Virus record (IMG/VR): IMGVR_UViG_3300013116_000108 | Coordinates: 62,001-126,000 of that record | Strand: one strand, 5' to 3' | Length of the DNA: 64,000 bases | Shown here: positions 1 to 64,000 of the stretch, piece after piece | Numbering within the stretch: the first letter of the stretch is position 1 | Layout of the letters: each line of letters opens with the position of its first letter | Notes under the pieces: generated by a model | Databases searched by the model: none | Told to the model about the DNA's origin: nothing | What the model saw: only the letters and a program-made list of their open reading frames with translations | Position numbers and translations under genes: made by a program

Positions 1-549
1 GTTAGTTTCGTATACTTCATTGTGTGCTAAGGCATAGGCTACTAACTGTGTTTTATAATCATCTACCCATTCGTCTTTTTTAGGTTTATTTGTTTGTTTA
101 AAATCAATAATACTAGGTTCGCCGTTAAAAACACCTACAGCATCAGTTGTACCAGCATATAATTCTGGGAAATACATAGGAACTTCTGTTCCCCATATTT
201 CATCAACATCACACATACCTTCATCAATAATAACTTGTGCCATTTTATTTGCTTGTTGGCTAAATGGATTAGATCCAGGAGAATTTAATACACTTTCAAT
301 ACAATAATCTTCTAGGTATTTGTGCATCCTAGTACCGCGTCCTGCCGCCTCAGTAACAATTTCTTGTGCTTTTGCTTCACCTACACGTTTTTTCCAATTA
401 GCAAGTGCTTGACGCTTTTCCTCGCTTTTAGTTTTATCAAGTATAGTCGTAACACTAGGAACGGCTGTGCCGTTAGGAGTCGTGTAAAGGCGTTTGCCTT
501 CAACACTATTTCGTTTTAATTGAGTGTATTGGAACTTTTCTGTGATCAT
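1..549 (-). CDS. PD-(D/E)XK exonuclease, T4-like myophage type (runs off the window edge; absent from the ORF track)
   Basis: Manual translation from ATG at 549: MITEKFQYTQLKRNSVEGKRLYTTPNGTAVPSVTTILDKTK...YAGTTDAVG...IIDFKQTNKPKK...DYKTQLVAYALAHNE; open to base 1. Confidence 0.8.
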   Translation of the reverse strand, partial: MITEKFQYTQLKRNSVEGKRLYTTPNGTAVPSVTTILDKTKSEEKRQALANWKKRVGEAKAQEIVTEAAGRGTRMHKYLEDYCIESVLNSPGSNPFSQQANKMAQVIIDEGMCDVDEIWGTEVPMYFPELYAGTTDAVGVFNGEPSIIDFKQTNKPKKDEWVDDYKTQLVAYALAHNEVYETN

Positions 550-555
550 TTACAA

Positions 556-584
556 AGTATAACAGGTTTACAACCTGCTGTCAA
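556..584 (-). promoter_or_regulatory. sigma70-type promoter; leaderless, 6 nt from -10 to ATG
   Basis: TTGACA (584-579), 17 nt, TATACT (561-556), ttgtaa, ATG (549). Confidence 0.8.
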
Positions 585-601
585 GTCTATTTGACTTTAA
601 T

Positions 602-1060
602 TTACCACTTACGACAACTCCAGTACCTTGCTTTTGTCTTAGGTCCTGGATTATCACAGTTATGCCTTGCTCTAAATGATTTTCTTGCTTTAGGATTATT
701 CTTTCTAATTTTCATAGCCTTGCCCTTAACACTAGAACCGCCATGACCAAAGTTTACTTTTTTAACATTTCCTGTTTTAGGATCTTTAACATAAACTTTA
801 AATTTCTTAACGTCACCTTGCATTGGCTTGTTAAGTTTTACTTTACGACCTTGATACTCTGCTTCAAACGTATCACTTTCATCAATACTATAACCTAAGT
901 ATCCGTAGTCTTCAAAAAATTCGTTATCACTATCGTATGAATATTCAGTTTCGCTAACTTTTACACAGTTATTAACACGTTTACCTTTGTTTTTTCCTGT
1001 GCCGGGTTTAGTTCCTTGTTTTTTGTAACCATCCCAACAATCTATTTCACTTATTCTCAT
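602..1060 (-). CDS. Basic DUF6321-like phage protein, probable head/internal protein
   Basis: C-terminal YQGRKVKLNKP...KKFKVYVKDPKTGNVKKVNFG...RKSFRARHNC...KARYWSCRKW and N-terminal CWDGYKK...NNCVK modules typical of marine T4-like phages; starts MRISEI. Confidence 0.6.
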   Translation of the reverse strand: MRISEIDCWDGYKKQGTKPGTGKNKGKRVNNCVKVSETEYSYDSDNEFFEDYGYLGYSIDESDTFEAEYQGRKVKLNKPMQGDVKKFKVYVKDPKTGNVKKVNFGHGGSSVKGKAMKIRKNNPKARKSFRARHNCDNPGPKTKARYWSCRKW

Positions 1061-1064
1061 AAAT

Positions 1065-1397
1065 TTACCTTCTTTTGTTTAATGCTCGTTTGGCCATATC
1101 ATCTACTTTTTTATCAGCATCTATTTCTGGCTCTTCAGCGTCGATTGAATCATTGTCTATTTCATCAGGGGATTTTAGTATAATACTATCCTGATTTATG
1201 TCAGCGATAAGGTTTTGTAAATTAGGATTTTCGTCGTATGCTTTTTTAATAGCAGGATAACTTAAAGGTATTCCCATTTTTTGACCCATAGCAATAAAGG
1301 CCTTCATAGGCATTTCTTTGTTGTCACCTTCTATTTTGTTGGCTAGGAAAGCCATTAATGAAGATAATTTAGTAGGAGCAAACTCAACGAGTCGCAT
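1065..1397 (-). CDS. Hypothetical protein, probable head protein
   Basis: 110-aa ORF in a late operon; N-terminus MRLVEF. Confidence 0.55.
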   Translation of the reverse strand: MRLVEFAPTKLSSLMAFLANKIEGDNKEMPMKAFIAMGQKMGIPLSYPAIKKAYDENPNLQNLIADINQDSIILKSPDEIDNDSIDAEEPEIDADKKVDDMAKRALNKRR

Positions 1398-2464
1398 TAG
1401 CGTTCCTCTCTGTCTAACCCCGGTTCACCTTCAGTTCCGCCTTCTGGAGCATCTAAGTCCATAGCAGGAATTTCAGCATCTAAATCTAAATCGCCTGCTG
1501 GTTCCATAGCATCAGCACCATCTTCAGGTTCAGCACCTAAGTCAATACCTGTTTCTTCACCAGTTAACATTCTAGCGGCACTATCCATTCCACTTCTTGC
1601 TGATTCAACAGCACTTAAACAAGTTTCAATTGTTCCTTTAGCGGCATTTGAGAATCCATCTGCTTTATCTTGGCCCATTTCATCTCTAATAGCATCTACT
1701 AATGGTGGAAGGTTTTCATTTTGTAATTCGCCTAGTTGCTCTTGCATTTTTTGAAGTTGGTCAACCATATCTTTAGCGGCTAATACTAATTCTGCTGATT
1801 CCATTTCGCCTTCTTTTAAAATGCCTTCTTTAATTTTTAACATTCTTTTACTTCTTTTATCTAACTGTTGCATTATTCTAACGTTAGATAAACTTGCTGA
1901 CATAACGTTTTCTAGTAAGTCTAGTAATGGAACTAGACCTTCCATAAAGTTTGCCGGAACGCTTTTACCTGCTTTTGCCATCTTAAGGGCATTTATGGCT
2001 TTAGCATAGTTTTGGCCGCCAACAAGCAATCTAAGAGCCTGTTTAGCAGTCGCGTTATCACCGAATGCTTCTGTTACAGATTCTTTTGCTTTGCCTTTGT
2101 ATTCGTATCTAGGATCGCCTGCTTTATAACGTTTCCATGCCGGAGTATTTGCTTTTCTATCAGCATCTGTTACTTGCATTTTACGTCCTGGAATGTCGTG
2201 TTCTTTAACTGTAGGCAATTTTTGCTCAGTAAGCCATTTCTCTAATGCTTCTACTGTTAATACAGCATTTAAGTATTTTTGAGATGTCTTAGCATCTTGC
2301 CCACTTAATTTAATTTGTGTGATATCATTTCTAGTTGATTCTAATACTTCCAATGCTACTGCTGGAGTTAACTTGGAAAAATCAATTTCATGATTAAATG
2401 TTTTTTTAAGTTGTTTGTTCACTGCTGAACTAGTAACTCTTTTTTCAATTTCCATTAAATTCAT
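1397..2464 (-). CDS. Coiled-coil protein with acidic tail, probable prohead core/internal protein
   Basis: 355 aa; starts MNLMEI; helical; acidic C-terminus; TATAAATA upstream. Confidence 0.5.
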   Translation of the reverse strand: MNLMEIEKRVTSSAVNKQLKKTFNHEIDFSKLTPAVALEVLESTRNDITQIKLSGQDAKTSQKYLNAVLTVEALEKWLTEQKLPTVKEHDIPGRKMQVTDADRKANTPAWKRYKAGDPRYEYKGKAKESVTEAFGDNATAKQALRLLVGGQNYAKAINALKMAKAGKSVPANFMEGLVPLLDLLENVMSASLSNVRIMQQLDKRSKRMLKIKEGILKEGEMESAELVLAAKDMVDQLQKMQEQLGELQNENLPPLVDAIRDEMGQDKADGFSNAAKGTIETCLSAVESARSGMDSAARMLTGEETGIDLGAEPEDGADAMEPAGDLDLDAEIPAMDLDAPEGGTEGEPGLDREER

Positions 2465-2492
2465 AATTTTAGCCCTTTAATTTTATATAATG

Positions 2493-2500
2493 TATTTATA
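2493..2500 (-). promoter_or_regulatory. T4-type late promoter TATAAATA
   Basis: Exact T4 late consensus 29 nt upstream of the 2464 ATG. Confidence 0.6.
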
Positions 2501-2891
2501 CAATGTTCATTCGTTTTGATATTTCTTTTAATTCACGTAATGCTTTTTCCCACCCGGCCGCACTTAGATCTAGGCGTGTTTGATACAGTAAAATAGCATC
2601 ATTGTCGTGTCTTTTGTGTGCTTCTTTTAAATGATACTGGTGAAACATGGCATCATTCTTGTGTTTTCCTAAATTATCATCAATTCGTTTAATTTCTTCC
2701 GGATAACTATTGGTTTCGTATGCTACAGCATAGGATACAGCACCCAATCTAGAAGAAAATTCCATTTTTAAACCAGGTCTTTTATAACGCCACAGTCCGC
2801 CCTTAACTTGAACCACAATGGAATCGTTAATTCTAGTGAATTTCTCGTGTTTTGTTACAATAGGAAAATGTTTATTTTCTTTTTTTGCCAT
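2496..2891 (-). CDS. Hypothetical protein
   Basis: 131-aa ORF tiling with its neighbours. Confidence 0.55.
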   Translation of the reverse strand: MAKKENKHFPIVTKHEKFTRINDSIVVQVKGGLWRYKRPGLKMEFSSRLGAVSYAVAYETNSYPEEIKRIDDNLGKHKNDAMFHQYHLKEAHKRHDNDAILLYQTRLDLSAAGWEKALRELKEISKRMNIV

Positions 2892-3084
2892 ATATCACAT
2901 CTTCGTTGATTTTCTTACGCCATACTACGCTTTTACTTACCAAAAGGTTAATTGCGGCGAAGTGTTCTTGTTTCATCGACGATCGTGATATTTTATGTTC
3001 GGGTGATTCAGAAATAATACGGAGTACTTCTATCTCTGGTTTTGATAGCCACACTTTAACCATCGGTGAGAGTTTATACCACAT
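2872..3084 (-). CDS. Hypothetical protein (possible small helix-turn-helix)
   Basis: 70-aa ORF tiling with its neighbours. Confidence 0.45.
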   Translation of the reverse strand: MWYKLSPMVKVWLSKPEIEVLRIISESPEHKISRSSMKQEHFAAINLLVSKSVVWRKKINEDVIYGKKRK

Positions 3085-3088
3085 AAAA

Positions 3089-4243
3089 TTATTTTTTATT
3101 CTGTTTTAGCCAGTTTTGGGCTATTTTATTACGAGGCTCTGCTGTTAAAAACTTTCTTAAACTGCTTTCAACTTTTGTAAATGCTTCTGCTCTATTAGGA
3201 TCTTCCAAGCCGCCTGAATTGTCTATAACAATAAACCTATCTGCTCCAAATAGTTGTTGGAACTTCATTATATTTTCTTGTACTGCTCGCCACATTTGTT
3301 CTACTTTTAATATTGGCAATTTTCTAGGACGTTGTAAATTTCTTTCTTGTGCTACTGCTAATTTTGTATTAACAAATAACATCATTGTGCCATAACCTAA
3401 ATCAATCATTTCTTGTCTTATTTTTGCTGTCTTTTCAACATCACGACCAGTGCCGTCAATTACTACACCTAGTTTGCCGTCTAACCACCAGCCTTTTTGC
3501 TTCGCCATTAATTCTTTGCCTTGATCCCTAGTTGCTTGTCCGTCTGGGCTATAAATTTGTTCAGGGTCACCTACGTCCATGCCCTTTTTTGCCATTAAGT
3601 GTTCAAACATTTTATCTGAATCTATTACTTTTAATCCAAATTGTTTTAATACTTCTCGTGCTACATGAGATTTACCAGAACCAGGCCCGCCTGCCATAAA
3701 CACGGCTTTAAAAATATGTTTGTCTTGGGGGCCTTCTTCTATATTTAAACCAGTATCAACTAGTCTTTTTTTTTGAACAGTTTCAATCTGCTTATTGTAT
3801 TTGGCTCTAATTAAACTTGGCTTTAATCCAAGTTCTCTCGTCCTTATATCATCAACAGCGTTTTGGATTCTATATGCTATCTCTTTTGCTTTAGCATTGT
3901 CTGTTCCTTCAGCACTTTTAAATAACATTTCTACATACTCATCTATAGTAGCCAAGTATCCTGCTATATTGCCTTCGTTGTCTACTGAAACTTCTGATTC
4001 TATAGAAACTGTTTGTCCAGGTTTTGCTCCGCCTGGCTTTTTAAGTTTATTTTTATTATCGTGATTTAATTTAATAGATGTTTTACCACCACTTGAACTA
4101 ACATCAATGTTTGGATCTTTATCTAAATCCAAATTCATAGTTTGTCCTGGGCCTGTTTGTACAGATATCTTTTTACCATCCGGAGAAATTTTAGTAACTT
4201 TTCCTTGTTGTGGGTTTGCTTCTATTAATTTATACCAGCTCAT
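3089..4243 (-). CDS. Fusion protein with C-terminal P-loop kinase (zeta-toxin/AAA_33/PNK-like)
   Basis: KAVFMAGGPGSGKS Walker A, VIDSD, VVIDGTG, LAVAQERNLQRPR lid. Confidence 0.75.
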   Translation of the reverse strand: MSWYKLIEANPQQGKVTKISPDGKKISVQTGPGQTMNLDLDKDPNIDVSSSGGKTSIKLNHDNKNKLKKPGGAKPGQTVSIESEVSVDNEGNIAGYLATIDEYVEMLFKSAEGTDNAKAKEIAYRIQNAVDDIRTRELGLKPSLIRAKYNKQIETVQKKRLVDTGLNIEEGPQDKHIFKAVFMAGGPGSGKSHVAREVLKQFGLKVIDSDKMFEHLMAKKGMDVGDPEQIYSPDGQATRDQGKELMAKQKGWWLDGKLGVVIDGTGRDVEKTAKIRQEMIDLGYGTMMLFVNTKLAVAQERNLQRPRKLPILKVEQMWRAVQENIMKFQQLFGADRFIVIDNSGGLEDPNRAEAFTKVESSLRKFLTAEPRNKIAQNWLKQNKK

Positions 4244-4521
4244 TATCTCATTGCCTTATTCATTGATTGTACCCTGCGACTTGCTGGGTTAATACGTTTT
4301 GTTCTTCTAGATTTTAAAGCATTTCTTCTTTTATACTTTGCTTTAGTTATCATTAATTTAATACGTTTTTTAACGTTAGGTGCTTTATAACAAGCACCAG
4401 GTGTAGAGACAATTTTGCCTTTAAGCCTGCCTGTAGAACAGCGGTACTTACGGACAACTTTCTTGCCTGATCTGGCCCATGCCATTGTTGTTTCTAGTTG
4501 TGTAATTTCTTCGACTAGCAT
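4243..4521 (-). CDS. Small, very basic protein, probably virion-associated
   Basis: 92 aa, K/R-rich; starts MLVEEI; TAAATA-N5-ATG. Confidence 0.6.
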   Translation of the reverse strand: MLVEEITQLETTMAWARSGKKVVRKYRCSTGRLKGKIVSTPGACYKAPNVKKRIKLMITKAKYKRRNALKSRRTKRINPASRRVQSMNKAMR

Positions 4522-4526
4522 ACTTG

Positions 4527-4532
4527 TATTTA
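4527..4532 (-). promoter_or_regulatory. Late promoter TAAATA, 5 nt before ATG
   Basis: TAAATA-caagt-ATG (4521); no Shine-Dalgarno. Confidence 0.6.
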
Positions 4533-4542
4533 GTACGCGATA

Positions 4543-4806
4543 TTAATTAAGGATAATTAGTTGATAGGTCAAAAATGCCACTGCAGACACTAATGCTCCT
4601 ATTATACCAACTCCTATAGTCGTTACTTGTTTAGCACGACTTGTCTTATCTTTATACATAGCGTCACGTAACTCTACTAAAACTTCGTCCATTTTAGTCA
4701 TACGCTCGTCAATCGAGTCCAATTTCTCTTCCATTCTCTTATACCTTTCTGCACATAAATCAACGTGTGCCTCGAGGCTTTCTTTTTCAACGTCTAAAAC
4801 TGCCAT
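4543..4806 (-). CDS. Coiled-coil protein with one C-terminal TM helix (holin/XhlA-like architecture)
   Basis: EAHVDLCAERY heptads followed by IGVGIIGALVSAVAFLTYQLIIL. Confidence 0.5.
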   Translation of the reverse strand: MAVLDVEKESLEAHVDLCAERYKRMEEKLDSIDERMTKMDEVLVELRDAMYKDKTSRAKQVTTIGVGIIGALVSAVAFLTYQLIILN

Positions 4807-4844
4807 TGTGTCTTCTCACCTATGTATATCGTTAATTAGTGAGT

Positions 4845-4902
4845 TGCTACTATTACAATGCTATTGTGTTATGCCTATAAAGTTTGCCTATTGTGTTGCC
4901 TA
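4845..4902 (-). repeat. Five TAG(G)CA motifs with 12-14 nt period in the leader of the 4806 gene
   Basis: Plus-strand TGCTA at 4845 and 4859, TGCCTA at 4872, 4885 and 4897; CTATTGTGTT at 4861 and 4888. Confidence 0.7.
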
Positions 4903-4932
4903 CTAGTGTCAACTTGCTCTTCTAACCACAAG

Positions 4933-4938
4933 TATTTA
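4933..4938 (-). promoter_or_regulatory. Late promoter TAAATA
   Basis: Motif at the far end of the 135-nt intergenic leader. Confidence 0.5.
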
Positions 4939-4940
4939 TG

Positions 4941-5462
4941 CTAAACGTCTAAAGCATAACAGAGTGTATTTACTTTAACGCCTGTTGTAGCAAGGGTACT
5001 TGAAGTTAAATTTACTGTTTCTTGTAACCCTGTTAATACAGGTATAATATCTAACTGGTCTGTTAGTAATTTAACAGGATCATTGTCGCTACTAAAGATA
5101 TCAGGGGTTTCAAAGCCAAACTCCATAGTCCATACTTTGTGTTTTCCTTTGTAACCAAACCCTAACGAGCCTATACTAACAGTTTCACTAGTAGGCTCTT
5201 TTAACATAATAGGCTGAGCTCTAATAGAAATGCATTGTACAAGGGTTTCCCAGTTACGTTGCTCGTTCCTACTAATGTTCCATGTTTCTTGATTATTAAT
5301 AATATTTTTTAAATCGTCAACAAACGGCAAAGGTACATCTGCTCTAAATTCTGATATCATACCAGTAGCAGAAATATCTACTAATGTTTTAATTTGATAA
5401 TGGCTTCTTAGTGTTCCAAAATCATATCCTGTAGGTGAGCCGTGTGCTGTTCCTGATGTCAT
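4941..5462 (-). CDS. Hypothetical, probable structural protein
   Basis: 173-aa ORF in the late region. Confidence 0.5.
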   Translation of the reverse strand: MTSGTAHGSPTGYDFGTLRSHYQIKTLVDISATGMISEFRADVPLPFVDDLKNIINNQETWNISRNEQRNWETLVQCISIRAQPIMLKEPTSETVSIGSLGFGYKGKHKVWTMEFGFETPDIFSSDNDPVKLLTDQLDIIPVLTGLQETVNLTSSTLATTGVKVNTLCYALDV

Positions 5463-6547
5463 AATGTATACCTCTGTGAATTAAATGTTCCTTCGGCACT
5501 ACTAAACTCATAATCACTTCCGCATGTTCTTCCGCATGTAAATAACTTTGGATTACTGTCTGCCATTGTATTCTCCCAACTATCATTTAAATCTTTATTA
5601 TAAAAACTATGTTCTAATACTTGTTCTAAAGTGTACTTTTTTAATGAATTAAAATCTTTTCCGTATCTTTCTTGTATTTGTTTTATTTGCTTTTTTTGAA
5701 TATTATCCTCATCATCAAAATATGTAGGAGCACCTACCCAACAACAGGGCCATAAATTCATTTCAAAATCAATGTAAACAGTAGTATCTTTTTTATATTT
5801 ACATGTTATAGGAGTTTGATCGACGTAATTATTAAATGTTCCAAACTTATCTATAATTTGATCATACTTTGTTTTATTTTTATTTTCTTTACTGGAAATA
5901 ATGTTTTTATGTTTTGTTTCTATTTCCATTACTTTGTTAAAGTCACTTACTTTTACAAACCTACTAGTGTTTTTATAGTTAATACTTTTAAACCCCATTT
6001 CTTTTGCTAGTTCTTTTGCTTTTGCTACTTGGTGTATATTATGATCAAATATTAAATAATCCCAATTAGCGTTTCCACCTGCTTCAATAAATGCTGTAAT
6101 ATTTTCTTTTAATTTTTTCCAGTTACTATTAATACGATATAGATGGTTAGTATCTTCTAATCCATCTATACTAAAATCTACTCTATCAGTATCTCTATCT
6201 AAAATGTGTGCTATTCTAGTCCACCAAGCAGGAGATTGGGCACTACCATTTGTAACTACTGTAAGTCCTTGTACACCAGAATGTCTTATAAACTCTAAAC
6301 ATTCTAGAAAATTATTACTAGCAATACTATCACCGTAGTTGCCACACCAAAATATTCTTTTTATTTGTTTAGCAAAATCAGGTGTTAATATTCTTTTATA
6401 ATCATCAATAGTTAATTCACCCATTGGTAATATTGGGTTTTTATTACCGTTATTATCTACCCTAGCACATTGAGGACAAAGTAAATTACATTTACTAGTG
6501 TGTTCAATGTGCAATGTTGTGATTTCGCTAAGATTTAGATAATTCAT
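5459..6547 (-). CDS. Radical SAM enzyme with SPASM/twitch-like C-terminal domain
   Basis: CNLLCPQC (CxxxCxxC), WCGNYGD, VTNGS, FSIDG, WPCCW, CGRTC. Confidence 0.9.
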   Translation of the reverse strand: MNYLNLSEITTLHIEHTSKCNLLCPQCARVDNNGNKNPILPMGELTIDDYKRILTPDFAKQIKRIFWCGNYGDSIASNNFLECLEFIRHSGVQGLTVVTNGSAQSPAWWTRIAHILDRDTDRVDFSIDGLEDTNHLYRINSNWKKLKENITAFIEAGGNANWDYLIFDHNIHQVAKAKELAKEMGFKSINYKNTSRFVKVSDFNKVMEIETKHKNIISSKENKNKTKYDQIIDKFGTFNNYVDQTPITCKYKKDTTVYIDFEMNLWPCCWVGAPTYFDDEDNIQKKQIKQIQERYGKDFNSLKKYTLEQVLEHSFYNKDLNDSWENTMADSNPKLFTCGRTCGSDYEFSSAEGTFNSQRYTL

Positions 6548-6582
6548 TATATATGTACTTATCTAGTGTTGAACATGGGGTC

Positions 6583-6611
6583 AAAAAAATAGGCACTATA
6601 AAAGTGCCTAT
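6583..6611 (-). terminator. Rho-independent terminator
   Basis: Stem ataggcact/agtgcctat with T-run on the minus strand, after the 6642-6935 gene. Confidence 0.8.
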
Positions 6612-6641
6612 TTAAACTTCGGGAGGAAGTTTTAAGTTTTA

Positions 6642-6935
6642 TTAGTTAAAGTATGCAACTACTGCCGCCGTAACACCTGTTACGCCACCAAAGTTAGAAC
6701 CTGCCGCTGGAGCAACACCTTCTGATAGTACATGTACTACGTCTGAAGCGCCTGCGTTAAATCCACCTGTAGTGTCATCACCAATACCAACGATAGTCGC
6801 TGTTAATTGGATGTAAGCGATACATGAATCAAGCTCTGCTTGAGTTAAGTTTGATTTAGATAGGCTTGTAAGTGCTACCTCTTTACCAGCGAAGAATACA
6901 TCACCTGCGCCGTGAACTTTTGTTAAATCTGCCAT
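6642..6935 (-). CDS. Small Gly/Ala-rich probable structural (decoration-type) protein
   Basis: Own late promoter, strong GGAG RBS, own terminator, high-expression codon usage. Confidence 0.55.
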   Translation of the reverse strand: MADLTKVHGAGDVFFAGKEVALTSLSKSNLTQAELDSCIAYIQLTATIVGIGDDTTGGFNAGASDVVHVLSEGVAPAAGSNFGGVTGVTAAVVAYFN

Positions 6936-6989
6936 TTTAAGACTCCTTTTATTTTTGTGAACCCGTCAATAACTTTGCGGGCATACATA

Positions 6990-6995
6990 TATTTA
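6990..6995 (-). promoter_or_regulatory. Late promoter TAAATA followed by a 5' hairpin
   Basis: TAAATA, then CCCGCAA...TTGACGGG hairpin, then GGAG RBS. Confidence 0.55.
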
Positions 6996-7005
6996 GCCAA
7001 AACGG

Positions 7006-7659
7006 CTAATTTCGGATGCCTTTGATTTGATTTTTAATACGTGGATCACGTATTGCTTTATACAATGCCGCACCAGCAACAGCACCCCATACAAGTTTGT
7101 TTTTATGTAGTGGGCTTTTTGCTTGATCTATGCCTAAGTCTTTCTTTCGCATTGTTTTATGATAGCCTGGCATAAAATCACTGCCTTTAGCAGTATGATT
7201 TAAAGCAAAACCTAGTCTAGTAGCCGCTACTTTACGCTCTGATGGTAACATTCTAGGCCAGTCAGCAATAACACGCCTCATTTGATTTGTTGCTCCGCTT
7301 CTAACACCTAGTCCACGTTGTAACATAATTAAATTACGCCTGTCTGCTTGTGTATCTAATCTACCATTAGCAATACCTTGTAAATAACCTCTTACTTGAT
7401 TTTGAGGTGTTTTATCTACACTTGCTATTAAGTTATGTAAGTCTGTAGCACCAGGGCGTACACTATTAAATGGTAAACTTAACGTTTTTCTAGCATAGGC
7501 TTGAGCCGCCTTTGGATTCTCATATTTCATTACTTGTAAACCTAGTAAGTGAGAATATAAAGTATCTGCTAATTGTCCTTGACTAGTTGCCGCTATCCTT
7601 GTTGGATTTTTAAACATTCTTGCTTCTGCTAATTCTTCTTTTATAAATTCAAAAGCCAT
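7006..7659 (-). CDS. Hypothetical, probable head/internal protein
   Basis: Likely start MAFEFIKEELAEA at 7659 (TAATG overlap with the upstream stop). Confidence 0.55.
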   Translation of the reverse strand: MAFEFIKEELAEARMFKNPTRIAATSQGQLADTLYSHLLGLQVMKYENPKAAQAYARKTLSLPFNSVRPGATDLHNLIASVDKTPQNQVRGYLQGIANGRLDTQADRRNLIMLQRGLGVRSGATNQMRRVIADWPRMLPSERKVAATRLGFALNHTAKGSDFMPGYHKTMRKKDLGIDQAKSPLHKNKLVWGAVAGAALYKAIRDPRIKNQIKGIRN

Positions 7660-8921
7660 TACTTGCTCCAACTCTTTGCTTGATTAAAGTTTGCTTTGTT
7701 AAACTCTAATCTATCGTTGAGTTTAACTGCTCCACCTTCCATTCCAAATGCTACAAAACCTTCTGGATTTGTAACTTTATAACCATCATCTGTTTTTAAG
7801 AATGTACCAACACTTTGTTCAATACGTTCTAGTTTCTTTAATAGTTTTAATTTAAGTTGTATAACTTGTTTGTATACTGCCATTACTATTAATATTGTAT
7901 TTAAATTGTCTTCTACAAATTTTTCTGTTGCTAATACTTTTTCTAATCTTTTTTGTGCGGCCGGTCCTTCTGGACCTGTTTTAAGTTTTGAAATTTCGCC
8001 TTCCATTTTTTCTTTAAAATATTCTATAAATTCTTTTACAAACTGTATTGGTTCACCAACACTAGTGCCTGCTGTAATTCTTTTATTAATAAAAGGTTTT
8101 AACCAAGTAGCAAGAGCAGGATCTTCTAAAAATTTATTAAATGTTTCTGGTGTTGCTTTCTTTAATGTAATTTGTGCCTGTCCTAAACCGTTTGAAACTA
8201 CTTTATCTTCTTGGCTAGTAAGTGTTGCTTTACCGCCTACATCTTTATAATAAGCATCATCAACCCAAACACTACTTGTAGGCTTTAAATTACCAACACT
8301 AGCACCAAACGAGGCTTTCATATCTGCTAAAGTTTCGCCTGTGTATGTAGTATGGAATACTACACCTAGTTGTGCTGATTTAATTTTTCTTCCAATGTCT
8401 GAATCTACTGGAACTGAATATGTAATAGTATTAGGTGTAAATGTATGTACTTCCTCACCACTTATTGTAGTAGTTTCTAAATCTTCTGCTGTAAACATCA
8501 TATCGCCTTGTAAAACGCCTTGTATACCTAATTTACTTAACTCTGAGAGTGCTATTTTAAGTTTTTTATTAAGGCCTTCTCCTGGATACCACTTGTCTAC
8601 GTCTGCTGATGTTTTTGCCGCTTTATTTTCTGTTTTACCAAATACTGCTTTAGTGCCTACAAAGAACTTTCCGTCTACTGGATCTGTTCCGCAGAATATC
8701 GCAGGAGCACCGTCCCACTTAACTGTGACTTTACTTTGTCCTTCGCCACCCACGTTCAACATCATTCTTAAAGAATTAATATACTTCAATGCTGTAATGG
8801 CACCCTGATATCCATCATTTAAAATTAAATCTTCTAGATGCTCTAAGTGTAAATTTTTATCAGTGGCTTCTGTAATTGTTTGCCATTTACCGCGTGGTCT
8901 CATTACTTCTGTTATTAACAT
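7659..8921 (-). CDS. DUF6267-like protein with ATP-dependent ligase/nucleotidyltransferase-like motifs
   Basis: KNLHLEHLED; VTVKWDGAP (KxDG); VLQGDMMF; NPEGFV; AVKL.DRLEF. Confidence 0.65.
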   Translation of the reverse strand: MLITEVMRPRGKWQTITEATDKNLHLEHLEDLILNDGYQGAITALKYINSLRMMLNVGGEGQSKVTVKWDGAPAIFCGTDPVDGKFFVGTKAVFGKTENKAAKTSADVDKWYPGEGLNKKLKIALSELSKLGIQGVLQGDMMFTAEDLETTTISGEEVHTFTPNTITYSVPVDSDIGRKIKSAQLGVVFHTTYTGETLADMKASFGASVGNLKPTSSVWVDDAYYKDVGGKATLTSQEDKVVSNGLGQAQITLKKATPETFNKFLEDPALATWLKPFINKRITAGTSVGEPIQFVKEFIEYFKEKMEGEISKLKTGPEGPAAQKRLEKVLATEKFVEDNLNTILIVMAVYKQVIQLKLKLLKKLERIEQSVGTFLKTDDGYKVTNPEGFVAFGMEGGAVKLNDRLEFNKANFNQAKSWSK

Positions 8922-9527
8922 TTATTTTCCTAATTCTGCGGCTATTTCTTTTTTCGCAATTCTACCAGTTTTTGTGCCAACCCATTGGGCACCTTTCCAT
9001 TCGTACTCATTGCCGTCTGATGCTGTTTTCCTAGCACCTACTTGATTTTGAGCCGCTGTTGGATTTTCATCGCCTGCCGGTTTTGGCATAGGCTCACGTA
9101 TTTCTTTTCTTATTTTTTCAGGTAAATGTTTTTCAATTTGGTCTCTAAACAGTTCTGCCTCTTTTTCACTTTTAGGCTTTAATAATATTGCTGTTACAAT
9201 TCTAAATATAGCGTTAGCACCTTTAGTTCCTTGTGTGAAATTAATAGCACCGTTGTTCATTGCTTTTTTGTGATCTATATTAACTGAACTAGTTCCGTAA
9301 AATTTATCGATCCAAGCATTTAGTAATCCTTGAGGATTTACTTTAGCAAATTCTTGGTTCTTTTGAACAGCATGGCTCCAAAAAGCATAATGCTTTTCTA
9401 CCATTGATATTACTTCTCCAATTTGTCCTCCTTTACCAGAAAATCCTCCCGACAACTTTGAAGATTTTTTTTGTGCTTTTTGCCACTTATTAACGTATTT
9501 TTCTACGTCAATTTCACTAATTATCAT
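8922..9527 (-). CDS. Hypothetical, probable head/internal protein
   Basis: Starts MIISEI; short C-terminal module DGNEYEWKGAQWV. Confidence 0.5.
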   Translation of the reverse strand: MIISEIDVEKYVNKWQKAQKKSSKLSGGFSGKGGQIGEVISMVEKHYAFWSHAVQKNQEFAKVNPQGLLNAWIDKFYGTSSVNIDHKKAMNNGAINFTQGTKGANAIFRIVTAILLKPKSEKEAELFRDQIEKHLPEKIRKEIREPMPKPAGDENPTAAQNQVGARKTASDGNEYEWKGAQWVGTKTGRIAKKEIAAELGK

Positions 9528-9765
9528 TTTTTAACTTCCTAATACCTCTAGTAAACTTAATTGGTTCTTGTTTCTTGATTGCCGCTATAAATCTTTTTTC
9601 TAAATCTTGTGATACTTCTTCAGAAAAGTTTTCTTTAATCATTTTAATTAGATTAATTGATGATTGTATCAGGTGAGTTGCTCTACTTTCCACCACATGT
9701 TTTCGGTCTTTGTCGATCGCTATCGCATCTAGCTCTTCTAATAATGATCTAGTCTTATGTTTCAT
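9517..9765 (-). CDS. Hypothetical protein
   Basis: 82 aa; GGAG RBS; TAAATA at 9791-9800. Confidence 0.6.
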   Translation of the reverse strand: MKHKTRSLLEELDAIAIDKDRKHVVESRATHLIQSSINLIKMIKENFSEEVSQDLEKRFIAAIKKQEPIKFTRGIRKLKNDN

Positions 9766-9876
9766 TAAGAGTCTCCCTGTATAGTATAGTTATTTATTTA
9801 ATTTCGGATACTTGTTGAAAGATCTTAAAATTGTTTTTGCTCAATATTGGTTAAATACAAGTATTAAGGAGACCAT

Positions 9877-10605
9877 ATGAACAGAAGTAATCATTTTGCC
9901 AACCTTTCAGGATTGGTATATAGAGATTTTAATGCTGGCTTAACGGCTAAATTAAAAAAACTAGGTTATAGTAAAGTCAAATACGTTGATGTAAACGGTG
10001 CTCAAGCAATGATTTTAACTAATAATAAAGAACAAGTAATTGCTTTTAGGGGAACAGAGCCTAAGCAATTTAGTGATATTGCGGCAGACTTAAAAGCATG
10101 GAAAAGCAAGTCTAAAACAGAGGGCAAAGTACATGACGGGTTTTATGACGAAGTTAATAAAGTCTGGTCAAAAATAACACCGTTATTAAGCAAATCTAAA
10201 CCGTTGTTTATAACTGGACACAGTTTAGGTGGTGCTATGGCTACTATTGCCGCAAGTAGACTAGAAGATCAAACAGAATGCTTATATACGTTTGGATCTC
10301 CAAGAGTAGGTAATAAAAAATTTGTAGAAGGCTTAAAAGTAAAACATTATAGATGGCGTAATAACAATGATTTAGTTCCTACTGTTCCTATGGCTATTAT
10401 GGGATTTAAACATCACGGAACTTATTGCTACATTAACCATTACGGAAACATAAGAAATGGTTTGAGTAAATGGCAGAGATTTAAAGATTGGTGTAGAGGG
10501 CATTGGGCCGCTATTAAAAATCTTGAATTATTTGACGGAATAAGAGATCACGGGATACCCAACTACGTTAAGCATACGGCAAAAAATAAAGAAAGTAGTA
10601 ATTAA
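9877..10605 (+). CDS. Class 3 lipase (alpha/beta hydrolase)
   Basis: VIAFRGTE, VHDGF, ITGHSLGGA nucleophile elbow, YTFGSPRVG, NNNDLVP, terminal DH; AAGGAG RBS; TAAATA at 9852. Confidence 0.9.
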   Translation: MNRSNHFANLSGLVYRDFNAGLTAKLKKLGYSKVKYVDVNGAQAMILTNNKEQVIAFRGTEPKQFSDIAADLKAWKSKSKTEGKVHDGFYDEVNKVWSKITPLLSKSKPLFITGHSLGGAMATIAASRLEDQTECLYTFGSPRVGNKKFVEGLKVKHYRWRNNNDLVPTVPMAIMGFKHHGTYCYINHYGNIRNGLSKWQRFKDWCRGHWAAIKNLELFDGIRDHGIPNYVKHTAKNKESSN

Positions 10606-10609
10606 TTTC

Positions 10610-11359
10610 TTACAAACGGTATAGTACTTTATCAATAGTACCACTAGTTACTGTTCTAGAAAACCTAATATGTGAATAAACTCCATTCCAATTAATATAA
10701 ACATTGTCTGCTTGGTTTGTATAAGTTTTTTCTGTTATAGTAAACCACTCATCTGTGTCTAATTCGCTTATAGCGGCCATACTACCCTCAATTTTTAGTG
10801 TTCCTGTAAAGTTTGTAAAACAAACTTGGGCTGTGTGTAGTGCTTTATTTTCATTTAAATGCGGATAGGCTTGTACTGATACTGGATTAGCGTCTGGTAA
10901 CGTTATTTCTTGAGAAGCTCTAAACTCCGTATACGGTCCATCTATTACTTCAATATTACCCATAGCACCGTGTTGATCATCTACATAAACAACTCCTCGT
11001 TCCCCACTAGTGTTATCTAAAACACTATAGTTTAAAAAAGAGCCACTAACTTTTTGTAAATCACTTTCTGTTATATCAAACTGTACTTTTCCTTTACTAG
11101 CATTAGTAATTGTGCCAGTTTTACTAATAAGTGTTTGACGTTCTTCTTGATCTAGGATATTAAAGACAAATGTTTTACCAGTAATATCCACGGCTTTCTG
11201 ATCATTATTTTTCATTTCTATTACAATAGGGTTTTTAGCACCTTTGTAAACTTTTAAATTACGAGCATACATAGTCATATTCCTGTTCGGTGTTGACCCA
11301 ATAGTGCTATATACTACTGAGTGTGATTGTGTTGTTAAATATGTTGTAGTTTTTAACAT
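10610..11359 (-). CDS. Probable baseplate/virion protein with BppU-N-like domain
   Basis: PIVIEMKNNDQKAVDITGKTFVF...ITNASKGKVQFDITESDL; late promoter 11387-11392. Confidence 0.5.
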   Translation of the reverse strand: MLKTTTYLTTQSHSVVYSTIGSTPNRNMTMYARNLKVYKGAKNPIVIEMKNNDQKAVDITGKTFVFNILDQEERQTLISKTGTITNASKGKVQFDITESDLQKVSGSFLNYSVLDNTSGERGVVYVDDQHGAMGNIEVIDGPYTEFRASQEITLPDANPVSVQAYPHLNENKALHTAQVCFTNFTGTLKIEGSMAAISELDTDEWFTITEKTYTNQADNVYINWNGVYSHIRFSRTVTSGTIDKVLYRL

Positions 11360-11403
11360 TAAAATTACCTTTATTATAGTTATATGTATTTATTGGAGCG
11401 GAC

Positions 11404-11775
11404 GTGAATAAATTTGAGAAGTTAAGAGAGAAGTATCCATTTCTTAGCCATGTGAGATATTCTGGCAATGAGTATATCGGGATAGTTCAAAACTTTGACA
11501 AGCATTGTTTAAGCATTTACGATATTGATAGACTAAAAACACTAGAAGAACGAAAATTATTTTTACAAATGGGAGATGTTTGGTGGAACGAATCAAATCG
11601 AATGATCCCTATTAACATCTTTCTTAAAAAAGACTTTCAATATTTTAAAGTTTGCTTACAGACTTTTATTGCTAAGGATTGTAGTATAATTGCCGGGCCT
11701 CAAGTTAGTTTAAAAAATATTAGTGAAAAGCGTGTTAAGAAAAAGAGTATACAATTAGTTAAAAAGCCTACCTAG
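11404..11775 (+). CDS. Hypothetical protein
   Basis: GGAG RBS with GTG start; YPFLS..EYIGIVQN..WWNESNRMIPINIFL. Confidence 0.6.
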   Translation: MNKFEKLREKYPFLSHVRYSGNEYIGIVQNFDKHCLSIYDIDRLKTLEERKLFLQMGDVWWNESNRMIPINIFLKKDFQYFKVCLQTFIAKDCSIIAGPQVSLKNISEKRVKKKSIQLVKKPT

Positions 11776-12577
11776 GCATCTCTTCATTTAGAAATCGCCA
11801 GCAGTCTTGGTTCATATAATCTAGGCGGTTGTTATCAACTAAATATTTTCTCATTGCTTTAAGATTATTTTCTGCCCAATCAATATAACGGGTTTTATCT
11901 CTAAATTTTAAATCATCTACACTTATCCTAGAATTAGGATATTTTTGGTTATAGTAATTCCTAAAAATGTTTCTTTCTGGGTGCCAAGTTAGTTCTGGAG
12001 ATTCTGTATACCATTCATGTGATATTTCAGCAATATCCTTAGGACAGTTACGGTCTTTGAAAAACATACATACAGACCAATGTATTGTCCAATACGGATT
12101 ATCATAATCTAACCATTTCCAAACTGGCTCTCTAAAAACATTATAATCGTAATGTGTTGGAAACCATTTAGCATTTTCAACAAATACAGTATTAATAGTT
12201 TCGTATTCCCCTTCACCCGGTTGCTCTCTAATAACTTTATCTACATCAGGATTTCCAGTTTCTTGTTTCCATTTATGTTTGGGATCTTGTTCCTTAAGGA
12301 AACGTTTAATTTCCATTTCATTTTTAAAATTAACCCTACATTCTTCAGTCCACTCACCTGCCCTGCTAGGAAGTCGCTGTGCTTCTTCAAATAGTATAGG
12401 ATGTCCAGGAAAAGAGTTATGCGACGAATATCTATTTCTATTAGGAGCCATTTTAGAAAATGAAAAGTCTTGTGATAAATCTTGGGAATTTAAAACGGCT
12501 GTTATGTATTCTCCACCTGCTCCAGGGGGATATACTAACACTCTTTGATGATCTTTAAACCAATCTCTAGGAGTCAC
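11768..12577 (-). CDS. Hypothetical protein, possibly sulfotransferase-like
   Basis: [13 protein letters not shown]-terminal loop; likely GTG start at 12577 (the ORF-track start overlaps the ferredoxin). Confidence 0.4.
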
Positions 12578-12917
12578 CGGGTTCTTCCTTAAAGAACTCC
12601 ATTTTGCCATTTGGGTAATTTTTAGGATCGAATTTTTCATGCTCAGGCATTGGGTCTCCGTTCTCAGTTATTACTGGCCATCCATGTTCGTTAGCATACT
12701 TCCAATTAAAATCTACCCATTTAGCACCATGTTCTGTAGTATCAGAGTGTATCGCATCAACTGGACATTCTGGTTCACATACTCCACAATCAATACATTC
12801 ATCTGGATTAATAACCAGTGTGTTTATTCCTTCATAAAAACAATCAACTGGGCATACCTCCACACAGTCTTTATGTTTACAATTAATACATCCGTCATCT
12901 ACTATATAGGTACTCAT
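12567..12917 (-). CDS. fdxA: 7Fe (3Fe-4S/4Fe-4S) ferredoxin
   Basis: [21 protein letters not shown] and [16 protein letters not shown], FdI-type. Confidence 0.9.
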
Positions 12918-13942
12918 ATTATTTCCTTATTCATACAATTTTCACATATTTGTGATTCTTTATTTTTCCAAACATTGTTTAAATGTTTAGTAAAAAACTT
13001 GTGAGATAAAATCTCTATTAAACTAAATTTATTAATATTATTAAAATCCTGTGGGAATTTTTTTCTAATAGACAGCATTGACCATTCGTTGTCATAAAAC
13101 GCATTATTGGCATTATCTGAAATGAAACAACACGGCCATATCCTGCCTTTAACATCGACTTGTAATGCCAAGTCTTTTAGCCAAGGACAATTAAATTCAT
13201 GTTCAATACTTTTATCTGCCCAAAAATGAACTCCTTCTTTATCAGGATAAAAATCTTCTTGAAGTGATTGTAACTCTTTATAAACTTCATTACTAGGTGC
13301 GGTAATAACTACTTCAGGCATACCTTTATATTCTTTAGCAAATATTTCTTTATCGTAACTTTCACTTATTGTAAAATACCTAAATCCTAAACTACGAGCA
13401 AACTCTTTTGCTTTTTGTACTTGATGTTTATTATGGTCAAATATAATCATACGCCAATGTGCTGTGCCGCCATACGATATAAATTCTTTAGCATTACTTA
13501 TTATCTTTTTAAAGTCAGTTCCTCGCCTATGAATGTAATTAGTATCCTCTAATCCATCAATTGAAAAAACAACTTCGTGCTTTTTAAATTTTTGTAAAAC
13601 AGTTGCTAACTCTCGCCAGTGTTCTAAACTTCTTAACCCCCCGTTAGTATGTATAGAAACCATATCAGTAATATTACCAGTGCTGGCTACTTTGTCAAGC
13701 ATATTAACAATATTAGGATTCATCATAGGGTCACCAAAATTTCCATTTAATGTTAATGCTGATATACTACTATCTTCAAATAACTTTGTCCATGTTTCCA
13801 TACTCATATGCTCTAAGCCAATATGAGGATTAACTTCTCCACCATCAATATTCCTAGAACATCCTGGACAAAACGAATTACAATAAGTTGTCGTTTCTAC
13901 CTGTAAATGTTTAATTACGTTGATGTAAGTTGTACTTGACAT
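12914..13942 (-). CDS. Radical SAM enzyme with SPASM/twitch-like domain
   Basis: [39 protein letters not shown]; paralog of 5459-6547. Confidence 0.9.
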
Positions 13943-14066
13943 TAGTTATACTGTCGACTGTTCTCTTATGTCTTAGATAAGAATTATTAGCATACCAAAA
14001 TCCAGCAACAAAAGATATTGCCATTACTGATACTATTGCTAGTAAGTGCCAAATTATAAAAGTCAT
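13911..14066 (-). CDS. 51-aa single-pass membrane peptide (absent from the ORF track)
   Basis: GGAG RBS; [51 protein letters not shown]. Confidence 0.6.
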   Translation of the reverse strand: MTFIIWHLLAIVSVMAISFVAGFWYANNSYLRHKRTVDSITNVKYNLHQRN

Positions 14067-14067
14067 A

Positions 14068-14610
14068 TTATTCTCCTTCCTTAATTAATCGATCCTTTTT
14101 TAATTGATCTATATTCATTTCTTCGTATTTCTCAAACGGCTGATGTATCCACGGACTTGTTTCTAAATAATCTACATAATACCAAGGTGTAAACTTTGAT
14201 ACACCCTTAACCCATAAAGTTGCTGTACGGAGATCATCTATAAAAAATCCATGATAATGTTCTAACCATTTAACACACTTTTCAAGTGTTAATCCAGAAT
14301 CTGCTAAATCATCAACCAACAAAACTTTATTACCTAAGTTTGGCGAAGTCTTTGCTAATGAATTACCAAATACAATTTGTCCTTGTTTGTCTTTGACGCC
14401 TGCTCCATGGTATGATTCAACCGACATAACTGCTAAAGGTACATCAAAAATACGAGCCAAAACATCTCCTACTCTTAGTCCGCCTTTTGCTATACAAACT
14501 ATTTGATTAAAATCATAACCATCATCTGAGATTTTTACTGCTAAATCTTCTATTGCTTTATTGTATTCATCCCAACTAACATAAAGATGTTTATCGTCCC
14601 ATTCTTTCAT
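14068..14610 (-). CDS. Type I phosphoribosyltransferase (xanthine/guanine PRT-like)
   Basis: VCIAKGGL, PRPP-binding loop VLLVDDLADSGLTL, WIHQPFE. Confidence 0.85.
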   Translation of the reverse strand: MKEWDDKHLYVSWDEYNKAIEDLAVKISDDGYDFNQIVCIAKGGLRVGDVLARIFDVPLAVMSVESYHGAGVKDKQGQIVFGNSLAKTSPNLGNKVLLVDDLADSGLTLEKCVKWLEHYHGFFIDDLRTATLWVKGVSKFTPWYYVDYLETSPWIHQPFEKYEEMNIDQLKKDRLIKEGE

Positions 14611-14611
14611 A

Positions 14612-15175
14612 TTATTCCTCTTCTAATAAGTTAATGTGTAATGCTACTAAATGAGCATAAGCCACCGCATGGGCTTTCTTAAAATAATAACTGCCATCAG
14701 CAGGCTTATCCCATACAGTTTCCGCGATTGTTTTCCAGTCGTATTTTCTAAGGTTTGCTTTGCCTGGTCTCATTACTGCTAAAAACATAGCCATCCTTGT
14801 CATGCTATCTGGTTTTAGTTGCTGTAATAAATCAAAATGATTATTAACGTGAATTACTTTTTCACAAAATTCTTTACTTGTCCACAAACGTTGCCAATTA
14901 GGTTCTTTAGCAAGTAATGTATTCATATGTTCTTCGTTTTTAATACCTTGGTATACGTTTACATTTAAAAAGTCTACTTTAAAATATCCTCGTCCTTCCG
15001 CTGTTTCGTGATCAATACTTGCTTGTCCAGTCATAGGATCAACTGGAATGTCTACAAAATAAGCACCTGTGTTGTGCTTCTTACCGCTGTCTAGTGTAGC
15101 AGGTATGTGTTTTAACTTGCTTAATATATCTTCTCTATTAGCAAAGTCTATATCAATGTCAGGTAATTTTACCAT
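14612..15175 (-). CDS. Minimal DNA polymerase III alpha (C-family)-like catalytic core
   Basis: PDIDIDF, HNTGAY, KVDFLNV, YFKKAHAVAYA match DnaE motifs PDxDxDF, HAAGV, KxDFLGL, FNKSHAxAY; only 187 aa. Confidence 0.75.
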   Translation of the reverse strand: MVKLPDIDIDFANREDILSKLKHIPATLDSGKKHNTGAYFVDIPVDPMTGQASIDHETAEGRGYFKVDFLNVNVYQGIKNEEHMNTLLAKEPNWQRLWTSKEFCEKVIHVNNHFDLLQQLKPDSMTRMAMFLAVMRPGKANLRKYDWKTIAETVWDKPADGSYYFKKAHAVAYAHLVALHINLLEEE

Positions 15176-15912
15176 TAAAACCCTACCTCTTTTAATGTTT
15201 CTTTTACAACTTTAGACTCTCTGTTAAACTTTATAAAATATTGTCTCCAATAGTCTGGATCAATGTATTCGTAAACTAGTTGTATTTGTTCTTCGTTTAG
15301 TTTACCTAAAAATTCTTTACCTGTGTCTGTATTAAAAATCACCCAACAACTAATACGACCATTAATGATATCTTGTACAATTTTATTTGAATTGTTAGCA
15401 AAGAAATAACTACTGCTTTGTATGTTGTCCCCACAACTTTCTGCCCACTTGTCCATAGTAACCAAACTTCTAGTTAAAGCATCTTCCCAATGCTCTGTTT
15501 TAAGGTAACCTGATAACCAGTCTAAGTAATATTGCTCTGTACACCAACGATCTAATTTAAACTTACTGTTAATAACATATTCAATATATCGTTTTGTGTT
15601 TACGACCTTATAGTCAATTAAAAACTTACCAAACTTTACAAAGGCATTATAATAATTGCTCTTAACAAAATCAGCATATTTAAGTTTGTTTGAGTTTGGC
15701 TGTGTTTGTTTAAAGAAAATAATGTATGCTTGTTGCCCTAGCCTAACGTGTGGTTCGTCTTTCTGTTCCCAACGTCTTTTAGATTCGCACATATGAGCCA
15801 GCAATGTAGTTTCTTTTACAAAGCCTCTATCACAATATTTACACATGTGTTTCTTTGGTGCTTTGTAAGTGGTTGCGGCTGTTTTTATTATATCTGCCAT
15901 TGCTAAATTCAC
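15175..15912 (-). CDS. Zn-finger-containing replication-region protein
   Basis: CKYCDRGFVKETTLLAHMC; lies between the clamp loader and the mini-polymerase. Confidence 0.55.
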   Translation of the reverse strand: MNLAMADIIKTAATTYKAPKKHMCKYCDRGFVKETTLLAHMCESKRRWEQKDEPHVRLGQQAYIIFFKQTQPNSNKLKYADFVKSNYYNAFVKFGKFLIDYKVVNTKRYIEYVINSKFKLDRWCTEQYYLDWLSGYLKTEHWEDALTRSLVTMDKWAESCGDNIQSSSYFFANNSNKIVQDIINGRISCWVIFNTDTGKEFLGKLNEEQIQLVYEYIDPDYWRQYFIKFNRESKVVKETLKEVGF

Positions 15913-16379
15913 TTAACCTCTGCCTTTATATCTTTATCATCCCAACCTAACAATTTTAATTGCTCTTTAAGTTCTTTCTTAGTCACAATAGATGCTAATA
16001 GTTGAACCTCATCTTCTTTCATATTAGGATATAATTTCCTAATAGTTTTATCCAATCCACTAGTGCTAGACTTTGCTTTTTTCTTGTGAGGTATCCATTC
16101 GTGAAACTGTGTTCCCATTTTTGGACTAACAGTAGTTAATAACAACCAATGTAACTTAGGATGTTTTGAACTGTTTATATCAAAAAAGTTTTTGTTAGTA
16201 CGTTCATTAGTTGCTCTTAAATACCATTGCTGTAAAAGTTCCTCACCTTTAACACTTGAACTATATCTGTTATACAAAAAAGGCGAGAATGCTTTCTTTT
16301 CTTCATCAGAAAGATTATCCCAAAATTTCCTATCTTTGCGATCAAGTGCCGGTAACACTTTGTTCAATGGTAAACTCAT
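15909..16379 (-). CDS. Clamp loader small subunit (gp62-like)
   Basis: FSPFLYNRYSS, HPKLHWLLL, FHEWIPHKKK; replication context; start MSLPL at 16379. Confidence 0.6.
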   Translation of the reverse strand: MSLPLNKVLPALDRKDRKFWDNLSDEEKKAFSPFLYNRYSSSVKGEELLQQWYLRATNERTNKNFFDINSSKHPKLHWLLLTTVSPKMGTQFHEWIPHKKKAKSSTSGLDKTIRKLYPNMKEDEVQLLASIVTKKELKEQLKLLGWDDKDIKAEVK

Positions 16380-16882
16380 CCCCATGCTTTGCCTACATCT
16401 ACAACTTCATTATTTCTTGTTACTTCTTTTACAAAGTAAGCACACTTAGGTTTAGGACCATCATGTAACGGTACTGCTAATAATTGTCCTGCTTTTAGTT
16501 TTGGAAAAAACCATCTTACTTCTTGATACACGTCTACAATTTCTACTGGGTAAAAGTCAGGTTTAAAATCAGACAACTGATTAAATACAAACGCCTTAAA
16601 ACCCCTATCATTAATACTTGTTAAACTTAATACTTCTAAGTCTCCGTGATCTTCTTCTCCAATAAGCATACACCAATCTAGTGGCATCTTAATTTGGTGT
16701 CCTCCAATTTTTAATACTAGTGCTGGACTATTGAAACTTTCTAAAAATATTAGCGGTATAAAAAAATAATCCGGATCTTCTGGATCTGAATTATCTAATA
16801 CACCAAACCTCATATCTTCTACTTCGTCTGGTACTTCTGTCATTGGAAAACATTTATTATCTAATGTTAATATTTGACTCAT
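16376..16882 (-). CDS. Hypothetical protein, possibly a degenerate Hint-like beta fold
   Basis: ALVLKIGGHQIKMPLDWCMLIG and VEIVDV...FFPKL...LLAVP loosely resemble Hint blocks B and F. Confidence 0.4.
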   Translation of the reverse strand: MSQILTLDNKCFPMTEVPDEVEDMRFGVLDNSDPEDPDYFFIPLIFLESFNSPALVLKIGGHQIKMPLDWCMLIGEEDHGDLEVLSLTSINDRGFKAFVFNQLSDFKPDFYPVEIVDVYQEVRWFFPKLKAGQLLAVPLHDGPKPKCAYFVKEVTRNNEVVDVGKAWG

Positions 16883-16906
16883 ATTTTATCCTTTTATTAT
16901 ATCTGT

Positions 16907-16935
16907 AGTATAGCATTATTTTGCCTCCCAGTCAA
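16907..16935 (-). promoter_or_regulatory. sigma70 promoter with extended -10
   Basis: TTGACT, 17 nt, TGc-TATACT, spanning the uvsW stop. Confidence 0.7.
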
Positions 16936-18382
16936 CTTTTTCTACCTGGAACGGATAGTTTGCTTCTTTGTAAAATTTCTTTCTTGATGTTAAGTGTCTT
17001 TTGGCAAATTTACAAGTGCTAGTAATATCCCATATTTGTACAAAATCCTTATCCTCTGCTTTACGAATACCTCGTCCAATACTTTGTATTACCCTAACAA
17101 AACTCTTACCTGGTTCTAATAATACTAAATTGAAAATACGAGGAATATTAATACCTACTGCCGCTACTCCATATGTTGCTACTATAATCTTACCATCCAC
17201 ATCAGCAATTTCATCATACTCTGTTTTCCTATCAGCACTCTTAGTAGCACCTGAAACAAATACAGCCTTATCACCCAATAGTTCTACTAACTCATTTCCA
17301 GCACTAATCCTATCTACTAGTATAAGTGTATTACCGGACTCTGATATTTTATTAAATAATCTTGACATATACTTTAACCTATCAGCATTAGTTAATAGAT
17401 ATTTAAGTTCTTGCTGATAGTTGCCGTGGTCACCATAGTCTTGTAATTGTACAACATTAACATGACACTTTGCTAATACACCTTGGGCTTGTAGTTCGCT
17501 GGCTTGTATTCTTGCTGTTACATCACCTAAACTAACATGTAAACTTTTCCATTCAAAGTTTTCTTTAGGTATTGTTCCTGTTAATCCCCAACGTATAGGT
17601 ATATGTGCCATTACACCTGTTAATAAAGTTTTTAGCACATCTGCCTTAGCCATATGTACCTCATCTACCATAATACAAACTACATCTTCTAAAAACTCGC
17701 CAATACTTATAGGTGCTTCAGCATTTTTTGTTTTCTTTAGTAATATGTTTAAACTTTGCCATGTACAAATAGTATGTGTTTTACCAAACTCTTTTCTATC
17801 ACCAAAAAACACACCAACATCAAGACCCATATTAATATAATCTTCTTCTGTTTGTGTTACTAGTGACTTATTAGGAACAATTACAATACTTCTACCATAA
17901 GGTTCTACCTTATTACTTAATACAGCCGTTATCAAAGTCTTACCAGCACCTGTGGCAATTTCTTGTATACTTTGTGGGTTCTCTAAAAACTTATTAATTG
18001 TATCTACTTGATAATCTCTTAATACAATAGGTTCACCTGCTACTACATGTCCTTTTGGCCAAGTAAGATGGCTATACGATTCTTCTGTAACTCTATCAAA
18101 ATTAAAGTTAGTTTTATAATCACGTTGATCGTTTAACTCAATGTCATAATTAAGTTCTTCAAGTACCGGGATAATTTCTGGTAACAGATTTGTGTAAGTA
18201 GATCCGCCTAACTGAAAGAATGCTACTTTGCCATCCCACCTTCCTAATCTTACAGCAGGAAGATATCTAGCATAAGGAACTTCATACTTAAACTTATTAG
18301 ACAGTTTTTTACGAGCATGAAGATCTAAACCCTCAATTTTAATATTAACTTCATCTTTAATATGTAGTATACATTTACTCAT
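16916..18382 (-). CDS. uvsW: SF2 DNA helicase UvsW
   Basis: ATGAGKT, DEVH, GLTGT, VATYGVAAVGINIP, QSIGRGIR. Confidence 0.9.
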   Translation of the reverse strand: MSKCILHIKDEVNIKIEGLDLHARKKLSNKFKYEVPYARYLPAVRLGRWDGKVAFFQLGGSTYTNLLPEIIPVLEELNYDIELNDQRDYKTNFNFDRVTEESYSHLTWPKGHVVAGEPIVLRDYQVDTINKFLENPQSIQEIATGAGKTLITAVLSNKVEPYGRSIVIVPNKSLVTQTEEDYINMGLDVGVFFGDRKEFGKTHTICTWQSLNILLKKTKNAEAPISIGEFLEDVVCIMVDEVHMAKADVLKTLLTGVMAHIPIRWGLTGTIPKENFEWKSLHVSLGDVTARIQASELQAQGVLAKCHVNVVQLQDYGDHGNYQQELKYLLTNADRLKYMSRLFNKISESGNTLILVDRISAGNELVELLGDKAVFVSGATKSADRKTEYDEIADVDGKIIVATYGVAAVGINIPRIFNLVLLEPGKSFVRVIQSIGRGIRKAEDKDFVQIWDITSTCKFAKRHLTSRKKFYKEANYPFQVEKVDWEAK

Positions 18383-19593
18383 TAAAATAATTCATCACTA
18401 TCAACTGTCCATTCTTCATTTTTATTAGACGGTACAACGTCTAATACTTTACTACTTTGAAATATATTTCTTTTATTATACAAACCTTGTCCTATTGTTA
18501 CATCGGCTTTAAAATTCCAATGTTTGTTTTGTAGCCTGCTCATCCTATCAGTTATAATGATCCTTGTGTTATCTGTTGGGTCTTCTGATACCTTAAGTTT
18601 ATTAAACACATTATTTTTACTGTTAATCATTACATTATCAACATTGCCATATTCACTTTTATACCATTCAATAAATTTTGTAATTTCTGAAACATTACTA
18701 ACTGAATGGCTACTCAATCCAACAGCAATCTTTTCAAATCCTAATTCTAAACAAGTAACTATTACATCACTTATTGATTCTGTTACACTCAGATAGTCAT
18801 TAGTAAGAATATCTTTTTGTAGTTTATTAAAATTATACTTGTCTAATACTGAATTGTCAAGATCTATTGCCAATAGTCCGCAACTTTTTATTTGTTCAAT
18901 TAATGTTTTTTGTTTAATATTCTCGTCCCAGTATTCTTCTAATTCTTTTGGAGCATTGTGTATCTGTAAAGAGTTTTCATCTTTAAGAGTAGCACGAATT
19001 TCATAATCATGTTTGTTTTGAATAATTTTATCTAACTTATTAAAGTATTCAATGCTCAAATTTGAAAATTCAAAAGTATTTTCTTTTGCCCAATTATACA
19101 ATGTAATAAAATTTCCTTCAGTGTTATTAATTTGCCATCTCTTTTCTTCTTGATCCCAATTTGAATCAGCATTGTGAATTAAAACATTTTCTCTTAGCAT
19201 TGTATTGACTTCTTTAATCATGTCTTGATTATAAGGAAAATATAGATAAACTAAGTTATCGTCACAATCAAATCGTTTGCTTCGGTCTACAGTTCTAATG
19301 TTGGTACGGAATTCTGGTGTTTTTGTAATTAGTGTAACATCAACTCCTAAATTACGGAATTGCTTACGGTATTTAGCAGTGAGTTTTACTGCCAACTCCC
19401 TTTGTCTACTTGTCATACCTAGACCACGATGTATATAACTTGAAACATTATTAACAAAGTTTACATCGTACCTTGCTAGTTTAATATACATACCAATTCC
19501 TGTATGTCTACCTTTAGGAATTTTAGGTGGTGATACAGAACCAGCCATAACTTCTATACAGTATTCTATATCTTTAGGTAAAAGCATCTTCAT
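18382..19593 (-). CDS. Hypothetical protein
   Basis: 403-aa ORF translationally coupled to uvsW. Confidence 0.55.
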   Translation of the reverse strand: MKMLLPKDIEYCIEVMAGSVSPPKIPKGRHTGIGMYIKLARYDVNFVNNVSSYIHRGLGMTSRQRELAVKLTAKYRKQFRNLGVDVTLITKTPEFRTNIRTVDRSKRFDCDDNLVYLYFPYNQDMIKEVNTMLRENVLIHNADSNWDQEEKRWQINNTEGNFITLYNWAKENTFEFSNLSIEYFNKLDKIIQNKHDYEIRATLKDENSLQIHNAPKELEEYWDENIKQKTLIEQIKSCGLLAIDLDNSVLDKYNFNKLQKDILTNDYLSVTESISDVIVTCLELGFEKIAVGLSSHSVSNVSEITKFIEWYKSEYGNVDNVMINSKNNVFNKLKVSEDPTDNTRIIITDRMSRLQNKHWNFKADVTIGQGLYNKRNIFQSSKVLDVVPSNKNEEWTVDSDELF

Positions 19594-19604
19594 AAAATTT
19601 CCTT

Positions 19605-19635
19605 AAAAAAAATGGGCGGGTGTCAAGTCCCGCCC
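19605..19635 (-). terminator. Rho-independent terminator
   Basis: GGGCGGG/CCCGCCC stem with an 8-T run on the minus strand. Confidence 0.85.
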
Positions 19636-19652
19636 TGCTTGGTTAGGAGTAA

Positions 19653-20699
19653 CTATGCCGCCCGTTTCATACAGGTCGATACAGCCAAGCTCTGCCACTT
19701 TTCGGAAATCTTCTTAAGGTCACCAACTTTAAGAGCTGTCCTTAAACTCATTTCACGAAGTCTGTTTTTGTTTTCGTAAATGAAAGCAAGTATTTCACTT
19801 TCTTCTTCTTTACTAAAACCATAGCCTTGAAACAAATCACCTTTGTCAGCAATTTGTTTAATCCTTAAAAACTTATCTCTCATTGTATCAAGAGTAAGAT
19901 CTAAATAGTGACATCTTGACATAAGTGCCTCTAAGTGATCTTGTAGTTTTTTAGATTTAACGTTTTCAAACTTAATGTTTGTAATAAAACAAGCAGAACC
20001 TTTAAACTCAAACTCATTTGGTATACCTTCTGCCCTAAGTTTGGCACTATCGGCACTCCACATTAGTTTACGTTTTTTACCTGAGTCTAAAGCCGCCTTC
20101 AAAATGTTCAACGCCAAGTCGTCTAGCAATACAGAGTCACAGTCGTCAAACACAACAACATTACCCGGATCGCTATACTCATAAAGTTTAGCATAAAGTC
20201 CTAAGGCCGTCATAGCACCTTTAACAACTGTATACTTTCGCTTCGTAGCACTAATATCATCAAACAAACTATGTTCGTCTAATGTTTTCTCAACACCGTA
20301 TGATTTACCAACCCCTGGAGGGCCTGTAACAATCAAAGCACGAATGTCGCCATTTTTAAGACTGGCCGCCATTTCATCTAAAATTTCAAAACGTTCATCA
20401 ATTTCTTTAATACGTTTTTCATCACTAACTTGAGAACTAAACTCGCCTTCTTGTTGGCCTTCGTTCATTCCAAGTGTTTCACATTGTTTTAAATAATCCT
20501 GCTCATCTTCGATAAATTCAAAACCAGTTGGCTTAACTGTAACCCTAATTTTACTAAAATCAGGACCAAATACTTTTGAACCGTCAACAGTAAGAAACAT
20601 TCCTTTTTTACCGGAAGTCATGTTCTTTATGAGTGGGAAAATAATGTTCTCAACAGGTTTGTTTCTGTAAGAACCTTTCTTGATATTTACATATGACAT
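19653..20699 (-). CDS. AAA+ ATPase with a small N-terminal domain
   Basis: TGPPGVGKS Walker A, VVVFDDCD Walker B, FITN sensor 1, ALMSRC arginine finger. Confidence 0.8.
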   Translation of the reverse strand: MSYVNIKKGSYRNKPVENIIFPLIKNMTSGKKGMFLTVDGSKVFGPDFSKIRVTVKPTGFEFIEDEQDYLKQCETLGMNEGQQEGEFSSQVSDEKRIKEIDERFEILDEMAASLKNGDIRALIVTGPPGVGKSYGVEKTLDEHSLFDDISATKRKYTVVKGAMTALGLYAKLYEYSDPGNVVVFDDCDSVLLDDLALNILKAALDSGKKRKLMWSADSAKLRAEGIPNEFEFKGSACFITNIKFENVKSKKLQDHLEALMSRCHYLDLTLDTMRDKFLRIKQIADKGDLFQGYGFSKEEESEILAFIYENKNRLREMSLRTALKVGDLKKISEKWQSLAVSTCMKRAA

Positions 20700-20748
20700 A
20701 TAGTTACTCCTTTTTCATTGTCTATTGTTTTTTTTAACTTACTCTACT

Positions 20749-20776
20749 ATTATACACGAATTAGGCCAAAAGTCAA
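20749..20776 (-). promoter_or_regulatory. sigma70 promoter
   Basis: TTGACT, 16 nt, TATAAT; AGGAG RBS downstream. Confidence 0.7.
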
Positions 20777-20841
20777 CCATTTTGACGTCTTTTTTTCGCT
20801 TGTAAACCATTGATTTTATTAGATTTTTAATCTTTTTTTAA

Positions 20842-21399
20842 TTATTTTTGATTTTGGAGCCAGTTTAGGAAGGCAATTTCGCCGTTTTTGAGTGAAGATT
20901 CCCAGTCATTTTGAGCATTTTCGTTGGCATTGTCTGAAATATACTTAAAGCACCTAAACTTTACACCTAACTTAGCACATACAACGGCTAAAGCATAGCC
21001 TTCCATATCTACTATGTCTATATCAGCATATTTAAACCACGGATCATCAGTATTTACAAAACTATCACCTGTTCCTAGTGTAATATTAGTACCTGAATTA
21101 AGTATTATAGCATGAGCAAAATCATCTTGCTGATAAGGTGTTTCTCCACGTGGTGCTAACGGCTCTGCTACCATATCACGTTGTAGAATTGTATCAACTT
21201 CTACTAGTCCTGTATGTTTACCGTTAACTGATCCTGCTGTACCAAAGTTAATTACTTCAGTTGCTCCTGTTTGTATGATTGCTTTTGTAATAGCAAATGT
21301 GGCATTGATTTTGCCTACACCTGTGTATACTAAAACTGAATCTTGTGGTGAATTTTTACGATTAAACTCTTGCTCAAGAGCGATAGATAGTAATTTCAA
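20842..21399 (-). CDS. mtnN: MTA/SAH nucleosidase (PNP/UDP family)
   Basis: YTGVGKINA, INFGTAGS, GTGDSF, VDMEGYALA, KYISDNA; TTG start with AGGAG. Confidence 0.85.
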   Translation of the reverse strand: MKLLSIALEQEFNRKNSPQDSVLVYTGVGKINATFAITKAIIQTGATEVINFGTAGSVNGKHTGLVEVDTILQRDMVAEPLAPRGETPYQQDDFAHAIILNSGTNITLGTGDSFVNTDDPWFKYADIDIVDMEGYALAVVCAKLGVKFRCFKYISDNANENAQNDWESSLKNGEIAFLNWLQNQK

Positions 21400-21412
21400 T
21401 GCTGTGTTCTCC

Positions 21413-21490
21413 TATAAATACTGTATCATTATAACACACAACAATCGCTGTGTCAAGTATTTACATATGGATAATATGCCCAGATAAATA
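21413..21490 (+). promoter_or_regulatory. Two late promoters: TATAAATA (21413-21420) and TAAATA (21485-21490)
   Basis: Motifs upstream of the plus-strand operon starting at 21512. Confidence 0.55.
21428..21456 (-). promoter_or_regulatory. sigma70 promoter (consensus, extended -10)
   Basis: TTGACA, 17 nt, TGt-TATAAT. Confidence 0.85.
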
Positions 21491-21511
21491 TCATAAAGTA
21501 AGGAAACTCAT

Positions 21512-22354
21512 ATGACACCAAAAGAAGAAAACTGGCTTAAACGCGAAAAGATTAGTAGGCCTCGCGATCACAATATTTACCCTCTAGATAATTTACAAAT
21601 GTACGACTGGCTTAGAGATGGTGAGCATCCACATAGCGGTCATCATCCTTGCTTTATGCCGTGGTTAATGATTAACAAAGAATTCGAAAAACATGCTAAC
21701 TGGCCATATGAAGAGATGTATAAAGAAGCAAAGTCACTAGACGAACGAGGATTAATTCCTAGTTATAATGATTCTAATAATGTTGGTTGGGGTGCTGTTG
21801 CTTTATATGGATTAAGTTCTGACTCTACCCTACCTCCCGAAGAGTACGGTTATGCTAATTACAACGAAGCAAGGGCCGCCGGAGCATTAAACTGGACTGA
21901 AATAGCAGACGAATGCCCTGTTACAGCAAACTTTTTTAAAAACGACTTCCATCATAAACGTTATAATAGAATTAGATTTATGAAATTAGAACCAGGTGGA
22001 ATGATACGCTGGCATCACGACATACCAGAAAACGAAGAACCTACTTTTCCACTAGGTGTATATAATATGGCATTAAATAATCCCGATGGTTGTTATTTTC
22101 ATATGGGCATGTGGGGTAACATTCCAGTTGAAGATGGCAGTATGTGGTTATTTGCCAATGAACATTATCACTGTGTTGTCAATGATTCAGACGAAGCTCG
22201 TTATCACATGATAGTTAGCGGCACACCTGACGAACAGTTTTGGGCGCCGGTAATAGCAAAGAGTTTTAGAAACGAGTCTAAAGGAATTTACTTAGATGAA
22301 GTTGACGGTAAAATTGTAAGTAAAAACGACGGCTACATGCCTGGTCAAGATTAG
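21512..22354 (+). CDS. 2OG-Fe(II) oxygenase (AspH/beta-hydroxylase-like)
   Basis: RIRFMKLEPGGMIRWHHD (HxD), NMALNNP, HYHCVVN, RYHMIV. Confidence 0.8.
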   Translation: MTPKEENWLKREKISRPRDHNIYPLDNLQMYDWLRDGEHPHSGHHPCFMPWLMINKEFEKHANWPYEEMYKEAKSLDERGLIPSYNDSNNVGWGAVALYGLSSDSTLPPEEYGYANYNEARAAGALNWTEIADECPVTANFFKNDFHHKRYNRIRFMKLEPGGMIRWHHDIPENEEPTFPLGVYNMALNNPDGCYFHMGMWGNIPVEDGSMWLFANEHYHCVVNDSDEARYHMIVSGTPDEQFWAPVIAKSFRNESKGIYLDEVDGKIVSKNDGYMPGQD

Positions 22355-22364
22355 GACGTATTAC

Positions 22365-23096
22365 ATGATTAGTTGGAGTTTCATTCGAAATGAAGTTGCT
22401 TTAATACAATGGGATTACAAAGAATTCTTAGATTCAAAGGTTGATACATTAAAAGATTGTGGTGATTTAGGTTCTGAACTTACCACAGCAAATCATAATG
22501 AATTAAAAGACATGTTTGCTTTTAATTATACTGGACCTATTGTAGAACTAGGCATAGTTAAAGCAATTCAAAAAGCAAAATGTAATTTTGCTATTATACA
22601 AATACCAGGTAGTACTATTGCTAGAGAATTTACAATAAGGGCAATGAACTATATGGAAAAAAATCCTAATTGTGCTGTATTAGGGCAAGTCACACACAAA
22701 GTAGATAGCGAAGGTGACCGATGGTGGGGTATTATGCCTTATACAATGGTAGTAAATTTACAACACTTTCAAAAAGCCGGTAGATTGTTTTTTGGAAATA
22801 GAAGAGACAGACCTGAACCGGGGCAACTATTCCCAGAAGTAATAAACAACGACGGAAAATTATCATCAACAGGTACAGATAAAACAATAGACAGTGAAAG
22901 ATTGTTTTATGGTTGGTATTGGGTTTGTAAGTTTTTACAAGAAGGGCAAGAAGTTCATTCTTTTGACGACCGTATTAATCCGTTTAGACAATATGTATAC
23001 TACGAAAACGAAAAAGACTTAAACAAACACCATTGGTTGACGGAAAATATGGCAGAATATGTAGAAGAGGGCGAGGCTCCAGACGAATATGAATAA
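22365..23096 (+). CDS. Hypothetical protein
   Basis: 243-aa ORF in the plus-strand operon. Confidence 0.55.
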   Translation: MISWSFIRNEVALIQWDYKEFLDSKVDTLKDCGDLGSELTTANHNELKDMFAFNYTGPIVELGIVKAIQKAKCNFAIIQIPGSTIAREFTIRAMNYMEKNPNCAVLGQVTHKVDSEGDRWWGIMPYTMVVNLQHFQKAGRLFFGNRRDRPEPGQLFPEVINNDGKLSSTGTDKTIDSERLFYGWYWVCKFLQEGQEVHSFDDRINPFRQYVYYENEKDLNKHHWLTENMAEYVEEGEAPDEYE

Positions 23097-24312
23097 TTAT
23101 ACAGAAAAAAGCCACGATAGTGACACTGATTATGAAAAGTATTTGATAGAAGAAAACGATTATACACGTTATCAAGATAGATTAATAGAAGAAACTCTTC
23201 TAGTCTTAGTAGCACCAAACGAGGAAACAGAATTTTATAGTATTTTAGTAGGCAATGTAGTTGACGAAATTTGTACTATTGATAATATAGAAGATATTAA
23301 TAGTGTAATAGCACAAGGTAAGCACAACTATTATATTATAGTAGAACGTGATGCTAAATTTAGTGAAACTTTGTTCGTACAATTAATGATAAAACTTGAT
23401 ACTTTACAAACTGGTATAAGCACAGGCGATATACACATTATACATGAATTTCAATCATTGGAAAATATAAAAATTGATACTAATTTAAGAAAATTTGAAA
23501 GTGTTGACCGTCCGCATTGTACAGATTTAACAACTTTACGAATTAACGAAATTATTAGTCCTTGGTTAAACAATTTATTTGCCTTTAATACAGAACAATA
23601 CAAAGATCCTTTTGAAAAATTAGATAATAACGACTTTAACCATTATGTATTAGTAAGTTCAGGTTGGTTATGGGCATGGTTACTAGAAAAAAATAATTGG
23701 GATCCAAAAGAAGAATACTTAACATTGTTTAATATTGACGGGCCAGCACTAACATATATTACAAATTTAGTACATTATTGGTCTCCATGGGATCAATCAT
23801 ATGTAGATTTTGTTACAACAAACGAAACAGCAAAATCTATAATGATTAAAGCAGGTATTATATCACCTAAAGATGATCATACAACTATTACCGACGAAGG
23901 CAAACAGCATTTACAAAATATGTGGGATCATGAAATGTTACGATGGGCAAGAATAGACAATAGCGAAGACCCTAAAGTTGGAGAAGAAGCATTTTTACGT
24001 TTCTTTAGAAAATGGCAATGGGCTGAAGCAAATGGTAAACTATCTATTGCTAATTTAAACATCATGTCTGATAATCTTTTAACAAAGAAACTATCTACGC
24101 TTTGTAAAGGCAGAGCATTTTGGTTTGTAAGCAATATTTTTGCTAGTTACGGTAGTAGAATGTGGTCTGGAATGAATAAAGAAGTCGAGTTACAATTTTT
24201 TGAAGACTTTAAGAAAAAATTAAATAGTAATGACGCTGTACACGGTAGTTTACCTTTTATAGATAGCGATAACAAAGTCTATACAGCAAAAAGACCGGTG
24301 GTAATACGATGA
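23089..24312 (+). CDS. Hypothetical protein with Rossmann-like C-terminal domain (paralog 1)
   Basis: VSSGWLWAWLL...LFNID...MWDHEMLRW...AEANG...WFVSNIF...HGSLP. Confidence 0.55.
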   Translation: MNNYTEKSHDSDTDYEKYLIEENDYTRYQDRLIEETLLVLVAPNEETEFYSILVGNVVDEICTIDNIEDINSVIAQGKHNYYIIVERDAKFSETLFVQLMIKLDTLQTGISTGDIHIIHEFQSLENIKIDTNLRKFESVDRPHCTDLTTLRINEIISPWLNNLFAFNTEQYKDPFEKLDNNDFNHYVLVSSGWLWAWLLEKNNWDPKEEYLTLFNIDGPALTYITNLVHYWSPWDQSYVDFVTTNETAKSIMIKAGIISPKDDHTTITDEGKQHLQNMWDHEMLRWARIDNSEDPKVGEEAFLRFFRKWQWAEANGKLSIANLNIMSDNLLTKKLSTLCKGRAFWFVSNIFASYGSRMWSGMNKEVELQFFEDFKKKLNSNDAVHGSLPFIDSDNKVYTAKRPVVIR

Positions 24313-25514
24313 AATATCACGACATATATCAATATCTTAGAGAAAACTATACATTTGTATTAGATAACTCTAGTCAATTAGATAGAAACACATTATTTCT
24401 TATAAAGATAGCCTCATATTGTATAGACGATAAAATAGTACAAGATCCATCTCTTAACGAAACTAAAGGATACTTTATTTGTCATAAAAACAACCACATT
24501 GTTAATGAAGATATATTAATGTTATTAGCAAAGTACCAACTAGATAATGAAATAACTTCTGTTACTACACCTTGTGGGTCTATTACGGCTATAAATGATA
24601 GTTTTAATAATAGTAGCAAATACGGTGTTAATTTAAGATCTCAAGCAGTAATAGATACTCAAGAATATAAAGATGTAGTAGCAATCGTTAAAGATTGGCA
24701 AACAGAAGATTACAGTAGAAATGCTATAACAACTACATTAGGCGGCTACACATTAGTTCACCACATGTATAATACAGAAAAATACGAAAATAAGTTTGTT
24801 AAGAAAGCAAAGTTAAACAAAAAAGAGTTTGATCAATTTGTTATGTTGCCAAGCGGGTTAAAATTTGCTTGGTTGCTACGTGAACTTAATTGGAAACCGG
24901 ATAATAAATTAGTTTTATTTGATGTTAGTAGTTTTCCTATTTGTTTTGCTAAAGAAATGATACTGTCTTGGGACGGTTCATACCCATTACATGATTGGGC
25001 CATGGAACATCCTATTGCTAAAAGCATATTAATAGCCAGCGGGCAAATTAACGAAGGCACACGACCAGGTGCCGGTCCTAAGGAATGGGATAATATGTGG
25101 AAACAAGAAATTAAAAAATGGGGCGGAGTTGAAAATATTGTAGAAACTATGGCTAAACTAAAACAAGCAGAAGTAAATGGTGACATCGCATGGTGTACTG
25201 TTAATATAGCACACGATAATATTGGTCAAGAACTAATATTTTCTAGTTTAGATAACAAACCTACAGTTTTATGGATTAGTAACATATTTGATTCAAGTCC
25301 TATTGCTTCAATTAATGCTACAAGAATCCGTAACGTCTTTATGGTAGAAAGTAGACTAGGATTAATTCAAAAATGGTATAAAAATTTAAAACAGTTATTG
25401 CCTAATAAAAGTCTAATAATAGGTAGTATACCTCCTACTACTAAAAACGGTTTGGAAATTTCAGACGAAGATAATAAAAAAATTGAATTTCTATCAGGGG
25501 AATTTTTAAAGTAG
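24309..25514 (+). CDS. Hypothetical protein with Rossmann-like C-terminal domain (paralog 2)
   Basis: LPSGLKFAWLL...LFDVS...MWKQEIKKW...AEVNG...LWISNIF...IGSIP. Confidence 0.55.
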   Translation: MKYHDIYQYLRENYTFVLDNSSQLDRNTLFLIKIASYCIDDKIVQDPSLNETKGYFICHKNNHIVNEDILMLLAKYQLDNEITSVTTPCGSITAINDSFNNSSKYGVNLRSQAVIDTQEYKDVVAIVKDWQTEDYSRNAITTTLGGYTLVHHMYNTEKYENKFVKKAKLNKKEFDQFVMLPSGLKFAWLLRELNWKPDNKLVLFDVSSFPICFAKEMILSWDGSYPLHDWAMEHPIAKSILIASGQINEGTRPGAGPKEWDNMWKQEIKKWGGVENIVETMAKLKQAEVNGDIAWCTVNIAHDNIGQELIFSSLDNKPTVLWISNIFDSSPIASINATRIRNVFMVESRLGLIQKWYKNLKQLLPNKSLIIGSIPPTTKNGLEISDEDNKKIEFLSGEFLK

Positions 25515-26345
25515 TTTCTTTGCCGCGTTTTGATTTAAAGTTGCTCTCTCATACATCTTTTTATAACTATCTTCAGGGCCAATAACTTCTTCTAAATACT
25601 GAAAGTTAACTTTTCTTTTAGGTGACATAAACATTACGTTAATTACTCCACCGCTACCAAATACATTTTTCGTAAATCCTTTATAATTATCAGGATTAAA
25701 ATTCCTAACAGGGCACCAATACATTTGAGTGTACCCTAACTTATTAAATCTATTCCATAATGGCTTGAGATTTACCTCATCATTACATTCAATAAAGCAA
25801 GTTGGCAAATGTTTTTCTAATGTACGTTTAGCACCTTTAAATACATTTGGCTCCTCACCTTCTACGTCACATTTAATAAGATCTAATCTTTCAAACTGTA
25901 CTTGATCTAATCGCATAGTAGGCACTAGTTCCATCATTTCGCTACTATTGTTTAAACTAGCCTCACCGTAATTGCCCGGTTTTTGAGGATTATAGTTACT
26001 TAGGTACCTATTTCCAGCACTTCTACTTAAAGCATAAGGATATACTGTAGTATTAGTAATTTGATTTTGTAATAAATTACGTTCTAATAAACCTCTAGAT
26101 AATTCATTTGGTTCAAAAGCATGTATATGACCTTTATGTGCTAGTTTACTAAAAGGTACTGAGTGTGTTCCTATGTTTGCTCCAATGTCAGCAATATGCC
26201 ATTCTGGTTCAATTAACTGCTCTAAGCACATTATTTCCCATTCACAATACTCACCGTATGTTGCTAAACTTTTTCCAATGATAACATCATTGTCAAACCA
26301 AGTAAACTTTCCATGTCTACACTTTCCAGTTGATATCATTTCCAA
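25506..26345 (-). CDS. FkbM-family methyltransferase
   Basis: DIGANIGTHS, AFEP, DLIKCDVEGEE. Confidence 0.9.
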   Translation of the reverse strand: MEMISTGKCRHGKFTWFDNDVIIGKSLATYGEYCEWEIMCLEQLIEPEWHIADIGANIGTHSVPFSKLAHKGHIHAFEPNELSRGLLERNLLQNQITNTTVYPYALSRSAGNRYLSNYNPQKPGNYGEASLNNSSEMMELVPTMRLDQVQFERLDLIKCDVEGEEPNVFKGAKRTLEKHLPTCFIECNDEVNLKPLWNRFNKLGYTQMYWCPVRNFNPDNYKGFTKNVFGSGGVINVMFMSPKRKVNFQYLEEVIGPEDSYKKMYERATLNQNAAKKLL

Positions 26346-27043
26346 TTCTCCAATATTAATGGATCATCTAATACATCACCTGGATTGGGTTTACCATGAA
26401 AAACTAATATACTTGTATTGTTATGTAATACAGTCTTATCTGATTTATATTCTGTTGTACCCATACGTTTTAATCCGCCGTTTAATACTTCCCATTTATA
26501 ACTCATAGCCCACTCTTTAGGCCACCATTTTTTTGTATCATTGGGAAATATCCTAGACAACCAATCTTGGTCACCTTTATGTCTTTTAATATTTGTTGTT
26601 TTTTCGTTTTGAAAGTCATTGTAAATATTTGTGTAAGCATTTGCTTGAAATCCTATAACACTACTATTACTTATGCTATAGTCGGCTATGCCATGGCGAT
26701 TAAAGTCTTGACATATTCTAAACTGATCTGTTTCCCATTCAAAGAACTTGTCTAAAGACCCTACAACTACAGTATCTAAATCTAAATATAATACTTGCCC
26801 CGACCATTTATGCTTATTAAACAAGTTACATTTATACCACCACTTTCTAGCATCGTTATCAAACATAGGATCTACTTCTAATACTATTGGTATTATATTA
26901 GGGTTTGTAATTTCTTGCGGGTGTGTTGTTAAACAGTAAAAGTTAAATGACTGTGTTAGATTTCTTTTCACACTATTGTAGAGTGTTTCTACATAAGATA
27001 CATTATACTTAGGCGGAATCCAAACACATGCTACGTTATTCAT
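26336..27043 (-). CDS. GT-A glycosyltransferase
   Basis: WWYKCNLF, VLYLDLDTVV (DxD), NSSV, GDQDW, VFHGKPNP. Confidence 0.8.
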   Translation of the reverse strand: MNNVACVWIPPKYNVSYVETLYNSVKRNLTQSFNFYCLTTHPQEITNPNIIPIVLEVDPMFDNDARKWWYKCNLFNKHKWSGQVLYLDLDTVVVGSLDKFFEWETDQFRICQDFNRHGIADYSISNSSVIGFQANAYTNIYNDFQNEKTTNIKRHKGDQDWLSRIFPNDTKKWWPKEWAMSYKWEVLNGGLKRMGTTEYKSDKTVLHNNTSILVFHGKPNPGDVLDDPLILENWK

Positions 27044-27062
27044 TAAATTTTACTACCTACTG

Positions 27063-27728
27063 TCATTTGATATTTTTAATCAAAGGAAATATATCAGAAA
27101 TAATCTTAGCACAGGCATGTGCTATTTCCATGTGTTCTTTTTGTGTACCATTAGCACTTCGCAATTCAATATAATGTACCCAACTACGAATTGTACCGTT
27201 CATATATAACCTTGTTTTAGTCATGCCTTCTGGCAATACTACACGGGCCTGCTCTTTAGCAATACCATTATCAATAGCCCACTGGTATGCTCTTTCAGAT
27301 GCTTGTTGTACTTCACTTTGTCTTTTAAACCACTCAATAGTTAAGTCTACGTCATCTGTGTCAATACTATTTTGCCTATTAATAGGATCTTGTAAACGTG
27401 CTTCTCTCATAGTATACCAATCTTCCATTGTAGTTGGATCAGCATAACGTTGACTAAATTCTTGGAAACTAAAACTACGATGCCTTACTATTTGATGGGC
27501 AATATCCCTTGTTGTTTCTATTTCTAATGTAGCATTGACCATCTCAAGTGGAGACCAGTGTTGATGTTTGATCAAATACTTGATTAATCTTTCACTTGTT
27601 TCTTTGTTAATTTGATTTGCTGGATTGCTCACTTTGGCACAGTAGGCTATAAGTTCTTGTAAATTATCAAGACCTTCTGCTTCAAAATCCGGAGTTGCTT
27701 TACTGTAACTTACTAGTTTTGCTTTCAT
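27063..27728 (-). CDS. thyX: FAD-dependent thymidylate synthase
   Basis: HWSPLEM, RHRSFSFQEFSQRY signature, QARVVLP. Confidence 0.95.
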   Translation of the reverse strand: MKAKLVSYSKATPDFEAEGLDNLQELIAYCAKVSNPANQINKETSERLIKYLIKHQHWSPLEMVNATLEIETTRDIAHQIVRHRSFSFQEFSQRYADPTTMEDWYTMREARLQDPINRQNSIDTDDVDLTIEWFKRQSEVQQASERAYQWAIDNGIAKEQARVVLPEGMTKTRLYMNGTIRSWVHYIELRSANGTQKEHMEIAHACAKIISDIFPLIKNIK

Positions 27729-28321
27729 AATTTATACTCTTTTACCATTTCTTTAAAATATTCTTGGTGTGCTTTACTTGTAGGATGATCTTTTGGCATC
27801 CTACCTAAATTGTTGTCATCACAATAGTTTACAAGTGATGTTTTTGTGTGCCAGTTATTGCCATGAAATTGTGTTAGTTGAGAATCAGTTGATGCTATGC
27901 TTGTAAAGAAATATATTTTATTGCCTAGTTGTTGACAGTATTGCTCGAGGTGTTTAAATCTCTTATAGTAATAATGTTCTAATGTATGTTCATTATAGCA
28001 AAATTTAACATAATGGTCAAGTGTTTTCTTCAATCCTTGTAAGGGAAACTTGGGTTCCCTTCTGTTACTAATTGATTGACTTTGCATATTATTAGTATCA
28101 ACGTGTGGCCAATATACTCTACTAATATCAGTTATACCTACTAATATAGTATGTCCTAATTTAATATTTTCGTATGCTGTAAAAAGAATCTCTTCGTTAC
28201 TTGAACCTGCTTTGCTATAATTCTCTAGTGGTTCGTTAATGTGCTCAGCAAACAACTTAGGTATAGTTGGTTCTGTTTCTATTTCTTCACCTGCTACAAT
28301 ACTACAACCAAATGCTAACAT
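27725..28321 (-). CDS. SGNH/GDSL-like hydrolase or acyltransferase
   Basis: AFGCS, KAGSSN, DHPTSKAH. Confidence 0.55.
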   Translation of the reverse strand: MLAFGCSIVAGEEIETEPTIPKLFAEHINEPLENYSKAGSSNEEILFTAYENIKLGHTILVGITDISRVYWPHVDTNNMQSQSISNRREPKFPLQGLKKTLDHYVKFCYNEHTLEHYYYKRFKHLEQYCQQLGNKIYFFTSIASTDSQLTQFHGNNWHTKTSLVNYCDDNNLGRMPKDHPTSKAHQEYFKEMVKEYKL

Positions 28322-28959
28322 TTTAAAAACACAGCCTCTTTTTTATACTGTTGCTCTTGCCAAGTATAACCAATTGTTGATAATAGTTCTTTTACTTCAG
28401 TGTGGTACTGTTTTTCTTCTGTGGTTCGTCTAGGTAATTCTACTACTAAACATACGTCATTATTTTTTAATGTTTCTAATGACCCTAATATTACTTCTTT
28501 TTCTGTACCTTGTACATCTATCTTCATGTATCCTACATTAGTTAAGTTGTAACCATCTAATGTCGTGACATCTGTTACTATTTCTGAAATTCTTTTTGCT
28601 TTAGTAGGATCTAATGACGATGCTCCGCACGAACCGCCATTAACATAAACTGGCTGGTCTCTTAGATTTTCCTTACCTAGTGCTACATAATATAATGTAT
28701 AATTCTCACTAGTAACATTTTTTTCTAAACACTCTCTATTATCTGCCATTGGTTCAAAAGCATGGACATGGTTAAATTTTGTACAAAGAGGTTTTGTCCA
28801 AAATCCGATATTAGCACCGACATCTACGGCTACAGTATTAAAGTCTTTTACATATCCGAGAGTAATGTCCCTACCGTATTGTTGATATTGTCCGTTAGAC
28901 ATATAATTTTCAAAATGTGTATCATAATCTGGCATCCACCAACCTTCTACATTTTTCAT
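28315..28959 (-). CDS. FkbM-family methyltransferase
   Basis: VDVGANIGFW, AFEP, YMKIDVQG. Confidence 0.9.
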   Translation of the reverse strand: MKNVEGWWMPDYDTHFENYMSNGQYQQYGRDITLGYVKDFNTVAVDVGANIGFWTKPLCTKFNHVHAFEPMADNRECLEKNVTSENYTLYYVALGKENLRDQPVYVNGGSCGASSLDPTKAKRISEIVTDVTTLDGYNLTNVGYMKIDVQGTEKEVILGSLETLKNNDVCLVVELPRRTTEEKQYHTEVKELLSTIGYTWQEQQYKKEAVFLKC

Positions 28960-29762
28960 TCAACTTCCCCACCTGTATACCAACGTTCAATATCATCTTC
29001 TGTTAAGTGTTCAGTATCACCTTTCCATATCTCAACTATATGTGCTGGCTCATCAGTATTGTTTCTACCTTTGTGCCAATAATTTTTTGGAATGTCAACT
29101 GGATTTTGCGGAGATAATTTCCAGACATTTGCTCCATCAAAAGGATCTCCCATTACTGTCCAGTTAACTAATAACTCAGCATTGCCACTAACTAAGTTCC
29201 AAGTTTCACTTCTATGTTTATGTCGTTGCATTGACAAACTACTTTGCGGATTAATAACTAGTTCTTTAACCATAAAGTTTTTACCTTTATACAAGTTTCT
29301 ATAGTATCCCCAATTACGCTCAACTTTAGGTGATGACCATTCTTTTAATATCCAACTGCTCGAATTCTTTTTATCTTCACCGCCTACACCAAATACAAAC
29401 TCAACATCATCAAAAACCATTTCTGGTATATTGTCTGCTGTCCTGTCACCACCGTTAGCAAAGATTAATTTATATGCTGTAATAGGATAGTGTGCTTTAA
29501 CTTGCTTAATAAAATTAATAGCAGTATCATCGTCATCCATGAACGTGAACACTTCGTCTACTACTTCTAAACTATTTAAAATAGTAAGACGCTCGTTCCA
29601 GGGCATAAAGGCTTTACCCTTTTTACGCTCCAGCCATTCATCAGAATTTAAACCTACAATAAGTATATCCCCTAATGCTTTTGCGGCTTTTAAATAGGCA
29701 ATATGTCCACCGTGTAAGGGGTCAAATCCGCCCGTACACAGCACTATTCTAGAATCTGGCAC
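28956..29762 (-). CDS. Cytidylyltransferase-like domain fused to a cupin (mannose-6-P isomerase-like)
   Basis: TGGFDPLHGGH, VGLNSD, FANGGDR, KKNSSSW; C-terminal LSMQRHKHRSETW...WH. Confidence 0.85.
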   Translation of the reverse strand: MPDSRIVLCTGGFDPLHGGHIAYLKAAKALGDILIVGLNSDEWLERKKGKAFMPWNERLTILNSLEVVDEVFTFMDDDDTAINFIKQVKAHYPITAYKLIFANGGDRTADNIPEMVFDDVEFVFGVGGEDKKNSSSWILKEWSSPKVERNWGYYRNLYKGKNFMVKELVINPQSSLSMQRHKHRSETWNLVSGNAELLVNWTVMGDPFDGANVWKLSPQNPVDIPKNYWHKGRNNTDEPAHIVEIWKGDTEHLTEDDIERWYTGGEVE

Positions 29763-30448
29763 TATTGACTACTGTATAAATTAATGACTTCTTTTTTCCA
29801 AACATCACTGTATTCACACTTTCTCATGTTATCAAACCACGGCCCACCTAATGTATAATGTAACACTTTAGGCTTCGTAGTTTCTGTTTCTGTATAATGG
29901 CCAACTAGCCAATTATAACTATAATCTAATTCGCCTATTTCTGAGTCTTCTAACCAACTAAACCTATGGAGGTATTTTCCAGTTATGTTAGGATCATTAA
30001 CAAGTTCCTTAGTTAACTTTTTATTGCTAGGATGGCCACAATTAAACAAAACCATAGAACTCCAGTTTTTACGTGGATATGGCAGTTGTAATTGTCCGTC
30101 CATTTTCCTTCCTTCTTTAACGTCGTAGTTGTGCTGTACACACATTACAGCAAACTTGTCATCTACTTGATCAAATACTTCCTGAGCATCAATTAAGAAT
30201 ACCATGTCGCAATCACAAAACATGGCCCAACCGCTGTACTCTTGTAAGTGCGGAACTAAGAATCTAGTAAATGTAAATTCCGTACTTCCTAACTTATCTA
30301 TATCTCTAGTATATGTTCCTGAGTCACGTAACTCGTTTTGCTTTAAAGGAATTACGTTTGTAGTTTTAGATCTATTAAGTATACTATGCTCACAAACTTG
30401 ATAAGCAATATCTTCTCTACTATCCCAACCTATATAAATGTTATTCAT
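29762..30448 (-). CDS. GT8-like glycosyltransferase
   Basis: IYIGWDSRE, STEFTFTRF, FCDCD, YPRKNWSS, HYTLGGPW; start MNNIY at 30448. Confidence 0.8.
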   Translation of the reverse strand: MNNIYIGWDSREDIAYQVCEHSILNRSKTTNVIPLKQNELRDSGTYTRDIDKLGSTEFTFTRFLVPHLQEYSGWAMFCDCDMVFLIDAQEVFDQVDDKFAVMCVQHNYDVKEGRKMDGQLQLPYPRKNWSSMVLFNCGHPSNKKLTKELVNDPNITGKYLHRFSWLEDSEIGELDYSYNWLVGHYTETETTKPKVLHYTLGGPWFDNMRKCEYSDVWKKEVINLYSSQ

Positions 30449-31166
30449 GGCCTTTAAATTCTCCACTTCTTCCTGCTTTCTTTCTTCGGGGGCCTTTTGT
30501 ATGATCATATATTTGTCCTAATACACTTCTACATTGTACATGCCCTTTTTGATTATCACCTATATTATAATTTAAAGTGTTAAAAAGTTTTTCAAATCTT
30601 ATTCTTATTACGTCCCATATCCAACTGTCATGCCATTCTTGTTCGTTATATAACATATCTGAATTATACATTTCTTGTACTTCTTCAGCATATTTTTTAG
30701 TATCAGCATGTTTTAAATTAAAATACAAATATCCGCACTCTGTATAATCTGGTCTGCCTAAGTATGTTACCATACACTCATTTCGGTGTATATTCTTTTT
30801 CATCCATTCTATATCAATTGGATTATAAAATACACTATCAGCATCTATACATATTAACCCGTCTGCTTCACCTAATTCTATTTGCCTTAATATTTCATGT
30901 GTATACACATACACTTTGTAACAAAATCGAACAGCATCAAATTTAAAAGTATCTAATTTAAGATCAGGAAGTTCTCTGTCTTTGTTCCTGTTAACAAACT
31001 CTTTACATTTAGGTATAAGATCAAATGTATTAAGAGTTTTTACATTTGATATTTCGTCTTCACTATAAACAATCAACTCAAACGGCCAATTATAAGTCGA
31101 CATAAATCTATGAGCGTATTCTTCATATAACCGGCTATTAAAAGTTGTAACTGTTTTTATAATCAT
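30441..31166 (-). CDS. Glycosyltransferase-like protein
   Basis: DAVRFCYKV, ICIDADS, TECGYL, WHDSWIWD, DHTKG. Confidence 0.65.
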   Translation of the reverse strand: MIIKTVTTFNSRLYEEYAHRFMSTYNWPFELIVYSEDEISNVKTLNTFDLIPKCKEFVNRNKDRELPDLKLDTFKFDAVRFCYKVYVYTHEILRQIELGEADGLICIDADSVFYNPIDIEWMKKNIHRNECMVTYLGRPDYTECGYLYFNLKHADTKKYAEEVQEMYNSDMLYNEQEWHDSWIWDVIRIRFEKLFNTLNYNIGDNQKGHVQCRSVLGQIYDHTKGPRRKKAGRSGEFKGHE

Positions 31167-31648
31167 AAACTATACTCAAAATTTTGTGTCGTATGATTAT
31201 GTTGAATTAGTTTAGCACCATTCCTAATATGAAAGTGTGTAGCCATTGGAGTTAAAGGCGATAACGTAACTACTCGCTCAATGTTTCCTTTTTCTTTTAA
31301 GTGTGCTAGTAATTTTTCCATAATCTCTTTACCTGCTCCTCTTTTACGAGACCATACAGTATAAGCAACTGCTGTATTAAAGTTATCTTGTAAGTGAGCA
31401 TTTTGACTTATTAAATCTAACTCTCTAACACTTTGAGGGACATCATTACAATATGCTACACAAATAATACCCTCTATTTGATCTTCATACTTTAATCCGT
31501 AAATTTTACGGCTATAACTTTTTCTAAATTCCAAACTTAGTTCCGGTCTTACAGGATCTTCTGATACATCTATTTCGTCTAACTCAACTAATTCAGTACC
31601 TTTAACCCATTTAAAAAAGTCGTCTACTCGATGTTTAAATGTTTTCAT
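31163..31648 (-). CDS. Hypothetical protein, possible GNAT-like fold
   Basis: DPVRP, AVAYTVWSRKRGAGKEI, TLSPLT. Confidence 0.45.
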   Translation of the reverse strand: MKTFKHRVDDFFKWVKGTELVELDEIDVSEDPVRPELSLEFRKSYSRKIYGLKYEDQIEGIICVAYCNDVPQSVRELDLISQNAHLQDNFNTAVAYTVWSRKRGAGKEIMEKLLAHLKEKGNIERVVTLSPLTPMATHFHIRNGAKLIQHNHTTQNFEYSL

Positions 31649-31683
31649 GTTACTTTATTCCTAGTGCTACTATTATGTATACA

Positions 31684-32637
31684 CTACACTATTCCTTTCA
31701 ATGTTTGCTGGACTATATTCCATGTTTCTGGTTTTGTCCAATTTAAATTTTCTGTTTTATTAATAAGTTGTTTACAAATATCACTCTCAAATATTGACTC
31801 GTTTGTTTCAACCATCTTAGTAAATTTGTTACTAGTCTGTAGCATTGCCGCAAGACCTTCAATTAAATTTTTAGTATGTAAGTCATCATATTGTGTAACA
31901 TGATATTCTATATGTAATAAAAAATACCACTTTAACATTGTACTATTAAGTACACCTAACATAGGTTTTTTTGTAGCAAAAGTAAATTTACTTTTTTCTT
32001 CATGCTTTCGCCATTCTATAAAAGCAGGAGTATTTTCTAGAGTACAAAAAGCATTTCCGCCATAATCAACCCAACGAGTTTCTCCTGTATTATTGTCTTT
32101 CATATAATTTAACCCACTTACAAGTGTTGAGTTTTTTAAAGGTGCTATTCCAATAAATCCAAAATCATGTATTGCTATATAATTTTCTAACAACTTAGAA
32201 TTTAACCTTGCTAAATTAATAAGTGCTTCAATCCATTCACTTCTATTATTTGTTGGGTCATACTTAAGATATGGTTGTTTACAAGGATATCCCAATACTT
32301 CATACTTTCGGCCATTTGTTTTTATTTCTTTAGGAAAATTAATTGTGTTGCTTAATTCTTTATCTAAATTTGCTTTCTCGATAATATTTTGTATTGTTTC
32401 TGTTCTATGATAAAAACTTTGCCCAAAAGGTGATTGTATTTTTACTATCCATGTACTGTTGTCGTTACTACGTTCACAAAAATAAGTACGGCCGTCTTTT
32501 CCCTGCCCTAATTGTTCTTTAACATAATATACAGTATTTCCACTACTATGAATCTCAAGTATTTTATCATCTTTACCTGTATCTCGATTGAACCCAAGTT
32601 TAAAAACTTTATTTTTAGAAAATCTATCTACTGTCAT
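31684..32637 (-). CDS. Protein-kinase-like fold enzyme
   Basis: LGQGKDGRTY Gly loop, WIVK, IHDFG...NYM, WVDYG. Confidence 0.65.
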   Translation of the reverse strand: MTVDRFSKNKVFKLGFNRDTGKDDKILEIHSSGNTVYYVKEQLGQGKDGRTYFCERSNDNSTWIVKIQSPFGQSFYHRTETIQNIIEKANLDKELSNTINFPKEIKTNGRKYEVLGYPCKQPYLKYDPTNNRSEWIEALINLARLNSKLLENYIAIHDFGFIGIAPLKNSTLVSGLNYMKDNNTGETRWVDYGGNAFCTLENTPAFIEWRKHEEKSKFTFATKKPMLGVLNSTMLKWYFLLHIEYHVTQYDDLHTKNLIEGLAAMLQTSNKFTKMVETNESIFESDICKQLINKTENLNWTKPETWNIVQQTLKGIV

Positions 32638-33503
32638 ATTACCCACTTTTTAATTAACTGCCATGCTTCTCCATTTTTCATTTCACCTAACGTAAATTGA
32701 TGATAAGACAAAGCATTAAAATATTGTTGCCTATTTGGTTCTTCTTTTAACTTACTATGATTTTCTATATCATTCCAATCAAATGCTACAGATTTTGAAG
32801 AAGCATATTCTGTTGAAAATACAGGAACTCCTTCTAGTGTTGCTTTAACTACTGCTCCACTATTATAAGCAACCACACAATAAGCATTTTCTAAATCTTC
32901 TTCAAACGTTGTTTGCCTAATAAGAGGTTCAATCTCACGAAATTCTTTTTCAAATTGTAAACTACCTACTGGAAAACCATTTTCGTCAACGTGTGTTACT
33001 GGAGGTTTATACCTAACAATAACTTTTCTATCTGTAACGTTTTTCAGCCATTCTAATGTAGTGTCTAACCAATCTTCATCTCCTGTATACCAGGCTGTAG
33101 GTTGAGTTGGAGGGAGAACTAATATATGTCCTTTGGTATTTAGACTCCACGGTTTAATATTAACGTGTTGCTTAAAGTATGTATTAAATCTATCTTCAGG
33201 ATAATGCTTTGTTATATCTTTCATGTTTATACCGTTTTTAGTAACACGGTACCACGAATCATCTGTATGTTTATGTCCTGCTAGAAAGTAAGCATGGTCT
33301 ATATGTATATAATTAGGTGCTTTGCGATATACTTCTGCTGTACCTCTTAAAATGCCAAAACTAGTAAAGTAGTCATTGGGATTTGAATTTTGGATGTCTA
33401 TATCTAACTGGTCTAAACGCCTAACTTGACCATTAGCACCCTTACAAAATAATTTTACTACTTTAGATGTTGTTTTACGACTCGTGTCGTACCCGTATAT
33501 CAT
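32634..33503 (-). CDS. GT-B / capsule-synthesis-like glycosyltransferase
   Basis: YIHIDHAYF, IVRYKP, VVAYNSGAVVKATLEGVPV. Confidence 0.6.
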   Translation of the reverse strand: MIYGYDTSRKTTSKVVKLFCKGANGQVRRLDQLDIDIQNSNPNDYFTSFGILRGTAEVYRKAPNYIHIDHAYFLAGHKHTDDSWYRVTKNGINMKDITKHYPEDRFNTYFKQHVNIKPWSLNTKGHILVLPPTQPTAWYTGDEDWLDTTLEWLKNVTDRKVIVRYKPPVTHVDENGFPVGSLQFEKEFREIEPLIRQTTFEEDLENAYCVVAYNSGAVVKATLEGVPVFSTEYASSKSVAFDWNDIENHSKLKEEPNRQQYFNALSYHQFTLGEMKNGEAWQLIKKWVI

Positions 33504-33560
33504 TATCGATTATCTATCCACTTGTTGACTTATTCTACAATATTTATTGTAAATACTTTT

Positions 33561-34445
33561 ATGAAGGTATCTTTCTTTACCAAAAACTCTAGCATCGCAG
33601 GTAAGCCAATATTTGAGGCTATGATGAATGCTGTTAGAAAAACTGATACAGTTGTAGAAAATACACTAGATGCCGATGTTGCTGTAATTTGGTCATTATT
33701 ATGGAACGGAAAAATGGCAGGAAATAGGGCCGTGTGGAATGAGTTTCACAAGCAAGGAAAACCTGTTGTAGTTTTAGAAGTTGGTGGTATAAACAGAAAT
33801 GTTACATGGAAAGTTGGAATAGATGGTATTAACGGTCGTGCTAATTTTTGTAACAAAGAAAACTTAGACATTGATAGGCCTAAACAGTTAGGTATAAAAT
33901 TAAAACCTTGGAACTTGCTTGGGGATAATATTATTATATGTGGGCAACACCAAAAAAGTGAACAATGGATCAACTTACCTCATATAGATCAATACTATGA
34001 AAATAGAATACTTGAAATAAAAAATCACACCGATGCTCAGATATTAATAAGAGATCATCCTCGTCATAAACGAGGAATACACTATAAAGAAGAAATTAAT
34101 TTAAAGAAAAAATATAATGTACAATATACAGATGCTATCCAAATAGAAGGTACATACGATAACTTTGATTTTACTAAAGCATTAGAAAATACAAAGTTAG
34201 TTGTTAGTGAAAGTAGCAATCCAGCAATGGAGGCTACTATAAATGGTGTAGCATCTTGGACTGGTCCTGAAAGTTTAACTTATCCTGTAAGTGTACACCC
34301 TAAGAACTTAGATAATTTAAGGCCTAATAGAGAACAATGGCTAATAGAATTAGCACATACTGAATGGACAGTTGAAGAGATTTCTAAAGGTATACCGTGG
34401 GCTAGATTGTTGAATAGTCTACAAGAGTACCGTCCAACCAACTAA
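33561..34445 (+). CDS. GT-B / capsule-synthesis-like glycosyltransferase (leaderless)
   Basis: IRDHPRH, VVSESSNPAMEATINGV; TAAATA (33550-33555), 5 nt, ATG. Confidence 0.65.
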   Translation: MKVSFFTKNSSIAGKPIFEAMMNAVRKTDTVVENTLDADVAVIWSLLWNGKMAGNRAVWNEFHKQGKPVVVLEVGGINRNVTWKVGIDGINGRANFCNKENLDIDRPKQLGIKLKPWNLLGDNIIICGQHQKSEQWINLPHIDQYYENRILEIKNHTDAQILIRDHPRHKRGIHYKEEINLKKKYNVQYTDAIQIEGTYDNFDFTKALENTKLVVSESSNPAMEATINGVASWTGPESLTYPVSVHPKNLDNLRPNREQWLIELAHTEWTVEEISKGIPWARLLNSLQEYRPTN

Positions 34446-35166
34446 GAAATAAATTCTTATTACTAATGTAACCAAACTTATTAAGTTGATTTACCATTGA
34501 TCCAGGTAGCCTATCCATTTCCATTAAGTCGTATGGTGTAACTTCATCCAAGTCATATATAATGTCTGTATTTTTATATACTACTGCCTTAATTAAGTTA
34601 CTATTTTTTTCTTGCATAAAATAAGCATCACGACAATCGTACCCTGCTAAAGACAAGCCGTAAATTAAATTTACTATATTAATATCTGTATGACACTCAG
34701 GATACAATCTATAATCAGGTTCACTATAAAATATGTTGTGTATTCTTGGAACTGTTATACAAAGCATACCGTCTACTTCTTGTAAACTATTAATTTTTTG
34801 TAACACATTATAAAAGTTGTGATACTTGTGTAATACATTATGACACCAAACAACATCATACTTTGATTCTAATACGGTCCAAAAATCAGTAGGTGTTTGC
34901 AGATACTCTACTCTATCTAGTTCTTTAACTTGTTTGTTTATTTCATGAACTCTACTTATTGCTGTTACATCAATTTCTAAAGGCTTAGGATCTTTTTCAT
35001 CATAATCCATACGTGTTGCCCACCATTCTGAATCTACTCCAGTATTACAATCAATGTCTAAAACTGAATTAATACTTAACATTAAGTCAGGGTGTTGATA
35101 AAGTTCTTCTAAAAATTTTCTAGCGTGAAGGCCTCTAGTTTGATTATTGCTTAATAGTAGATCCAT
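34402..35166 (-). CDS. Class I SAM-dependent methyltransferase
   Basis: VLDIDCNTG, YDVVWCHNVL, GMLCITVP. Confidence 0.7.
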   Translation of the reverse strand: MDLLLSNNQTRGLHARKFLEELYQHPDLMLSINSVLDIDCNTGVDSEWWATRMDYDEKDPKPLEIDVTAISRVHEINKQVKELDRVEYLQTPTDFWTVLESKYDVVWCHNVLHKYHNFYNVLQKINSLQEVDGMLCITVPRIHNIFYSEPDYRLYPECHTDINIVNLIYGLSLAGYDCRDAYFMQEKNSNLIKAVVYKNTDIIYDLDEVTPYDLMEMDRLPGSMVNQLNKFGYISNKNLFLSWLDGTLVDYSTI

Positions 35167-35428
35167 TTGATATTCCTAATATTGTTGATTCATACTTATA
35201 ATTATCAAAATAATCTTTTGCCTTTTTATATTTTGTAATTAATCTGTACAGATTTGTTTTGTTATTAATTCTATTATAGTCGTTACAAGATCTATTCATA
35301 TCTTCCATTAAAATGTTTAATGTAGAGTACATTGAACTTTTCTTTCGTGCTACAAAAAGATCATATGTTGTGTCTTTAATGCTATCCCATTCAGCAAACA
35401 ACTTTCTTGCTTTTTTATAGGCTAACAT
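35144..35428 (-). CDS. Hypothetical protein
   Basis: 94-aa ORF tiling with its neighbours. Confidence 0.45.
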   Translation of the reverse strand: MLAYKKARKLFAEWDSIKDTTYDLFVARKKSSMYSTLNILMEDMNRSCNDYNRINNKTNLYRLITKYKKAKDYFDNYKYESTILGISNGSTIKQ

Positions 35429-35885
35429 CTTCCATACCTGCTGTTCTTAAACGTGTTATATGTCCTAGTTGCCATTGTTTTGCTTCCAGTCCTTTCATAA
35501 TACCTAAGTATCTATTTCGTAAAAGTGCTACTTCATTTATTAACGTTTCAAAGTCAATTACTTCATCTTCACCGTCAACATACTTTTCAGCATCTCTTGT
35601 TGACAATGCTCTAGCATAACTTTCTAAATAATTTTTAAAATGTTTACGTCTGATTTTTCTTAATTGTATATTAAGAAAGTTTAGCACAGCCTCAATTTCT
35701 TGAAGTTCGCTAAACCTTACTTCTGTTTGTGCTGGCAACTCTTTAAGATTTGTTTCTATGTTGCCGTGAATATTTGATTCTTGACGTGCTGTTATTAATA
35801 CACCATTGTAGTAATCTAGGAAATCGGGTAAATTTCCTAGATTATTTACTACTTTAGAATACCAGTTTTGATTATTAATATTCAT
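35415..35885 (-). CDS. uvsY: Recombination mediator UvsY
   Basis: YLESYARALSTRDAEKYVDGE...LLRNRYLGIMKGLEAKQWQL; downstream of uvsX. Confidence 0.8.
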   Translation of the reverse strand: MNINNQNWYSKVVNNLGNLPDFLDYYNGVLITARQESNIHGNIETNLKELPAQTEVRFSELQEIEAVLNFLNIQLRKIRRKHFKNYLESYARALSTRDAEKYVDGEDEVIDFETLINEVALLRNRYLGIMKGLEAKQWQLGHITRLRTAGMEDVSL

Positions 35886-36124
35886 TAATCCTCATACATC
35901 TCGTCGTCATCTTCTTCTTCGTAATTCTCTTCTTCGAGAATTTCAGCAATTGGTGTTTCTAACACATCATCTGCTTCTGCTAGGGCGTCTAACAATTCTC
36001 TGTCGGCCCCGTTGTCTTGTAATATACCTATCCAATGCTCTCCTGCTTTTTCCCTATCTTTTTCGGGTATATATTCTTTAAGCACCGACCAGGTTTCAAC
36101 GATAATATCAGTATCTATTGACAT
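35885..36124 (-). CDS. Small acidic hypothetical protein
   Basis: 79 aa between uvsX and uvsY. Confidence 0.55.
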   Translation of the reverse strand: MSIDTDIIVETWSVLKEYIPEKDREKAGEHWIGILQDNGADRELLDALAEADDVLETPIAEILEEENYEEEDDDEMYED

Positions 36125-36133
36125 CTTTTCTCC

Positions 36134-37222
36134 TTATTCGTTATCAAATTGATCCTCGGGAATTTCTTCTTCCGCACTACTTATATTATCATCTTTTGTA
36201 TTTTTTGCTCCGGAAATGATATCGTTCATTACAACCTGTAATCGTTCTCCGGTCCACTGCTTACGAAATTCTTTAATTTCTTCTCCAGTACTAGATGTAT
36301 ATTTGAGTTTATTGCCGTCTTTAACAACTACACCATTCTTTTCAAACATGTCAAGTAATCCACTATAAGGATCCATTCCTCTATCATAAGGAATTTTAAC
36401 TTGTACACCTTCAAAAGGTTTAGCATATCTTGTTTTCATAACTTTACAACCTGCTCTAATACCTCTTACATCACTAATTTTATTGCCTGCTTCATCTTCT
36501 TTTAGTTTCAATTTCTTCATTGCTACTACAATAGAACTAGCATAGATAAATCCTTGTCCTCCTGATATCTTATCATCTGGGTCAAACATATCTTGTGAAG
36601 CATAAGTGTGATTTGTACATACCATACCTACGTTATAAGCACCAATCATATTAACAGTATTACGAACAAGAGCCGTAAGTGCTTTAGGTTTTCTACCCAT
36701 ATCACCTTTCATATCGCCCTTATCAAACTGATCTACATCTGTTGGTGTTAATAACATACCTAATGAATCAATTACAAACATTACTTTTGTATCTGCCCTT
36801 TCTTCAGGCTCCATGGATTTGTAATCTTTCATAAATGTTGAAATAGTTTTTGCTACATCGTCAATCATGCTCATTGATAACTTTAAAAGTTTTTCAGGTG
36901 AAGTATCTACACCCAAAGCATGAAGCCATGTTTCATCTAAAGCATTCTCAGAGTCAATTAGTACTACAAAAATACCTTGCTCTTGAGCGTGTTTTACAAT
37001 ATTACCAGCCGCAAAATAACTCTTACCTGCTCCTGACTCTCCAGCGAACACGGTTACTTTGCCTAGTGGTACACCTTTATTAAAGTCTCCACTAATTAAA
37101 TAATTTAAACAGTAATTACCTGTTGAGACCCAATCTGTTGGATCGTGAAATCCAATTGACAATCCGTCAATTGATTTTGTTATATCTTTTCTAAACTTAC
37201 TTACGTCAAATGGTTTTGCCAT
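36134..37222 (-). CDS. uvsX: RecA-like recombinase UvsX
   Basis: AGESGAGKS, LIDSENA, FVIDSLGML, TNHTY, SGGQG. Confidence 0.92.
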   Translation of the reverse strand: MAKPFDVSKFRKDITKSIDGLSIGFHDPTDWVSTGNYCLNYLISGDFNKGVPLGKVTVFAGESGAGKSYFAAGNIVKHAQEQGIFVVLIDSENALDETWLHALGVDTSPEKLLKLSMSMIDDVAKTISTFMKDYKSMEPEERADTKVMFVIDSLGMLLTPTDVDQFDKGDMKGDMGRKPKALTALVRNTVNMIGAYNVGMVCTNHTYASQDMFDPDDKISGGQGFIYASSIVVAMKKLKLKEDEAGNKISDVRGIRAGCKVMKTRYAKPFEGVQVKIPYDRGMDPYSGLLDMFEKNGVVVKDGNKLKYTSSTGEEIKEFRKQWTGERLQVVMNDIISGAKNTKDDNISSAEEEIPEDQFDNE

Positions 37223-37243
37223 AATTGCCTTCCTTGATTAATT

Positions 37244-37273
37244 AAAAGTGTAACAGACCGAAGCCTGTTACAC
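37244..37273 (-). terminator. Rho-independent terminator after gp32
   Basis: GTGTAACAG-gcTTCGgt-CTGTTACAC followed by TTTT. Confidence 0.85.
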
Positions 37274-37287
37274 TGACTTACTAAGAT

Positions 37288-38295
37288 TTACTTCTGTTGA
37301 CGATCTCTAATCATTGCTAGAATATCATCTGCCTTTTTAGCAGAAGTTGTTTCAACAGGAGCCTCAGCCTTTGCTACTGGAGCCGGTGCTGGAGTACTAA
37401 CTTCTTCTGTTGTAGTTTCAGCAACTGGCTGTGTTGAAACAGCCGGAGCGGGAGACGGTGTTGCCGTAGTAGAAGTAGTTGTTTGTGTACTGCCTTGAGG
37501 AGCACTAACACCAGCCGGACGATAATAAGCACCAAATTTCTCGGTATCGTAAGGCTTGCCATCAACTGATTCCTCAAACATTTGTTTGATGATGTTAAGT
37601 TCAGTTTCTGACGGTTTCTTAGGTAAGAAGTCATTCAATGTAAACAACCCATGTGTGTCAATTGCTGTTTGTTCTTCAGCACTTAATGGAGTTTCTTTAC
37701 GAGCCCATTTAGATGTTGAATAATCAGCATAGCCACCTTTTGTGGTTTTTGTTACACGAAAATCTAGTCCAGCAGTTGAATCTGTTGGTAATTCGTCCAT
37801 TTCTGGATCCATTAAACTTGCTTTAATAATATTAAAGAGTTGTGGCCCCATAATAAAACGTCTGATTGGATTTTCTGGAGTTGAATCTTCAGTTAGAGGA
37901 TTTTCTCTAACAAATCCTTGGAAAACGTACGAACGTTTCTTCCAGTACTTACGACCCATGTCCTCTAGTGAGCTGTCTTTAAACCAAGGACGAACCTCAG
38001 TCAAGATTGGACATGAACCAACTGGTTCCCACATTTCCATACACGGAACTTGTACCGTACAAGGTTTGCTATTAACGTCGCCTTTAATACCTTGGAAAGG
38101 TAAACGAATCATTTGACGTTCTGCCCAGAAAAATGTATTACTAGAATCTCCATCAGGGAGAAACCTTAATGTAGTACTTTCGTTTTCTTGGATGTTCCAG
38201 TGAGGGAAGATAGCATTATCTCCTCCTGTGCTACTGCCTGATTGGCGTGTTTCTTGAGCTTGTAGCCTAGCTCGTATTTCCGCAAGTGATGCCAT
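37288..38295 (-). CDS. gp32: Single-stranded DNA-binding protein (T4 gp32-like)
   Basis: LRFLPD, CPIL, RKYWKKRSY, DFRVTK, YADYSTSKW, DDILAMIR tail. Confidence 0.9.
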   Translation of the reverse strand: MASLAEIRARLQAQETRQSGSSTGGDNAIFPHWNIQENESTTLRFLPDGDSSNTFFWAERQMIRLPFQGIKGDVNSKPCTVQVPCMEMWEPVGSCPILTEVRPWFKDSSLEDMGRKYWKKRSYVFQGFVRENPLTEDSTPENPIRRFIMGPQLFNIIKASLMDPEMDELPTDSTAGLDFRVTKTTKGGYADYSTSKWARKETPLSAEEQTAIDTHGLFTLNDFLPKKPSETELNIIKQMFEESVDGKPYDTEKFGAYYRPAGVSAPQGSTQTTTSTTATPSPAPAVSTQPVAETTTEEVSTPAPAPVAKAEAPVETTSAKKADDILAMIRDRQQK

Positions 38296-38355
38296 AATAT
38301 ATGCCTCCTATGTGCCTTTGTTAATTGCCTTGATAAAACATAATTCCAATTATGT
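38290..38355 (-). promoter_or_regulatory. gp32 leader: hairpin plus periodic AGGCA repeats
   Basis: ACATAAT-TGGA-ATTATGT hairpin (38338-38355); plus-strand TGCC at 38290, 38302, 38313 and 38326. Confidence 0.6.
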
Positions 38356-38366
38356 CTTAACATTTA

Positions 38367-38466
38367 TATTTATCACTCCTTGCTAAAAATGATAATAAAA
38401 ACTGGCTCCGTTGTTAAATTTTTATTTAACAAGTACATTATTACATAGAACCAGTGTGAAAGTCAA
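38367..38466 (-). promoter_or_regulatory. Tandem sigma70-like and late promoters of gp32
   Basis: TTGACT (38466-38461) with a weak -10 at 38443-38437; TAAATA at 38372-38367. Confidence 0.5.
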
Positions 38467-38473
38467 CCTTTTT

Positions 38474-39067
38474 TTAAAGTTTTTTCCATTCTGAGTATAT
38501 TCTATCACTTTGGGCGTCCCATTTACACTCAAGTACTTCACAACCATATTTTTTAGCCCATTCATAATTAAGTTCAAATGTCCAAGGAAAAAACTGTATT
38601 TCTTCAACACCTTTCCAAGGATGATCTCCTATTCCTGGATTTTGTCGCCAATATAATATACCGCCCGGTTTTACTAGATCAACTGCTTTTTGAACTTGTG
38701 GTTCAACATCTTCTGCTGTGCCAAAATTCAAACTACCTAAAACAAATGCTATATCCCATTGTTTCCCATTTGCTTCAAATTCTTCAATTCCTACTACTTC
38801 GTCTGCTTTATCATTAGCAGGGTCAAAGCCATAAAGTCGGTCACCTAACTTTTCTTTAAATGAATTAAAACCACAACCAATATCAATTACTGTATCGTTA
38901 GGTCCTACTTTGTCTAATAATGCCCAGCCACTGTATTCATAGTGCTTATAATCTGGTTTCCAGTTACTACCAAAATATTTGTTTACTGTATTTTTGTCCA
39001 CTTGGTTTCCCTCCTTGTCTCGTTTCCATTTATGTTTAAAATAATGAACTACTGTTTTATTAACCAA
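38474..39067 (-). CDS. Class I SAM-dependent methyltransferase
   Basis: VIDIGCGFN, YGFDP, FVLGSLNFG, VKPGGILYWR. Confidence 0.85.
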   Translation of the reverse strand: MVNKTVVHYFKHKWKRDKEGNQVDKNTVNKYFGSNWKPDYKHYEYSGWALLDKVGPNDTVIDIGCGFNSFKEKLGDRLYGFDPANDKADEVVGIEEFEANGKQWDIAFVLGSLNFGTAEDVEPQVQKAVDLVKPGGILYWRQNPGIGDHPWKGVEEIQFFPWTFELNYEWAKKYGCEVLECKWDAQSDRIYSEWKKL

Positions 39068-40112
39068 TGTAATCCTCCAATTTTCCTTCTCTATATAAGT
39101 CTTGTGTTATACAATGTATTCCCCCGTCCCAAAAATACCTATGCCTAAAGTTAAATATTATAGGCTCTACTTTATGCTTTTTAAAGTGGTCAAACACTTC
39201 TTTGTTATAGTTGTTACATATAATTGTATTTTGATCAATAGATAACATATTAACATCAAAAACTGTTTCTTCTACATAGCCTACCCAATCCTTTAACCAC
39301 GTGTTGACAAATTCTATTAATTGATCGTTATGCTCTTCTCCTTTTAACCACCAGCGTCCTCCAACTTTCCATTTCATCTGTAAGAACGGATCAACTTTAG
39401 ACCACGATTGGTCTGGCAAATATAATACGTCCCATCCAGGAAATTGTGTTTTGTAGTCTTGTATATCTTTTAACGACACAATACATCCGGGCTTAACTAC
39501 ACAAAAACAACCATCGGAATGATATCCCCTATGTGATCTGTGTACTCTAAATCCTTCTTTGTTCCAGTTTTCAATTAACTCTTTTTCTAAATCAGGTGGA
39601 GCATTTTCGGCCCACCTTTCATGCGAGTCCCAAAATAAATCTTTACCAACTCTACAAATTTGTGCTGAACTTATAAATGGTGTATAACCTTCCCACGGTG
39701 TATCAAGTGTTTGCTCGGTTATGTATATGTCTTTTTTATCAACCTGATTAACAATGTCAATCATACCACCCTTGTTTAAGAACTCGTTTCTTTCACCTAC
39801 ATATAACTTTTCGCCAACAACACAAAAATGATCTCTTGGGGTCATTGGTGGGCGCCATACATCATTTAGTGATTTATATTTGCCGTCACCTTCAATGTTT
39901 AAAAAACTTCTATATGTTTTTACACCACAAGATTCTAGTATGTCAACTAATTTTAAAAAATCTTCTTCGGTTTCATCAGCAATACGTTTAAGGGGATCTA
40001 AAATTTTATTATTCTTAGGAAATAAATCTTCAAACCATTCTGCTTTAAATCCTGATCCGACCCAGCAATGCTTTAAAGGATCAAATGTAGAATATCCTTT
40101 AATTGGAATCAT
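39060..40112 (-). CDS. Amidinotransferase (glycine/inosamine-phosphate amidinotransferase family)
   Basis: YSTFDPLKHCWVG, PMTPRD, HSDG, GGIHCITQDLYR (Cys-His-Asp residues present). Confidence 0.85.
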   Translation of the reverse strand: MIPIKGYSTFDPLKHCWVGSGFKAEWFEDLFPKNNKILDPLKRIADETEEDFLKLVDILESCGVKTYRSFLNIEGDGKYKSLNDVWRPPMTPRDHFCVVGEKLYVGERNEFLNKGGMIDIVNQVDKKDIYITEQTLDTPWEGYTPFISSAQICRVGKDLFWDSHERWAENAPPDLEKELIENWNKEGFRVHRSHRGYHSDGCFCVVKPGCIVSLKDIQDYKTQFPGWDVLYLPDQSWSKVDPFLQMKWKVGGRWWLKGEEHNDQLIEFVNTWLKDWVGYVEETVFDVNMLSIDQNTIICNNYNKEVFDHFKKHKVEPIIFNFRHRYFWDGGIHCITQDLYREGKLEDYIG

Positions 40113-40707
40113 AGACTGCTATCCAAACATCTTTTTGAAATATAAAATCAGCATCAATGTTAAACTCGTTTCTAAGCCATTCACGACCTGGCTTTCGTAA
40201 TGTAAGATTATGTTTATAACAAAAATCTAATATTGCTTTATTTTGTTCTGTTATTTGATGATTCATAGTTGTATTATCTCTGTACCATTCATAACTAGGA
40301 TAACTAATATCCCAACCTCCTGCTTCATGCCACCAGTTGTAACATTCGTCGTCTGGCCTATAACACATTACAATTTTGCTATCAGGAAACGTTTCTTTTA
40401 TATTGTTTAGATAATAAGCAAAGTTATGACTTAGTATTAACTTAATATCGTCATCTTTACCTAAGTAACTTTGTGCTATTTCTTTTTGCCATAGGTTAAA
40501 CGACCCAAACTCCTTATCTAACCATTGTCCGTTAAGCATTCCAGGACCGTAGTAGTTTCCTATGTGTCCACTATACTTGTGATGTGTGTATGTTTTCTCA
40601 GGTACTAAATCTGTGTTGTCTACGTTAGTGCCGTGGTCTCTAATATGTTGACTTACACCACTCCAACGACTGCCAGGTGCTCCTGTAAAGAAAATCCAAT
40701 TTTTCAT
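40099..40707 (-). CDS. Sulfotransferase-like / P-loop fold protein
   Basis: FFTGAPGSRWSG, ILSH, KIVMCYRP. Confidence 0.45.
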   Translation of the reverse strand: MKNWIFFTGAPGSRWSGVSQHIRDHGTNVDNTDLVPEKTYTHHKYSGHIGNYYGPGMLNGQWLDKEFGSFNLWQKEIAQSYLGKDDDIKLILSHNFAYYLNNIKETFPDSKIVMCYRPDDECYNWWHEAGGWDISYPSYEWYRDNTTMNHQITEQNKAILDFCYKHNLTLRKPGREWLRNEFNIDADFIFQKDVWIAVYDSN

Positions 40708-41057
40708 GTGTATACACTTCCTATTATAAAGTAATCAACAACAAATGTCAACTCAGCACCTAAAAATACTGCTATCCAATAGTTGCCTATCCAATTCCAT
40801 AACTGCTTGATAACCCACCAAGCCATTAATACTCTTATTGAGTATAACACATCTGCCCATATGATGTCAAGCCATAGAAACGAATCTGCTTGAAAATAAT
40901 TGTAGAATACAAAGTTATCGTATATAAAACTTAATTGGGCCATAAAGAATACTGCCCAATAGTAAGTTAAATATTTGTTTAAAAATTTAACTAGTGGTCC
41001 TGAAACCACTAGTCGATATATGACATAGGTAAAGTTAGCGATTGCTAACTCAATCAT
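40704..41057 (-). CDS. Small integral membrane protein (3-4 TM)
   Basis: Hydrophobic, aromatic-rich 117-aa ORF. Confidence 0.65.
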   Translation of the reverse strand: MIELAIANFTYVIYRLVVSGPLVKFLNKYLTYYWAVFFMAQLSFIYDNFVFYNYFQADSFLWLDIIWADVLYSIRVLMAWWVIKQLWNWIGNYWIAVFLGAELTFVVDYFIIGSVYT

Positions 41058-41722
41058 TAGCTCACCTTAGTTTCGTCGTGTGGTAAACTACCATCGTTTA
41101 GTAAGCCATTTCGCTTACGTTTATCAAGCCAACTATGTTCAACACTATGTACATACTTGGCATTTGGATCTTTGTTTAGAATATAATGAAGTCTTTCATC
41201 TGTAGCATCTACAGGAATATTAAGCAAAGTGTCTAACGACTTTAAATATTGATGTCTAAACAAATACAGCAATTCTACACTTAAGAAAACGTGAGAATAT
41301 TCTATAATATCTTCAATCTTATTAAGAAAGTTGTGATAACTTTCTACACCTCTTTTTCTTAACTGTCCTTGTGCCATAATATTTTGATCTCTACCAATAA
41401 TGCCAACTTGAAGGTTTCCTACTTTGTTCAATTCACTTAATACTTCTTTGTAGTTAGGATAAACTGTTTGCTTTTGCCCGTCTATAATATCTACATATGG
41501 TCCACTTACACTAAGAACCCAGTTATTACTAGTAGACCAATCATAGTCTTTAATAGTTTCAGGCTTAGACCAAATATCTTTAAACGGTGCCGCATCGTGA
41601 TTTATCCAATACTCTCTTAACAGGTCATCCCAACCTGATACATCATCATGTAATGATAATGCTTTGGAATAAAGGTGATTACCGGACCCTTGAGGCCCGG
41701 TAATTACTAAAATGTTTGTCAT
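41057..41722 (-). CDS. Sulfotransferase-like / P-loop fold protein
   Basis: LVITGPQGSGNH, VGIIGRD. Confidence 0.45.
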   Translation of the reverse strand: MTNILVITGPQGSGNHLYSKALSLHDDVSGWDDLLREYWINHDAAPFKDIWSKPETIKDYDWSTSNNWVLSVSGPYVDIIDGQKQTVYPNYKEVLSELNKVGNLQVGIIGRDQNIMAQGQLRKRGVESYHNFLNKIEDIIEYSHVFLSVELLYLFRHQYLKSLDTLLNIPVDATDERLHYILNKDPNAKYVHSVEHSWLDKRKRNGLLNDGSLPHDETKVS

Positions 41723-42774
41723 TATTTCACTAACTTGTCTTTGTATACTGCTGGAATATTCAAAGCATCATTTGAAAACTTGATTAAATCTTTCAGTGAA
41801 TCTTCTGTAATGAACGACATCAACGTATCTCTTTGATTGTTGCCTGCTTCACCGATAATCCAATCATACTTTCCAACTTTCTTTTGGATAGCCTTGATTG
41901 CTTGAGGATCTTTAGACATCTCTAACAAAGCCGCCTGTAATTTCTCAGCATTAGGATTGCCTTTGTTTACCCAGAACGCTTTTTGTAAAGAGTCACGGAA
42001 TGATTTTACAAGTTTGTAAGCATCATACATTGGACCTGATGGAGCAACACCCCATTTTTCTTCAAATAAGATTTCCATTTGCTTTCCTGGATAGTTAGGA
42101 TCGTCAGCGTGTGATCCGTCTGCTTGTAGAATACCATGATGGAACCAAACTTCTGCTTCTTCATTAGGAGCAATATGCTTTTTAAATGCCGCAGGATTTT
42201 CTCTGTCAACAGTTAGTTCACCACGTTTAAATGCTAAACGTCTAGCACCACCGTTACCAAATCCTGGAACCCAGTTAACGTGTGATTTGAAACAAGCAGA
42301 ATATTCATCAATTGATTTGCCTGGGCCACATAATAACAATGCCATTCCCATAGCGTCAGGTACACGACCTGATTTTGAAGCAAAGATAATGTTTTCCATA
42401 TCAGCATCTAATCTCTTACCAACAATAATGTTTAAGTTCATCATGCCAATTGATTCCCAATCAGCATAGTTATAGTCAACATCTTCTTGTAAGAATGATA
42501 CACCATTACCACCATGCGATACCATAACAATAGTATCATCAAATCTTAGTTCGTTTTGAAAGGCGTTAACTGCAGGAATATCTCTAGCGCCTGGAAAGTT
42601 TCTAAGTTTTAGAGTGTCATTTGGTAAGAATCTTTGTAGTTCTTTGAGAACAATTTCTGTCCATACTGTTGTTCCTGAGCCCGGCTTTTGCGGTACAACA
42701 AACGTAAACGTTTCAGCAAATGCTGATCCTGTAATGCCTAGTGTTAGTACTAGTGCCATTAATAATTTTTTCAT
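41722..42774 (-). CDS. tctC: Tripartite tricarboxylate transporter substrate-binding protein (TctC/Bug-like)
   Basis: Signal peptide (...SAFA), FVVPQKPGSGT, NFPGA; tctA nearby. Confidence 0.7.
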   Translation of the reverse strand: MKKLLMALVLTLGITGSAFAETFTFVVPQKPGSGTTVWTEIVLKELQRFLPNDTLKLRNFPGARDIPAVNAFQNELRFDDTIVMVSHGGNGVSFLQEDVDYNYADWESIGMMNLNIIVGKRLDADMENIIFASKSGRVPDAMGMALLLCGPGKSIDEYSACFKSHVNWVPGFGNGGARRLAFKRGELTVDRENPAAFKKHIAPNEEAEVWFHHGILQADGSHADDPNYPGKQMEILFEEKWGVAPSGPMYDAYKLVKSFRDSLQKAFWVNKGNPNAEKLQAALLEMSKDPQAIKAIQKKVGKYDWIIGEAGNNQRDTLMSFITEDSLKDLIKFSNDALNIPAVYKDKLVK

Positions 42775-42893
42775 TTCTATTTTCCTTTTAATAATCAGAA
42801 TTATACAAGCGAAATGCTTGGATAATTATTTTGTTTTTGATTGTTTGCTACACTAAGAACCCTGACACTCGTCTAAGTTTGTGTATTGTGGAG

Positions 42894-42925
42894 TATAATA
42901 CAGCTCTGTATTACATTTTTATTTA
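42894..42925 (-). promoter_or_regulatory. Late promoter TAAATA and a 5' hairpin upstream of tctC
   Basis: TAAATA at 42925-42920, then TAATACA-GAGC-TGTATTA. Confidence 0.5.
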
Positions 42926-43611
42926 TCGTTTTTTCTTAGCACAAAATAATACCTGACTCCTCTGTCATTTACTTCTTGTTCGAGGGTTAAGATACTACAA
43001 TTTAAAGCACTAGCAGAATTAATAATAAACTCATTAGTCCAATTAAAAAATTCTATCCATTGTGCTTCAGGAGCCTTGTGCTGTTCTCCTGGATTAACTC
43101 TAAAATATAATAAACCGCTAGTCTTTGTTAAGTTTACAGCATTCTTTAATTCAGCATATATTTTATCTACAGTACCAAAATTAATGCTACCTAAACAAAT
43201 AGTAATATCATATTTTTCAGTTGGTTTGTATTCTAATATACTACTGTTAATATCTGCTCTTTCATTGTACGGATCTACACCAGTTAGGTTGTTGATCTTT
43301 CCTTTGAATTCATTATAGCCACAGCCTAAGTCTAAAACTCGTAAAGGCTTTAAGTTATTAACTTCATCTATAATACTTAATCCACTATACTTGTACTTTT
43401 TTGTAATAGGTTGCCAAACAGTAGCAAAGTATTTTTTAAGTACATGATAGTGGATAAGTTCTGTTAAATCTTTAACATTGGTAAAATTAATATCTTTAAT
43501 GTCAACACCAAAAGTTCCATTGATTGCCTGCTGTAAAAGTTTATTGTCATCTAATAGTTGTGGACTAGATTTAAACATAGTACACAGCCTGTCTAAAATT
43601 TTAGTGTTCAT
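42919..43611 (-). CDS. Class I SAM-dependent methyltransferase (paralog of 38474-39067)
   Basis: YKYSG, VLDLGCGYN, GVDP, ICLGSINFG, LLYFRVNPG. Confidence 0.85.
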   Translation of the reverse strand: MNTKILDRLCTMFKSSPQLLDDNKLLQQAINGTFGVDIKDINFTNVKDLTELIHYHVLKKYFATVWQPITKKYKYSGLSIIDEVNNLKPLRVLDLGCGYNEFKGKINNLTGVDPYNERADINSSILEYKPTEKYDITICLGSINFGTVDKIYAELKNAVNLTKTSGLLYFRVNPGEQHKAPEAQWIEFFNWTNEFIINSASALNCSILTLEQEVNDRGVRYYFVLRKNDK

Positions 43612-43618
43612 TAATTAC

Positions 43619-43942
43619 CTATAATGCTTTATGTAGTTGCTTAACTAGTTTATCTTTTGATAAACGTCTATCTAATTCAATACCTTTTTCTCTACCCATT
43701 TCTTCTAACTGTTTTTTAGTTAGTTTAGCAAGAGCTTTTTTTGTAGGTTTAGCAACAGTTTTTTTTGTTGCTGTAGCCTTAGGTGTTGCTTTAGGTTTTG
43801 CTGTAGCCTTAGGTGTTGCTTTTGCTTTAGGCTCTACTTTATATGCTACTGTTGGTGCCTTTTTTGGTTTGGCCGTTTCTTTTGCTTTTTCTTTACCAAA
43901 GAAAATTTCAGTTAGAGTAGGCCATCCTTTGAAAATACTCAT
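43619..43942 (-). CDS. Lys/Ala/Pro-rich histone-H1-like protein with C-terminal Rho-N/HeH-like motif
   Basis: PKAKATPKATAKPKATPKATA; LTKKQLEEMGREKGIELDRRLSKDKLV. Confidence 0.6.
   Translation of the reverse strand: MSIFKGWPTLTEIFFGKEKAKETAKPKKAPTVAYKVEPKAKATPKATAKPKATPKATATKKTVAKPTKKALAKLTKKQLEEMGREKGIELDRRLSKDKLVKQLHKAL
43768..43822. repeat. 25-bp direct repeat with 30-bp period encoding KATPKATA
   Basis: ttgctgtagccttaggtgttgcttt at 43768 and 43798. Confidence 0.9.
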
Positions 43943-43952
43943 TGTATTTCTC

Positions 43953-44660
43953 CTATATGTCTACCACATTATTAAAACTACCAAACTGTACTAGATCTCT
44001 TGTGAGGTCTGTAGTTAGTCCAGTAATTTGTAACATTGGCCTATTGTCCCAACCCATGTTACAAGTGGCGTGTGGTATATCCCGCCACTCCCATGTTATA
44101 CATTGTCCTTTACTCCATTGATGCCAGTTGCTATTACCTAATGAAAACACTTGTCCGTGTTTCCAATCATCTAACATAATAACAAACCTTCTCATAAGCT
44201 CAGGGTTCTTATCTGCTTCTATTTCTACAAAACTATTTCCGCGTTCTTTACGACCCGCAAAATTGTCTATATGCCAATTTAACATTTGTCCTGTTATTTG
44301 GTTATGAAACTTAATTGTTGCTTCTTCCATGCCAAAGTAATTAGCAATTTTTTTAAAAACTTCTATGTCTTCTGCCTTTGTTCTTTTGAATACTTCCATT
44401 TGCGGATTTGCTCCTGCTCTTTCTAAGTCGTATTCTTCTTGATTAGCACTATATATTCTATCTTTGCCATCAACTTTATTTCGTGTAGCCCATGTACTAG
44501 TTACTACTCTTTCTAAGCACTCGTTAACAGCATCTTCCCAATCACCATTAAACGTACAAACTTCTTGATAGTCTTTACTTACTACTTCTGGCCTAAAGTG
44601 CCATTTACTTTGTTTCTTTGTAAAATCCCAACGGCTTTTACCCCAGTCTTCGTTTGTCAT
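43953..44660 (-). CDS. 2OG-Fe(II) oxygenase-like protein
   Basis: KFHNQITGQMLNWHIDNF (HxD), PHATCN, RPMLQITG. Confidence 0.7.
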   Translation of the reverse strand: MTNEDWGKSRWDFTKKQSKWHFRPEVVSKDYQEVCTFNGDWEDAVNECLERVVTSTWATRNKVDGKDRIYSANQEEYDLERAGANPQMEVFKRTKAEDIEVFKKIANYFGMEEATIKFHNQITGQMLNWHIDNFAGRKERGNSFVEIEADKNPELMRRFVIMLDDWKHGQVFSLGNSNWHQWSKGQCITWEWRDIPHATCNMGWDNRPMLQITGLTTDLTRDLVQFGSFNNVVDI

Positions 44661-44672
44661 TTGCTATCCAAT

Positions 44673-44807
44673 CTATTTTATACTTCCGTTTAATACACGT
44701 TTACTATTAGGGTGCCTTTTTGCTGTAAACGTGGCGTGTGACATATTCTTTTTAATTCTTGGGACACCTTTTTTTACTATAATGCCCGGTACTGCTCTTT
44801 TTCCCAT
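44673..44807 (-). CDS. 44-aa highly basic peptide (absent from the ORF track)
   Basis: MGKRAVPGIIVKKGVPRIKKNMSHATFTAKRHPNSKRVLNGSIK*; TAATG overlap with the tctA stop. Confidence 0.65.
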   Translation of the reverse strand: MGKRAVPGIIVKKGVPRIKKNMSHATFTAKRHPNSKRVLNGSIK

Positions 44808-46246
44808 TATGAATACTCCAATTTATTTTTTCTAGAAACACCGTACACAAACAAGCCTACAATCAGTACACACAATACTAAAAAGATAGGTCTTTGTAAT
44901 AATTTATCAAAAGTATAAATGTGTATTAAGTTTAATGTCAGCGATTCAAATTTAGTAGCAAGTATAAATGCCATAAGCATACCTGGTCTACTAAATTTAT
45001 ACTTTTTACAAACAACACCTAGCACCGAACATATTGCTAATATGGCATAGTCTTCCCAACCGCCTGTATATTGTACACAGGCCCAAATTATAAATGCTAC
45101 AATTAAAGGGAAATAATATATGTAAGGCACATAACAGATCTTAGCAATGTATCTATTAAATGTTATACAGATAATACCAACTAATACTGTTGCCCACATA
45201 AAGCCAAATGTTAGACTATCAAAAAACTTTGTGTCGTAAGCAATTTCTTGAGCACCTAGTTCAAACCCTAAGTACATAAACAGTCCCATAAGAACTGCGG
45301 CAAAACTTGCCCCTGGTATACCAAACAATACTGTTGGAATCATACTAGTTGCTTTTTGTGAGTTGTTAGCACCTTCTGGTCCTACTACTCCTCTAATATT
45401 ACCTTTGCCAAATTCTTCGTTAGGATGAGTTGCTACTGTTGAACCATATGCCATCCAGTCTGCCATAGCACCGCCAATGCCTGGTAAGAATCCTATAAAG
45501 GCTCCAATGGCTCCGCCACGTAGGGCGTCCCATTTCATTTTCCATACTACTTTAATACCTTCCCAAGTTTGCTTCATTTGAGTATTTTCTTTCATATGAG
45601 CTACTTGTTGGCCTTTCTTCCAGCCATCTAATATTTCTGGAAAAGCAAATAGTCCAGCAACAAAAGGCATAAGTTGTACACCGTCGCCTAAGTATTCCCA
45701 ACCGCCTGTGTATCTATCAAAGTTTGTTAATGGATCTGTACCTATAAGTCCTATTCCTAGTCCTACAAGAATTGCTATAATACTTCTAAACCAAAATCTG
45801 TTACTAACAAATCCTACACAGGCAAGAGCCATTACCATGAATGCCCATAACTCTGGAATGCCAAAGTACATAATAAGTTGTACATACCAAGGCAATAAAG
45901 CAAAGGTTAGTGTACCCCATATAAGTCCGTTAAGTGTTGAAGTTGTAATTGCGGCCGTTAAAGCATAAGTGGCTTTACCTTGTTTTGCTAACGGGTATCC
46001 GTCAACCATAGTTGCCGCGGCTGAATTGGCGCCTGGTATTCCTAATAATATTCCCGAGTATGTGTCGCCTGTTGTACTGGCGGCTACTACTGCCATACAA
46101 AATATTACGCCTAAGTAAGGATCAAATCCAAAGTAACTGATAAATCCAAATAAGGCTACTAATCCTGTTGTTGCTCCAGCACTAGGTACTAGACCTACAA
46201 TCAAACCATAAAATGTACCTGCTAATAAAGTGTAAATTTCTTCCAT
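44807..46246 (-). CDS. tctA: Tripartite tricarboxylate transporter large permease TctA
   Basis: GILLGIPGANSAAATMVDGYPLAKQGKA, GFLPGIGG, GVVGPEGANN, PTVLFGIPG; about 12 TM. Confidence 0.92.
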   Translation of the reverse strand: MEEIYTLLAGTFYGLIVGLVPSAGATTGLVALFGFISYFGFDPYLGVIFCMAVVAASTTGDTYSGILLGIPGANSAAATMVDGYPLAKQGKATYALTAAITTSTLNGLIWGTLTFALLPWYVQLIMYFGIPELWAFMVMALACVGFVSNRFWFRSIIAILVGLGIGLIGTDPLTNFDRYTGGWEYLGDGVQLMPFVAGLFAFPEILDGWKKGQQVAHMKENTQMKQTWEGIKVVWKMKWDALRGGAIGAFIGFLPGIGGAMADWMAYGSTVATHPNEEFGKGNIRGVVGPEGANNSQKATSMIPTVLFGIPGASFAAVLMGLFMYLGFELGAQEIAYDTKFFDSLTFGFMWATVLVGIICITFNRYIAKICYVPYIYYFPLIVAFIIWACVQYTGGWEDYAILAICSVLGVVCKKYKFSRPGMLMAFILATKFESLTLNLIHIYTFDKLLQRPIFLVLCVLIVGLFVYGVSRKNKLEYS

Positions 46247-46310
46247 GGAGTATTGTCCTTAAAAATTAATATATACTATTAATTATTAAGAAAAGATGTG
46301 CTACAGGCTA

Positions 46311-48539
46311 TTACTGAGTTGTTTTTCTTTTGTGAATAGATCTAGGAGTAGTTTGGTGTTCGTTTTTCTTAGGTCTTAATGCTTTGTTAGATGACATAAC
46401 ACCTGCTAACTTTTTCATATGATTGATAGACTCATCGGCGTCATCTTTTTCATCTTCAATCTCATCTTCAAGTTCTTTAGCAAGAGCGTCTGCCATTCCT
46501 TTTTTAAGAACTTCTTCTGGGTTTTTTGATTCATTAATATCTACACCAAAAGGAGCATCGCCAAAGAAATCTTCTAGTCTGCTTTGAACAATGTGTCTAA
46601 CGTCAAGTACGTCACCGCCATCTTCTGCACTATCTAGATCATCTAATAACTCATCATCAAATACAAAACCAGTTACCATGTTAGTTGTTTCTTCGCCTGG
46701 TGGACGAGGTTTAGACATAAACTCTTTGTATCTCGCTACAGCGTCTTCATGTTCGCCTTCTGGTTGACCATCATATTTCATTAGTCCGCCAATCATAGTA
46801 CCTTCAGCAACTTTTTTTGCTTCAATTTCTTCAACCGCCGCTTCGGCTTCAATTGGTAATTCTTTTGAATCATCTACTGCTTCATTTTTCATAGCCATCA
46901 TTTGATCCATATGTGTTTGGTAAGGTTGTCCATATTCTTTCATACCTGCTAACCAATTCCATATAGTAGGCCTAGCATCAGCATTAGGGTCAAGTTCACT
47001 TAATTGGTCATATAACTCATCATCACCAAATATTTCACCAATTTCATCTGTTGCGGCTTGACCTTCTTCGCCTGCTATAACAGGTGTTGACATAATTTCT
47101 TTAAACCTTGCTACATGTTCATCGCTTGATGGTAAATGCCACGTGCCTTCTTTTACAACTGAATCTGTCCATTTTTTAAATTCTGCTGATTCTTCTTGTG
47201 GCTTCATTTTATATTTAGGATCAAAGTCTTGTACTTCTACATCACCTTTAAGCCACTTACTAGCAATAGCAATCGCCATTTCTTTATCATGCTTATTATT
47301 AAAACTGTCATCAATATTAAAAATTGCTCTTGCTAAATCATCGTCTTTTGTACGAACTGAAATTGTTGCTAAGATTCTTCTAACTAAAGCATGTAATGGG
47401 TTTTCTGTATGATCTAAGCCTTGTGAATCGTTTGGCTTTTTAAACTTGTTTGCTTTAACAAAGGCAAGTTGCTTTTTAATTAAAGCATCTTCTTCTTCGT
47501 TTGGTGTTACAACAATTTTCTTTTTACCTTGAATAATATCATGAATTGGGCCCATGTCTTCGTGTACTTTTCTTCTTGCTTTAAGTACTGTAGGTAACAA
47601 ACTTTCTAGTTCTGTTTGATCAACTGTTCTAACTAATTGACTCTTTAGTTCGTTAATGTCTGATTCGTCATATACTGATTCTGTAGGCTGAAAGTTTTCA
47701 GCATAAGTCTTATAACCTTTTGGTTTTGAAAGAGTGTTAACTGTTGCTTTCAAACCTTGGTAACGTTTCTTAGCATCAGAAATAATATCAGCAGAATCTT
47801 CGTTAACAAACCCGTCAGCACGATTTAATTTTTTAACAAAGTTTCTTAATTCATACATTTCTTTAACACATTCAATAATGTGAGAACCTAGTTCGTCATG
47901 TGGATTGCCTCCTGCATGAACATGTCTTGCCATTGCTCTAGCACCTGGTAAATATTTGAAAGGAAATTTAAATCTTTCCTTGGCACTATTCTCAATAAAG
48001 ACTGATTGTATTTGTCTACTTCTAGATCCCATTTTATCTTCATCTACTGCTGATCTGTGTTTTATAATTAACCTTGCTGACTCAACTGTTTGGTAACTTG
48101 TTTTAGTTGAACCATATAATTTGCTGACTGATTCCATTGTAATTTCATCCGTTGTATATTGAGAACTATTTTTAGTAATAGCCTCATAATCTCGTTTGTC
48201 TAACTGATTTTTGCCTATGTTTCTTACATCAAAATTCATCATGTTTTTCTTAGCAAACATTCTCATTTCTTTTAAGAAATCAAACCAACTACGTTGTATT
48301 GAATCTGGTAAGTCACCGCTCAAACTTTCAGCAAAATAAATTGTAAAGTTAGCAGGATCAATAATACTAATTGTTACAGGTCCGTACTTTTCTCCTTCAA
48401 CAACATAGTTAAAATCAAACAATCTTGCTTGTTCTGACTCTAATACAGCACCTGCACCTTCATCTGCTATGTTTACTTCACCAAATTTACTGGCTAAATT
48501 TTGATATAATGTGTCGGCTATTTTTTTAATCAGTTCCAT
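46311..48539 (-). CDS. Large modular late protein, probably head/internal
   Basis: 742 aa; leaderless late promoter; next to the terminase; acidic modules. Confidence 0.55.
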   Translation of the reverse strand: MELIKKIADTLYQNLASKFGEVNIADEGAGAVLESEQARLFDFNYVVEGEKYGPVTISIIDPANFTIYFAESLSGDLPDSIQRSWFDFLKEMRMFAKKNMMNFDVRNIGKNQLDKRDYEAITKNSSQYTTDEITMESVSKLYGSTKTSYQTVESARLIIKHRSAVDEDKMGSRSRQIQSVFIENSAKERFKFPFKYLPGARAMARHVHAGGNPHDELGSHIIECVKEMYELRNFVKKLNRADGFVNEDSADIISDAKKRYQGLKATVNTLSKPKGYKTYAENFQPTESVYDESDINELKSQLVRTVDQTELESLLPTVLKARRKVHEDMGPIHDIIQGKKKIVVTPNEEEDALIKKQLAFVKANKFKKPNDSQGLDHTENPLHALVRRILATISVRTKDDDLARAIFNIDDSFNNKHDKEMAIAIASKWLKGDVEVQDFDPKYKMKPQEESAEFKKWTDSVVKEGTWHLPSSDEHVARFKEIMSTPVIAGEEGQAATDEIGEIFGDDELYDQLSELDPNADARPTIWNWLAGMKEYGQPYQTHMDQMMAMKNEAVDDSKELPIEAEAAVEEIEAKKVAEGTMIGGLMKYDGQPEGEHEDAVARYKEFMSKPRPPGEETTNMVTGFVFDDELLDDLDSAEDGGDVLDVRHIVQSRLEDFFGDAPFGVDINESKNPEEVLKKGMADALAKELEDEIEDEKDDADESINHMKKLAGVMSSNKALRPKKNEHQTTPRSIHKRKTTQ

Positions 48540-48544
48540 ATTAT

Positions 48545-48550
48545 TATTTA
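48545..48550 (-). promoter_or_regulatory. Late promoter, 5 nt before ATG
   Basis: TAAATA-ataat-ATG (48539). Confidence 0.6.
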
Positions 48551-48554
48551 TCCT

Positions 48555-50132
48555 TTAAATGATTACAAACGGCATAGGCTCTATATAGTCGTCTTCAGTT
48601 GATCTCATGTCTTGTTGAATTTTTGGGTCGTATGTACCTAAAAATGTTGCTATTCTTAATGCTAGTACCGTTGCCATAACTAAATCATCATGCTCACCCG
48701 GCTTACCTTGATAACTATTGCCACTTGCTACAAAAGTTTTTAATTGTGTTATAAGAGGTTTACTATACACTACCAGTTTTTGATTTTCTACTAGTTCTTT
48801 TAACTTGGCACAAGAAGCCAATTTACTTTTGTGTGTTGTATTAAATCCTTTTCTAAAGCGCCTAACGTGTCCACTCCTAGCAGGTTCACTCATAAAATAT
48901 CCATGAATTGCTTCTTCCCCTACTTCTGCTATAGAAACAAGTGCGGCTTCACCTAATGTGTTGTTCTCTACACTATAATAAATGTTATTATTGTCATTTG
49001 TAATACCATAAATGTATTTTGTAATTTGCTTTAATATTGTAATTTGTTCTTGTATTGTAGTTTTATTATGTTGCCATTCAGCACATTGTTTCATACCAGG
49101 CAATTCAAAAACTTGTATGGCTGAATAGTCGCCTCCTGTTCCTAAACTAGGATCTAAACCTACAACATACGTTTTTCCTTTTTTAGGTTTATGATACCAA
49201 CGAACTTGACCTTGTTTATATAAAGGGTCATTGCCTTCTAAACTTGCTAATATAATAGGGTTAATTAATGTTTCATCAAATATGATTGGTTCACATTCGT
49301 GTTCACGTTTGAATCGTTCAATGCCAATCCTTCCGCGTTCTTCGTCTGCCCAATCTTTATCTCTATCAGGATGTTCACTCCATAGTGCCTTAAAGGCATG
49401 AAAGCCATTAACACCTACACCGCCTTCGTTTTCATTACCAAAGTTGTCTAATGTTTTATTTGCTTCTGTCCATAATAACCAAAACTGATCTTCGTCTGAG
49501 TTAGGTGTTGAAGTAATAATCGCTTTACCACCTGTTGCTAGTGTAGGTGATATCGATGTCCAAAACTCTGTAGCAATGTTATTCCTCACAAAAGCAAACT
49601 CATCACAGTATAGCATTGTAATGGACATACCTCTTCCTGTGTTTTCTGTAGTTGCTTGTGATACAATTCTACTACCATTCTCAAATTCTATCGATCCTCT
49701 GTTGTAATTTGTAACACCTGCTCTAATAAAATCAGGACAAAGTTCATATCCGTATCTAACACGTTGCATAATTTCTTGAGCGCCGGCGTGTTTATGTGCC
49801 GCAACTAGTATTACACTATCAGGAACAAACATAGCATACCAAAGCAAGTATCCAGCCGCTGTGGTAGTTTTACCCATTTGTCTGCTTACTAAGTTAATAC
49901 TAAATCTGTTTTTATGGTAACTGTCTAGTAATGTTTCTTGGAAATCATAAGGATCGTATTTAATTTTACCTTGTGTAGGATGTTGTATAAAGAAATAATG
50001 TTCAAGAAAGTACGTTGGCCCAGATACTGGATCAGCACACTTCATAAATTCTTCAAGTTGCTCTTCAGTAAACTGCTGGCCTTTATTGGCTTTTTTGATT
50101 AATACACCATCTAGTGATTTATTAGTAGACAT
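48555..50132 (-). CDS. terL: Terminase large subunit (T4 gp17-like)
   Basis: SRQMGKTT, YCDEFAF, ITSTPN, VGLDPSLG, HDDLVMA. Confidence 0.95.
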   Translation of the reverse strand: MSTNKSLDGVLIKKANKGQQFTEEQLEEFMKCADPVSGPTYFLEHYFFIQHPTQGKIKYDPYDFQETLLDSYHKNRFSINLVSRQMGKTTTAAGYLLWYAMFVPDSVILVAAHKHAGAQEIMQRVRYGYELCPDFIRAGVTNYNRGSIEFENGSRIVSQATTENTGRGMSITMLYCDEFAFVRNNIATEFWTSISPTLATGGKAIITSTPNSDEDQFWLLWTEANKTLDNFGNENEGGVGVNGFHAFKALWSEHPDRDKDWADEERGRIGIERFKREHECEPIIFDETLINPIILASLEGNDPLYKQGQVRWYHKPKKGKTYVVGLDPSLGTGGDYSAIQVFELPGMKQCAEWQHNKTTIQEQITILKQITKYIYGITNDNNNIYYSVENNTLGEAALVSIAEVGEEAIHGYFMSEPARSGHVRRFRKGFNTTHKSKLASCAKLKELVENQKLVVYSKPLITQLKTFVASGNSYQGKPGEHDDLVMATVLALRIATFLGTYDPKIQQDMRSTEDDYIEPMPFVII

Positions 50133-50137
50133 ATATG

Positions 50138-50143
50138 TATTTA
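50138..50143 (-). promoter_or_regulatory. Late promoter, 5 nt before the terL ATG
   Basis: TAAATA-catat-ATG (50132); no SD. Confidence 0.6.
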
Positions 50144-50149
50144 CTCAAG

Positions 50150-50178
50150 AAAAAGCCAGGTATATTACAACCTGGCTT
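50150..50178 (-). terminator. Rho-independent terminator
   Basis: AAGCCAGG/CCTGGCTT stem with T-run on the minus strand. Confidence 0.75.
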
Positions 50179-50200
50179 ATGTTTTATAGATTAAAAACTG

Positions 50201-51580
50201 TTAATCTCTGTTGTCGTATGCTTTTTTAAGTTTCATAACTAAATCGTTATGTCCTTGGTTACCAACAGCCGGCATAGCCTTTGGTCTGTTAATTCCGCCT
50301 GACATTTTGTTAAGTTGTGTATCAGCGTCAGCATATTCTTCATCTGGTGAGTTAGAATATTCTTCAACTTGGTTAATATCTGCGTCTGTTACAACTTTTA
50401 GTCCTGCTAATTTTAAAAGTTGCTGTAAAGTGCCAGTTTCTGAATCTTCAGATGTTGCTTCGTTAAAAACTATATCGTAAGCACCATGCATTGTTTCTTC
50501 TTCATCGTCGCCCATGATATCAATAAATTCTTGTTTCATAGCATCTGTAATTGGTAATGGATCTACTTCATAATTTAGATCTAATTCGCTTTGTTCAATT
50601 CCATCAGTAGTAACACCACTGTCTAAAGAAGCCTTGAACCAACCTTGAGGTAATGGATCACCGTTGCCTCCTTTATACTTAGACCATTTATTAACCCATG
50701 CTTTAAGTCTTTCATCAGTACTTTCAGTTACTGATCCTTCACTTGTTGGAGCACCCATTTTTGCTTGACGAATTAACATTTCTAGCCCTTCTTGGTCCAT
50801 AGTTTTTTCTACTTCATCACCCGAATACTTGTCTTGTGTATCGTCCATGACACCCATTTCTGCTTTATGTTCTTTGCCATTTTCATCTTTAACAATATAT
50901 GTATATTCGCCTACTCTCTTATATGATAGTTTACCATTATATGTGTCGCCATCAATTTCATCTGGTGGTGTTATCCATTTACCATCATCTGATTCACCAA
51001 GTTTTGATAACTTTTGCTGTAATGCTGTCATTTCACTTGAACGTTCAATGCTATAAGCCTTATTGCTGTCACCAGCGTCTCTGGCATCTTTTGCCATTTG
51101 CATTAGTTTTTGAATTCGTGCTTTAACTTTTTCTTTATCATTAGGAACATTAAGTTCGCTTATTTGTTCTTCATCTAAATCGCCTTCTCTTACTGGAGCA
51201 CCCATTTTTGCTTGACGAATTAGCATCGCTAATCCTTCTTGGTCCATGGTTTTTTCTACTTCATCGCCTGAATAGTTGTCTTGTGTATCGTCCATGACAC
51301 CCATTTCTGCTTTGTATTCTTTGCCATTTTCATCTTTAACGATATATGTGTATTCACCTATTCTCTTGTATGTTAGTTTACCGTTATATGTGTTGCCATC
51401 AATTTCATCTGGTGCTTTTTTCCAATTAGCATCAAGTTCATTAACGCTTTGTTCCATTTCTTTTATTGTTTTTTTAAATTCTGATTCTTTGTTTGCTTCT
51501 TCTTTAGCGAATTCTTCGGTTTGTATTTCTCTAAAAAGTCCCGCAACTTTGTGTAAATCAATTAGTTTATTGTCGCTCAT
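50201..51580 (-). CDS. Acidic modular late protein with an internal ~75-aa duplication
   Basis: Two copies of PDEIDG.TYNGKL.YKR.GEYTYIVKDENGKE.KAEMGVMDDTQD.YSGDEVEKTMDQEGL.MLIRQAKMGAP. Confidence 0.6.
   Translation of the reverse strand: MSDNKLIDLHKVAGLFREIQTEEFAKEEANKESEFKKTIKEMEQSVNELDANWKKAPDEIDGNTYNGKLTYKRIGEYTYIVKDENGKEYKAEMGVMDDTQDNYSGDEVEKTMDQEGLAMLIRQAKMGAPVREGDLDEEQISELNVPNDKEKVKARIQKLMQMAKDARDAGDSNKAYSIERSSEMTALQQKLSKLGESDDGKWITPPDEIDGDTYNGKLSYKRVGEYTYIVKDENGKEHKAEMGVMDDTQDKYSGDEVEKTMDQEGLEMLIRQAKMGAPTSEGSVTESTDERLKAWVNKWSKYKGGNGDPLPQGWFKASLDSGVTTDGIEQSELDLNYEVDPLPITDAMKQEFIDIMGDDEEETMHGAYDIVFNEATSEDSETGTLQQLLKLAGLKVVTDADINQVEEYSNSPDEEYADADTQLNKMSGGINRPKAMPAVGNQGHNDLVMKLKKAYDNRD
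50748..51414. repeat. ~220-bp direct repeat (50748-50967 and 51195-51414)
   Basis: Near-identical copies offset by 447 nt. Confidence 0.9.
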
Positions 51581-52132
51581 TTATTTTCTCCCTGCCACTG
51601 GTGATGTTGTACCTTGTGGCAAATCACTAGTTGTTTTTGCTTTTTCTGTTTTACCTCCAGCAATTTCTACCTCAGGTGTTTCTTTTTGTAATTCTTTAAG
51701 AAAGCCTAATTTCGCTTCTGCTGGTGCTTCGCCCGAAGCATAATCTGAACCAAGATTTGGAATATAATCTTCGCCTTGAGTTTTTACAAACTCTTCTCTA
51801 GCAACTTCTTCTGGATGATCACTGTTAATAACAACTACGTGGTTACCAGGAAGACCTGCTAAATTTACTAAATCACTATGTACAACTTGCGGTGTACTAG
51901 GATATGTCAATGTAATTTCAAAAATAGAAACTTCGCTATTGCGAAGATTTTGAAAATCCATTGGATGTTCTTGAATTGGTGTTGTTTTAGGAGATGTAAT
52001 ATCCTTAACATCATACTTGCCTAATACTCTTTCAATAACGTCCATTAATTCTGGCTCGGCTTTCATGGCCAATTTAACCTTGAATTTATATTCTTTTACT
52101 GACTCTGCCAAGTATTCATTAAATAATTTCAT
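51581..52132 (-). CDS. Hypothetical protein, probably virion-associated
   Basis: GGAG RBS before MKLFNEYLAES at 52132; TAAATA at 52156-52161. Confidence 0.6.
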   Translation of the reverse strand: MKLFNEYLAESVKEYKFKVKLAMKAEPELMDVIERVLGKYDVKDITSPKTTPIQEHPMDFQNLRNSEVSIFEITLTYPSTPQVVHSDLVNLAGLPGNHVVVINSDHPEEVAREEFVKTQGEDYIPNLGSDYASGEAPAEAKLGFLKELQKETPEVEIAGGKTEKAKTTSDLPQGTTSPVAGRK

Positions 52133-52154
52133 TTTACTCTCCATTGTATTATAA

Positions 52155-52664
52155 CTATTTATTATCTTTTGTGTCATTTTTGTTGAGTATTCTATCGAGT
52201 AATTCATTGCGACTTAATACTGTTGCTTCGCCATTTTCGGCACCATCTATTTTGCCCATATCCCTGTCAATCCTAGCATCAAGGGCCTTCTTTCGCAGTT
52301 GTAATTCAACCATTTTTAATTTTTTATCTATTTTTGCCTGCTTGGCATTAAGTTTAATTTGAAGCATTTTACTTGCTGTATCAAATATTTGTCCACTAAA
52401 CCTTGCTTCAACATTCATACCTAAATCCATTAAGTTATCAAATGTATCATCAGCCTTGGTGGCTATTTCGTCCATTTCTTTATCATTCGCTGTTAAATTT
52501 TCAACGCCTGCTAGAGCAGATTCAATATTATCTACTTCTTCTAATTCTTTTTCTACTTTATCAACTACTTCAATTGCCTTTGACGGCTCAACTTCTTCAG
52601 GGAGTTCTTCTGTACTATCGTCTAAAGGTGCGATATTAAGTAGTTCTTCTAATTTTTTTGTCAT
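52155..52664 (-). CDS. Probable terminase small subunit (gp16-like)
   Basis: Helical oligomerisation-type core, SRNELL tail, packaging-gene context. Confidence 0.55.
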   Translation of the reverse strand: MTKKLEELLNIAPLDDSTEELPEEVEPSKAIEVVDKVEKELEEVDNIESALAGVENLTANDKEMDEIATKADDTFDNLMDLGMNVEARFSGQIFDTASKMLQIKLNAKQAKIDKKLKMVELQLRKKALDARIDRDMGKIDGAENGEATVLSRNELLDRILNKNDTKDNK

Positions 52665-52691
52665 GTTAGATTGCCTTATAATATAAGGTAT

Positions 52692-53138
52692 TTAGCGACG
52701 CTTCTTACCTTGATGGTATAAATCGTTTTCTGTTACAACTCTAAAAGTTATACGTTTTTGCTTACACCAGCGTGTTGCGGCTTCCCATTTGGCCATATTT
52801 TGTACTACAGCCATTTGCCTATTTCTACTTCTACCAGCACCTTCCATAGTAGATTGATTACTAGGCTTAATTTCAACTAATTCTGATTTTCTATTTCCAT
52901 TTTTATCTTGGTATTGTACAAAAAAATCAGGTACATATGAACTTTGTTTTCCTGTTAGTGGATTTTTGTATGGAATTCGTACTGCTTCGCTGGCCCAACC
53001 TATAACTGCTGGATTATTATCACAGAATGTCATAAATGTGTGTTCCCAACTGGAACGATAAATTGGATTTTTTGTGCCGGCGTATTTGTCTGGGTTTTTA
53101 AGTGTGTATCGACCGCGGGCAACTCCCTTGCCTATCAT
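52692..53138 (-). CDS. gp4: Head completion nuclease (T4 gp4-like, TnsA-like)
   Basis: YRSSWE, CDNNP, WASE, YVPDFFV, LVEIKP. Confidence 0.85.
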   Translation of the reverse strand: MIGKGVARGRYTLKNPDKYAGTKNPIYRSSWEHTFMTFCDNNPAVIGWASEAVRIPYKNPLTGKQSSYVPDFFVQYQDKNGNRKSELVEIKPSNQSTMEGAGRSRNRQMAVVQNMAKWEAATRWCKQKRITFRVVTENDLYHQGKKRR

Positions 53139-53518
53139 TCGATAATATTCCTCACTACAGATGGATTAGGAACTCTGCTTGTAGCAAAGCCTAATATACT
53201 AGTTTGTTTTCTATTTTGATTTATCATAGTTATTAACGTTAATTGAATGTCATCTATTGTGTCACTACGAAGTTTATCAACTAATTCCATAACATTAACA
53301 CCTTCCATAGCACTTATCTCGAAAAGTGTATCTGTTAATGTATTTGCTGAATCATTGTCGTTGTTTGTTTTGCCTAAGAAAAAACTTTTTACTGTTTGGT
53401 GTTCACTAGAATTAATGTTAATACTTTCAACATAATGTCCATTAAAAAATTTTCTAGTTTCTAATTTTTTATCTATTGTTTGATCTATGTTACTTGAAGC
53501 ATATAAATTTTCAGACAT
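53135..53518 (-). CDS. Hypothetical structural-region protein
   Basis: 127-aa ORF coupled to gp4. Confidence 0.5.
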   Translation of the reverse strand: MSENLYASSNIDQTIDKKLETRKFFNGHYVESININSSEHQTVKSFFLGKTNNDNDSANTLTDTLFEISAMEGVNVMELVDKLRSDTIDDIQLTLITMINQNRKQTSILGFATSRVPNPSVVRNIIE

Positions 53519-53527
53519 AATTTATTC

Positions 53528-54619
53528 CTAATCTACATGAGGATTTCCGGCCATATCTTTTACAGTACCAACATTATTACCACTTGGCACTGATTTATTT
53601 GATACACCGTTATCTGTATGTGGGTTTGGTCTAGTTGAGCCCGGGAAAGCATGTTGTTGATTGCTTTTTTTAGACTTAGCAACTTCATTATTTGTATATG
53701 TTTTTTTGCTGTTTACATCGCTTTTATATTCTTTTCTCTCTGTTTCAGGACCGCTATATATTCCAGCATCTTGTTCCATCATATACTGCTCATATCTTTT
53801 TTTCTTATGGGCATCAACTATGCTCTGTGTATGTTTTTCCCATTCACTATTATTAACAGAATCGTTTGGCGAATAATCTTTATCGTAATGTAAATCACCA
53901 AAGCCTTTAGGACCAAACTCTAAAGCATTTGGCTGGCCGCCACTCATAGTACCTGTAGCATATTTTACTGTTTCGAATTGAATTTGCATTGTGTTTTCTA
54001 ATACATCACTTTGAGAGTGATCATGATTATCGTGACTAAAGTTTGTAATTATAGGATTAATTAATGTGTATTCTGAAAACTGTTTTTTTCCGTAGATACT
54101 ATACAACTGAATGCTCTCAAAAAATGGTTGGTCCTCAGGCTCTGCTATGCCAAAATTAAAATCTTGATCTTCACTTGTATAAGTATTTCGGGTAGTATAT
54201 ACACTTGATGTAGGTGGACCTGCTTTTTGATCGGAATAATACCAATCTAAATAAGCATACCATAGCGTTTTAGAAATATCTGCCATGTCGTCATGTAAAC
54301 GTATTTGAACTGGATTATAGTTTATTTTTGTTTGTACTGCTCTCCAACGATTATACTCATTCATTAATTGAGTATCAAACGTGTATGATGGCAAGTCTAC
54401 TGACTTAACCAACATACTTGCTTCTCGTTTAATAGAGTCTGGAAGTGCTTTTGAAACTTCTGGTGTAAAATTAAACACTACAAAAAATAGAAATTTTTGT
54501 TTTGGTGCTAATCTATAATCGCCATCTCTAAAGGTTCTAGCGGCGTGTTGATAATCACGCAATAGTTTCTTACTCGACCATGCTTTTGGATCTACTATCT
54601 GACCTTTAAAATCAGCCAT
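53528..54619 (-). CDS. Tail-tube-like / baseplate tube initiator protein
   Basis: VKSVDLPSY...YNPVQIRLHDD...LINPIITNF...MQIQFE; follows the tail tube gene. Confidence 0.65.
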   Translation of the reverse strand: MADFKGQIVDPKAWSSKKLLRDYQHAARTFRDGDYRLAPKQKFLFFVVFNFTPEVSKALPDSIKREASMLVKSVDLPSYTFDTQLMNEYNRWRAVQTKINYNPVQIRLHDDMADISKTLWYAYLDWYYSDQKAGPPTSSVYTTRNTYTSEDQDFNFGIAEPEDQPFFESIQLYSIYGKKQFSEYTLINPIITNFSHDNHDHSQSDVLENTMQIQFETVKYATGTMSGGQPNALEFGPKGFGDLHYDKDYSPNDSVNNSEWEKHTQSIVDAHKKKRYEQYMMEQDAGIYSGPETERKEYKSDVNSKKTYTNNEVAKSKKSNQQHAFPGSTRPNPHTDNGVSNKSVPSGNNVGTVKDMAGNPHVD

Positions 54620-54623
54620 TTAA

Positions 54624-55250
54624 TTAACCTGTAATTGTCTGGCTTCTTGTTTTAGATACTGCTGATCCTATACCTGCTCCGTTATTACCAACCGGTAACT
54701 GTACAGCATTGTCAAATCTAATTGACATAGTAATATTTGCTGGCTCCGAAGATGCATAGTTTAAATCGTTATAGTTTACGTTCTCAATGTAACAACCGTA
54801 TAGTTCCCACTCTTCTAAAGTAATTGGAGCCGCTGAACCGTTGCCACCATCTAATAACTCAAAACGTGTTAAGAACTTATAATCAATACCAGAAGAAGCA
54901 GATGCTTGTTCCATAAAGTCAAATTGTCTTTGAACTTGTTCGCCAACTAATTTTGATACGTTGCTTGAAACATCATCTCTGATGTTAACTGATACTGGAT
55001 CCCAGGTATGCTTACCAATAATGTTAACTTTTGAGTTATAAACATCTACTGGAATTTGTTCAAAGTTGACACTTGGTCTTGTAATGTCCATAACTTGCTT
55101 AGTAAGTTCTGATCTTGACGATGTTACCCCAAAGTTTTCAAAACTCACTCTAAAGCGATATTTTAGTTTTGGCATTAACAGACCTTGTGAACTAGCACTT
55201 TGTCCGCCTGCTATAGGAACTGTAAACTTACTTAATGAACCTACTGACAT
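54624..55250 (-). CDS. gp19: Tail tube protein (gp19-like)
   Basis: YRFRVSF, RPSVNF, GKHTWDPVSVNIRDD, EEWELYGC, IRFDNA. Confidence 0.88.
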   Translation of the reverse strand: MSVGSLSKFTVPIAGGQSASSQGLLMPKLKYRFRVSFENFGVTSSRSELTKQVMDITRPSVNFEQIPVDVYNSKVNIIGKHTWDPVSVNIRDDVSSNVSKLVGEQVQRQFDFMEQASASSGIDYKFLTRFELLDGGNGSAAPITLEEWELYGCYIENVNYNDLNYASSEPANITMSIRFDNAVQLPVGNNGAGIGSAVSKTRSQTITG

Positions 55251-55301
55251 AATATGTCTCCTTTATTATTAATACAATATTATTTATCTTATCAACTGAC
55301 C

Positions 55302-55330
55302 AAAAAAATAGGGCGGTTTAAACGCCCTAT
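55302..55330 (-). terminator. Rho-independent terminator after the sheath gene
   Basis: ATAGGGCG/CGCCCTAT stem with 7 T; TAAATA at 55281-55286 restarts transcription. Confidence 0.8.
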
Positions 55331-55350
55331 TTCAATGTTTTTGTTAATTA

Positions 55351-58300
55351 TTACCCGGATATAGAACCTGTGTTTTGGATTCTAACAGGTATGTAAATAA
55401 ACTCTACTGATTTAACAGGTTCAACAGCAACGTCTAGATATAATTCATTTCTGTCTATTCTTGCTGATGTGTTATTAGTTTCATCACATACTACCAAGTA
55501 ATCATATAAACCTCTTTTAGAAACTAAGTCGTTCATTAGTGATTCTACAACACCTTTGATTTCGTCCCTAGTTAACTTGTCATTTGGTTCAAATACAAAT
55601 GGTTTTGTAATTTCGCCTAGTCTTTCTCTGATATATGCTACAAGTCTTGCTACGTTGATTCTATCTAACGCTGAAGCAGAACCATGTCTAGTTTTGTTAC
55701 CAAAGTTAAGTATACCAACACCTGGGAAGAATGCGATTGGATTAATCTTATTCTCATATAAAGTATCTCTTAAAGATTCTTTAATACCAACTGTTTGGAA
55801 TTCACCAGTAGCACTATCAATGTGTCCTAACGCTGTAGCATTATCTACGCCACCTCGTCTTGTGCCTGCTGGAGCAAACCATGGAAAACTAGCATCATCT
55901 GAACGTAACATTGTTCTCAATGCCATGTGTGTTGGAGGAACAACAATTCCGTTACCATCTAAGTCTGTAGTTCTACCCGATGGATAAAACACACCTAAAT
56001 ATGTATCTGCTGTTACTAGTCCATTTTCATTGTTATCAATAGCAAGTTTTGTGTTATTAGCCCAATTTTGTATATCAGTACTATTTGGTGCTAGTCTCAT
56101 TGGAGCATCTCCAAGAACAAAGCCTGTATTTCGTCTTTCATTATTAAGTGCTACTAAGTTAGCCATTAGTTCTGGATATCCAGGAGCAACTAATAAGTTA
56201 AAGTTACGTTGTTCTTCACGTATCTCATCTGATGAAGTTACCGCTGACTTCATTGCGGAAACAATAGTATTACGCTGAGCATGTCTACCTACAAACGGAG
56301 CACCGTCATTTTGTATTCCTGATACAGTTACCCAAGCATTTGTTTCTGTTGGTAAAGTTTTACCTGGGAAGTCAGTAGCATTAAAGTACGCTTTCTTGTA
56401 TTCTTTAACGTTATTTGAGCTACGTCTTAAGTTAAATGCTAACATACCTCTTGGATACAATGCGGCACTTGGAGCATCAATATCTGTGTAGTCACTTGTT
56501 AACAATGTTTTAATTGGTGTCATAGTTGATGTTGTTACATCATCTGTAGCACTATCATGGAACCTAAAGTCAGCAAATAAAATACCATCTTCTGACGTTT
56601 GGTCTGTAGTATCAATTGCTACCCATTTATCTTCTGAAGCAACTGATTCCCATCTACTAATTTTAAAAGTATCTGGGTCAGAGGTGTCAATCCAAAGGTC
56701 GCCATATACAAGTGCTGTATTATCAGACTGTACTAGTGGCTCTGTTGCTGACACAATTGGTCCATCTGGTGAAGTGTTAGATAAGTTAAATCCTCTAGCA
56801 TCTGTAGTAACACCTTGGTATCCTTTCCAAGTAACACCATCATGTATCATAATATCCGCATCACTAACTGCGGCGTTAAACCATTTAGTTCCGTCTGCCG
56901 GATCTGCTGTTGGTTGTGTAGTACTTGCTGAGTAAGTGTAAGTTTGCCAATTAGATACAATTATATCTGAATTGTTGCCTGCTCTTGCTGTAGTTAAAGA
57001 AGCAGTAATACCAGCATCAACAACTGGAGTTCCAGTAGCATCTTTAAGAACAATAACACCACCTAAGTCGTGTGTTAATGTAATAGCATTTGTTGTAGTA
57101 TCTCTCGAAACTGACAAGTTAGCAATATTTGCCGCTGTTACACCACTTACAAAATCTTCGGCAGTTTTTGCTCCAGATCCTGGTATAGTAACTGTTACCG
57201 CTGATGTTAATGTTGCCGTTTTGTCTGACATTTGAATAGTAAATGTTTCACCGCCTGTAAATGCCGGACTTGCTGTACCTGTTACACTAGTAACACCTTT
57301 AGCAATTCTCTTGAAGAATTTATAACTTCCTCTACCATTATCTTCAGCGTCTTGCTTAACGTATATTGTATCAGCCGCTACATTAATTCCGCCACCTGCT
57401 TTATCTAAACCATAGTTTGCTGACTCGTCGTTAGCATATATTGGAGCCGCATTTGCTTCAAATAGTTTAGTATTAGCGTTATAAGTTTTTAGACTAAAGT
57501 CAGCACCTTTATTAGGTGTTGTTGTTTTAATCCAAACAGACCCTGTTGGTCTTGTATAAGTGTCTGCTGTTTTCCATTCCGGAATTGATGTGTGTTCTGC
57601 AAAATCAAATTTTGGAGACCAATATCTTCCAGCAGTTAATCCACAAACTGTGAGGATAGTTCCTGTACCATTTGCTATTAATACTGATCCAGTGTTGCCA
57701 CCGCCTCCGCCATCAGCAGTGGCATTAGCATAAATTTCTAATTTGTTATTAACAACTGCCGCTGAAACGCCTGCTTCGCCGGCACCTGAAATATCAGCCG
57801 CTAGTGATGTTGCTGAAGTACCTGAGGCTGTAACTGTAGTTCCGTTAATAACAATAGTGTGTCCAGCAACAATAGTTGGTGAACTTTCTGTTCCTGTTAC
57901 AGTTGGGTGTGATGTTTGCCAAGCAGGTGAACCTACGTGTACCCAAATATTTCCGCTGTTTTTGTAAAACAATGGATTTTTAGTGTTTGTAGCATCAATG
58001 GCATATTCGCCAATTGAACCATAAGAACTCTTAGGAACTGATGCTGAAATATCATTTGAGTCAGTAATTATTTTTGGTACTACGTTAGCAAACTTTTGTG
58101 TGGACTCGTTCCAAACATGAACTCCAAATAAAGTCTTGCTAATATCAAACCATGCCGTTCCTGCCGCAGGTGCCCCAGAAGGTCTACCTGAAGAAGTAGA
58201 TAGTTGACCTAAATCAACATCTGCCCTTGTTACATACGCTCTATTACTGACACCTAGTACGCTGTAGGCCGCCATAAGTCCGTATTCGTTAACTTCACTA

Positions 58301-58557
58301 CCGTGTAGTGCTGTTCCACTTGTATTTTTATGGAAAGTAGGCTCTCCATAAGTTGTTACTAATTCTCTTTGCGAACCTATTAAATAAGTCTTTCCCGCAT
58401 TTGCTTTTGTAGTACCTGCCGCTGTTCCTGTGCTAGTACCACTTGTTTTGTCTTGGGCTGTTGCGATAACAATTAGAGGAATCGTTCCAACTGCCGTTGG
58501 AGCGTATTGCGATTCGTCTGTAATTGTAACGTCAATACCTGGTGATATAAGTGCCAT
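55351..58557 (-). CDS. gp18: Contractile tail sheath protein (gp18-like)
   Basis: MALISPGIDV, PWFAPAGTRRG, INPI, DRINVARL, FVFEPND, AVEPVKSVEFIYIP. Confidence 0.95.
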   Translation of the reverse strand: MALISPGIDVTITDESQYAPTAVGTIPLIVIATAQDKTSGTSTGTAAGTTKANAGKTYLIGSQRELVTTYGEPTFHKNTSGTALHGSEVNEYGLMAAYSVLGVSNRAYVTRADVDLGQLSTSSGRPSGAPAAGTAWFDISKTLFGVHVWNESTQKFANVVPKIITDSNDISASVPKSSYGSIGEYAIDATNTKNPLFYKNSGNIWVHVGSPAWQTSHPTVTGTESSPTIVAGHTIVINGTTVTASGTSATSLAADISGAGEAGVSAAVVNNKLEIYANATADGGGGGNTGSVLIANGTGTILTVCGLTAGRYWSPKFDFAEHTSIPEWKTADTYTRPTGSVWIKTTTPNKGADFSLKTYNANTKLFEANAAPIYANDESANYGLDKAGGGINVAADTIYVKQDAEDNGRGSYKFFKRIAKGVTSVTGTASPAFTGGETFTIQMSDKTATLTSAVTVTIPGSGAKTAEDFVSGVTAANIANLSVSRDTTTNAITLTHDLGGVIVLKDATGTPVVDAGITASLTTARAGNNSDIIVSNWQTYTYSASTTQPTADPADGTKWFNAAVSDADIMIHDGVTWKGYQGVTTDARGFNLSNTSPDGPIVSATEPLVQSDNTALVYGDLWIDTSDPDTFKISRWESVASEDKWVAIDTTDQTSEDGILFADFRFHDSATDDVTTSTMTPIKTLLTSDYTDIDAPSAALYPRGMLAFNLRRSSNNVKEYKKAYFNATDFPGKTLPTETNAWVTVSGIQNDGAPFVGRHAQRNTIVSAMKSAVTSSDEIREEQRNFNLLVAPGYPELMANLVALNNERRNTGFVLGDAPMRLAPNSTDIQNWANNTKLAIDNNENGLVTADTYLGVFYPSGRTTDLDGNGIVVPPTHMALRTMLRSDDASFPWFAPAGTRRGGVDNATALGHIDSATGEFQTVGIKESLRDTLYENKINPIAFFPGVGILNFGNKTRHGSASALDRINVARLVAYIRERLGEITKPFVFEPNDKLTRDEIKGVVESLMNDLVSKRGLYDYLVVCDETNNTSARIDRNELYLDVAVEPVKSVEFIYIPVRIQNTGSISG

Positions 58558-58601
58558 ATTATTTTTTCCTCACTTTAAAAAGTTTAAATTATTATACATT
58601 G

Positions 58602-58607
58602 TATTTA
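58602..58607 (-). promoter_or_regulatory. Late promoter of the sheath gene
   Basis: TAAATA 45 nt upstream of the ATG; GAGG RBS. Confidence 0.55.
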
Positions 58608-58674
58608 GCGATTAATGGTAAAAAACGTCAAAATAGATGCCCTTTATAAAGGGCACCAGCGTATAAATACTCGT

Positions 58675-59007
58675 ATGGGCAGGCCTATATGTATCACTTG
58701 TAACGCTCCAGCGGCGGTTAATTATAAAAGAAAAGATAAAACTTATTATCGTAGGTTTTGTGATAGTTGTATACGAGAGCAAAAAAAGCCTAATAGATTT
58801 AAATTACATGGTTATCAAAAACAAAGCACATGTGACCATTGCGGATATCACAGCAAATTTCCTGAAGTTTTTTTAATATGGTATTTAGATGGGAATAAAA
58901 GTAATACTAGAATAGCCAACCTTAAAACAGTATGTAAAAACTGCGAAGTTACTCTAGCGAGGCTTGGATGGTCAAAGATTGCTGGCGATCTAACACCTGA
59001 TCAATAG
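58675..59007 (+). CDS. Zn-finger/HNH-like protein (leaderless; HNH His apparently replaced)
   Basis: CITC...CDSC...CDHC...WYLDGNKSN...NLKTVCKNC; TATAAATA (58662-58669), 5 nt, ATG. Confidence 0.65.
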   Translation: MGRPICITCNAPAAVNYKRKDKTYYRRFCDSCIREQKKPNRFKLHGYQKQSTCDHCGYHSKFPEVFLIWYLDGNKSNTRIANLKTVCKNCEVTLARLGWSKIAGDLTPDQ

Positions 59008-59611
59008 AAGTATATAATGTTTTTATTGTATCTTGATTCATAATAGTAAAGTCAAAATCCCAGCCTGCCCAACGCCATTCACTACGATGTACATCAGGAT
59101 ATGCTCTAGATATAGGATTGTCTTCTGGTGGTGGATTTTGTTCTCTATTTAATTTACCTGCTTCTTTCCAGTATTCAGGTTCTGCTTCTCGCCACACTTC
59201 CCAAGTAAAACCTTTAAGCCCTTTAACCATTTCAAGTTCATTAAAGAATCTACAGTCAGGTATTACAAAGTTTTTATTAGGATTTTCTAATATTTGTTGC
59301 TTAACCAAACTAACCCAAATACCATCAAAAAACCCACGTCTTAAACATTCAGTTCCATAAAGTTGTAATACTGTTCTAGGAGTTATTTCTTTACCTGTTT
59401 CAGCAGACCAGTACTTGTCAATTTTTTCTCTAAATTCTCTAGACTCAACTGTGTCGCCTTCAAGCAATGCTCTATCCCAACCAAAAAGAGTTGATACGCC
59501 ATCTTTTAATCGGTCAGCGAAACTTAGTTTTGTAAAATTGTGTTGTTCTACTAGATAGTCAGCAACTGTACCTTTACCGTTACCTATTAACCCACATATA
59601 CCTATAATCAT
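58949..59611 (-). CDS. Deoxynucleoside monophosphate kinase (T4 gp1-like)
   Basis: IIGICGLIGNGKGT, SFADRLK, PRTVLQLYGTE, VIPDCRF.NE. Confidence 0.9.
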   Translation of the reverse strand: MIIGICGLIGNGKGTVADYLVEQHNFTKLSFADRLKDGVSTLFGWDRALLEGDTVESREFREKIDKYWSAETGKEITPRTVLQLYGTECLRRGFFDGIWVSLVKQQILENPNKNFVIPDCRFFNELEMVKGLKGFTWEVWREAEPEYWKEAGKLNREQNPPPEDNPISRAYPDVHRSEWRWAGWDFDFTIMNQDTIKTLYTSIDQVLDRQQSLTIQASLE

Positions 59612-59617
59612 ACTTGT

Positions 59618-59647
59618 ATTATACTACAAAGTCTTAGGCATTGTCAA
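59618..59647 (-). promoter_or_regulatory. sigma70 promoter; leaderless
   Basis: TTGACA, 18 nt, TATAAT, acaagt, ATG (59611). Confidence 0.8.
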
Positions 59648-60106
59648 CCTTTTTGAGGCAAGAGAATGTATTATCCAAAATACGCCTGTGTAAAACAATG
59701 TGCCTAATAACGTATTACCAAAGAAAGGTATAGCCATAACATAACAAGTCCAAAGCCCTGCTAGTGTTAAACCATAATAACCACTTAACCACACACTAAA
59801 GTTTGTAATTAAAAAGAATATTATACTTGCCAATAAGGCATTGCCAAACACATTTCTAAACTGTAATTGTGTTGCTAACAATACAGCACCGTATGTCCAG
59901 AACATATAACTATGAAATCCCCAATACAAATCGCCTATTAACATAGCACCTAATGTTACAGGAATTGCTAGTAAATTGTTCTTCATAATAAAAGGAACAA
60001 ATACCGCTACTGCTAGTATTGGTGTAAAGTTAGGAGGATGTGGGATAATTCTACTTAATCCAAGTAAACATGTGAAAAATAAAACCCAAAGTATTTTTTC
60101 TACCAT
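59624..60106 (-). CDS. DUF6580-like membrane protein (putative ECF S-component / cobalamin transport)
   Basis: RIIPHPPNFTP signature, ITNFSVW, CYVMAIPFF; about 5 TM. Confidence 0.7.
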   Translation of the reverse strand: MVEKILWVLFFTCLLGLSRIIPHPPNFTPILAVAVFVPFIMKNNLLAIPVTLGAMLIGDLYWGFHSYMFWTYGAVLLATQLQFRNVFGNALLASIIFFLITNFSVWLSGYYGLTLAGLWTCYVMAIPFFGNTLLGTLFYTGVFWIIHSLASKRLTMPKTL

Positions 60107-61866
60107 AATGTAACTTTTACTCCTGCTTGAACATTAATACCCATTTGATTATATCCATCTGGTTGTTCGTATTGTTCGTCTGTAATATTATACACACCTA
60201 AATAAAATAACTTATTCTCAACTGACTTATTAAGTACAAAATCAAATGTTGTTATAGCATCTTTATCTATTCTGCTATATGTAGAACTGTCAATGTCTTT
60301 GTGTTTTCCGTAATAGTTCATTGTAACTGTATAACTTAAATCATCTATAATTTTAGATATACTAGAATTATTAGTCCATGTAGGTCGACGTAATTTCTCA
60401 GCACCAGTATTTAACTTTGCTTCAGTGTAAGTTGTATTAGAATTAAACATATAACCATTATATACTTTATTTAACCCTACTTCTATACCCTTACTAGTTC
60501 CGCCTTCTGCTACATTACTATATGTTGAATTACCATAAGTTATACTATCTTTTTCTGTAATATAGAATAATGCTGTATCTAACCAATCATTATTATATCC
60601 TATTTCATACGAATCAAGTGTTTCTGGAGTCAAGTTAGGATTACCTGTATAACCATAACTATCAATTCCATACATTTCGTAAAGTGTTGGCAGTCTATAT
60701 CCTTGAGAGTAACTTGCTCTATAATTATTATATGCCCAACCTATCCTAGAACTTTGTTTTGTATCAAAATCGCTTATATTATCAACCCTAGTACTAAAAC
60801 TTAAAATATTATTATTATACACTTTATCTAATTCAAAAAATAACCCTGTTACATATCTATTTTCATTTACAGAACTATTGTAACTATTAATATTAGTTTG
60901 AAAATTAGCATTTGCTTCGTTGTATTCTAAACCTAATGTGTAGTCGTAACTTTCTTTATTAAAAGTATGCTGTGATAAAAACGTATCATTTGTGCTTTCA
61001 TAAGAATCAACTACACCTGATTTATTATAAGACCTATCATGTGTACTGTTATTCAATACTACTTTAGACCCGTTAAATGTTTGTAACTCTAATTGATTAT
61101 TATTCCATTCCCAGTCACTAGTATAGTTTAATACGTCTGCTGATCCACTATCTAAATTACTATTGTTTATATCTTTTATTTTATTAAATTTTAAAATATA
61201 CCCGCTACCTATGTAATCATAGTTTATATTAAACGTGTTTGTTTCTAAAGGGTCTTTTTCTGTTCCTTCAGGGTAAACACTTATACCGTCAGTAGATGTT
61301 TGATTTGCTACAATTTTAAAATTATGATTATCGGTAACATCTTTATCTGTTATACTAATTTCTTTACTAATATAATTGTTTGATCCTATAGATACATCAA
61401 TATAAGAATCACCATATGTGTTAGTATTCATATCAATAACACCTGCCGCGGCATTAGGGCCAAATGTATTGCCCATTGGACCTTTTATAACTGTTACATG
61501 ATTTATTCCAACCATATTATGTTGACTTAAATCATCTGCTCCGCTTGGAGTACTATTGTCTTTTATAGATATACCGTTTAATGTAATTAAACTATGGTCA
61601 CTTTCTGTTCCCCTAATAAACAAACTACTAGATTGGCCTGGTGGACCATTTTGTATTATGTTTACGCCTTCAACTTGCTGTACACTATTACTGTCAATTA
61701 TATCATACGAATATGTTGATGTTGCTAAGTCACTTGCTGTACGAGGAATAATTATTGTTATTTCAAGATGTTTGATTTCTTTATCTAATGTTTCCAGCAC
61801 TAAATCCTCCGCTTTTACTATATTCGCGAAAAGCAGAGTAAAAACGAATAGTATCATTTTTATCAT
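60100..61866 (-). CDS. btuB: TonB-dependent outer-membrane receptor, BtuB-like
   Basis: Signal peptide; plug motifs GPPGQSSSLFIRGTE and VIKGP...FGPNAAAGVI; YSQGYRLPTLYEMYG; NPNLTPE; aromatic C-terminal W. Confidence 0.75.
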   Translation of the reverse strand: MIKMILFVFTLLFANIVKAEDLVLETLDKEIKHLEITIIIPRTASDLATSTYSYDIIDSNSVQQVEGVNIIQNGPPGQSSSLFIRGTESDHSLITLNGISIKDNSTPSGADDLSQHNMVGINHVTVIKGPMGNTFGPNAAAGVIDMNTNTYGDSYIDVSIGSNNYISKEISITDKDVTDNHNFKIVANQTSTDGISVYPEGTEKDPLETNTFNINYDYIGSGYILKFNKIKDINNSNLDSGSADVLNYTSDWEWNNNQLELQTFNGSKVVLNNSTHDRSYNKSGVVDSYESTNDTFLSQHTFNKESYDYTLGLEYNEANANFQTNINSYNSSVNENRYVTGLFFELDKVYNNNILSFSTRVDNISDFDTKQSSRIGWAYNNYRASYSQGYRLPTLYEMYGIDSYGYTGNPNLTPETLDSYEIGYNNDWLDTALFYITEKDSITYGNSTYSNVAEGGTSKGIEVGLNKVYNGYMFNSNTTYTEAKLNTGAEKLRRPTWTNNSSISKIIDDLSYTVTMNYYGKHKDIDSSTYSRIDKDAITTFDFVLNKSVENKLFYLGVYNITDEQYEQPDGYNQMGINVQAGVKVTLW

Positions 61867-61871
61867 TCTGT

Positions 61872-61900
61872 ATTATAGTGGAAAAACTTAACAGAGTCAA
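61872..61900 (-). promoter_or_regulatory. sigma70 promoter; leaderless btuB
   Basis: TTGACT, 17 nt, TATAAT, acaga, ATG (61866). Confidence 0.8.
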
Positions 61901-61917
61901 GTTTTTTTTTGGATGTT

Positions 61918-62679
61918 TTATCCTATAACAAAACTTAGCGGTAAACTACCTTCAACGTAATTTAATAAATCTTGTTCTAGTTTTTCAAGTTCGGCCATTG
62001 CTTCTTGTTTTAATTGATCACCGTTCATTGTAGTTCCGCCTTGTGGACCAGCAATAGTGGCAAATTTACTTCTTGCTTCTCCTAGCATATACTTACATTG
62101 TGCTTTTGTGTAATCGTATATCCAAGGTTTAGTTCTGTGATCTTTTAAAAGTGTTACATCTGGCTTATGGTTGTATAACCAAAGAAGTACACTTTCGCCT
62201 GTAGAATTTACTTTTCTAACTATTGTTAGTTTTTTACTTACAGGGTTAAATGTAAAATTAATATGTCCACCAAACATTCTAGCAGTTAATTCTTGATATT
62301 GAGTAAACAATTCGTATGTTGCTAGGCCGCCTACTCGTCCTGCCTGCATTAAGTAAACATTAACATAGCCTGCTTCGAATGGCTCAAAACTATTAGCACC
62401 ATCTCCGTCGCTAGATCCTATTGTTCTACGAAATACTTGTCTTACTTCTGTAACTTGGCTAGGTAACGTGTACTCTTGTGTATCTGCTACTAGTTCTAAA
62501 AAGCCGTAACTTTCTTCAACGCTATTCGAACTACGTTGTCTGTATACATCTGCCGCCTTGTTAAAAGCAATATCATAATGTTGTGGATCTAACTCCACAT
62601 CTACCATGCCATCACCTAAACTATATCGCACATAATCAAAGCATTTTTGCTTTTCAGTTTGGAGTTCTGTGTTTGCCAT
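61918..62679 (-). CDS. gp13: Neck protein (T4 gp13-like)
   Basis: LGDGMVDVELDPQHY, WIYDYTKAQCKYMLGEARSKF...PQGGTTMNG; TAAATA at 62704-62709. Confidence 0.85.
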   Translation of the reverse strand: MANTELQTEKQKCFDYVRYSLGDGMVDVELDPQHYDIAFNKAADVYRQRSSNSVEESYGFLELVADTQEYTLPSQVTEVRQVFRRTIGSSDGDGANSFEPFEAGYVNVYLMQAGRVGGLATYELFTQYQELTARMFGGHINFTFNPVSKKLTIVRKVNSTGESVLLWLYNHKPDVTLLKDHRTKPWIYDYTKAQCKYMLGEARSKFATIAGPQGGTTMNGDQLKQEAMAELEKLEQDLLNYVEGSLPLSFVIG

Positions 62680-62706
62680 TTTTTGTTCCTACTTTAATAG
62701 TAGTAT

Positions 62707-63975
62707 TTAGCTCGTTAGCAATAGTATTGTTTCGGGATTTAAACGGCCGTTAAGTTTAGTTTCTGTTACTTTGAGGTTTTCGAAGAACTTTTTACGTTGT
62801 ATTTTACCACAATTATTAAACTCTTTAAGTTGTTCTTCTGGTTTTCTTAGTGTTTTACACACACTTTGCTTTTCGTCATACCTAATTAGTGTAGTACCTT
62901 TAACTTCTAATCCTGTGCCGTCACGTTTTTGTTTAAGCGGATCTATTGAAGAAGTGATGTAATACCCTAACTTTCTAGTTTTTGTGTTATATACCCAAAG
63001 CTCGTTAGCCTTAATAATGTCTACAGGGTTAATACTTACAAGTGCTAGTTTCTCATCAGACTTCTTATATTTTACTCTTGTTACTAGTTTTTCAGCACTT
63101 TTAGGTTTAACTTTACGAGGTTTACGAGTAAGTTTTGCTTCTGACATTAGCATATCACAAGCGTCGCAAATCAATTTATATGCTTGGTACCTACTTTTTA
63201 TTTCTTCATCAGTAAAAACAGCAAAACCTTCCTCAAGTTGACTACGCCAATCTAATTCTTGTTCTGTCATTTTTGCTTTTTGTTTTGCTGTAGGTGGGTT
63301 TAGTAACTCATGTAACTCATTATACCCTGGTTCATAAAAAGTTTTAATAATTTTAGCATGATTACCTTTACATTGATGTACTCTTAACCATTTTAGAGGA
63401 GTAAAAGTTTTTAAATCTATAAGTTCTACTCCAGATTCCATAACGTCATCAATTTCAACTGTCATTCTAATAGCCGCGGCATATAGGCGTTGTTGAATTG
63501 TAGGTTGATATACTTGGACTTTTTCTGCTTCTTCTTTTGCTTTTTCTTCTACAAGAGTTTTACCTTTCTCAATAGCACCTGCTATCTGAACTTTAATCCA
63601 ATCTTTTGTTGGCTTAATAACACCCATTGTACCTGGCAATGATTGCCAGTGTTCATCTTCTTTTTTATTATAATCTGGCATTCCACGTAACAGCATACGG
63701 CAATTTATAGATGTTGTTGTACCTATAACGTAACTAGGAACAGCCTTAGCACACTTAATATCGTCTTTGCTATAGCCATTTTGGTTCATCCATTCGTATG
63801 TATGCTTAACTAATTCATCTGGTTTAAACGTATGGTAATACCAAGAACTAGTTCCTTGCTTAAAACGGTGGTATTGAGCTCCGTCCCATTCTTCCCAACC
63901 ATCCCACTTGGGTTCTAGCAACTTATCAGCCGCTGTTATTCTAGTTGATTTTCGTAGTTGTTTACGTTTTGCCAA
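62707..63975 (-). CDS. Hypothetical protein of the type seen in marine T4-like phages
   Basis: TTG start with AGGAG; C-terminal KPRK...LWVYNTKTRKLG...VKGTT...KTLRKPEEQL. Confidence 0.6.
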   Translation of the reverse strand: MAKRKQLRKSTRITAADKLLEPKWDGWEEWDGAQYHRFKQGTSSWYYHTFKPDELVKHTYEWMNQNGYSKDDIKCAKAVPSYVIGTTTSINCRMLLRGMPDYNKKEDEHWQSLPGTMGVIKPTKDWIKVQIAGAIEKGKTLVEEKAKEEAEKVQVYQPTIQQRLYAAAIRMTVEIDDVMESGVELIDLKTFTPLKWLRVHQCKGNHAKIIKTFYEPGYNELHELLNPPTAKQKAKMTEQELDWRSQLEEGFAVFTDEEIKSRYQAYKLICDACDMLMSEAKLTRKPRKVKPKSAEKLVTRVKYKKSDEKLALVSINPVDIIKANELWVYNTKTRKLGYYITSSIDPLKQKRDGTGLEVKGTTLIRYDEKQSVCKTLRKPEEQLKEFNNCGKIQRKKFFENLKVTETKLNGRLNPETILLLTS

Positions 63976-64000
63976 AGGTTTCTCCTGTTTAACGCTTATA

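What the first reader, a model, noticed from the sequence alone, without database searches (positions are those of the whole stretch)
602..9527. Block of late proteins sharing an N-terminal M-x-[IL]-x-E-[IFV] tag: probable capsid-targeted, injected payload
Seen in sequence: N-termini MRISEI (602), MRLVEF (1065), MNLMEI (1397), MLVEEI (4243, looser match), MLITEV (7659) and MIISEI (8922), plus MSWYKLIEA, MAFEFIKEELAE and MKLFNEYLAES (52132). Internal [IVL]xE motifs lie between modules. Established: T4 internal proteins carry an N-terminal capsid-targeting sequence ending in Glu (MKTYQEFIAE), and prohead protease gp21 cleaves after [IL]xE. Inference: these otherwise unrelated proteins are packaged in the head, processed and injected, forming a delivered toolkit.
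Basis: partly seen in the sequence, partly recalled or inferred. Interest (0 to 1): 0.7.

Follow-up and report, generated by a model that had tools for sequence, protein, structure and literature searches.

The report
Short head-targeting tag on phage proteins
An uncultured marine T4-like jumbo phage puts the same five-to-six-residue N-terminal tag (M-x-[I/L]-x-E-[I/V/F]) on a block of unrelated late proteins. The tag looks like the short propeptide that phage T4 cuts off its packaged enzyme Alt, so these proteins are probably loaded into the capsid; nothing here shows that they are injected.

Summary
Six of 222 predicted proteins in the 204-kb genome start M-x-[IL]-x-E-[IFV], against 0.4-0.7 expected, and five lie in one 14-gene block (window 602-9765).

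- **Conservation:** positions 3, 5 and 6 hold in orthologues while positions 2 and 4 and the codons vary. This is true in 114/117 DUF6267 homologues and 113/120 homologues of the 355-aa protein. In seven related loci, 24/90 block genes carry the tag against 0/114 flanking genes.
- **Protease:** the genome encodes a T4 gp21-type prohead protease with its catalytic triad. A scaffold-like protein carries 16 [IL]xE sites (3.9 expected). There is also an IPIII-like 10-mer, MKLFNEYLAE|S.
- **T4 precedent:** T4's own Alt, gp67, gp68 and gp24 start the same way (MELITE|L and so on).
- **Late expression:** tagged genes sit in tight operons behind NATAAATA late-promoter motifs.
- **Virion evidence by homology:** in cultured phage PA5oct, a syntenic block is mostly virion proteins by mass spectrometry. 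9/17 tag-like proteins are in virions against a 20% background.

Capsid targeting and processing are therefore well supported but indirect. Injection is untested, and the claim about internal motifs is at chance level. This is a new member of a known kind.

The parts
9517..9765 (-). 82-aa first gene of late operon 1. N-terminus MKHKTRSLLE|EL, with S[LI]LEEL conserved in relatives. It is a homologue of PA5oct gp259, annotated 'virion structural protein'.
   Evidence: phrog_11854; E 8e-19
9791..9798 (-). Late-promoter-like AATAAATA, 25 nt upstream of the 82-aa gene. It heads the operon 82 aa -> 201 aa -> DUF6267 -> 217 aa, whose genes abut or overlap by 0-11 nt.
8922..9527 (-). 201-aa basic protein (pI 9.6) with tag MIISE|I. 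Orthologues start MIISEI, MKINEI, MKIDEV, MRIDEI, MKINEV and MKIKDI.
7659..8921 (-). 420-aa DUF6267 protein. It has the tag MLITE|V plus a second site TITE|A just before the conserved core KN.HLEHLED. Residues 1-24 are disordered in the model. K68-x-D70-G71 is invariant, and there is a weak ligase-like fold signal.
   Evidence: (PF19782, E 1e-106)
7006..7659 (-). 217-aa basic protein (pI 10.6) starting MAFEFIKE|ELAE|A. Its only two [IL]xE sites are both within the first 12 residues. The N-terminus is conserved in relatives (MAFEF[IL][KR]xEL[AGS]EA).
4243..4521 (-). 92-aa very basic protein (pI 11.7, net +25), internal-protein-like, starting MLVEEI. Orthologues start MLVNEI, MLITDL and MLILEL.
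4526..4533 (-). CTAAATAC late-promoter variant only 4 nt upstream of the ATG of the 92-aa gene. It is conserved at this position in relatives.
3089..4243 (-). 384-aa basic protein (pI 9.4) with an 8-residue CTS-like start MSWYKLIE|A. Relatives start MSWFELLE|A, MSWLKLLE|T and MSWHSLLNE|L. The C-terminal half is a P-loop kinase (Zeta_toxin/AAA_33).
1397..2464 (-). 355-aa protein with tag MNLME|I. 113/120 homologues keep the tag. Its C-terminal part is homologous to PA5oct gp247, a virion protein by MS (E 1e-14), and to 121Q-type structural proteins.
2493..2500 (-). TATAAATA (T4 late-promoter consensus) 28 nt upstream of the 355-aa gene. It heads the operon 355 aa -> 110 aa -> 152 aa.
1065..1397 (-). 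110-aa protein with tag MRLVE|F. Orthologues start MRLDEF, MLLSEF, MRLTEF, MRITEV, MRASDF and MKASDF.
602..1060 (-). 152-aa basic protein (pI 9.7) with tag MRISE|I. The orthologue starts MLIKEI. It matches phrog_7595.
4941..5462 (-). Untagged 173-aa block member, homologous to PA5oct gp250 (a virion protein by MS).
   Evidence: (E 1e-8)
51581..52132 (-). 183-aa protein outside the flagged range with a T4 IPII/IPIII-like 10-mer: MKLFNEYLAE|S against T4 MKTYQEFIAE|A. NATAAATA lies 23 nt upstream. It is a homologue of PA5oct gp282 (a virion protein by MS).
   Evidence: E 6e-20

Best explanation
The shared N-terminus M-x-[I/L/V]-x-E-[I/V/F] is a short prohead-addressing and processing propeptide of the T4 type. 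The proteins are made late, from three tightly coupled operons behind NATAAATA promoters. They join the scaffolding core of the assembling prohead through their N-termini. The phage's gp21-family serine protease then trims them after the Glu of [I/L]-x-E. That cut falls after residue 5 in most, after residues 8-12 in the kinase, the 217-aa, 82-aa and 183-aa proteins, and at a second site near residue 18 in DUF6267. The mature, mostly basic proteins stay inside the DNA-filled head.

**Shown here:**
- the motif, its enrichment and its clustering;
- its conservation at the protein level;
- the protease gene with its catalytic triad;
- the scaffold's [IL]xE excess;
- the late-promoter motifs;
- virion presence of orthologues and neighbours in PA5oct.

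**Inferred:** binding to the core, cleavage, retention in the head, and, weakest of all, ejection into the host with the DNA as for T4 Alt and the IPs.
For: 1. **Enrichment and clustering:** 6 observed against 0.4-0.7 expected, 5 of them in a 14-gene block.
2. **Conservation in families:** E5 is invariant and position 3 is L/I in 114/117 DUF6267 homologues. 116/117 also have a second [IL]xE 6-7 residues before the conserved His, followed by A, S or G. 113/120 homologues of the 355-aa protein keep the tag down to 26-40% identity.
3. **Protein-level selection:** codons at positions 3, 5 and 6 vary synonymously or conservatively.
4. **Specificity to the block:** in seven related loci the tag is on 24/90 block genes (38/90 with the looser pattern) against 0/114 (1/114) flanking replication and metabolic genes.
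5. **Protease:** a Peptidase_S77 gene is present and is 33% identical to T4 gp21 with His/Ser/Asp aligned.
6. **Specificity signature:** the scaffold-like 360-aa protein has 16 [IL]xE sites against 3.9 expected, the top of the genome. The PA5oct counterpart gp330 has 19 against 4.5 and is absent from the virion MS list.
7. **Head-module N-termini:** MCP MSDTLIE|S, protease MKPLLQE|N, acidic core protein MNDKWKSLIE|L, and the 77-aa MKLFE|L in the gp67/68 position.
8. **T4 precedents read from the T4 record:** Alt MELITE|L, gp67 MEGLIE|A, gp68 MLLIPE|T, gp24 MAKINE|L, IPII/III MKTYQEFIAE|A, IPI ...STITE|A. Alt cleavage at ITE-6 and the CTS concept are in PMC5694885 and PMC9026906.
9. **Dispensable extension:** S-PM2's DUF6267 starts directly at the core (MATQNKHLEHLED) and lacks the extension. 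AF2 gives pLDDT <50 for residues 1-24. So the extension is an add-on that the fold does not need.
10. **Late expression:** NATAAATA is the most enriched upstream 7/8-mer and precedes the tagged operons as well as the portal and fibre genes. A gp55-like late sigma is present.
11. **PA5oct:** it has an S77 protease. A syntenic block follows its DnaB gene, with homologues of the 82-, 173-, 249- and 355-aa proteins. gp254 (MRLDEI), gp279 (MKLFEV), gp104, gp105, gp333, gp247 and gp246 are flagged ESI-MS/MS. 9/17 tag-like proteins are in virions against 93/461 overall (P 0.002).
12. **S-SM1:** its only annotated protein with the tag (gp191, MNLNEL) is a virion protein with 10 peptides.
13. **Charge:** five tagged proteins have pI 9.4-11.7 against a genome median of 5.4, like T4 internal proteins.
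Against: - There are no direct data for this uncultured phage: no proteome, no N-terminal sequences, no expression data.
- A 5-residue propeptide has not been shown to be sufficient for targeting in any system. The role of Alt's 6 residues is still an open question in PMC5694885, and the demonstrated T4 CTS is a 10-mer.
- About a quarter of the 355-aa family, and some orthologues, carry Asp instead of Glu at position 5. In T4, Asp at the cleavage position blocks processing though not targeting (PMC9026906). Cleavage at position 5 may therefore not be the conserved function.
- With the strict motif alone the PA5oct enrichment is weak (4/9, P 0.09). Tagged gp256, gp103, gp408, gp375 and gp077 were not detected in virions.
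- No DUF6267 homologue has been seen in a virion proteome. It is absent from Table S8 of PMC3037559 for S-SM1, S-PM2 and Syn9, although the S-SM1 and S-PM2 copies examined lack the tag (Syn9's was not examined).
- Nothing bears on ejection.
Confidence: 0.6

Rival explanations
1. The tag does mark prohead-associated proteins processed by the protease, but they are assembly or structural components (core or scaffold accessories, or vertex, neck or decoration proteins). They are not a payload delivered into the host, and there is no 'injected toolkit'.
For: The same kind of N-terminus sits on T4 core and shell proteins gp67, gp68, gp24 and gp22, and on this phage's MCP, protease and acidic core protein. 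PA5oct homologues are simply 'structural proteins' by MS. Nothing in the data addresses ejection.
Against: Unlike the scaffold (16 sites against 3.9), the block proteins have no excess of internal cleavage sites, so they would survive maturation intact. Several are strongly basic, like DNA-associated internal proteins. At least one carries an enzyme domain (P-loop kinase) and one a conserved KxDG motif, which is unusual for shell parts. They are encoded away from the head and tail modules, next to replication genes, as are the variable T4 IP and alt genes.
Confidence: 0.25
2. The motif is not a protein signal. It reflects selection on the 5' coding region of late mRNAs (A/U-rich, unstructured start, leaderless or coupled translation), or a generic N-terminal stability rule.
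For: K, L, F, E, I and N have A/U-rich codons. The genes are translationally coupled, and some late promoters lie 1-5 nt from the ATG.
Against: Amino-acid classes at positions 3, 5 and 6 are kept through many different codons (ATA/ATT/ATC/CTG/TTA/CTC; GAA/GAG; GTA/ATT/TTT and more) while positions 2 and 4 drift. E5 is invariant in 114 DUF6267 homologues. Other late or abundant genes (sheath, tube, fibres, portal) lack it. 0/114 flanking genes in relatives have it. It also matches the specificity of the encoded protease.
Confidence: 0.06
3. It is a chance resemblance or an artefact of start-codon choice.
For: The motif is short (three constrained positions), and my gene caller is home-made.
Against: Poisson P is 3e-6 to 7e-5 and clustering P is 2.7e-6. 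The starts agree with independent gene calls in seven metagenome contigs and with database proteins.
Confidence: 0.01

Closest known systems
Phage T4 Alt (packaged, ejected ADP-ribosyltransferase) and its 6-residue N-terminal propeptide MELITE|L
   Same: Both have a very short N-terminal peptide ending in I-x-E on an enzyme-sized protein encoded outside the head module. Here MLITE|V and MIISE|I are almost the same string. The T4 peptide is cut by a gp21-type protease (PMC5694885).
   Different: Here the Glu is at position 5, not 6. The same tag sits on at least six unrelated proteins rather than one. There is no ADP-ribosyltransferase. No C-terminal processing was examined. Cleavage and ejection are unproven.
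T4 internal proteins IPI, IPII and IPIII with the capsid targeting sequence (CTS) MKTYQEFIAE|
   Same: Both are portable N-terminal addresses on sequence-unrelated, often basic proteins. The window's 183-aa protein has a near-copy 10-mer, MKLFNEYLAE|S. DUF6267's second site ...TITE|AT resembles IPI ...STITE|AT.
   Different: Most proteins of the block carry only the 5-6-residue form. Targeting by such a short form has never been demonstrated. The cargo proteins share no homology with the T4 IPs.
T4 prohead core proteins gp67 and gp68 and vertex protein gp24 (MEGLIE|A, MLLIPE|T, MAKINE|L)
   Same: They share the N-terminal architecture. This genome has a 77-aa MKLFE|L protein in the gp67/68 position between portal and protease, and PA5oct's counterpart gp333 (MKINDI) is in virions.
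   Different: The block proteins are not in the head module and are not enriched in internal cleavage sites.
Virion-protein block of Pseudomonas jumbo phage PA5oct (gp262-gp246, downstream of the primase and DnaB genes)
   Same: The block is syntenic. It holds homologues of the 82-, 173-, 249- and 355-aa proteins, uses the same S77 protease family, and has the same MCP N-terminus (MSNRLFE|S...ALTE|G). Members carry tag-like starts (MRLDEI, MNIAEI, MFLKDV, MKIKDI).
   Different: PA5oct lacks DUF6267. The published analysis (PMC7318152) does not mention processing or a shared tag.
Ejection / inner-body proteins of phiKZ-like phages (phiKZ, 201phi2-1, SPN3US)
   Same: Many head-internal proteins are processed by a gp21-related protease after Glu (PMC5694885).
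   Different: Those sites are S/A/G-x-E rather than I/L-x-E, with long propeptides. The phage lineage and the cargo (a virion RNA polymerase) are different.

Membership tests
T4-type CTS-bearing, gp21-processed head-internal proteins (IPs, Alt) | The phage encodes a gp21-family (Peptidase S77) prohead protease with a His/Ser/Asp triad. | tested here: met
   PF03420 at 88.8 bits (cut-off 27) at genome 146246-146677. It is 33% identical to T4 gp21, with H85/S140/D165 equivalents aligned.
T4-type CTS-bearing, gp21-processed head-internal proteins (IPs, Alt) | A short N-terminal propeptide ending in [I/L]-x-E. | tested here: met
   I/L-x-E ends at residue 5 in five block proteins. It ends at residue 4 in the 92-aa protein (LVE; orthologues have V/I-x-E/D ending at 5), at 8 in the kinase, at 8 and 12 in the 217-aa protein, at 10 in the 82-aa and 183-aa proteins, and at 18 as a second site in DUF6267.
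T4-type CTS-bearing, gp21-processed head-internal proteins (IPs, Alt) | The tag is shared by proteins that are otherwise unrelated (a portable address). | tested here: met
   All-against-all BLASTP gives a best E of 0.037. The tag is absent from S-PM2 and S-SM1 DUF6267, which start at the core.
T4-type CTS-bearing, gp21-processed head-internal proteins (IPs, Alt) | Late expression together with head genes. | tested here: inconclusive
   NATAAATA motifs head the operons, and a gp55-like sigma is present. There are no expression data.
T4-type CTS-bearing, gp21-processed head-internal proteins (IPs, Alt) | Presence of the mature protein in the virion. | tested here: inconclusive
   Tested only through relatives. 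PA5oct homologues of four block proteins, and several tag-bearing PA5oct proteins, are flagged ESI-MS/MS (9/17 against a 20% background). Others are not detected. S-SM1 gp191 (MNLNEL) was detected.
T4-type CTS-bearing, gp21-processed head-internal proteins (IPs, Alt) | Cleavage after the Glu by the prohead protease. | not testable with these tools
   This needs N-terminomics or in-vitro cleavage. Asp at position 5 in roughly a quarter of one family argues that cleavage at that site is not universal.
T4-type CTS-bearing, gp21-processed head-internal proteins (IPs, Alt) | The tag is necessary and sufficient for incorporation into proheads. | not testable with these tools
   This needs reporter fusions or tag mutants.
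T4-type CTS-bearing, gp21-processed head-internal proteins (IPs, Alt) | Ejection into the host with the DNA. | not testable with these tools
   No data.
Pfam DUF6267 (PF19782), for the 420-aa protein | A full-length match above the gathering score. | tested here: met
   357.7 bits against a cut-off of 27, profile positions 1-376 of 376.
Covalent nucleotidyltransferases (ATP-dependent DNA/RNA ligases), considered for DUF6267 | The motif I lysine (KxDG) and the adenylation-domain fold. | tested here: inconclusive
   K68-W-D70-G71 is invariant in 54 sequences. Fold matches are only weak: 5cot_A Z 6.9 over 183 aa, 6n0t_A Z 6.0, and Foldseek E >= 0.09. Sequence and profile searches of the PDB found no ligase.
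Zeta-toxin / AAA_33 P-loop kinases, for the 384-aa protein | A Pfam match above cut-off with a Walker A motif. | tested here: met
   Zeta_toxin at 49.8 bits (cut-off 22.3) and AAA_33 at 48.5 bits (cut-off 27), residues 179-344. GGPGSGKS is present. The substrate is unknown.

The most novel reading that the evidence does not exclude
The M-x-[IL]-x-E-[IVF] start is a general, sequence-readable 'load into the head' address used across a large clade: marine jumbo T4-like phages and PA5oct/Rak2-like phages. Its cargo would include pre-made enzymes that are ejected with the DNA to act before any phage gene is expressed. Candidates are a ligase-like DUF6267 nucleotidyltransferase, a Zeta/PNK-like kinase, an HExxH protein and very basic DNA-binding proteins. 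One possible role is a pre-packaged nucleic-acid repair or counter-defence kit. Gain or loss of the tag (present in this clade, absent in S-PM2 and S-SM1 DUF6267) would switch a protein between made-in-cell and delivered-in-virion modes.
Probability: 0.15. Interest if true: 0.75.

Novelty: new member of a known kind. Interest (0 to 1): 0.5.

Why it matters
If the tag works as in T4, the contents of the capsid, and the possible ejected proteins, of uncultured marine jumbo phages and of PA5oct-like phages can be read from sequence alone. These proteins are normally invisible to annotation; most are 'hypothetical'. It would also extend the T4 capsid-targeting principle, so far demonstrated for a 10-mer in coliphages, to a 5-6-residue form that is widespread in the ocean. 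It gives DUF6267, a 'signature' gene of marine T4-like phages with no known function, a testable cellular location. Finally, it offers a very short natural tag for loading foreign proteins into phage heads.

Tried and rejected
- **DNA search of phage records:** megablast of the block found nothing.
- **An attractive shortcut that failed:** T4-GC190 'cytidyltransferase', detected in S-SM1 virions with 25 peptides, is not the DUF6267 homologue. DUF6267 is T4-GC71, which is not in the MS table. GC190 is a neighbouring cytidylyltransferase with its own IP-like start, MKKFSAFLNE|A.
- **Internal [IL]xE sites as module boundaries:** counts are at expectation in all block proteins.
- **Function of DUF6267:** there was no PDB sequence or profile hit. 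Foldseek and VIA-align gave only weak, recurring ligase matches, so 'ligase-like' stays a lead.
- **PA5oct gp256 (MNIAEI, contains KIDG):** it is not related to DUF6267 by Pfam or hhalign.
- **Peptide-level PA5oct data:** the supplementary tables are not held, so N-terminal processing could not be read from published MS.
- **Literature:** no paper in the library mentions DUF6267, and the searches and reviews read turned up no CTS described in marine T4-like phages.
- **Input error:** one family-search call failed on a bad coordinate.
- **Steps not run:** Read mapping was not used, because metagenome runs cannot show timing or packaging.
- **Caveat on the PA5oct count:** my gene caller found 370 of the 461 annotated PA5oct genes, so small tagged ORFs may be missing from that count.

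Full report
**What the window is.** The window is bases 62,001-126,000 of a single 204,100-bp virus contig, about 34% G+C, which the genome search reports as about 56% complete by CheckV's estimate. The genome encodes:
- a T4 gp21-type prohead protease (Peptidase_S77, 88.8 bits);
- a portal and a major capsid protein of the T4 class;
- a gp55-like late sigma factor.

Its nearest cultured relatives for several virion proteins are the PA5oct/Rak2-like jumbo phages. DUF6267 and gene order link it to marine Kyanoviridae-like phages: cyanophages, HTVC008M and Melnitz. Related metagenome contigs reach 283-360 kb.

**The observation.** The coordinates it gave are the low ends of the ORFs. With my own gene call (222 genes, 95% coding), ^M.[IL].E[IFV] occurs six times. 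The expectation is 0.38 from the any-position rate and 0.67 from position-specific N-terminal frequencies. It occurs in 1 of 1211 internal-Met contexts. Five of the six fall in the 14 genes between 602 and 9765 (hypergeometric P 2.7e-6).

The sixth is a 220-aa MRLFEI protein next to the primase, outside the window. A seventh, MKLFEL (77 aa), sits between portal and protease, where T4 has gp67 and gp68. The tagged proteins are not paralogues.

**The motif is selected at the protein level.**
- *DUF6267.* In 117 database homologues of DUF6267 (420 aa), 114 start M-[KLR]-[LI]-x-E-[IV], and E5 is invariant. 116 have a second [IL]-x-E 6-7 residues before the conserved His of HLEHLED, followed by Ala, Ser or Gly.
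- *The 355-aa protein.* In 120 homologues, down to 26% identity, 113 keep [LI] at position 3, [ED] at 5 and [FIL] at 6, while positions 2 and 4 are free.
- *Related contigs.* Each tagged gene keeps the tag in seven related contigs while its codons change (ATA/ATT/ATC/CTG/TTA/CTC; GAA/GAG; GTA/ATT/TTT). In those loci, 24/90 block genes (38/90 with a looser pattern) carry it, against 0/114 (1/114) flanking genes. The flanks include helicases, ribonucleotide reductase, ferredoxin and lipase genes.

**The link to the prohead protease.**
- The protease is 33% identical to T4 gp21, with the catalytic His, Ser and Asp aligned.
- The coiled-coil 360-aa protein next to it has 16 [IL]xE sites against 3.9 expected, the strongest excess in the genome, as expected of a scaffold that is chopped up. 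Its PA5oct counterpart gp330 has 19 against 4.5 and is the one head-module protein not flagged by MS.
- Head-module proteins start MSDTLIE|S (MCP), MKPLLQE|N (protease), MNDKWKSLIE|L (294-aa acidic protein) and MKLFE|L.

Reading the T4 record itself gives Alt MELITE|L, gp67 MEGLIE|A, gp68 MLLIPE|T, gp24 MAKINE|L, gp22 MLKEQLIAE|A, IPII/IPIII MKTYQEFIAE|A and IPI ...STITE|AT. PMC5694885 states that six residues are removed from Alt at ITE-6. PMC9026906 summarises the CTS experiments. The block's tag is therefore the Alt/gp67/gp68 form of a T4 propeptide. The window's 183-aa protein (MKLFNEYLAE|S) carries the IPIII form.

**The extension is an add-on.** S-PM2's DUF6267 begins MATQNKHLEHLED, right where the predicted mature protein of this phage would begin. 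S-SM1's copy also lacks the tag. HTVC008M and Melnitz keep only a short leader ending in LVE| or ITE| before the core. The AlphaFold model (pLDDT 75.5) has residues 1-24 below 50.

**Late expression.** ATAAATA is the most enriched upstream 7-mer: 23 of its 39 genomic copies lie in upstream intergenic regions. NATAAATA precedes about 29 genes, including the portal, fibres, the 82-aa operon, the MNLMEI operon, and the MKLFNEYLAE, MKLFEL and MRLFEI genes. The MLVEEI gene has CTAAATAC. The same late-promoter consensus is described for S-PM2 and T4 (PMC2984593). Genes within each operon abut or overlap.

**Evidence from proteomes of relatives.** PA5oct has 93 of 461 proteins in virions by ESI-MS/MS (PMC7318152). 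It has an S77 protease and, directly after its primase and DnaB genes, a block that is mostly MS-positive. That block holds homologues of the window's proteins:

| Window protein | PA5oct homologue | E-value |
|---|---|---|
| 82 aa | gp259 | 8e-19 |
| 173 aa | gp250 | 1e-8 |
| 249 aa | gp262 | 8e-12 |
| 355 aa | gp247 | 1e-14 |
| 183 aa | gp282 (beside the terminase) | 6e-20 |

Of the annotated PA5oct N-termini with the strict motif, 4/9 are MS-positive (gp279, gp254, gp105, gp104; P 0.09). With Asp, Phe and Val allowed, 9/17 are MS-positive (P 0.002). The negatives are mostly proteins of 99 residues or fewer; the exceptions are the 446-aa gp256 and the 117-aa gp146.

In S-SM1, the only annotated protein with the tag (gp191, MNLNEL) is a virion protein. 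Its neighbours in the same cluster carry IP-like starts and are MS-positive. DUF6267 itself has never been reported in a virion proteome. The S-SM1 and S-PM2 copies examined lack the tag.

**What the cargo looks like.** Five tagged proteins are strongly basic (pI 9.4-11.7, against a genome median of 5.4). The 92-aa protein has net charge +25, reminiscent of T4 internal proteins. The 384-aa protein carries a Zeta-toxin/AAA_33 P-loop kinase domain. DUF6267 has an invariant KxDG and weak structural resemblance to RNA/DNA ligase adenylation domains; this is a lead only. The out-of-window MRLFEI protein has an HELLH motif.

**Verdict.** The shared N-terminus is real, non-random, conserved and best read as a T4-type prohead address and propeptide. 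I put about 0.6 on 'packaged into the head via or with this tag and, where Glu is present, trimmed by the protease'. I put clearly less, about 0.3-0.4, on 'ejected into the host'.

The frequent Glu-to-Asp swap at position 5 suggests that the conserved role may be binding to the core rather than cleavage at that exact bond. In T4, Asp at the cleavage position blocks cutting but not targeting. The mechanism is known from T4. What is new is its short consensus, its spread through an uncultured marine jumbo-phage clade and PA5oct-like phages, and the identity of the cargo.

Noticed in passing
window 5459-6547 (-), with 6642-6935 (-) and 4941-5462 (-): A radical SAM enzyme (CxxxCxxC near the N-terminus, Cys-rich C-terminal part) sits inside the virion-protein block. 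It lies between a small 97-aa protein, which relatives have as two paralogues of 97 and 116 aa, and the 173-aa homologue of PA5oct virion protein gp250. This could be a maturase that modifies a virion protein. A terminator-like hairpin lies in the 6548-6641 spacer.
   Followed up: partly
window 4526-4533 (92-aa gene) and upstream of 46311-48539; also genome 49353-50015 and 147775-148008: Several genes have the NATAAATA or CTAAATAC late-promoter motif only 1-5 nt before the ATG and no Shine-Dalgarno sequence. For the 92-aa gene this is conserved in relatives. The late mRNAs may be leaderless.
   Followed up: partly
window 35885-36124 (-): A 79-aa very acidic protein has 7 [IL]xE sites against 0.8 expected, the second strongest excess in the genome. 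It is far from the head module, and its role is unknown.
   Followed up: no
window 50201-51580 (-): A 459-aa acidic protein has a long internal tandem duplication (about 75 residues, PDEIDG.TYNGKL.YKR.GEYTYIVKDENGKE...QAKMGAP, occurring twice). It lies immediately downstream of the IPIII-like-tagged 183-aa gene. PA5oct's gene at the same position (gp281) is a virion protein.
   Followed up: partly
window 9877-10605 (+): A class-3 lipase/esterase gene is transcribed divergently from the block. It keeps this position next to the 82-aa gene in relatives L003, L005, L017, L018 and L020.
   Followed up: partly
genome 49353-50015 (-), i.e. 12 kb left of the window: The sixth strict tag-bearer (MRLFEI, 220 aa) lies next to the primase and contains an HELLH (HExxH) motif. 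It has no Pfam or PHROG match. It may be a packaged metalloprotease-like protein.
   Followed up: partly
L002 (S-PM2) 8992-10771; L013 (S-SM1) 7295-8269: S-PM2's DUF6267 homologue is split across two annotated genes (p141 and the start of p142 'cytidyltransferase') by a frame change. The S-SM1 and S-PM2 copies lack the N-terminal tag that almost all non-cyanophage homologues carry.
   Followed up: partly
genome 176399-189427 (+), outside the window: A single 4342-aa ORF follows an 1175-aa ORF. It is presumably a giant structural or fibre protein, as in cyanophage T4-GC969.
   Followed up: no
L025/L043 (PA5oct) 84724-85830: PA5oct gp330, annotated 'hypothetical protein', has 19 [IL]xE sites against 4.5 expected. 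It is the only head-module product not seen by MS. It is very probably the scaffold that the protease degrades.
   Followed up: yes

Follow-up and report, generated by a model that had tools for sequence, protein, structure and literature searches.

Bacteriophage T4 encodes the polynucleotide kinase Pnk and the RNA ligase Rnl1, which repair tRNA cut by the host anticodon nuclease PrrC. Furthermore, the L/I-X-E rule of cleavage, capsid targeting by the leader, and the ejection of internal proteins have been described (PMC9026906), and mass spectrometry of S-CREM2 virions detected a cytidylyltransferase with a leader of the same type (MKNFSSFLTE/A; PMC10665884). The DNA analysed here, referred to as the window, comprises 64,000 nucleotides (positions 62,001 to 126,000 of IMG/VR record IMGVR_UViG_3300013116_000108), and its positions 602-9765 may well represent a cassette that is expressed late and encodes cargo proteins of the head interior of a T4-like marine myovirus. 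It includes a ligase-fold protein (7659-8921, minus strand) and a kinase-domain protein (3089-4243, minus strand); both ORFs, with all motifs quoted for them in an earlier sequence-only reading, were present. A probability of about 0.5 is assigned to the reading that both are cargo proteins injected with the phage DNA.

All features of the cassette lie on the minus strand and belong to three units with tagged genes. The first of these is preceded by a late-promoter-like core ATAAATA (AATAAATA; 9791..9797), located 25 nt 5' of an 82-aa ORF (N-terminus MKHKTRSLLEE; 9517..9765) that opens the unit and is kept ahead of the DUF6267 gene in relatives. It is followed by a 201-aa ORF with the head-type leader MIISEI... 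and no family match (8922..9527), the gene of the 420-aa DUF6267 protein (7659..8921), assigned by Pfam, conservation, an AlphaFold model, and fold matches, a 217-aa ORF (7006..7659) whose start (MAFEFIKEELAEAR) is similar to the T4 IPII leader (QEFIAEAR), and a 97-aa ORF with a strong ribosome-binding site (6642..6935), which closes the unit. A hairpin with a 9-bp stem and a 5-nt loop, followed by a T-run (6583..6611), is the likely terminator; it was found by direct sequence reading and was absent from the list of a consensus scan. A second core ATAAATA (CATAAATA; 4933..4939) lies about 125 nt 5' of the kinase unit, in which a 92-aa ORF with the head-type leader MLVEEI... (4243..4521) is located directly 5' of the gene of the 384-aa kinase protein (3089..4243). 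Similarly, the late-promoter-like sequence TATAAATA (2493..2499) is found 28 nt 5' of the third unit, which contains ORFs with the N-terminal leaders MNLMEI (1397-2464; matching the PHROG 'virion structural protein'), MRLVEF (1065-1397), and MRISEI (602-1060). The underlying motif NATAAATA is depleted overall in the window (13 copies versus 44.8 expected), shows a genome-wide 20-fold enrichment in the 60 nt preceding ORFs, and marks structural genes, its copies at 9791, 4933, and 2493 standing ahead of the three tagged units. Judged from this promoter-like motif, late expression of these units is plausible.

The DUF6267 protein starts with MLITE...TITE/A and the kinase protein with MSWYKLIE/A (residues 1-8; 4220-4243), the slash indicating a putative cleavage point. 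In the former, residues 1-18 (8868..8921) form a predicted propeptide with two L/I-x-E sites, MLITE/V and QTITE/A, the latter being similar to STITE/A of T4 IPI; residues 9-18 were modelled with a pLDDT below 50. The head-protein tag claimed earlier for both proteins is backed by its distribution, as [LI]xE occurs within the first 12 residues of 10 of the 14 minus-strand ORFs of 602-9765 versus 22 of the 210 other ORFs (Fisher p 6e-7). It is also present in 80 of 111 DUF6267 homologues and in 26 of 33 kinase homologues, and in none of 36 T4-Rnl2-type ligases. Indeed, the DUF6267 family leader has the consensus M-x-S-F-K-Q-F/Y-L-x-E/A/S-K, with the cleavage mark after E, and is similar over about 10 residues to the capsid-targeting sequence MKTYQEFIAE/A of T4 IPII/IPIII. 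In addition, a gene for a gp21-type protease (Peptidase_S77, E 3.6e-26) is present in the genome, and the adjoining scaffold, capsid, and core ORFs likewise begin with L/I-x-E.

The product of 7659-8921 belongs to Pfam DUF6267 (PF19782, E 1.2e-106; domain start at residue 23), a large family of unknown function. Ligase-type motifs were retrieved in order, namely motif I KWDG (residues 68-71; 8709-8720), the motif III candidate QGDMMF (residues 138-143; 8493-8510), motif IV EGFV (residues 387-390; 7752-7763), and motif V VKL(NDR) (residues 399-404; 7710-7727), with a spacing of 13 residues between motifs IV and V. An alignment of 111 homologues (33-74% identity) showed that K68, D70, G71, G78, P81, Y168, G186, and K400 are invariant, and that Q138, G139, D140, E387, G388, V390, D403, and R404 are shared by at least 90% of the sequences, E387, G388, D403, and R404 being nearly invariant. 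A composite pattern (KxDG, an acidic residue, EGxx, and then K, at ligase-like spacing) matched only one of the 225 ORFs of the 204-kb genome. K68 is the predicted nucleotidyl-accepting lysine.

The AlphaFold model of this protein (pLDDT 91.4, pTM 0.88) agrees with the ligase/capping-enzyme fold proposed from the sequence. In an exhaustive comparison with 48,161 chains, RNA ligases filled ranks 1-8, with Z-scores that the comparison tool's own note rates as only middling at about 8-9 (NgrRnl, 8.6; REL1, 8.2; Trl1, 8.0 and 7.8; T4 Rnl2, 7.8 and 7.7; T4 Rnl1, 7.6; archaeal Rnl, 6.8) and alignments of 172-202 residues in each case; they were followed by more than 12 DNA ligases, to which capping enzymes were added on a second look. 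The stretch of NgrRnl matched, residues 143-339, includes K170, E227, E312, and K326. Among AlphaFold DB clusters, an 'RNA ligase domain-containing protein' was found (E 8.7e-6). Foldseek E-values against PDB and Swiss-Prot were not significant. Similarly, a profile search against PDB sequences linked DUF6267 to no ligase family, and hhalign against T4 Rnl2, as a single sequence or as a profile, returned nothing. The OB domain is missing from the model and is replaced, between motifs IIIa and IV, by a helical insert (residues 236-364; 7830..8216). This insert is shrunken in short cyanophage forms, model positions 207-311 being absent from S-SCSM1, and a weak likeness to YqeY/GatB-type helical domains was noted for its residues 260-337 (Z about 6). 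According to the model, DUF6267 possesses the covalent-nucleotidyltransferase fold of polynucleotide ligases, in an architecture nearest to RNA ligases. The family probably represents a new group of ligase-fold enzymes that are often virion-delivered.

The kinase protein consists of the leader, a beta-rich domain (residues 10-83), a helical linker (residues 93-163), and a P-loop kinase domain (residues 172-384; 3092-3730) with the P-loop GGPGSGKS (residues 185-192; 3668-3691) and an IDSD motif containing D210 (3614-3625). Pfam Zeta_toxin (49.8 bits) and AAA_33 (48.5 bits) both exceeded their cut-offs, and a polynucleotide-kinase PHROG matched at 4e-7. The PNK-like assignment was supported by the fold ranking, in which 2rhm (Z 15.2), PSTK (15.1), Clostridium thermocellum Pnkp (14.5), T4 Pnk (12.9; 21-22% identity), zeta toxin (12.7), Kti12 (12.6), and Pnkp1 (12.4) preceded the NMP kinases (at most 11.6). 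Foldseek intermixed adenylate kinases, polynucleotide kinases, and zeta toxins, and the class of substrate, polynucleotide or small molecule, is not discernible from the predicted fold. Within the family, K191, D210, R301, R305, and R307 are invariant and S192 nearly so, indicating that the kinase could phosphorylate 5'-OH ends by means of D210, the candidate catalytic residue, and the lid arginines. The D+3 position is occupied by F/Y, whereas T4 Pnk carries Arg there. On the basis of the model, the kinase domain is placed in the polynucleotide-kinase/PSTK/zeta clade.

The sequence-only reading had considered both proteins as a functional pair comparable to T4 Pnk and Rnl1, in which the injected kinase would phosphorylate 5'-OH RNA and the ligase would reseal tRNA cut by an anticodon nuclease. 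This would be in line with RNA ligases, including T4 Rnl1 and Rnl2, as the nearest folds of DUF6267, with tRNA and polynucleotide kinases as those of the kinase, with the head leader on both, and with the YqeY/GatB likeness of the insert. However, both genes are 3.4 kb apart in separate late-promoter units, between which a radical-SAM gene pair is located, and the kinase gene is located elsewhere or missing in most relatives. In Melnitz-3 and a 244-kb metagenomic contig it adjoins baseplate genes, far from DUF6267, and two more distant relatives kept the cassette without it. The DUF6267 gene occurs in 467 phage records, 453 of which are cyanophages, yet among cyanophage records, more than 450 of which carry DUF6267, tblastn retrieved no homologue of the kinase. 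Moreover, as noted before, no 3'-phosphatase was visible, neither by Pfam in both proteins nor as a PNK3P match in the genome fragment; a 2',3'-cyclic phosphodiesterase was found in neither, and the window contains no tRNA genes. With separate, unlinked units and no end-healing phosphatase, the pairing is unsupported, so that RNA repair is one possibility among several and not the indicated function; as a pair it seems improbable, and the two proteins may well be independent cargo items rather than an obligate pair. A somewhat better, still tentative alternative is that DUF6267 represents the missing DNA ligase of the Kyanoviridae, a non-orthologous replacement of T4 gp30 sealing nicks of replication, recombination, or repair, the long-form head leader being a lineage-specific acquisition by which the ligase is pre-loaded. 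Indeed, the complete genome records of Syn9, S-CREM2, S-SCSM1, and Melnitz-3 contain DUF6267 but neither an ATP-dependent (PF01068) nor an NAD-dependent (PF01653) DNA ligase (T4, as control, scoring 9e-35), and both were also absent from the 204-kb fragment of this phage. The strong bias of DUF6267 towards cyanophages fits as well, gp30 homologues being found in 2645 phage records with Synechococcus outside the ten commonest host names. Furthermore, the Syn9 gene is flanked by DNA polymerase, UvsX, and gp41 helicase, with primase on the other side, and that of the window lies between a helicase and an exonuclease. Conversely, DUF6267 lacks the OB domain of all known DNA ligases, RNA ligases outscore DNA ligases (Z 7.6-8.8 versus at most 6.6), a late-promoter-like motif and head-tagged neighbours are unexpected for a replication enzyme, and host ligase could serve replication.

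Strand joining may also not be involved, if DUF6267 were a nucleotidyltransferase working with NMNAT-like cytidylyltransferases in NAD-related chemistry or on another acceptor, and if the kinase acted on a small molecule or nucleotide, such as NAD (AvrRxo1), UNAG (zeta toxin), or dNMPs. DUF6267 is repeatedly fused or adjacent to cytidylyltransferase-like domains, as in S-PM2 A0A0M6VVW4 (TM 0.87), P0201 (PF19782 + PF01467), and Syn9 gp183-gp184, as well as in AlphaFold DB and Atlas clusters; in Pfam, the kinase matched Zeta_toxin best, and AvrRxo1 reached Z 11.5. Nevertheless, such fusions may be polyprotein cargo under one leader, a fusion to Cu/Zn superoxide dismutase also exists, the ligase motifs are conserved as a complete set, the cytidylyltransferase genes of the window are leaderless and resemble sugar-nucleotide enzymes, and the kinase fell short of the NCBIfam cut-off of every named small-molecule kinase, which makes this explanation rather unlikely. 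Less likely still, the N-terminal motifs would be neither targeting nor cleavage signals, and both proteins would be unpackaged intracellular late or middle proteins. L/I-x-E is short and found near the start of 14% of all genome ORFs, and the short DUF6267 homologues of S-CREM2 and S-SCSM1 were not among the proteins detected in their virion proteomes, indicating that the function of the family does not require packaging. Yet, the DUF6267 starts read in S-CREM2 and Syn9 lack a leader, another enzyme bearing the same leader has been found in virions, and the clustering of the tag, its family-wide conservation, its resemblance to the T4 capsid-targeting sequence, and its absence from T4-Rnl2-type ligases all oppose this reading.

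In the preferred reading of injected cargo, each protein would be made with a short N-terminal leader that targets it to the prohead core and is removed by the gp21-type protease after the L/I-x-E site. Once matured, the protein would remain inside the capsid until its ejection together with the DNA. K68 of DUF6267 would then take AMP from ATP and transfer it to a 5'-phosphate end, after which attack by a 3'-OH would seal the break, and the kinase could phosphorylate 5'-OH ends. Having both enzymes in the cell at the very onset of infection would suit the sealing or healing of broken nucleic acid, for which phage DNA, RNA, or tRNA are credible candidates. As such, the cargo proteins of 602-9765 may be considered as counterparts of IPI, IPII, IPIII, and Alt of T4.

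The minus-strand gene at 7659-8921 encodes a 420-residue protein that is a full-length member of DUF6267 (PF19782; E-value 1.2e-106; score 357.7 bits, cut-off 27; model positions 1-376), a match that was reproduced on the genome. This family probably represents a new group of ligase-fold enzymes, often loaded into the head by T4-like marine phages. The ORFs and all motifs quoted in a sequence-only reading of this region were recovered at their positions, and a composite ligase-like pattern was matched by one of the 225 ORFs of the genome; judged from the sequence, the motif series is non-random. In an alignment of 111 homologues (33-74% identity to the window protein), K68 (the predicted nucleotidyl-accepting lysine), D70, and G71 of KWDG, as well as K400 of VKL, are invariant, and Q138, G139, D140, E387, G388, V390, D403, and R404 are at least 90% conserved. 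The putative superfamily motifs I (KxDG), III, IIIa, IV (EGxx), and V (Lys) follow one another in order, and a nearly invariant HxEHxED motif opens the mature domain in the same alignment. DUF6267 was the sole Pfam match, the protein belonging to none of the families PF01068, PF01653, PF09511 (Rnl1), and PF09414 (Rnl2), the latter two of which had no match anywhere in the genome fragment. Searches of PDB sequences with phmmer and a profile HMM returned no ligase, just low-complexity helical matches; hhalign comparison of the family alignment with T4 Rnl2, alone or as a narrow profile of 36 sequences (at least 55% identity), gave a probability of about 0.1; and PADLOC and NCBIfam returned nothing for this protein. 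No mention of DUF6267 or of its Syn9 member gp183 was found in the literature searched. The number of clusters in the family is at least 8000 at 90% identity (word-indexed search) and 2489 at 50% identity (exhaustive search), with members almost exclusively from marine T4-like phages of cyanobacteria, SAR11, and methylophilales.

An AlphaFold2 model built from the 111-sequence alignment (pLDDT 91.4, pTM 0.88) was compared exhaustively with 48,161 PDB representatives. Ranks one to eight were all RNA ligases, namely Naegleria NgrRnl (Z 8.6), trypanosome REL1 (8.2), fungal Trl1 (8.0 and 7.8), T4 Rnl2 (7.8 and 7.7), T4 Rnl1 (7.6), and an archaeal RNA ligase (6.8). Each of these eight matches spans 172-202 aligned residues (166-202, with Z up to 8.8, over two passes), and that to NgrRnl covers its catalytic domain (residues 143-339, including K170, E227, E312, and K326). 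Many DNA ligases followed (Z 5.6-6.6), and a second pass added the capping enzymes of vaccinia and yeast; snurportin was also in the list. Among the AlphaFold DB clusters, an 'RNA ligase domain-containing protein' was retrieved at an E-value of 8.7e-6. Foldseek searches of the PDB and of Swiss-Prot models gave E-values of at least 0.1, with ligases recurring in the lists, none of them significant, likely because the catalytic domain is interrupted by some 130 inserted helical residues (236-364). As Z-scores of 8-9 are middling on the aligner's own calibration, the case for the fold rests on the uniformity of the top-ranked family combined with the invariance of the motif residues and the order and distances in which these occur; motifs IV and V are 13 residues apart, versus 14 in NgrRnl (E312-K326; residue names from the PDB entry titles). 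The ligase or capping-enzyme fold that had been proposed from the sequence is borne out by the model, the eight RNA ligases at the top of the ranking, and the motif conservation; the exhaustive comparison placed RNA ligases first, whereas Foldseek alone was non-significant. A ligase-type nucleotidyltransferase fold is thus very likely on the strength of the model. The chain ends 20 residues past motif V and its sole additional module is helical in the model, so that the OB domain and motif VI are lacking, which places the protein outside the DNA ligase and capping-enzyme families as these are defined. The modelled architecture is RNA-ligase-like, yet unlike that of any described RNA ligase family.

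The window is part of a single viral contig of 204,100 bp (G000; completeness estimate of 56% by CheckV), which is AT-rich (G+C about 34%) and carries genes of a T4-like myovirus, such as those for a gp41-type helicase, the large terminase, tail sheath, and tail tube. Nearby, outside the window, lies a module encoding the portal, core proteins, a gp21-type protease, the scaffold, and the major capsid protein. None of 50,697 phage records matched the region in a megablast search, so that no close relative is known by DNA; by protein, the closest phages are Kyanoviridae, namely cyanomyoviruses, Pelagibacter phage HTVC008M, and Methylophilales phage Melnitz. ARAGORN retrieved no tRNA genes in the window. 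Near-identical cargo genes occur in relatives on contigs of 291-360 kb and, as G000 is about 56% complete at 204 kb, the phage may be a jumbo T4-like virus. The window further contains two radical-SAM genes, unusual for a phage (5459-6547 and 12914-13942, minus strand), of which the second encodes a SPASM domain as well. Next to each lies one ORF matching no family (pairs 4941-6547 and 11768-13942, minus strand), and the second also adjoins a 2x[4Fe-4S] ferredoxin gene (12567-12917). Bordering the cargo cassette on the other strand is a class-3 lipase gene (9877-10605, plus strand; Lipase_3, E-value 6e-25), with identical placement in a relative (L019).

The cassette, a block of tagged minus-strand genes within 602-9765, is split into three units by copies of the heptamer ATAAATA at 9791-9797, 4933-4939, and 2493-2499. 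Downstream of the first copy, the overlapping or abutting genes 9517-9765, 8922-9527, 7659-8921, and 7006-7659 (minus strand) are followed, after a 70-nt gap, by a 97-residue ORF with a strong ribosome-binding site (6642-6935, minus strand), the last gene of this unit, which ends in a clean hairpin with a T-run (6583-6611, minus strand) that a consensus terminator scan had missed. The second unit (minus strand) consists of 4543-4806, 4243-4521, the kinase gene (3089-4243), and two small ORFs, downstream of 4933-4939, and the third of three further tagged ORFs, also on the minus strand, downstream of 2493-2499. The first two units are separated by a radical-SAM gene and its partner (4941-6547), both without a head-type leader. 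The late promoter of phage T4 is TATAAATA, the core of which ATAAATA matches. A strict search for TATAAATA yielded 3 sites only, the relaxed core NATAAATA being the enriched motif. Genome-wide, no other 7-mer was as enriched as ATAAATA in the 60 nt preceding ORFs (23 genes versus 1.2 expected, about 20-fold); these copies lie mostly 18-40 nt upstream of structural genes, among them the portal, the tail tube, and fibre-sized ORFs. In the window as a whole it is depleted (13 copies versus 44.8 ± 7.1 expected), with copies at 2493, 4933, 9791, 11387, 33541, 38367, 42920, 48545, 52156, and 55281 on the minus strand and at 21414, 21484, and 58663 on the plus strand. Overall depletion combined with upstream enrichment is consistent with a late-promoter core kept out of other positions, and the tagged units would, on this sequence evidence, be expressed late.

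The strongest new point of the analysis concerns the head tag. The strict start M-x-[LIVM]-x-E-[IVLF] occurs in nine of the 225 ORFs of the genome, seven of which lie in 602-9527, and [LI]xE is present within the first 12 residues of 10 of the 14 ORFs of the block versus 22 of 210 others (Fisher p 6e-7). Family-wide, this looser signal is found in 80 of the 111 DUF6267 homologues, with the consensus M-x-S-F-K-Q-F/Y-L-x-E↓A/S-K (the arrow marking the presumed cleavage site), and in 26 of 33 kinase homologues, versus none of 36 ligases of the T4 Rnl2 type. The window ligase-fold protein displays QTITE↓A at residues 14-19, the 217-residue ORF beside its gene starts with MAFEFIKEELAEAR, and the Melnitz kinase starts with MKTFAELQE↓G. 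Similarly, the T4 internal proteins IPII and IPIII start with MKTYQEFIAE↓A and IPI with MKTFKEF...STITE↓A. T4 leaders of this kind are capsid-targeting sequences, and cleavage follows an L/I-x-E rule (PMC9026906). The gp21-type protease of the window phage (Peptidase_S77, E-value 3.6e-26; G000:146102-146734) is encoded in the portal-core-protease-scaffold-capsid module (G000:C1:144746-148177, outside the window), where L/I-x-E also occurs near several N-termini: MTNMLE↓V in the scaffold, MSDTLIE↓S in the major capsid protein, MKLFE↓L in a 77-residue core protein, and …NLVIE↓S in the protease. The suggestion that both enzymes are tagged like head proteins has therefore held, through the enrichment in the block, the family-wide leaders, the likeness to T4 internal proteins, and the gp21-type protease. 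Atlas look-ups of three other tagged proteins returned viral hypotheticals or nothing.

Virion proteomics of relatives bears on packaging too. Mass spectrometry of purified virions of cyanophage S-CREM2 has revealed the cytidylyltransferase ORF154 (PMC10665884), which starts with MKNFSSFLTE↓A, and NMNAT-like proteins are repeatedly present in cyanophage virions (PMC9602691, PMC10665884). Short cyanophage forms of DUF6267 (Syn9 gp183 and that of S-CREM2; about 300-320 residues) have no leader and start at HxEHPED; in the S-SCSM1 form, the helical insert is mostly missing. The DUF6267 homologues of S-CREM2 and S-SCSM1 are not among the proteins of the two published virion proteomes, unlike a leader-bearing cytidylyltransferase. 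That leaderless forms go undetected in virions fits the leader as a packaging signal for S-CREM2, the N-terminus of the S-SCSM1 form being unread, and the existence of such forms shows that the job of the enzyme is independent of packaging. Altogether, leader-bearing forms are likely packaged in the head.

The 384-residue product of 3089-4243 (minus strand) is probably a separately loaded cargo protein of the PNK/zeta fold group. Its C-terminal 210 residues constitute a P-loop kinase that exceeds the Pfam cut-offs of both Zeta_toxin (49.8 bits, cut-off 22.3) and AAA_33 (48.5 bits, cut-off 27) and matches a polynucleotide-kinase PHROG at 4e-7. GGPGSGKS occupies residues 185-192, and none of 33 homologues departs from K191, D210 (IDSD), DGTG, R301, R305, or R307, S192 being nearly invariant. 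With D210 located 19 residues past the P-loop lysine K191, the P-loop, catalytic aspartate, and lid arginines of 5'-OH polynucleotide kinases appear to be present throughout these homologues. In T4 Pnk, R38, an arginine three residues past the catalytic aspartate, binds the acceptor nucleotide; position 213 of the window kinase is F or Y family-wide, followed by an invariant E214, so that this arginine is lacking. For the kinase-domain model (pLDDT about 85-95), the exhaustive aligner returned an uncharacterised kinase (Z 15.2), archaeal PSTK (15.1), Pnkp of C. thermocellum (14.5), T4 Pnk (12.9; 21-22% identity), zeta toxin (12.7), Kti12 (12.6), and Pnkp1 (12.4), all above the nucleotide (NMP) kinases (Z at most 11.6). 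Foldseek listed adenylate kinases first, mixed with polynucleotide kinases and zeta toxins. PADLOC and NCBIfam yielded just sub-threshold matches to nucleotide or shikimate kinases for this protein, with no NCBIfam model at cut-off. The earlier label 'PNK-like' is a fair one for the fold clade of the model, though not for the substrate, and the best Pfam match is Zeta_toxin. Most homologues are about 230 residues long, corresponding to leader plus kinase. The lineage of the window adds about 160 N-terminal residues, made up of a beta-rich domain (residues 10-83; 3995-4213, minus strand), conserved in close relatives only, and a helical linker. The beta-rich domain, of sequence KVTK(I/V)SPDGKK..., matches no family; the linker is variable, acidic or helical, with Cys-rich inserts in some relatives. 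No second Pfam domain was found in the 778-residue homologue of Atu_ph07, and the kinase neighbourhoods of Atu_ph07 and RsoM2USA consist of hypothetical proteins throughout.

These data bear on what the ligase-fold protein may do. In the most far-reaching reading, with a probability of about 0.3, DUF6267 would be a polynucleotide ligase family of a new kind and the ligase long missing from the marine T4-like phages (Kyanoviridae), preloaded into the capsid in many lineages and, as such, the first virion-delivered strand joiner. The internal helical module would then replace the OB or terminal domain, and preloading would rely on the T4-type targeting leader, the protein entering the host together with the phage DNA. 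The main rival to the explanation as head cargo, also a tentative one, is that DUF6267 plays the part of a DNA ligase, as the strand-joining enzyme of the Kyanoviridae. The complete records of Syn9, S-CREM2, S-SCSM1, and Melnitz-3 contain DUF6267 and no PF01068 or PF01653 match (T4 control, 9e-35), these DNA ligase families being absent from the genome fragment of the window as well, and gp30 homologues occur in 2645 phage records, with Synechococcus outside the ten commonest host names. The absence of a canonical DNA ligase from those genomes indicates that DUF6267 may be their strand-joining enzyme. The lack of an OB domain, a fold nearer to RNA ligases, and the setting of the gene among late, head-tagged genes in the window phage speak against a purely replicative role there. 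The ligase fold and the intact set of catalytic motifs provide a testable chemistry for a family without an assigned function. A non-ligase role for DUF6267 is improbable.

An RNA-repair pair formed by the kinase and the ligase-fold protein, of the T4 Pnk-Rnl1 type, is unlikely too. By tblastn, DUF6267 occurs in 467 phage records (453 of cyanophages), versus 9 for the kinase (Melnitz, HTVC008M, Atu_ph07, and RsoM2USA), and the genes are unlinked in most relatives, which argues against a conserved co-occurrence. In Melnitz-3, the kinase gene lies at 65.9 kb beside baseplate genes and that of DUF6267 at 13.3 kb; BLASTP gave no similarity to DUF6267 for the 483-residue neighbour of the Melnitz kinase, which was rejected as a candidate. 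On a 244-kb contig (L018), the kinase gene follows that of a PAAR protein and DUF6267 does not occur within 10 kb of it, and two other relatives (L008 and L009) keep the order helicase, 82-residue ORF, tagged ORF, and DUF6267, with no kinase within 10 kb of the latter. Both genes in one cassette, arranged as in the window, occur in close relatives only. Concerning end healing by a phosphatase or cyclic phosphodiesterase, the kinase protein contains no 3'-phosphatase domain according to Pfam, in agreement with the sequence-only reading, and no PNK3P match was found in the 204-kb fragment; as this fragment is about 56% complete, the absence holds for it and not for the whole genome. An obligate repair pair is thus contradicted by the different units, the lack of linkage in most relatives, and the absence of a phosphatase from the fragment. 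The conserved unit is instead a tagged-cargo cassette downstream of the gp41 helicase gene, with DUF6267 as its constant member.

Other partners of DUF6267 are encoded next to it or fused with it. In Syn9, its gene (gp183) is followed by a leader-bearing cytidylyltransferase-like gene (gp184), and a DUF6267-cytidylyltransferase fusion occurs in S-PM2 (A0A0M6VVW4, TM 0.87) and many uncultured phages; one protein (P0201) combines PF19782, PF01467, and DUF5824. A fusion with Cu/Zn superoxide dismutase exists as well (Atlas clusters). Such fusions may reflect a shared pathway, and an explanation at least as likely would be polyprotein cargo under one targeting leader. The window's own cytidylyltransferase genes were rejected as the virion type, as they lack a leader and resemble those of sugar-nucleotide enzymes.

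With this fold, DUF6267 is a candidate for the ligase that marine T4-like phages appear to lack, and its carriers are among the most abundant viruses of the ocean. The T4-type leader is widespread on enzymes unrelated to one another (ligase-fold protein, P-loop kinase, NMNAT-like transferase), which suggests that the set of enzymes injected by marine phages of the T4 type is diverse. Metagenomes could accordingly be searched for injected proteins with the leader as a sequence signature.

Compared with the RNA ligases NgrRnl/Rnl5, T4 Rnl2, REL1, T4 Rnl1, and Trl1, DUF6267 has the nucleotidyltransferase fold in common (Z 7.6-8.8), as well as the motif order (I, KxDG with the invariant lysine; IV, EG(F)V; V, Lys) and the replacement of an OB domain by an accessory helical module. 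It differs from them by the lack of detectable sequence or profile similarity, the position of its helical module of about 130 residues, which interrupts the catalytic domain after motif IIIa and before motif IV instead of forming an N- or C-terminal domain, the additional nearly invariant HxEHxED at the mature N-terminus, and a predicted cleavable head-targeting leader, which to our knowledge is present in no known ligase. Similarly, the window kinase shares with T4 Pnk and bacterial Pnkp the P-loop kinase fold, GxxGSGKS, an aspartate about 19 residues past the lysine, and the lid RNxxRxR. Unlike T4 Pnk, it has no fused 3'-phosphatase, carries an aromatic residue at Asp+3 instead of arginine, scores best as Zeta_toxin/AAA_33, and possesses a leader and about 160 extra N-terminal residues. 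The NMNAT-like cytidylyltransferases of cyanomyoviruses (S-CREM2 ORF154, S-SCSM1 ORF91, and Syn9 gp184, the last starting with MKKFSAFLSE↓A) have the same type of leader; a leader-bearing copy is absent from the fragment of the window phage. These virion proteins often adjoin or are fused to DUF6267 and have been detected in purified virions (PMC10665884, PMC9602691), but they belong, in contrast with DUF6267, to the HxGH nucleotidyltransferase superfamily and act on small-molecule substrates. Finally, the cargo of the window phage shares with IPI, IPII, IPIII, and Alt of T4 a leader of about 8-19 residues ending in L/I-x-E. The T4 internal proteins are targeted to the capsid, processed by gp21, and ejected, and a gp21-type protease gene is present in the window phage as well, whose cargo genes are likewise clustered behind late-promoter-like motifs. 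The mature parts are, however, unrelated to any T4 internal protein: where T4 loads small basic proteins and an ADP-ribosyltransferase, the window phage would load a ligase-fold enzyme and a P-loop kinase.

What the first reader, a model, noticed from the sequence alone, without database searches (positions are those of the whole stretch)
4519..58677. Recurrent TAAATA-N5-ATG: leaderless late mRNAs, including the terminase
Seen in sequence: exactly 5 nt separate TAAATA from the ATG, with no SD, at 4521, 33561, 48539, 50132 (terL) and 58675. A variant (TAAGTA-N8) precedes the radical SAM gene at 6547. Other TAAATA sites lie 20-150 nt upstream and have normal RBSs. Established: T4 late transcription starts a few nt downstream of TATAAATA. 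Inference: the phage uses two classes of late mRNA, with leaderless ones for low-copy proteins. Leaderless translation may suit stressed ribosomes and hints at a host that translates such mRNAs well.
Basis: partly seen in the sequence, partly recalled or inferred. Interest (0 to 1): 0.6.

Follow-up and report, generated by a model that had tools for sequence, protein, structure and literature searches.

The report
Leaderless genes behind phage promoters
In this marine giant phage and hundreds of its uncultured relatives, many genes (including the DNA-packaging terminase) begin exactly where a promoter should start the RNA, so their messages probably have no ribosome-binding leader. This has not been described for T4-type late promoters, and no RNA start has yet been mapped.

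Summary
TAAATA-N5-ATG occurs 6 times in the window, which is not significant alone (2.9 expected). Genome-wide (204 kb), 11 of 12 such ATGs open long ORFs, against about 1.6 at any other spacing (P about 1e-6). Relatives fetched from IMG/VR give 128 unique TAA[A/G]TA-N5-ATG gene starts and almost none at N9-N12.

All five listed sites are conserved in relatives (33561 only in close ones). Where the same gene is not N5, the motif usually sits 18-30 nt upstream, in most cases with a Shine-Dalgarno (SD) sequence between.

TAAATA precedes sheath, tube, adaptor and virion genes. The genome encodes a gp55-like late sigma factor. In T4 geometry (box at -13 to -6), N5 puts the A of ATG at +1.

Leaderless geometry is not special to late genes: consensus sigma-70 promoters abut start codons of early genes at N5-N6, also conserved. 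The "low-copy" idea is compatible with the data but unproven. The "stressed ribosome" idea has no support.

T4 and PA5oct lack the N5 spike. No transcription start site (TSS) was mapped; metatranscriptome contigs are only weakly consistent. I rate it a new variant of known kinds.

The parts
50130..50143 (-). TAAATA (50143-50138), N5, then the ATG (50132-50130) of the terminase large subunit gene (48555-50132).
   Evidence: terL was identified (about 52% aa identity to PA5oct terL). In-frame stop 4 codons upstream. Most of the 80 relatives carry TAAATA/TAAGTA-N5-ATG here and the N-terminus is conserved from residue 1-4.
50153..50178 (-). Intrinsic terminator hairpin with T-run, ending 9 nt before the terL TAAATA. 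RNA from upstream should stop here, so terL RNA must start within the last 17 nt before ATG.
   Evidence: 9-bp stem, 5 GC pairs, T-rich tail; sequence; the hairpin is conserved in L002 and L004.
48537..48550 (-). TAAATA-N5-ATG of the 742-aa virion structural protein gene (46311-48539), 15 nt after the terL stop codon.
   Evidence: phrog_13484. ATAAATA-N5-ATG is conserved in most relatives. The exceptions carry TAAATA about 18-25 nt upstream plus an SD. The AGGA at -15..-12 is not conserved.
4519..4532 (-). TAAATA-N5-ATG of a 92-aa ORF (4243-4521) of unknown function.
   Evidence: Among 47 unique relative upstream sequences (52-62% aa identity), 24 are N5 as scored, 7 more scored as 'upstream' are N5 on inspection, 12 are N8 and 2 are N4.
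33550..33563 (+). TAAATA-N5-ATG of a 294-aa ORF (33561-34445). It sits back to back with a minus-strand TAAATA (33546-33541) that serves the divergent gene 32634-33503.
   Evidence: N5 is conserved in relatives of 78-100% identity, and the N-terminus MKVSFF is conserved, so the start is not the upstream TTG at 33522. Relatives at 38-45% identity either carry TAAATA 18-28 nt upstream or show no motif.
58662..58677 (+). TATAAATA-N5-ATG of a 110-aa HNH-endonuclease-like ORF (58675-59007), just after a palindromic hairpin (58636-58657).
   Evidence: weak HNH PHROG hits. In relatives the in-frame upstream ATG (58615) is absent or blocked by stops, while the box and spacing are kept.
6545..6584 (-). 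TTGACC, 17 nt, TAAGTA, N8, then the ATG of the radical SAM gene (5459-6547). The leader would be at most 3 nt.
   Evidence: Pfam Radical_SAM. The TTGAC and the GATAAGTA-N8 stretch are conserved in 10 of 11 relatives while the 17-nt spacer varies.
6982..6995 (-). TAAATA-N5-ATG that opens only 11 codons. It most likely acts as the leadered late promoter of the 97-aa gene 6642-6935, which has an AAAGGAG SD. A leaderless mini-ORF is not excluded.
59609..59647 (-). Perfect sigma-70 consensus: TTGACA, N18, TATAAT, N6, then the ATG of the dNMP kinase gene (58949-59611). Early-type leaderless geometry.
   Evidence: phrog_139. Relatives have either TATAAT-N5..7-ATG without SD, or the promoter about 21-29 nt upstream with AAGGA.
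61864..61900 (-). TTGACT, N17, TATAAT, N5, then the ATG of a TonB-dependent-receptor-like gene (60100-61866).
   Evidence: Pfam Plug + TonB_dep_Rec_b-barrel. The geometry and the signal-peptide-like N-terminus are conserved in 69-98% relatives, which carry a terminator directly upstream of the -35.
547..584 (-). TTGACA, N17, TATACT, N6, then the ATG of a 227-aa ORF that runs off the window's left end.
58558..58607 (-). Leadered late promoter: TAAATA 44 nt upstream of the tail sheath ATG (58557), with a GAGGA SD.
   Evidence: sheath phrog_10581, E 2e-228.
55251..55286 (-). Leadered late promoter: TAAATA 30 nt upstream of the tail tube gene (54624-55250), with an AAGGAG SD.
   Evidence: phrog_4542.
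62680..62709 (-). Leadered late promoter: TAAATAC 24 nt upstream of the head-tail adaptor gene (61918-62679), with an AGGA SD.
   Evidence: phrog_211.
9766..9879 (.). Divergent leadered late promoters. TAAATA at 9791-9800 (-) serves the virion protein gene 9517-9765. TAAATAC at 9852-9857 (+) serves gene 9877-10605. Both genes have SDs.
2465..2500 (-). Leadered late promoter: TATAAATA 28 nt upstream of the virion structural protein gene 1397-2464, with an AAGGG SD.

Best explanation
TAAATA (accepted variant TAAGTA) is the -10-like core of this phage's late promoter, read by host RNA polymerase carrying a phage gp55-like sigma factor.

The promoter is used in two layouts:
- In about four fifths of cases it lies 18-45 nt before the start codon, most with an SD sequence in between.
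- In about one fifth it lies exactly 5 nt before the ATG. Transcription then begins on the A of ATG and the mRNA has no leader.

Such an mRNA cannot use SD pairing. It would be translated through recognition of its 5'-terminal AUG, the route described for lambda cI mRNA.

The phage uses the same trick with host-type sigma-70 promoters of early genes (TATAAT-N5/6-ATG). Leaderless expression is therefore a general property of this phage clade, and by implication of its host's translation system, rather than a late-gene speciality.

Shown: the motif, its spacing statistics, its conservation, absence of SD, association with virion genes, and presence of the sigma factor. Inferred: the exact RNA 5' ends, which sigma factor reads the motif, and the mode of translation.
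For: 1. Spacing spike. In the genome, 11 of 12 TAAATA-N5-ATG open long ORFs, against 1.63 at other spacings (P = 1.2e-6).

2. Independent replication in relatives. There are 128 unique TAA[A/G]TA-N5-ATG gene starts. N9-N12 hold almost none (1, 0, 0, 0) and a second mode begins at about N15. A gap of this kind is expected if a leader must be either absent or long enough to hold an SD.

3. The same gene occurs in either layout, with few intermediates. terL, the 742-aa gene and the 92-aa gene are N5 (sometimes N4-N8) without SD in most relatives. In the others the motif sits about 18-25 nt upstream, usually with an SD.

4. SD cores are found in 1 of 11 N5 genes (random level 11%) and in 63% of other genes. 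In relatives the figures are 10 of 128 against 74 of 132.

5. Geometry. The T4 box spans -13 to -6 (PMC2988020), so N5 gives +1 = A. Sigma-70 promoters, whose -10 hexamer I take from textbook knowledge to end at -7, peak at N6 (14) and N5 (6), with none from N7 to N10 and only two isolated cases between N7 and N19. The two promoter types thus show the one-base offset their known geometries predict.

6. Leadered TAAATA sites show T and A enrichment at N5 and N5+1 (19 and 22 of 38).

7. A terminator ends 9 nt before the terL box.

8. TAAATA precedes sheath, tube, adaptor and virion protein genes. Sigma-70 consensus promoters precede the dNMP kinase gene and an auxiliary gene.

9. A gp55-like sigma factor is encoded: phrog_12791 E 3e-78, phrog_234 E 1.8e-24, and 28% identity to T4 gp55 over 113 aa.

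10. N-termini are conserved from residue 1, and one is signal-peptide-like, which fixes the start codons.

11. TAAATA and TAAGTA are both depleted genome-wide (observed/expected 0.62 and 0.63), while TATAAT and TTGACA are not.

12. Controls: T4 and PA5oct show no N5 spike (1 and 2 sites) and only leadered modes.
Against: No transcription start site has been mapped.

The only RNA data are assembled metatranscriptome contigs. They cannot show 5' ends and may contain DNA. Near-identical pieces stop 16 and 21 nt inside terL and the 742-aa gene, and none crosses the promoters. That is compatible with the model but weak.

The sliding-clamp co-activator (gp45 family) was not found, but the record is only about 56% complete. 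gp33 was not searched for.

Which sigma factor reads TAAATA is inferred, not shown. The radical SAM promoter has a conserved TTGAC 17 nt upstream of TAAGTA, so host sigma-70 may read at least some of these sites.

N4, N6, N7 and N8 variants exist (26, 15, 20 and 11 in relatives), so some mRNAs would carry 1-3 nt leaders. The 742-aa gene could also be translated from the terL transcript.

In relatives at about 40% identity, the 294-aa gene has the motif 18-25 nt upstream with little visible SD.
Confidence: 0.78

Rival explanations
1. TAAATA/TAAGTA at N5 is not a promoter but an A/T-rich, SD-independent ribosome-loading or enhancer element on longer, polycistronic mRNAs.
For: The motif is A/T-rich and sits where a ribosome would contact the mRNA. 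The 742-aa gene lies only 15 nt after terL with no terminator between them. No TSS data exclude this.
Against: The identical motif, with the same flanks, occurs 18-45 nt upstream of other genes that have their own SD. An RBS-like element would not be expected at that distance. Spacing is bimodal with an empty N9-N12 zone. Full sigma-70 consensus promoters show the same abutting layout, one base further away, as promoter geometry predicts. A terminator sits directly before the terL site. The phage otherwise uses SD at 63% of genes.
Confidence: 0.06
2. The sites are promoters that give leaderless mRNAs, but they are read by the host's primary sigma factor as weak -10-only, or -35 plus TAAGTA, promoters. 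They would then not be 'late' in the T4 sense.
For: The radical SAM promoter has a conserved TTGAC exactly 17 nt upstream of TAAGTA. Positions -13/-12 of the T4 box are not conserved here. The clamp co-activator was not found.
Against: TAAATA matches only 3 of 6 positions of TATAAT and lacks the T at the last position. Most sites have no -35. The motif is tied to virion genes, whereas true TTGACA/TATAAT promoters precede nucleotide-metabolism and auxiliary genes. A gp55-family sigma factor is encoded. T4 relatives with other bases at -13/-12 are on record (PMC2988020).
Confidence: 0.12
3. One reading: leaderless layout is a dosage device that keeps low-copy late proteins (terminase, nuclease) low, while SD-led mRNAs make abundant virion proteins.
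For: In the window the N5 genes are terL, an HNH-like nuclease, one virion protein and two small unknowns. Sheath, tube and adaptor are SD-led. From general knowledge, leaderless mRNAs are translated weakly in E. coli.
Against: Early genes, including dNMP kinase and an outer-membrane-receptor-like gene, are leaderless too. terL is SD-led in several relatives. Copy numbers of three of the five proteins are unknown. Nothing is known of leaderless efficiency in the unidentified host.
Confidence: 0.3
4. Chance or compositional artefact of an AT-rich genome.
For: The window count alone is not significant (6 against 2.9).
Against: Genome-wide P = 1.2e-6. 128 unique cases in relatives with a sharp N5 peak. 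Per-gene conservation while flanks diverge. T4 and PA5oct controls are flat.
Confidence: 0.01

Closest known systems
T4 late promoters (TATAAATA, read by gp55 with gp33 and the gp45 clamp)
   Same: An A/T box at the -10 position with no -35 element, upstream of virion genes on either strand. A gp55-family sigma factor is encoded. The core TAAATA equals positions -11 to -6 of the T4 box, and variation at -13/-12 is known in T4 relatives.
   Different: In T4 the box lies about 13-28 nt or more before start codons (mode N28) and N5 is not enriched. Here about a fifth of boxes abut the ATG at N5. TAAGTA is an accepted variant. The sigma homologue is 307 aa against 185 aa and only 28% identical over 113 aa. 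No clamp was found in the partial genome.
Leaderless phage mRNAs from sigma-70 promoters, such as lambda cI from PRM (from general knowledge, not tested here)
   Same: The promoter -10 element is placed so that +1 is the A of AUG, and there is no SD. The window's dNMP kinase, TonB-receptor-like and 549 genes have exactly this layout.
   Different: Those are isolated cases, mostly of repressor genes. Here it is systematic: dozens of genes, both early and late classes, conserved across a clade.
Genome-wide leaderless transcription in Actinobacteria and Deinococcus-Thermus, as modelled by GeneMarkS-2 (Lomsadze 2018; from general knowledge, seen here only as a reference-list entry in PMC9004378)
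   Same: A -10-like box a fixed few nt upstream of start codons, coexisting with SD-led genes. Leader lengths are bimodal.
   Different: That is a cellular feature read by the primary sigma factor. Here the box is a phage late-promoter motif, the phage's own early promoters are canonical TTGACA/TATAAT, and the host is unknown.
Pseudomonas jumbo phage PA5oct and the Rak2-like group (closest cultured relatives by terL, about 52% aa identity)
   Same: Similar gene order around terL: tube, head closure, structural genes, terL, structural genes. TAAATA motifs lie upstream of some structural genes.
   Different: PA5oct genes there are SD-led. N5 is not enriched (2 sites, mode N22-25). Its paper reports only TATAATA/TTGAC promoters and no leaderless mRNAs (PMC7318152).

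Membership tests
T4-type (gp55-dependent) late promoter | A/T-rich TATAAATA-like box at -10 with no conserved -35 element | tested here: met
   The core TAAATA (or TAAGTA in relatives) is invariant. Positions -13/-12 are variable (G/C/A, then A/T/C). There is no -35 at most sites. Exception: the radical SAM promoter has TTGAC 17 nt upstream.
T4-type (gp55-dependent) late promoter | Located upstream of late (virion and packaging) genes | tested here: met
   Sheath, tube, adaptor, several virion structural proteins and terL carry it. Intergenic enrichment is 55 of 233 sites in 4.2% of the genome.
T4-type (gp55-dependent) late promoter | Phage encodes a gp55-family sigma factor | tested here: met
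   G000:C1 about 162.6-163.5 kb (-), 307 aa: phrog_12791 E 3e-78, phrog_234 E 1.8e-24, BLASTP to T4 gp55 E 1e-8. It lies outside the window.
T4-type (gp55-dependent) late promoter | Co-activation by gp33 and the sliding clamp gp45 | tested here: inconclusive
   phrog_223 (gp45) gave no match at E <= 1, but the record is estimated only 56% complete. gp33 was not searched for.
T4-type (gp55-dependent) late promoter | Transcription starts about 6 nt downstream of the box, late in infection | not testable with these tools
   Indirect evidence only: T/A preference at N5/N5+1 in leadered sites and the N5 spike. RNA contigs cannot show 5' ends.
Leaderless mRNA | RNA 5' end coincides with, or lies within a few nt of, the start codon | not testable with these tools
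   Inferred from promoter geometry and the terminator 9 nt upstream of the terL box. Metatranscriptome contigs end 16-21 nt inside the ORFs and none spans the promoters.
Leaderless mRNA | No Shine-Dalgarno sequence before the start codon | tested here: met
   1 of 11 (genome) and 10 of 128 (relatives) have a 4-nt SD core. Random level is 11%; ordinary genes 63% and 56%.
Leaderless mRNA | The start codon is AUG and is the true N-terminus | tested here: met
   All 11 convincing N5 sites use ATG. In-frame stops lie 4-36 codons upstream of the five window sites. N-termini are conserved from residue 1-4 in relatives.
Genome-wide non-SD initiation (Bacteroidetes-type) | Most genes lack SD, and promoters are of the TTTG / TAnnTTTG type | tested here: not met
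   63% of genes have an SD core. Early promoters are canonical TTGACA-N17-TATAAT.

The most novel reading that the evidence does not exclude
A whole clade of uncultured marine T4-superfamily giant phages makes roughly a fifth of its early and late proteins from true leaderless mRNAs in an SD-using, probably Gram-negative host. The phage's own ribosomal protein bS21 (encoded at G000:C1 about 42.9-43.2 kb) might retune host ribosomes to balance 5'-AUG against SD initiation. That would amount to a phage-directed choice of initiation mode.
Probability: 0.15. Interest if true: 0.85.

Novelty: new variant of a known kind. Interest (0 to 1): 0.62.

Why it matters
1. It gives a simple, testable rule for a large group of uncultured marine phages. 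A TAA[A/G]TA box 5 nt, or a TATAAT box 6 nt, before an ATG marks both a transcription start and a translation start. Gene callers that expect an SD are likely to mis-place such starts; for example the longest-ORF rule picks TTG 33522 instead of ATG 33561.

2. It joins two textbook systems that I did not find described together in the searchable literature: gp55-type late promoters and leaderless translation.

3. It predicts that the unknown host translates 5'-terminal AUGs well. That narrows host hypotheses and can be tested.

4. Leaderless genes need their own promoter, which may explain why late promoters are so densely spaced and why the promoter core is depleted elsewhere in the genome.

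Tried and rejected
- **Window-only statistics** are too weak to decide, so I used genome-wide and comparative counts.
- **Metatranscriptomes.** The only RNA holders were assembled contigs. They show that near-identical phage RNA or DNA is present, but give no 5' ends. Not used as support beyond "compatible".
- **Host inference.** The two bacterial MAG contigs that carry the TctA homologue (labelled Legionellales and Weeksellaceae) are syntenic phage contigs. They say nothing reliable about the host. The bS21 look-alikes are viral clusters. There are no tRNA genes in the window.
- **Identity of the 742-aa protein.** No Pfam family and no PDB sequence match. Only a PHROG "virion structural protein" hit, so it is not shown to be the portal.
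- **Clamp and initiation factors.** The gp45 clamp, IF3 and IF1 families were not found in the 56%-complete record. Absence is not informative.
- **Literature.** PA5oct has no reported late motif or leaderless mRNAs. phiKZ and AR9 report no leaderless transcripts. No paper in the library combines "leaderless" with TATAAATA. My recollection that Thermus phage P23-45 has leaderless middle/late mRNAs could not be verified in the library.
- **TATAAT overlapping the radical SAM ATG** was rejected as that gene's promoter, because it overlaps the start codon.

Full report
**What the window is.** The window is bases 62,001-126,000 of a 204,100-bp, 34.7% GC virus record, estimated about 56% complete. 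The record comes from marine metagenomes. Its large terminase is about 52% identical to those of Pseudomonas jumbo phage PA5oct and about 50% to Sinorhizobium and Agrobacterium jumbo phages. No close relative is in the phage collection. IMG/VR holds hundreds of related contigs.

**Checking the observation.** A sixth lies at 6982-6995. The window count is not significant on its own: 6 against 2.9 expected, and 7 of 100 shuffles reach it.

The signal lies in what the ATGs are. Genome-wide, 12 TAAATA-N5-ATG exist and 11 of them open at least 60 codons near the 5' limit of their reading frame. Any other spacing from 0 to 30 gives 0-4, with a mean of 1.63 (Poisson P = 1.2e-6). No single-base variant of the hexamer behaves this way. 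TAAATA is about 13 times enriched in intergenic DNA (55 of 233 copies in 4.2% of the genome). Overall it is depleted: 78 against 151 in window shuffles, and observed/expected 0.62 by a maximal-order Markov estimate. TAAGTA is depleted likewise (0.63), while TATAAT and TTGACA are not.

**Is TAAATA a late promoter?** Leadered copies lie 19-54 nt upstream of the tail sheath, tail tube, head-tail adaptor and several virion structural protein genes. Most of these have an AAGG/AGGA-type SD core between motif and ATG.

The genome encodes a 307-aa gp55-family protein outside the window. It matches phrog_12791 "sigma factor for late transcription" at E 3e-78 and the T4 gp55 family phrog_234 at E 1.8e-24. 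It is 28% identical to T4 gp55 over 113 aa. A gp45-type clamp was not found, but the record is incomplete.

The T4 review places the 8-bp box at -13 to -6 and notes relatives with other bases at -13/-12 (PMC2988020). The core TAAATA therefore corresponds to -11 to -6, and five further bases put the next one, the A of ATG, at +1. Leadered copies also favour T and A at N5 and N5+1 (19 and 22 of 38).

**Comparative test.** This is the strongest evidence.

- Upstream of terL, most of 80 relatives (62-100% aa identity) carry TAAATA or TAAGTA exactly 5 nt before the ATG, with no SD. A minority have the motif further upstream, most with an SD.
- The gene after terL (742 aa here) shows ATAAATA-N5-ATG in most relatives. 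The exceptions have the box about 18-25 nt upstream with AGGAA-type SDs.
- The 92-aa gene is N5 in most relatives and N8 in a quarter.
- The 294-aa gene is N5 in close relatives. This fixes its start at ATG 33561 rather than the upstream TTG.
- For the HNH-like gene, the in-frame upstream ATG is not conserved, but the box and spacing are.

Pooled over the relatives fetched with terL, the TonB-receptor-like gene and dNMP kinase, unique TAA[A/G]TA-to-ATG distances are: N4 26, N5 128, N6 15, N7 20, N8 11, N9-N12 1/0/0/0. A second broad mode begins at about N15. SD cores occur in 10 of 128 N5 starts against 74 of 132 leadered ones. In the genome the figures are 1 of 11 against 63%, with a random level of 11%.

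A gap between "no leader" and "leader long enough for an SD" is what a promoter would give. A ribosome-binding element would not.

Canonical sigma-70 promoters also abut start codons:

- TTGACA-N18-TATAAT-N6-ATG at the dNMP kinase gene (59611)
- TTGACT-N17-TATAAT-N5-ATG at a TonB-dependent-receptor-like gene (61866)
- TTGACA-N17-TATACT-N6-ATG at 549

Several more lie elsewhere in the genome. Both window genes that were checked keep this layout in relatives, or switch to a leader of 21-29 nt with an SD. Pooled distances peak at N6 (14) and N5 (6), with none from N7 to N10 and only two isolated cases between N7 and N19.

The one-base difference between the two promoter types (N5 against N6) matches their known geometries: the late box ends at -6 and the sigma-70 hexamer at -7 (the -7 figure is textbook knowledge, not taken from a tool result). 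This is an internal consistency check on +1 being the A of ATG. It also shows that leaderless expression is not a late-gene speciality.

**Local anatomy.** A strong terminator (50178-50153, minus strand) ends 9 nt before the terL box. terL RNA must therefore begin inside the last 17 nt before the ATG, unless the terminator is read through.

The radical SAM gene has TAAGTA-N8-ATG, giving a leader of at most 3 nt. A conserved TTGAC lies 17 nt upstream while the spacer varies. Host sigma-70 may read this one.

The site at 6984 opens only 11 codons. It most likely serves as the leadered promoter of the next gene.

**Controls.** The same ORF-aware spacing count gives N5 = 10 here, 1 in T4 (leadered mode at N28) and 2 in PA5oct (mode N22-25). 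The PA5oct paper reports only TATAATA/TTGAC promoters and nothing leaderless.

**RNA evidence.** Only assembled metatranscriptome contigs were available. In run X13, near-identical pieces cover 49873-50116 and 48314-48518. They stop 16 and 21 nt inside terL and the 742-aa gene. No contig in four RNA runs crosses either promoter. This is compatible with starts at the ATG, but contigs cannot show 5' ends and DNA carry-over is possible.

**Interpretation.** The best reading (confidence about 0.78) is that the phage places its late promoter, and some early promoters, so that transcription starts on the start codon. The resulting leaderless mRNAs would be translated by 5'-AUG recognition.

It is weakened by leaderless early genes and by SD-led terL in some relatives. 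Nothing here bears on "stressed ribosomes".

The host is unresolved. The two bacterial MAG contigs with the TctA homologue are phage contigs. The use of SD and of TTGACA/TATAAT promoters argues against a Bacteroidetes-type host.

**Novelty.** Leaderless mRNAs and T4-type late promoters are each well known. I found no report of their systematic combination, nor of leaderless transcripts in jumbo phages. phiKZ and AR9 report none. I therefore rate it a new variant of known kinds. It is of real interest for gene calling in marine phages and for phage translation biology, but it awaits TSS mapping.

Noticed in passing
window 60100-61866 (-): The phage encodes a 588-aa TonB-dependent-receptor-like protein (Pfam Plug + beta-barrel) with a signal-peptide-like N-terminus. 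It is expressed from a consensus sigma-70 promoter with leaderless geometry. It is conserved at 69-98% identity in 8 other IMG/VR contigs. An outer-membrane receptor is an unusual auxiliary gene for a phage.
   Followed up: partly
window 44807-46246 (-): A TctA-family tricarboxylate transporter subunit (Pfam E 1e-97) sits inside the structural and packaging region. Its only hits in bacterial genomes are two MAG contigs (labelled Legionellales and Weeksellaceae) that are syntenic with the phage, so they are probably mis-binned phage DNA.
   Followed up: partly
G000:C1:42895-44393 (outside the window; L176:1435-2933, minus strand): A 101-aa ribosomal protein bS21 homologue (Pfam 57.7 bits, above cut-off) lies next to a 397-aa protein that looks ClpX-like by eye (zinc-finger and AAA+ motifs; no family scan was run). 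Nearest bS21 clusters in the ESM Atlas are viral. It may be relevant to translation initiation, but no link to leaderless mRNAs was tested.
   Followed up: partly
whole genome; window counts: The late-promoter cores TAAATA and TAAGTA are each depleted to about 0.62 of the maximal-order Markov expectation. TATAAATA occurs 3 times in the window against 14 expected. TATAAT and TTGACA are at expectation. This suggests selection against stray late promoters.
   Followed up: partly
window 33541-33555: Two divergent TAAATA boxes form a near-palindrome (TATTTA, TTG, TAAATA) in a 57-nt intergenic region. One serves a leaderless gene on the plus strand. The other serves a gene on the minus strand through a 37-nt leader without a clear SD.
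   Followed up: no
window 6545-6584 (-) and L348-L358: The radical SAM promoter combines a conserved TTGAC -35-like element with TAAGTA at 17-nt spacing, right after a terminator T-run. It may be a hybrid or middle-type promoter.
   Followed up: partly
L263, L267, L274, L282 and others; L040, L045, L051: A recurrent minor class has the box 8 nt before the ATG, which predicts 3-nt leaders. N7 and N4 classes also exist. Whether such very short leaders are translated like true leaderless mRNAs is open.
   Followed up: no
L084 (PA5oct NC_071039.1, 130.4-132.0 kb): PA5oct has TAAATA boxes 22-24 nt upstream of two virion protein genes next to terL. Its ORF-aware TAAATA-to-ATG spacing has a leadered mode at N22-25. 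Its paper lists no late promoter motif, so a gp55-type late motif may have gone unreported there.
   Followed up: partly
window 6940-6984 (-): An 11-codon ORF (MPAKLLTGSQK) starts at TAAATA-N5-ATG, upstream of the SD-led 97-aa gene 6642-6935. It could be a leaderless mini-ORF or just the first bases of a leader.
   Followed up: no
window 36134-38295 (-): Replication and recombination genes sit between structural blocks: a RecA-like gene (72% nt identity to Klebsiella jumbo phage recA) and a single-strand DNA-binding protein gene (phrog_1192).
   Followed up: no
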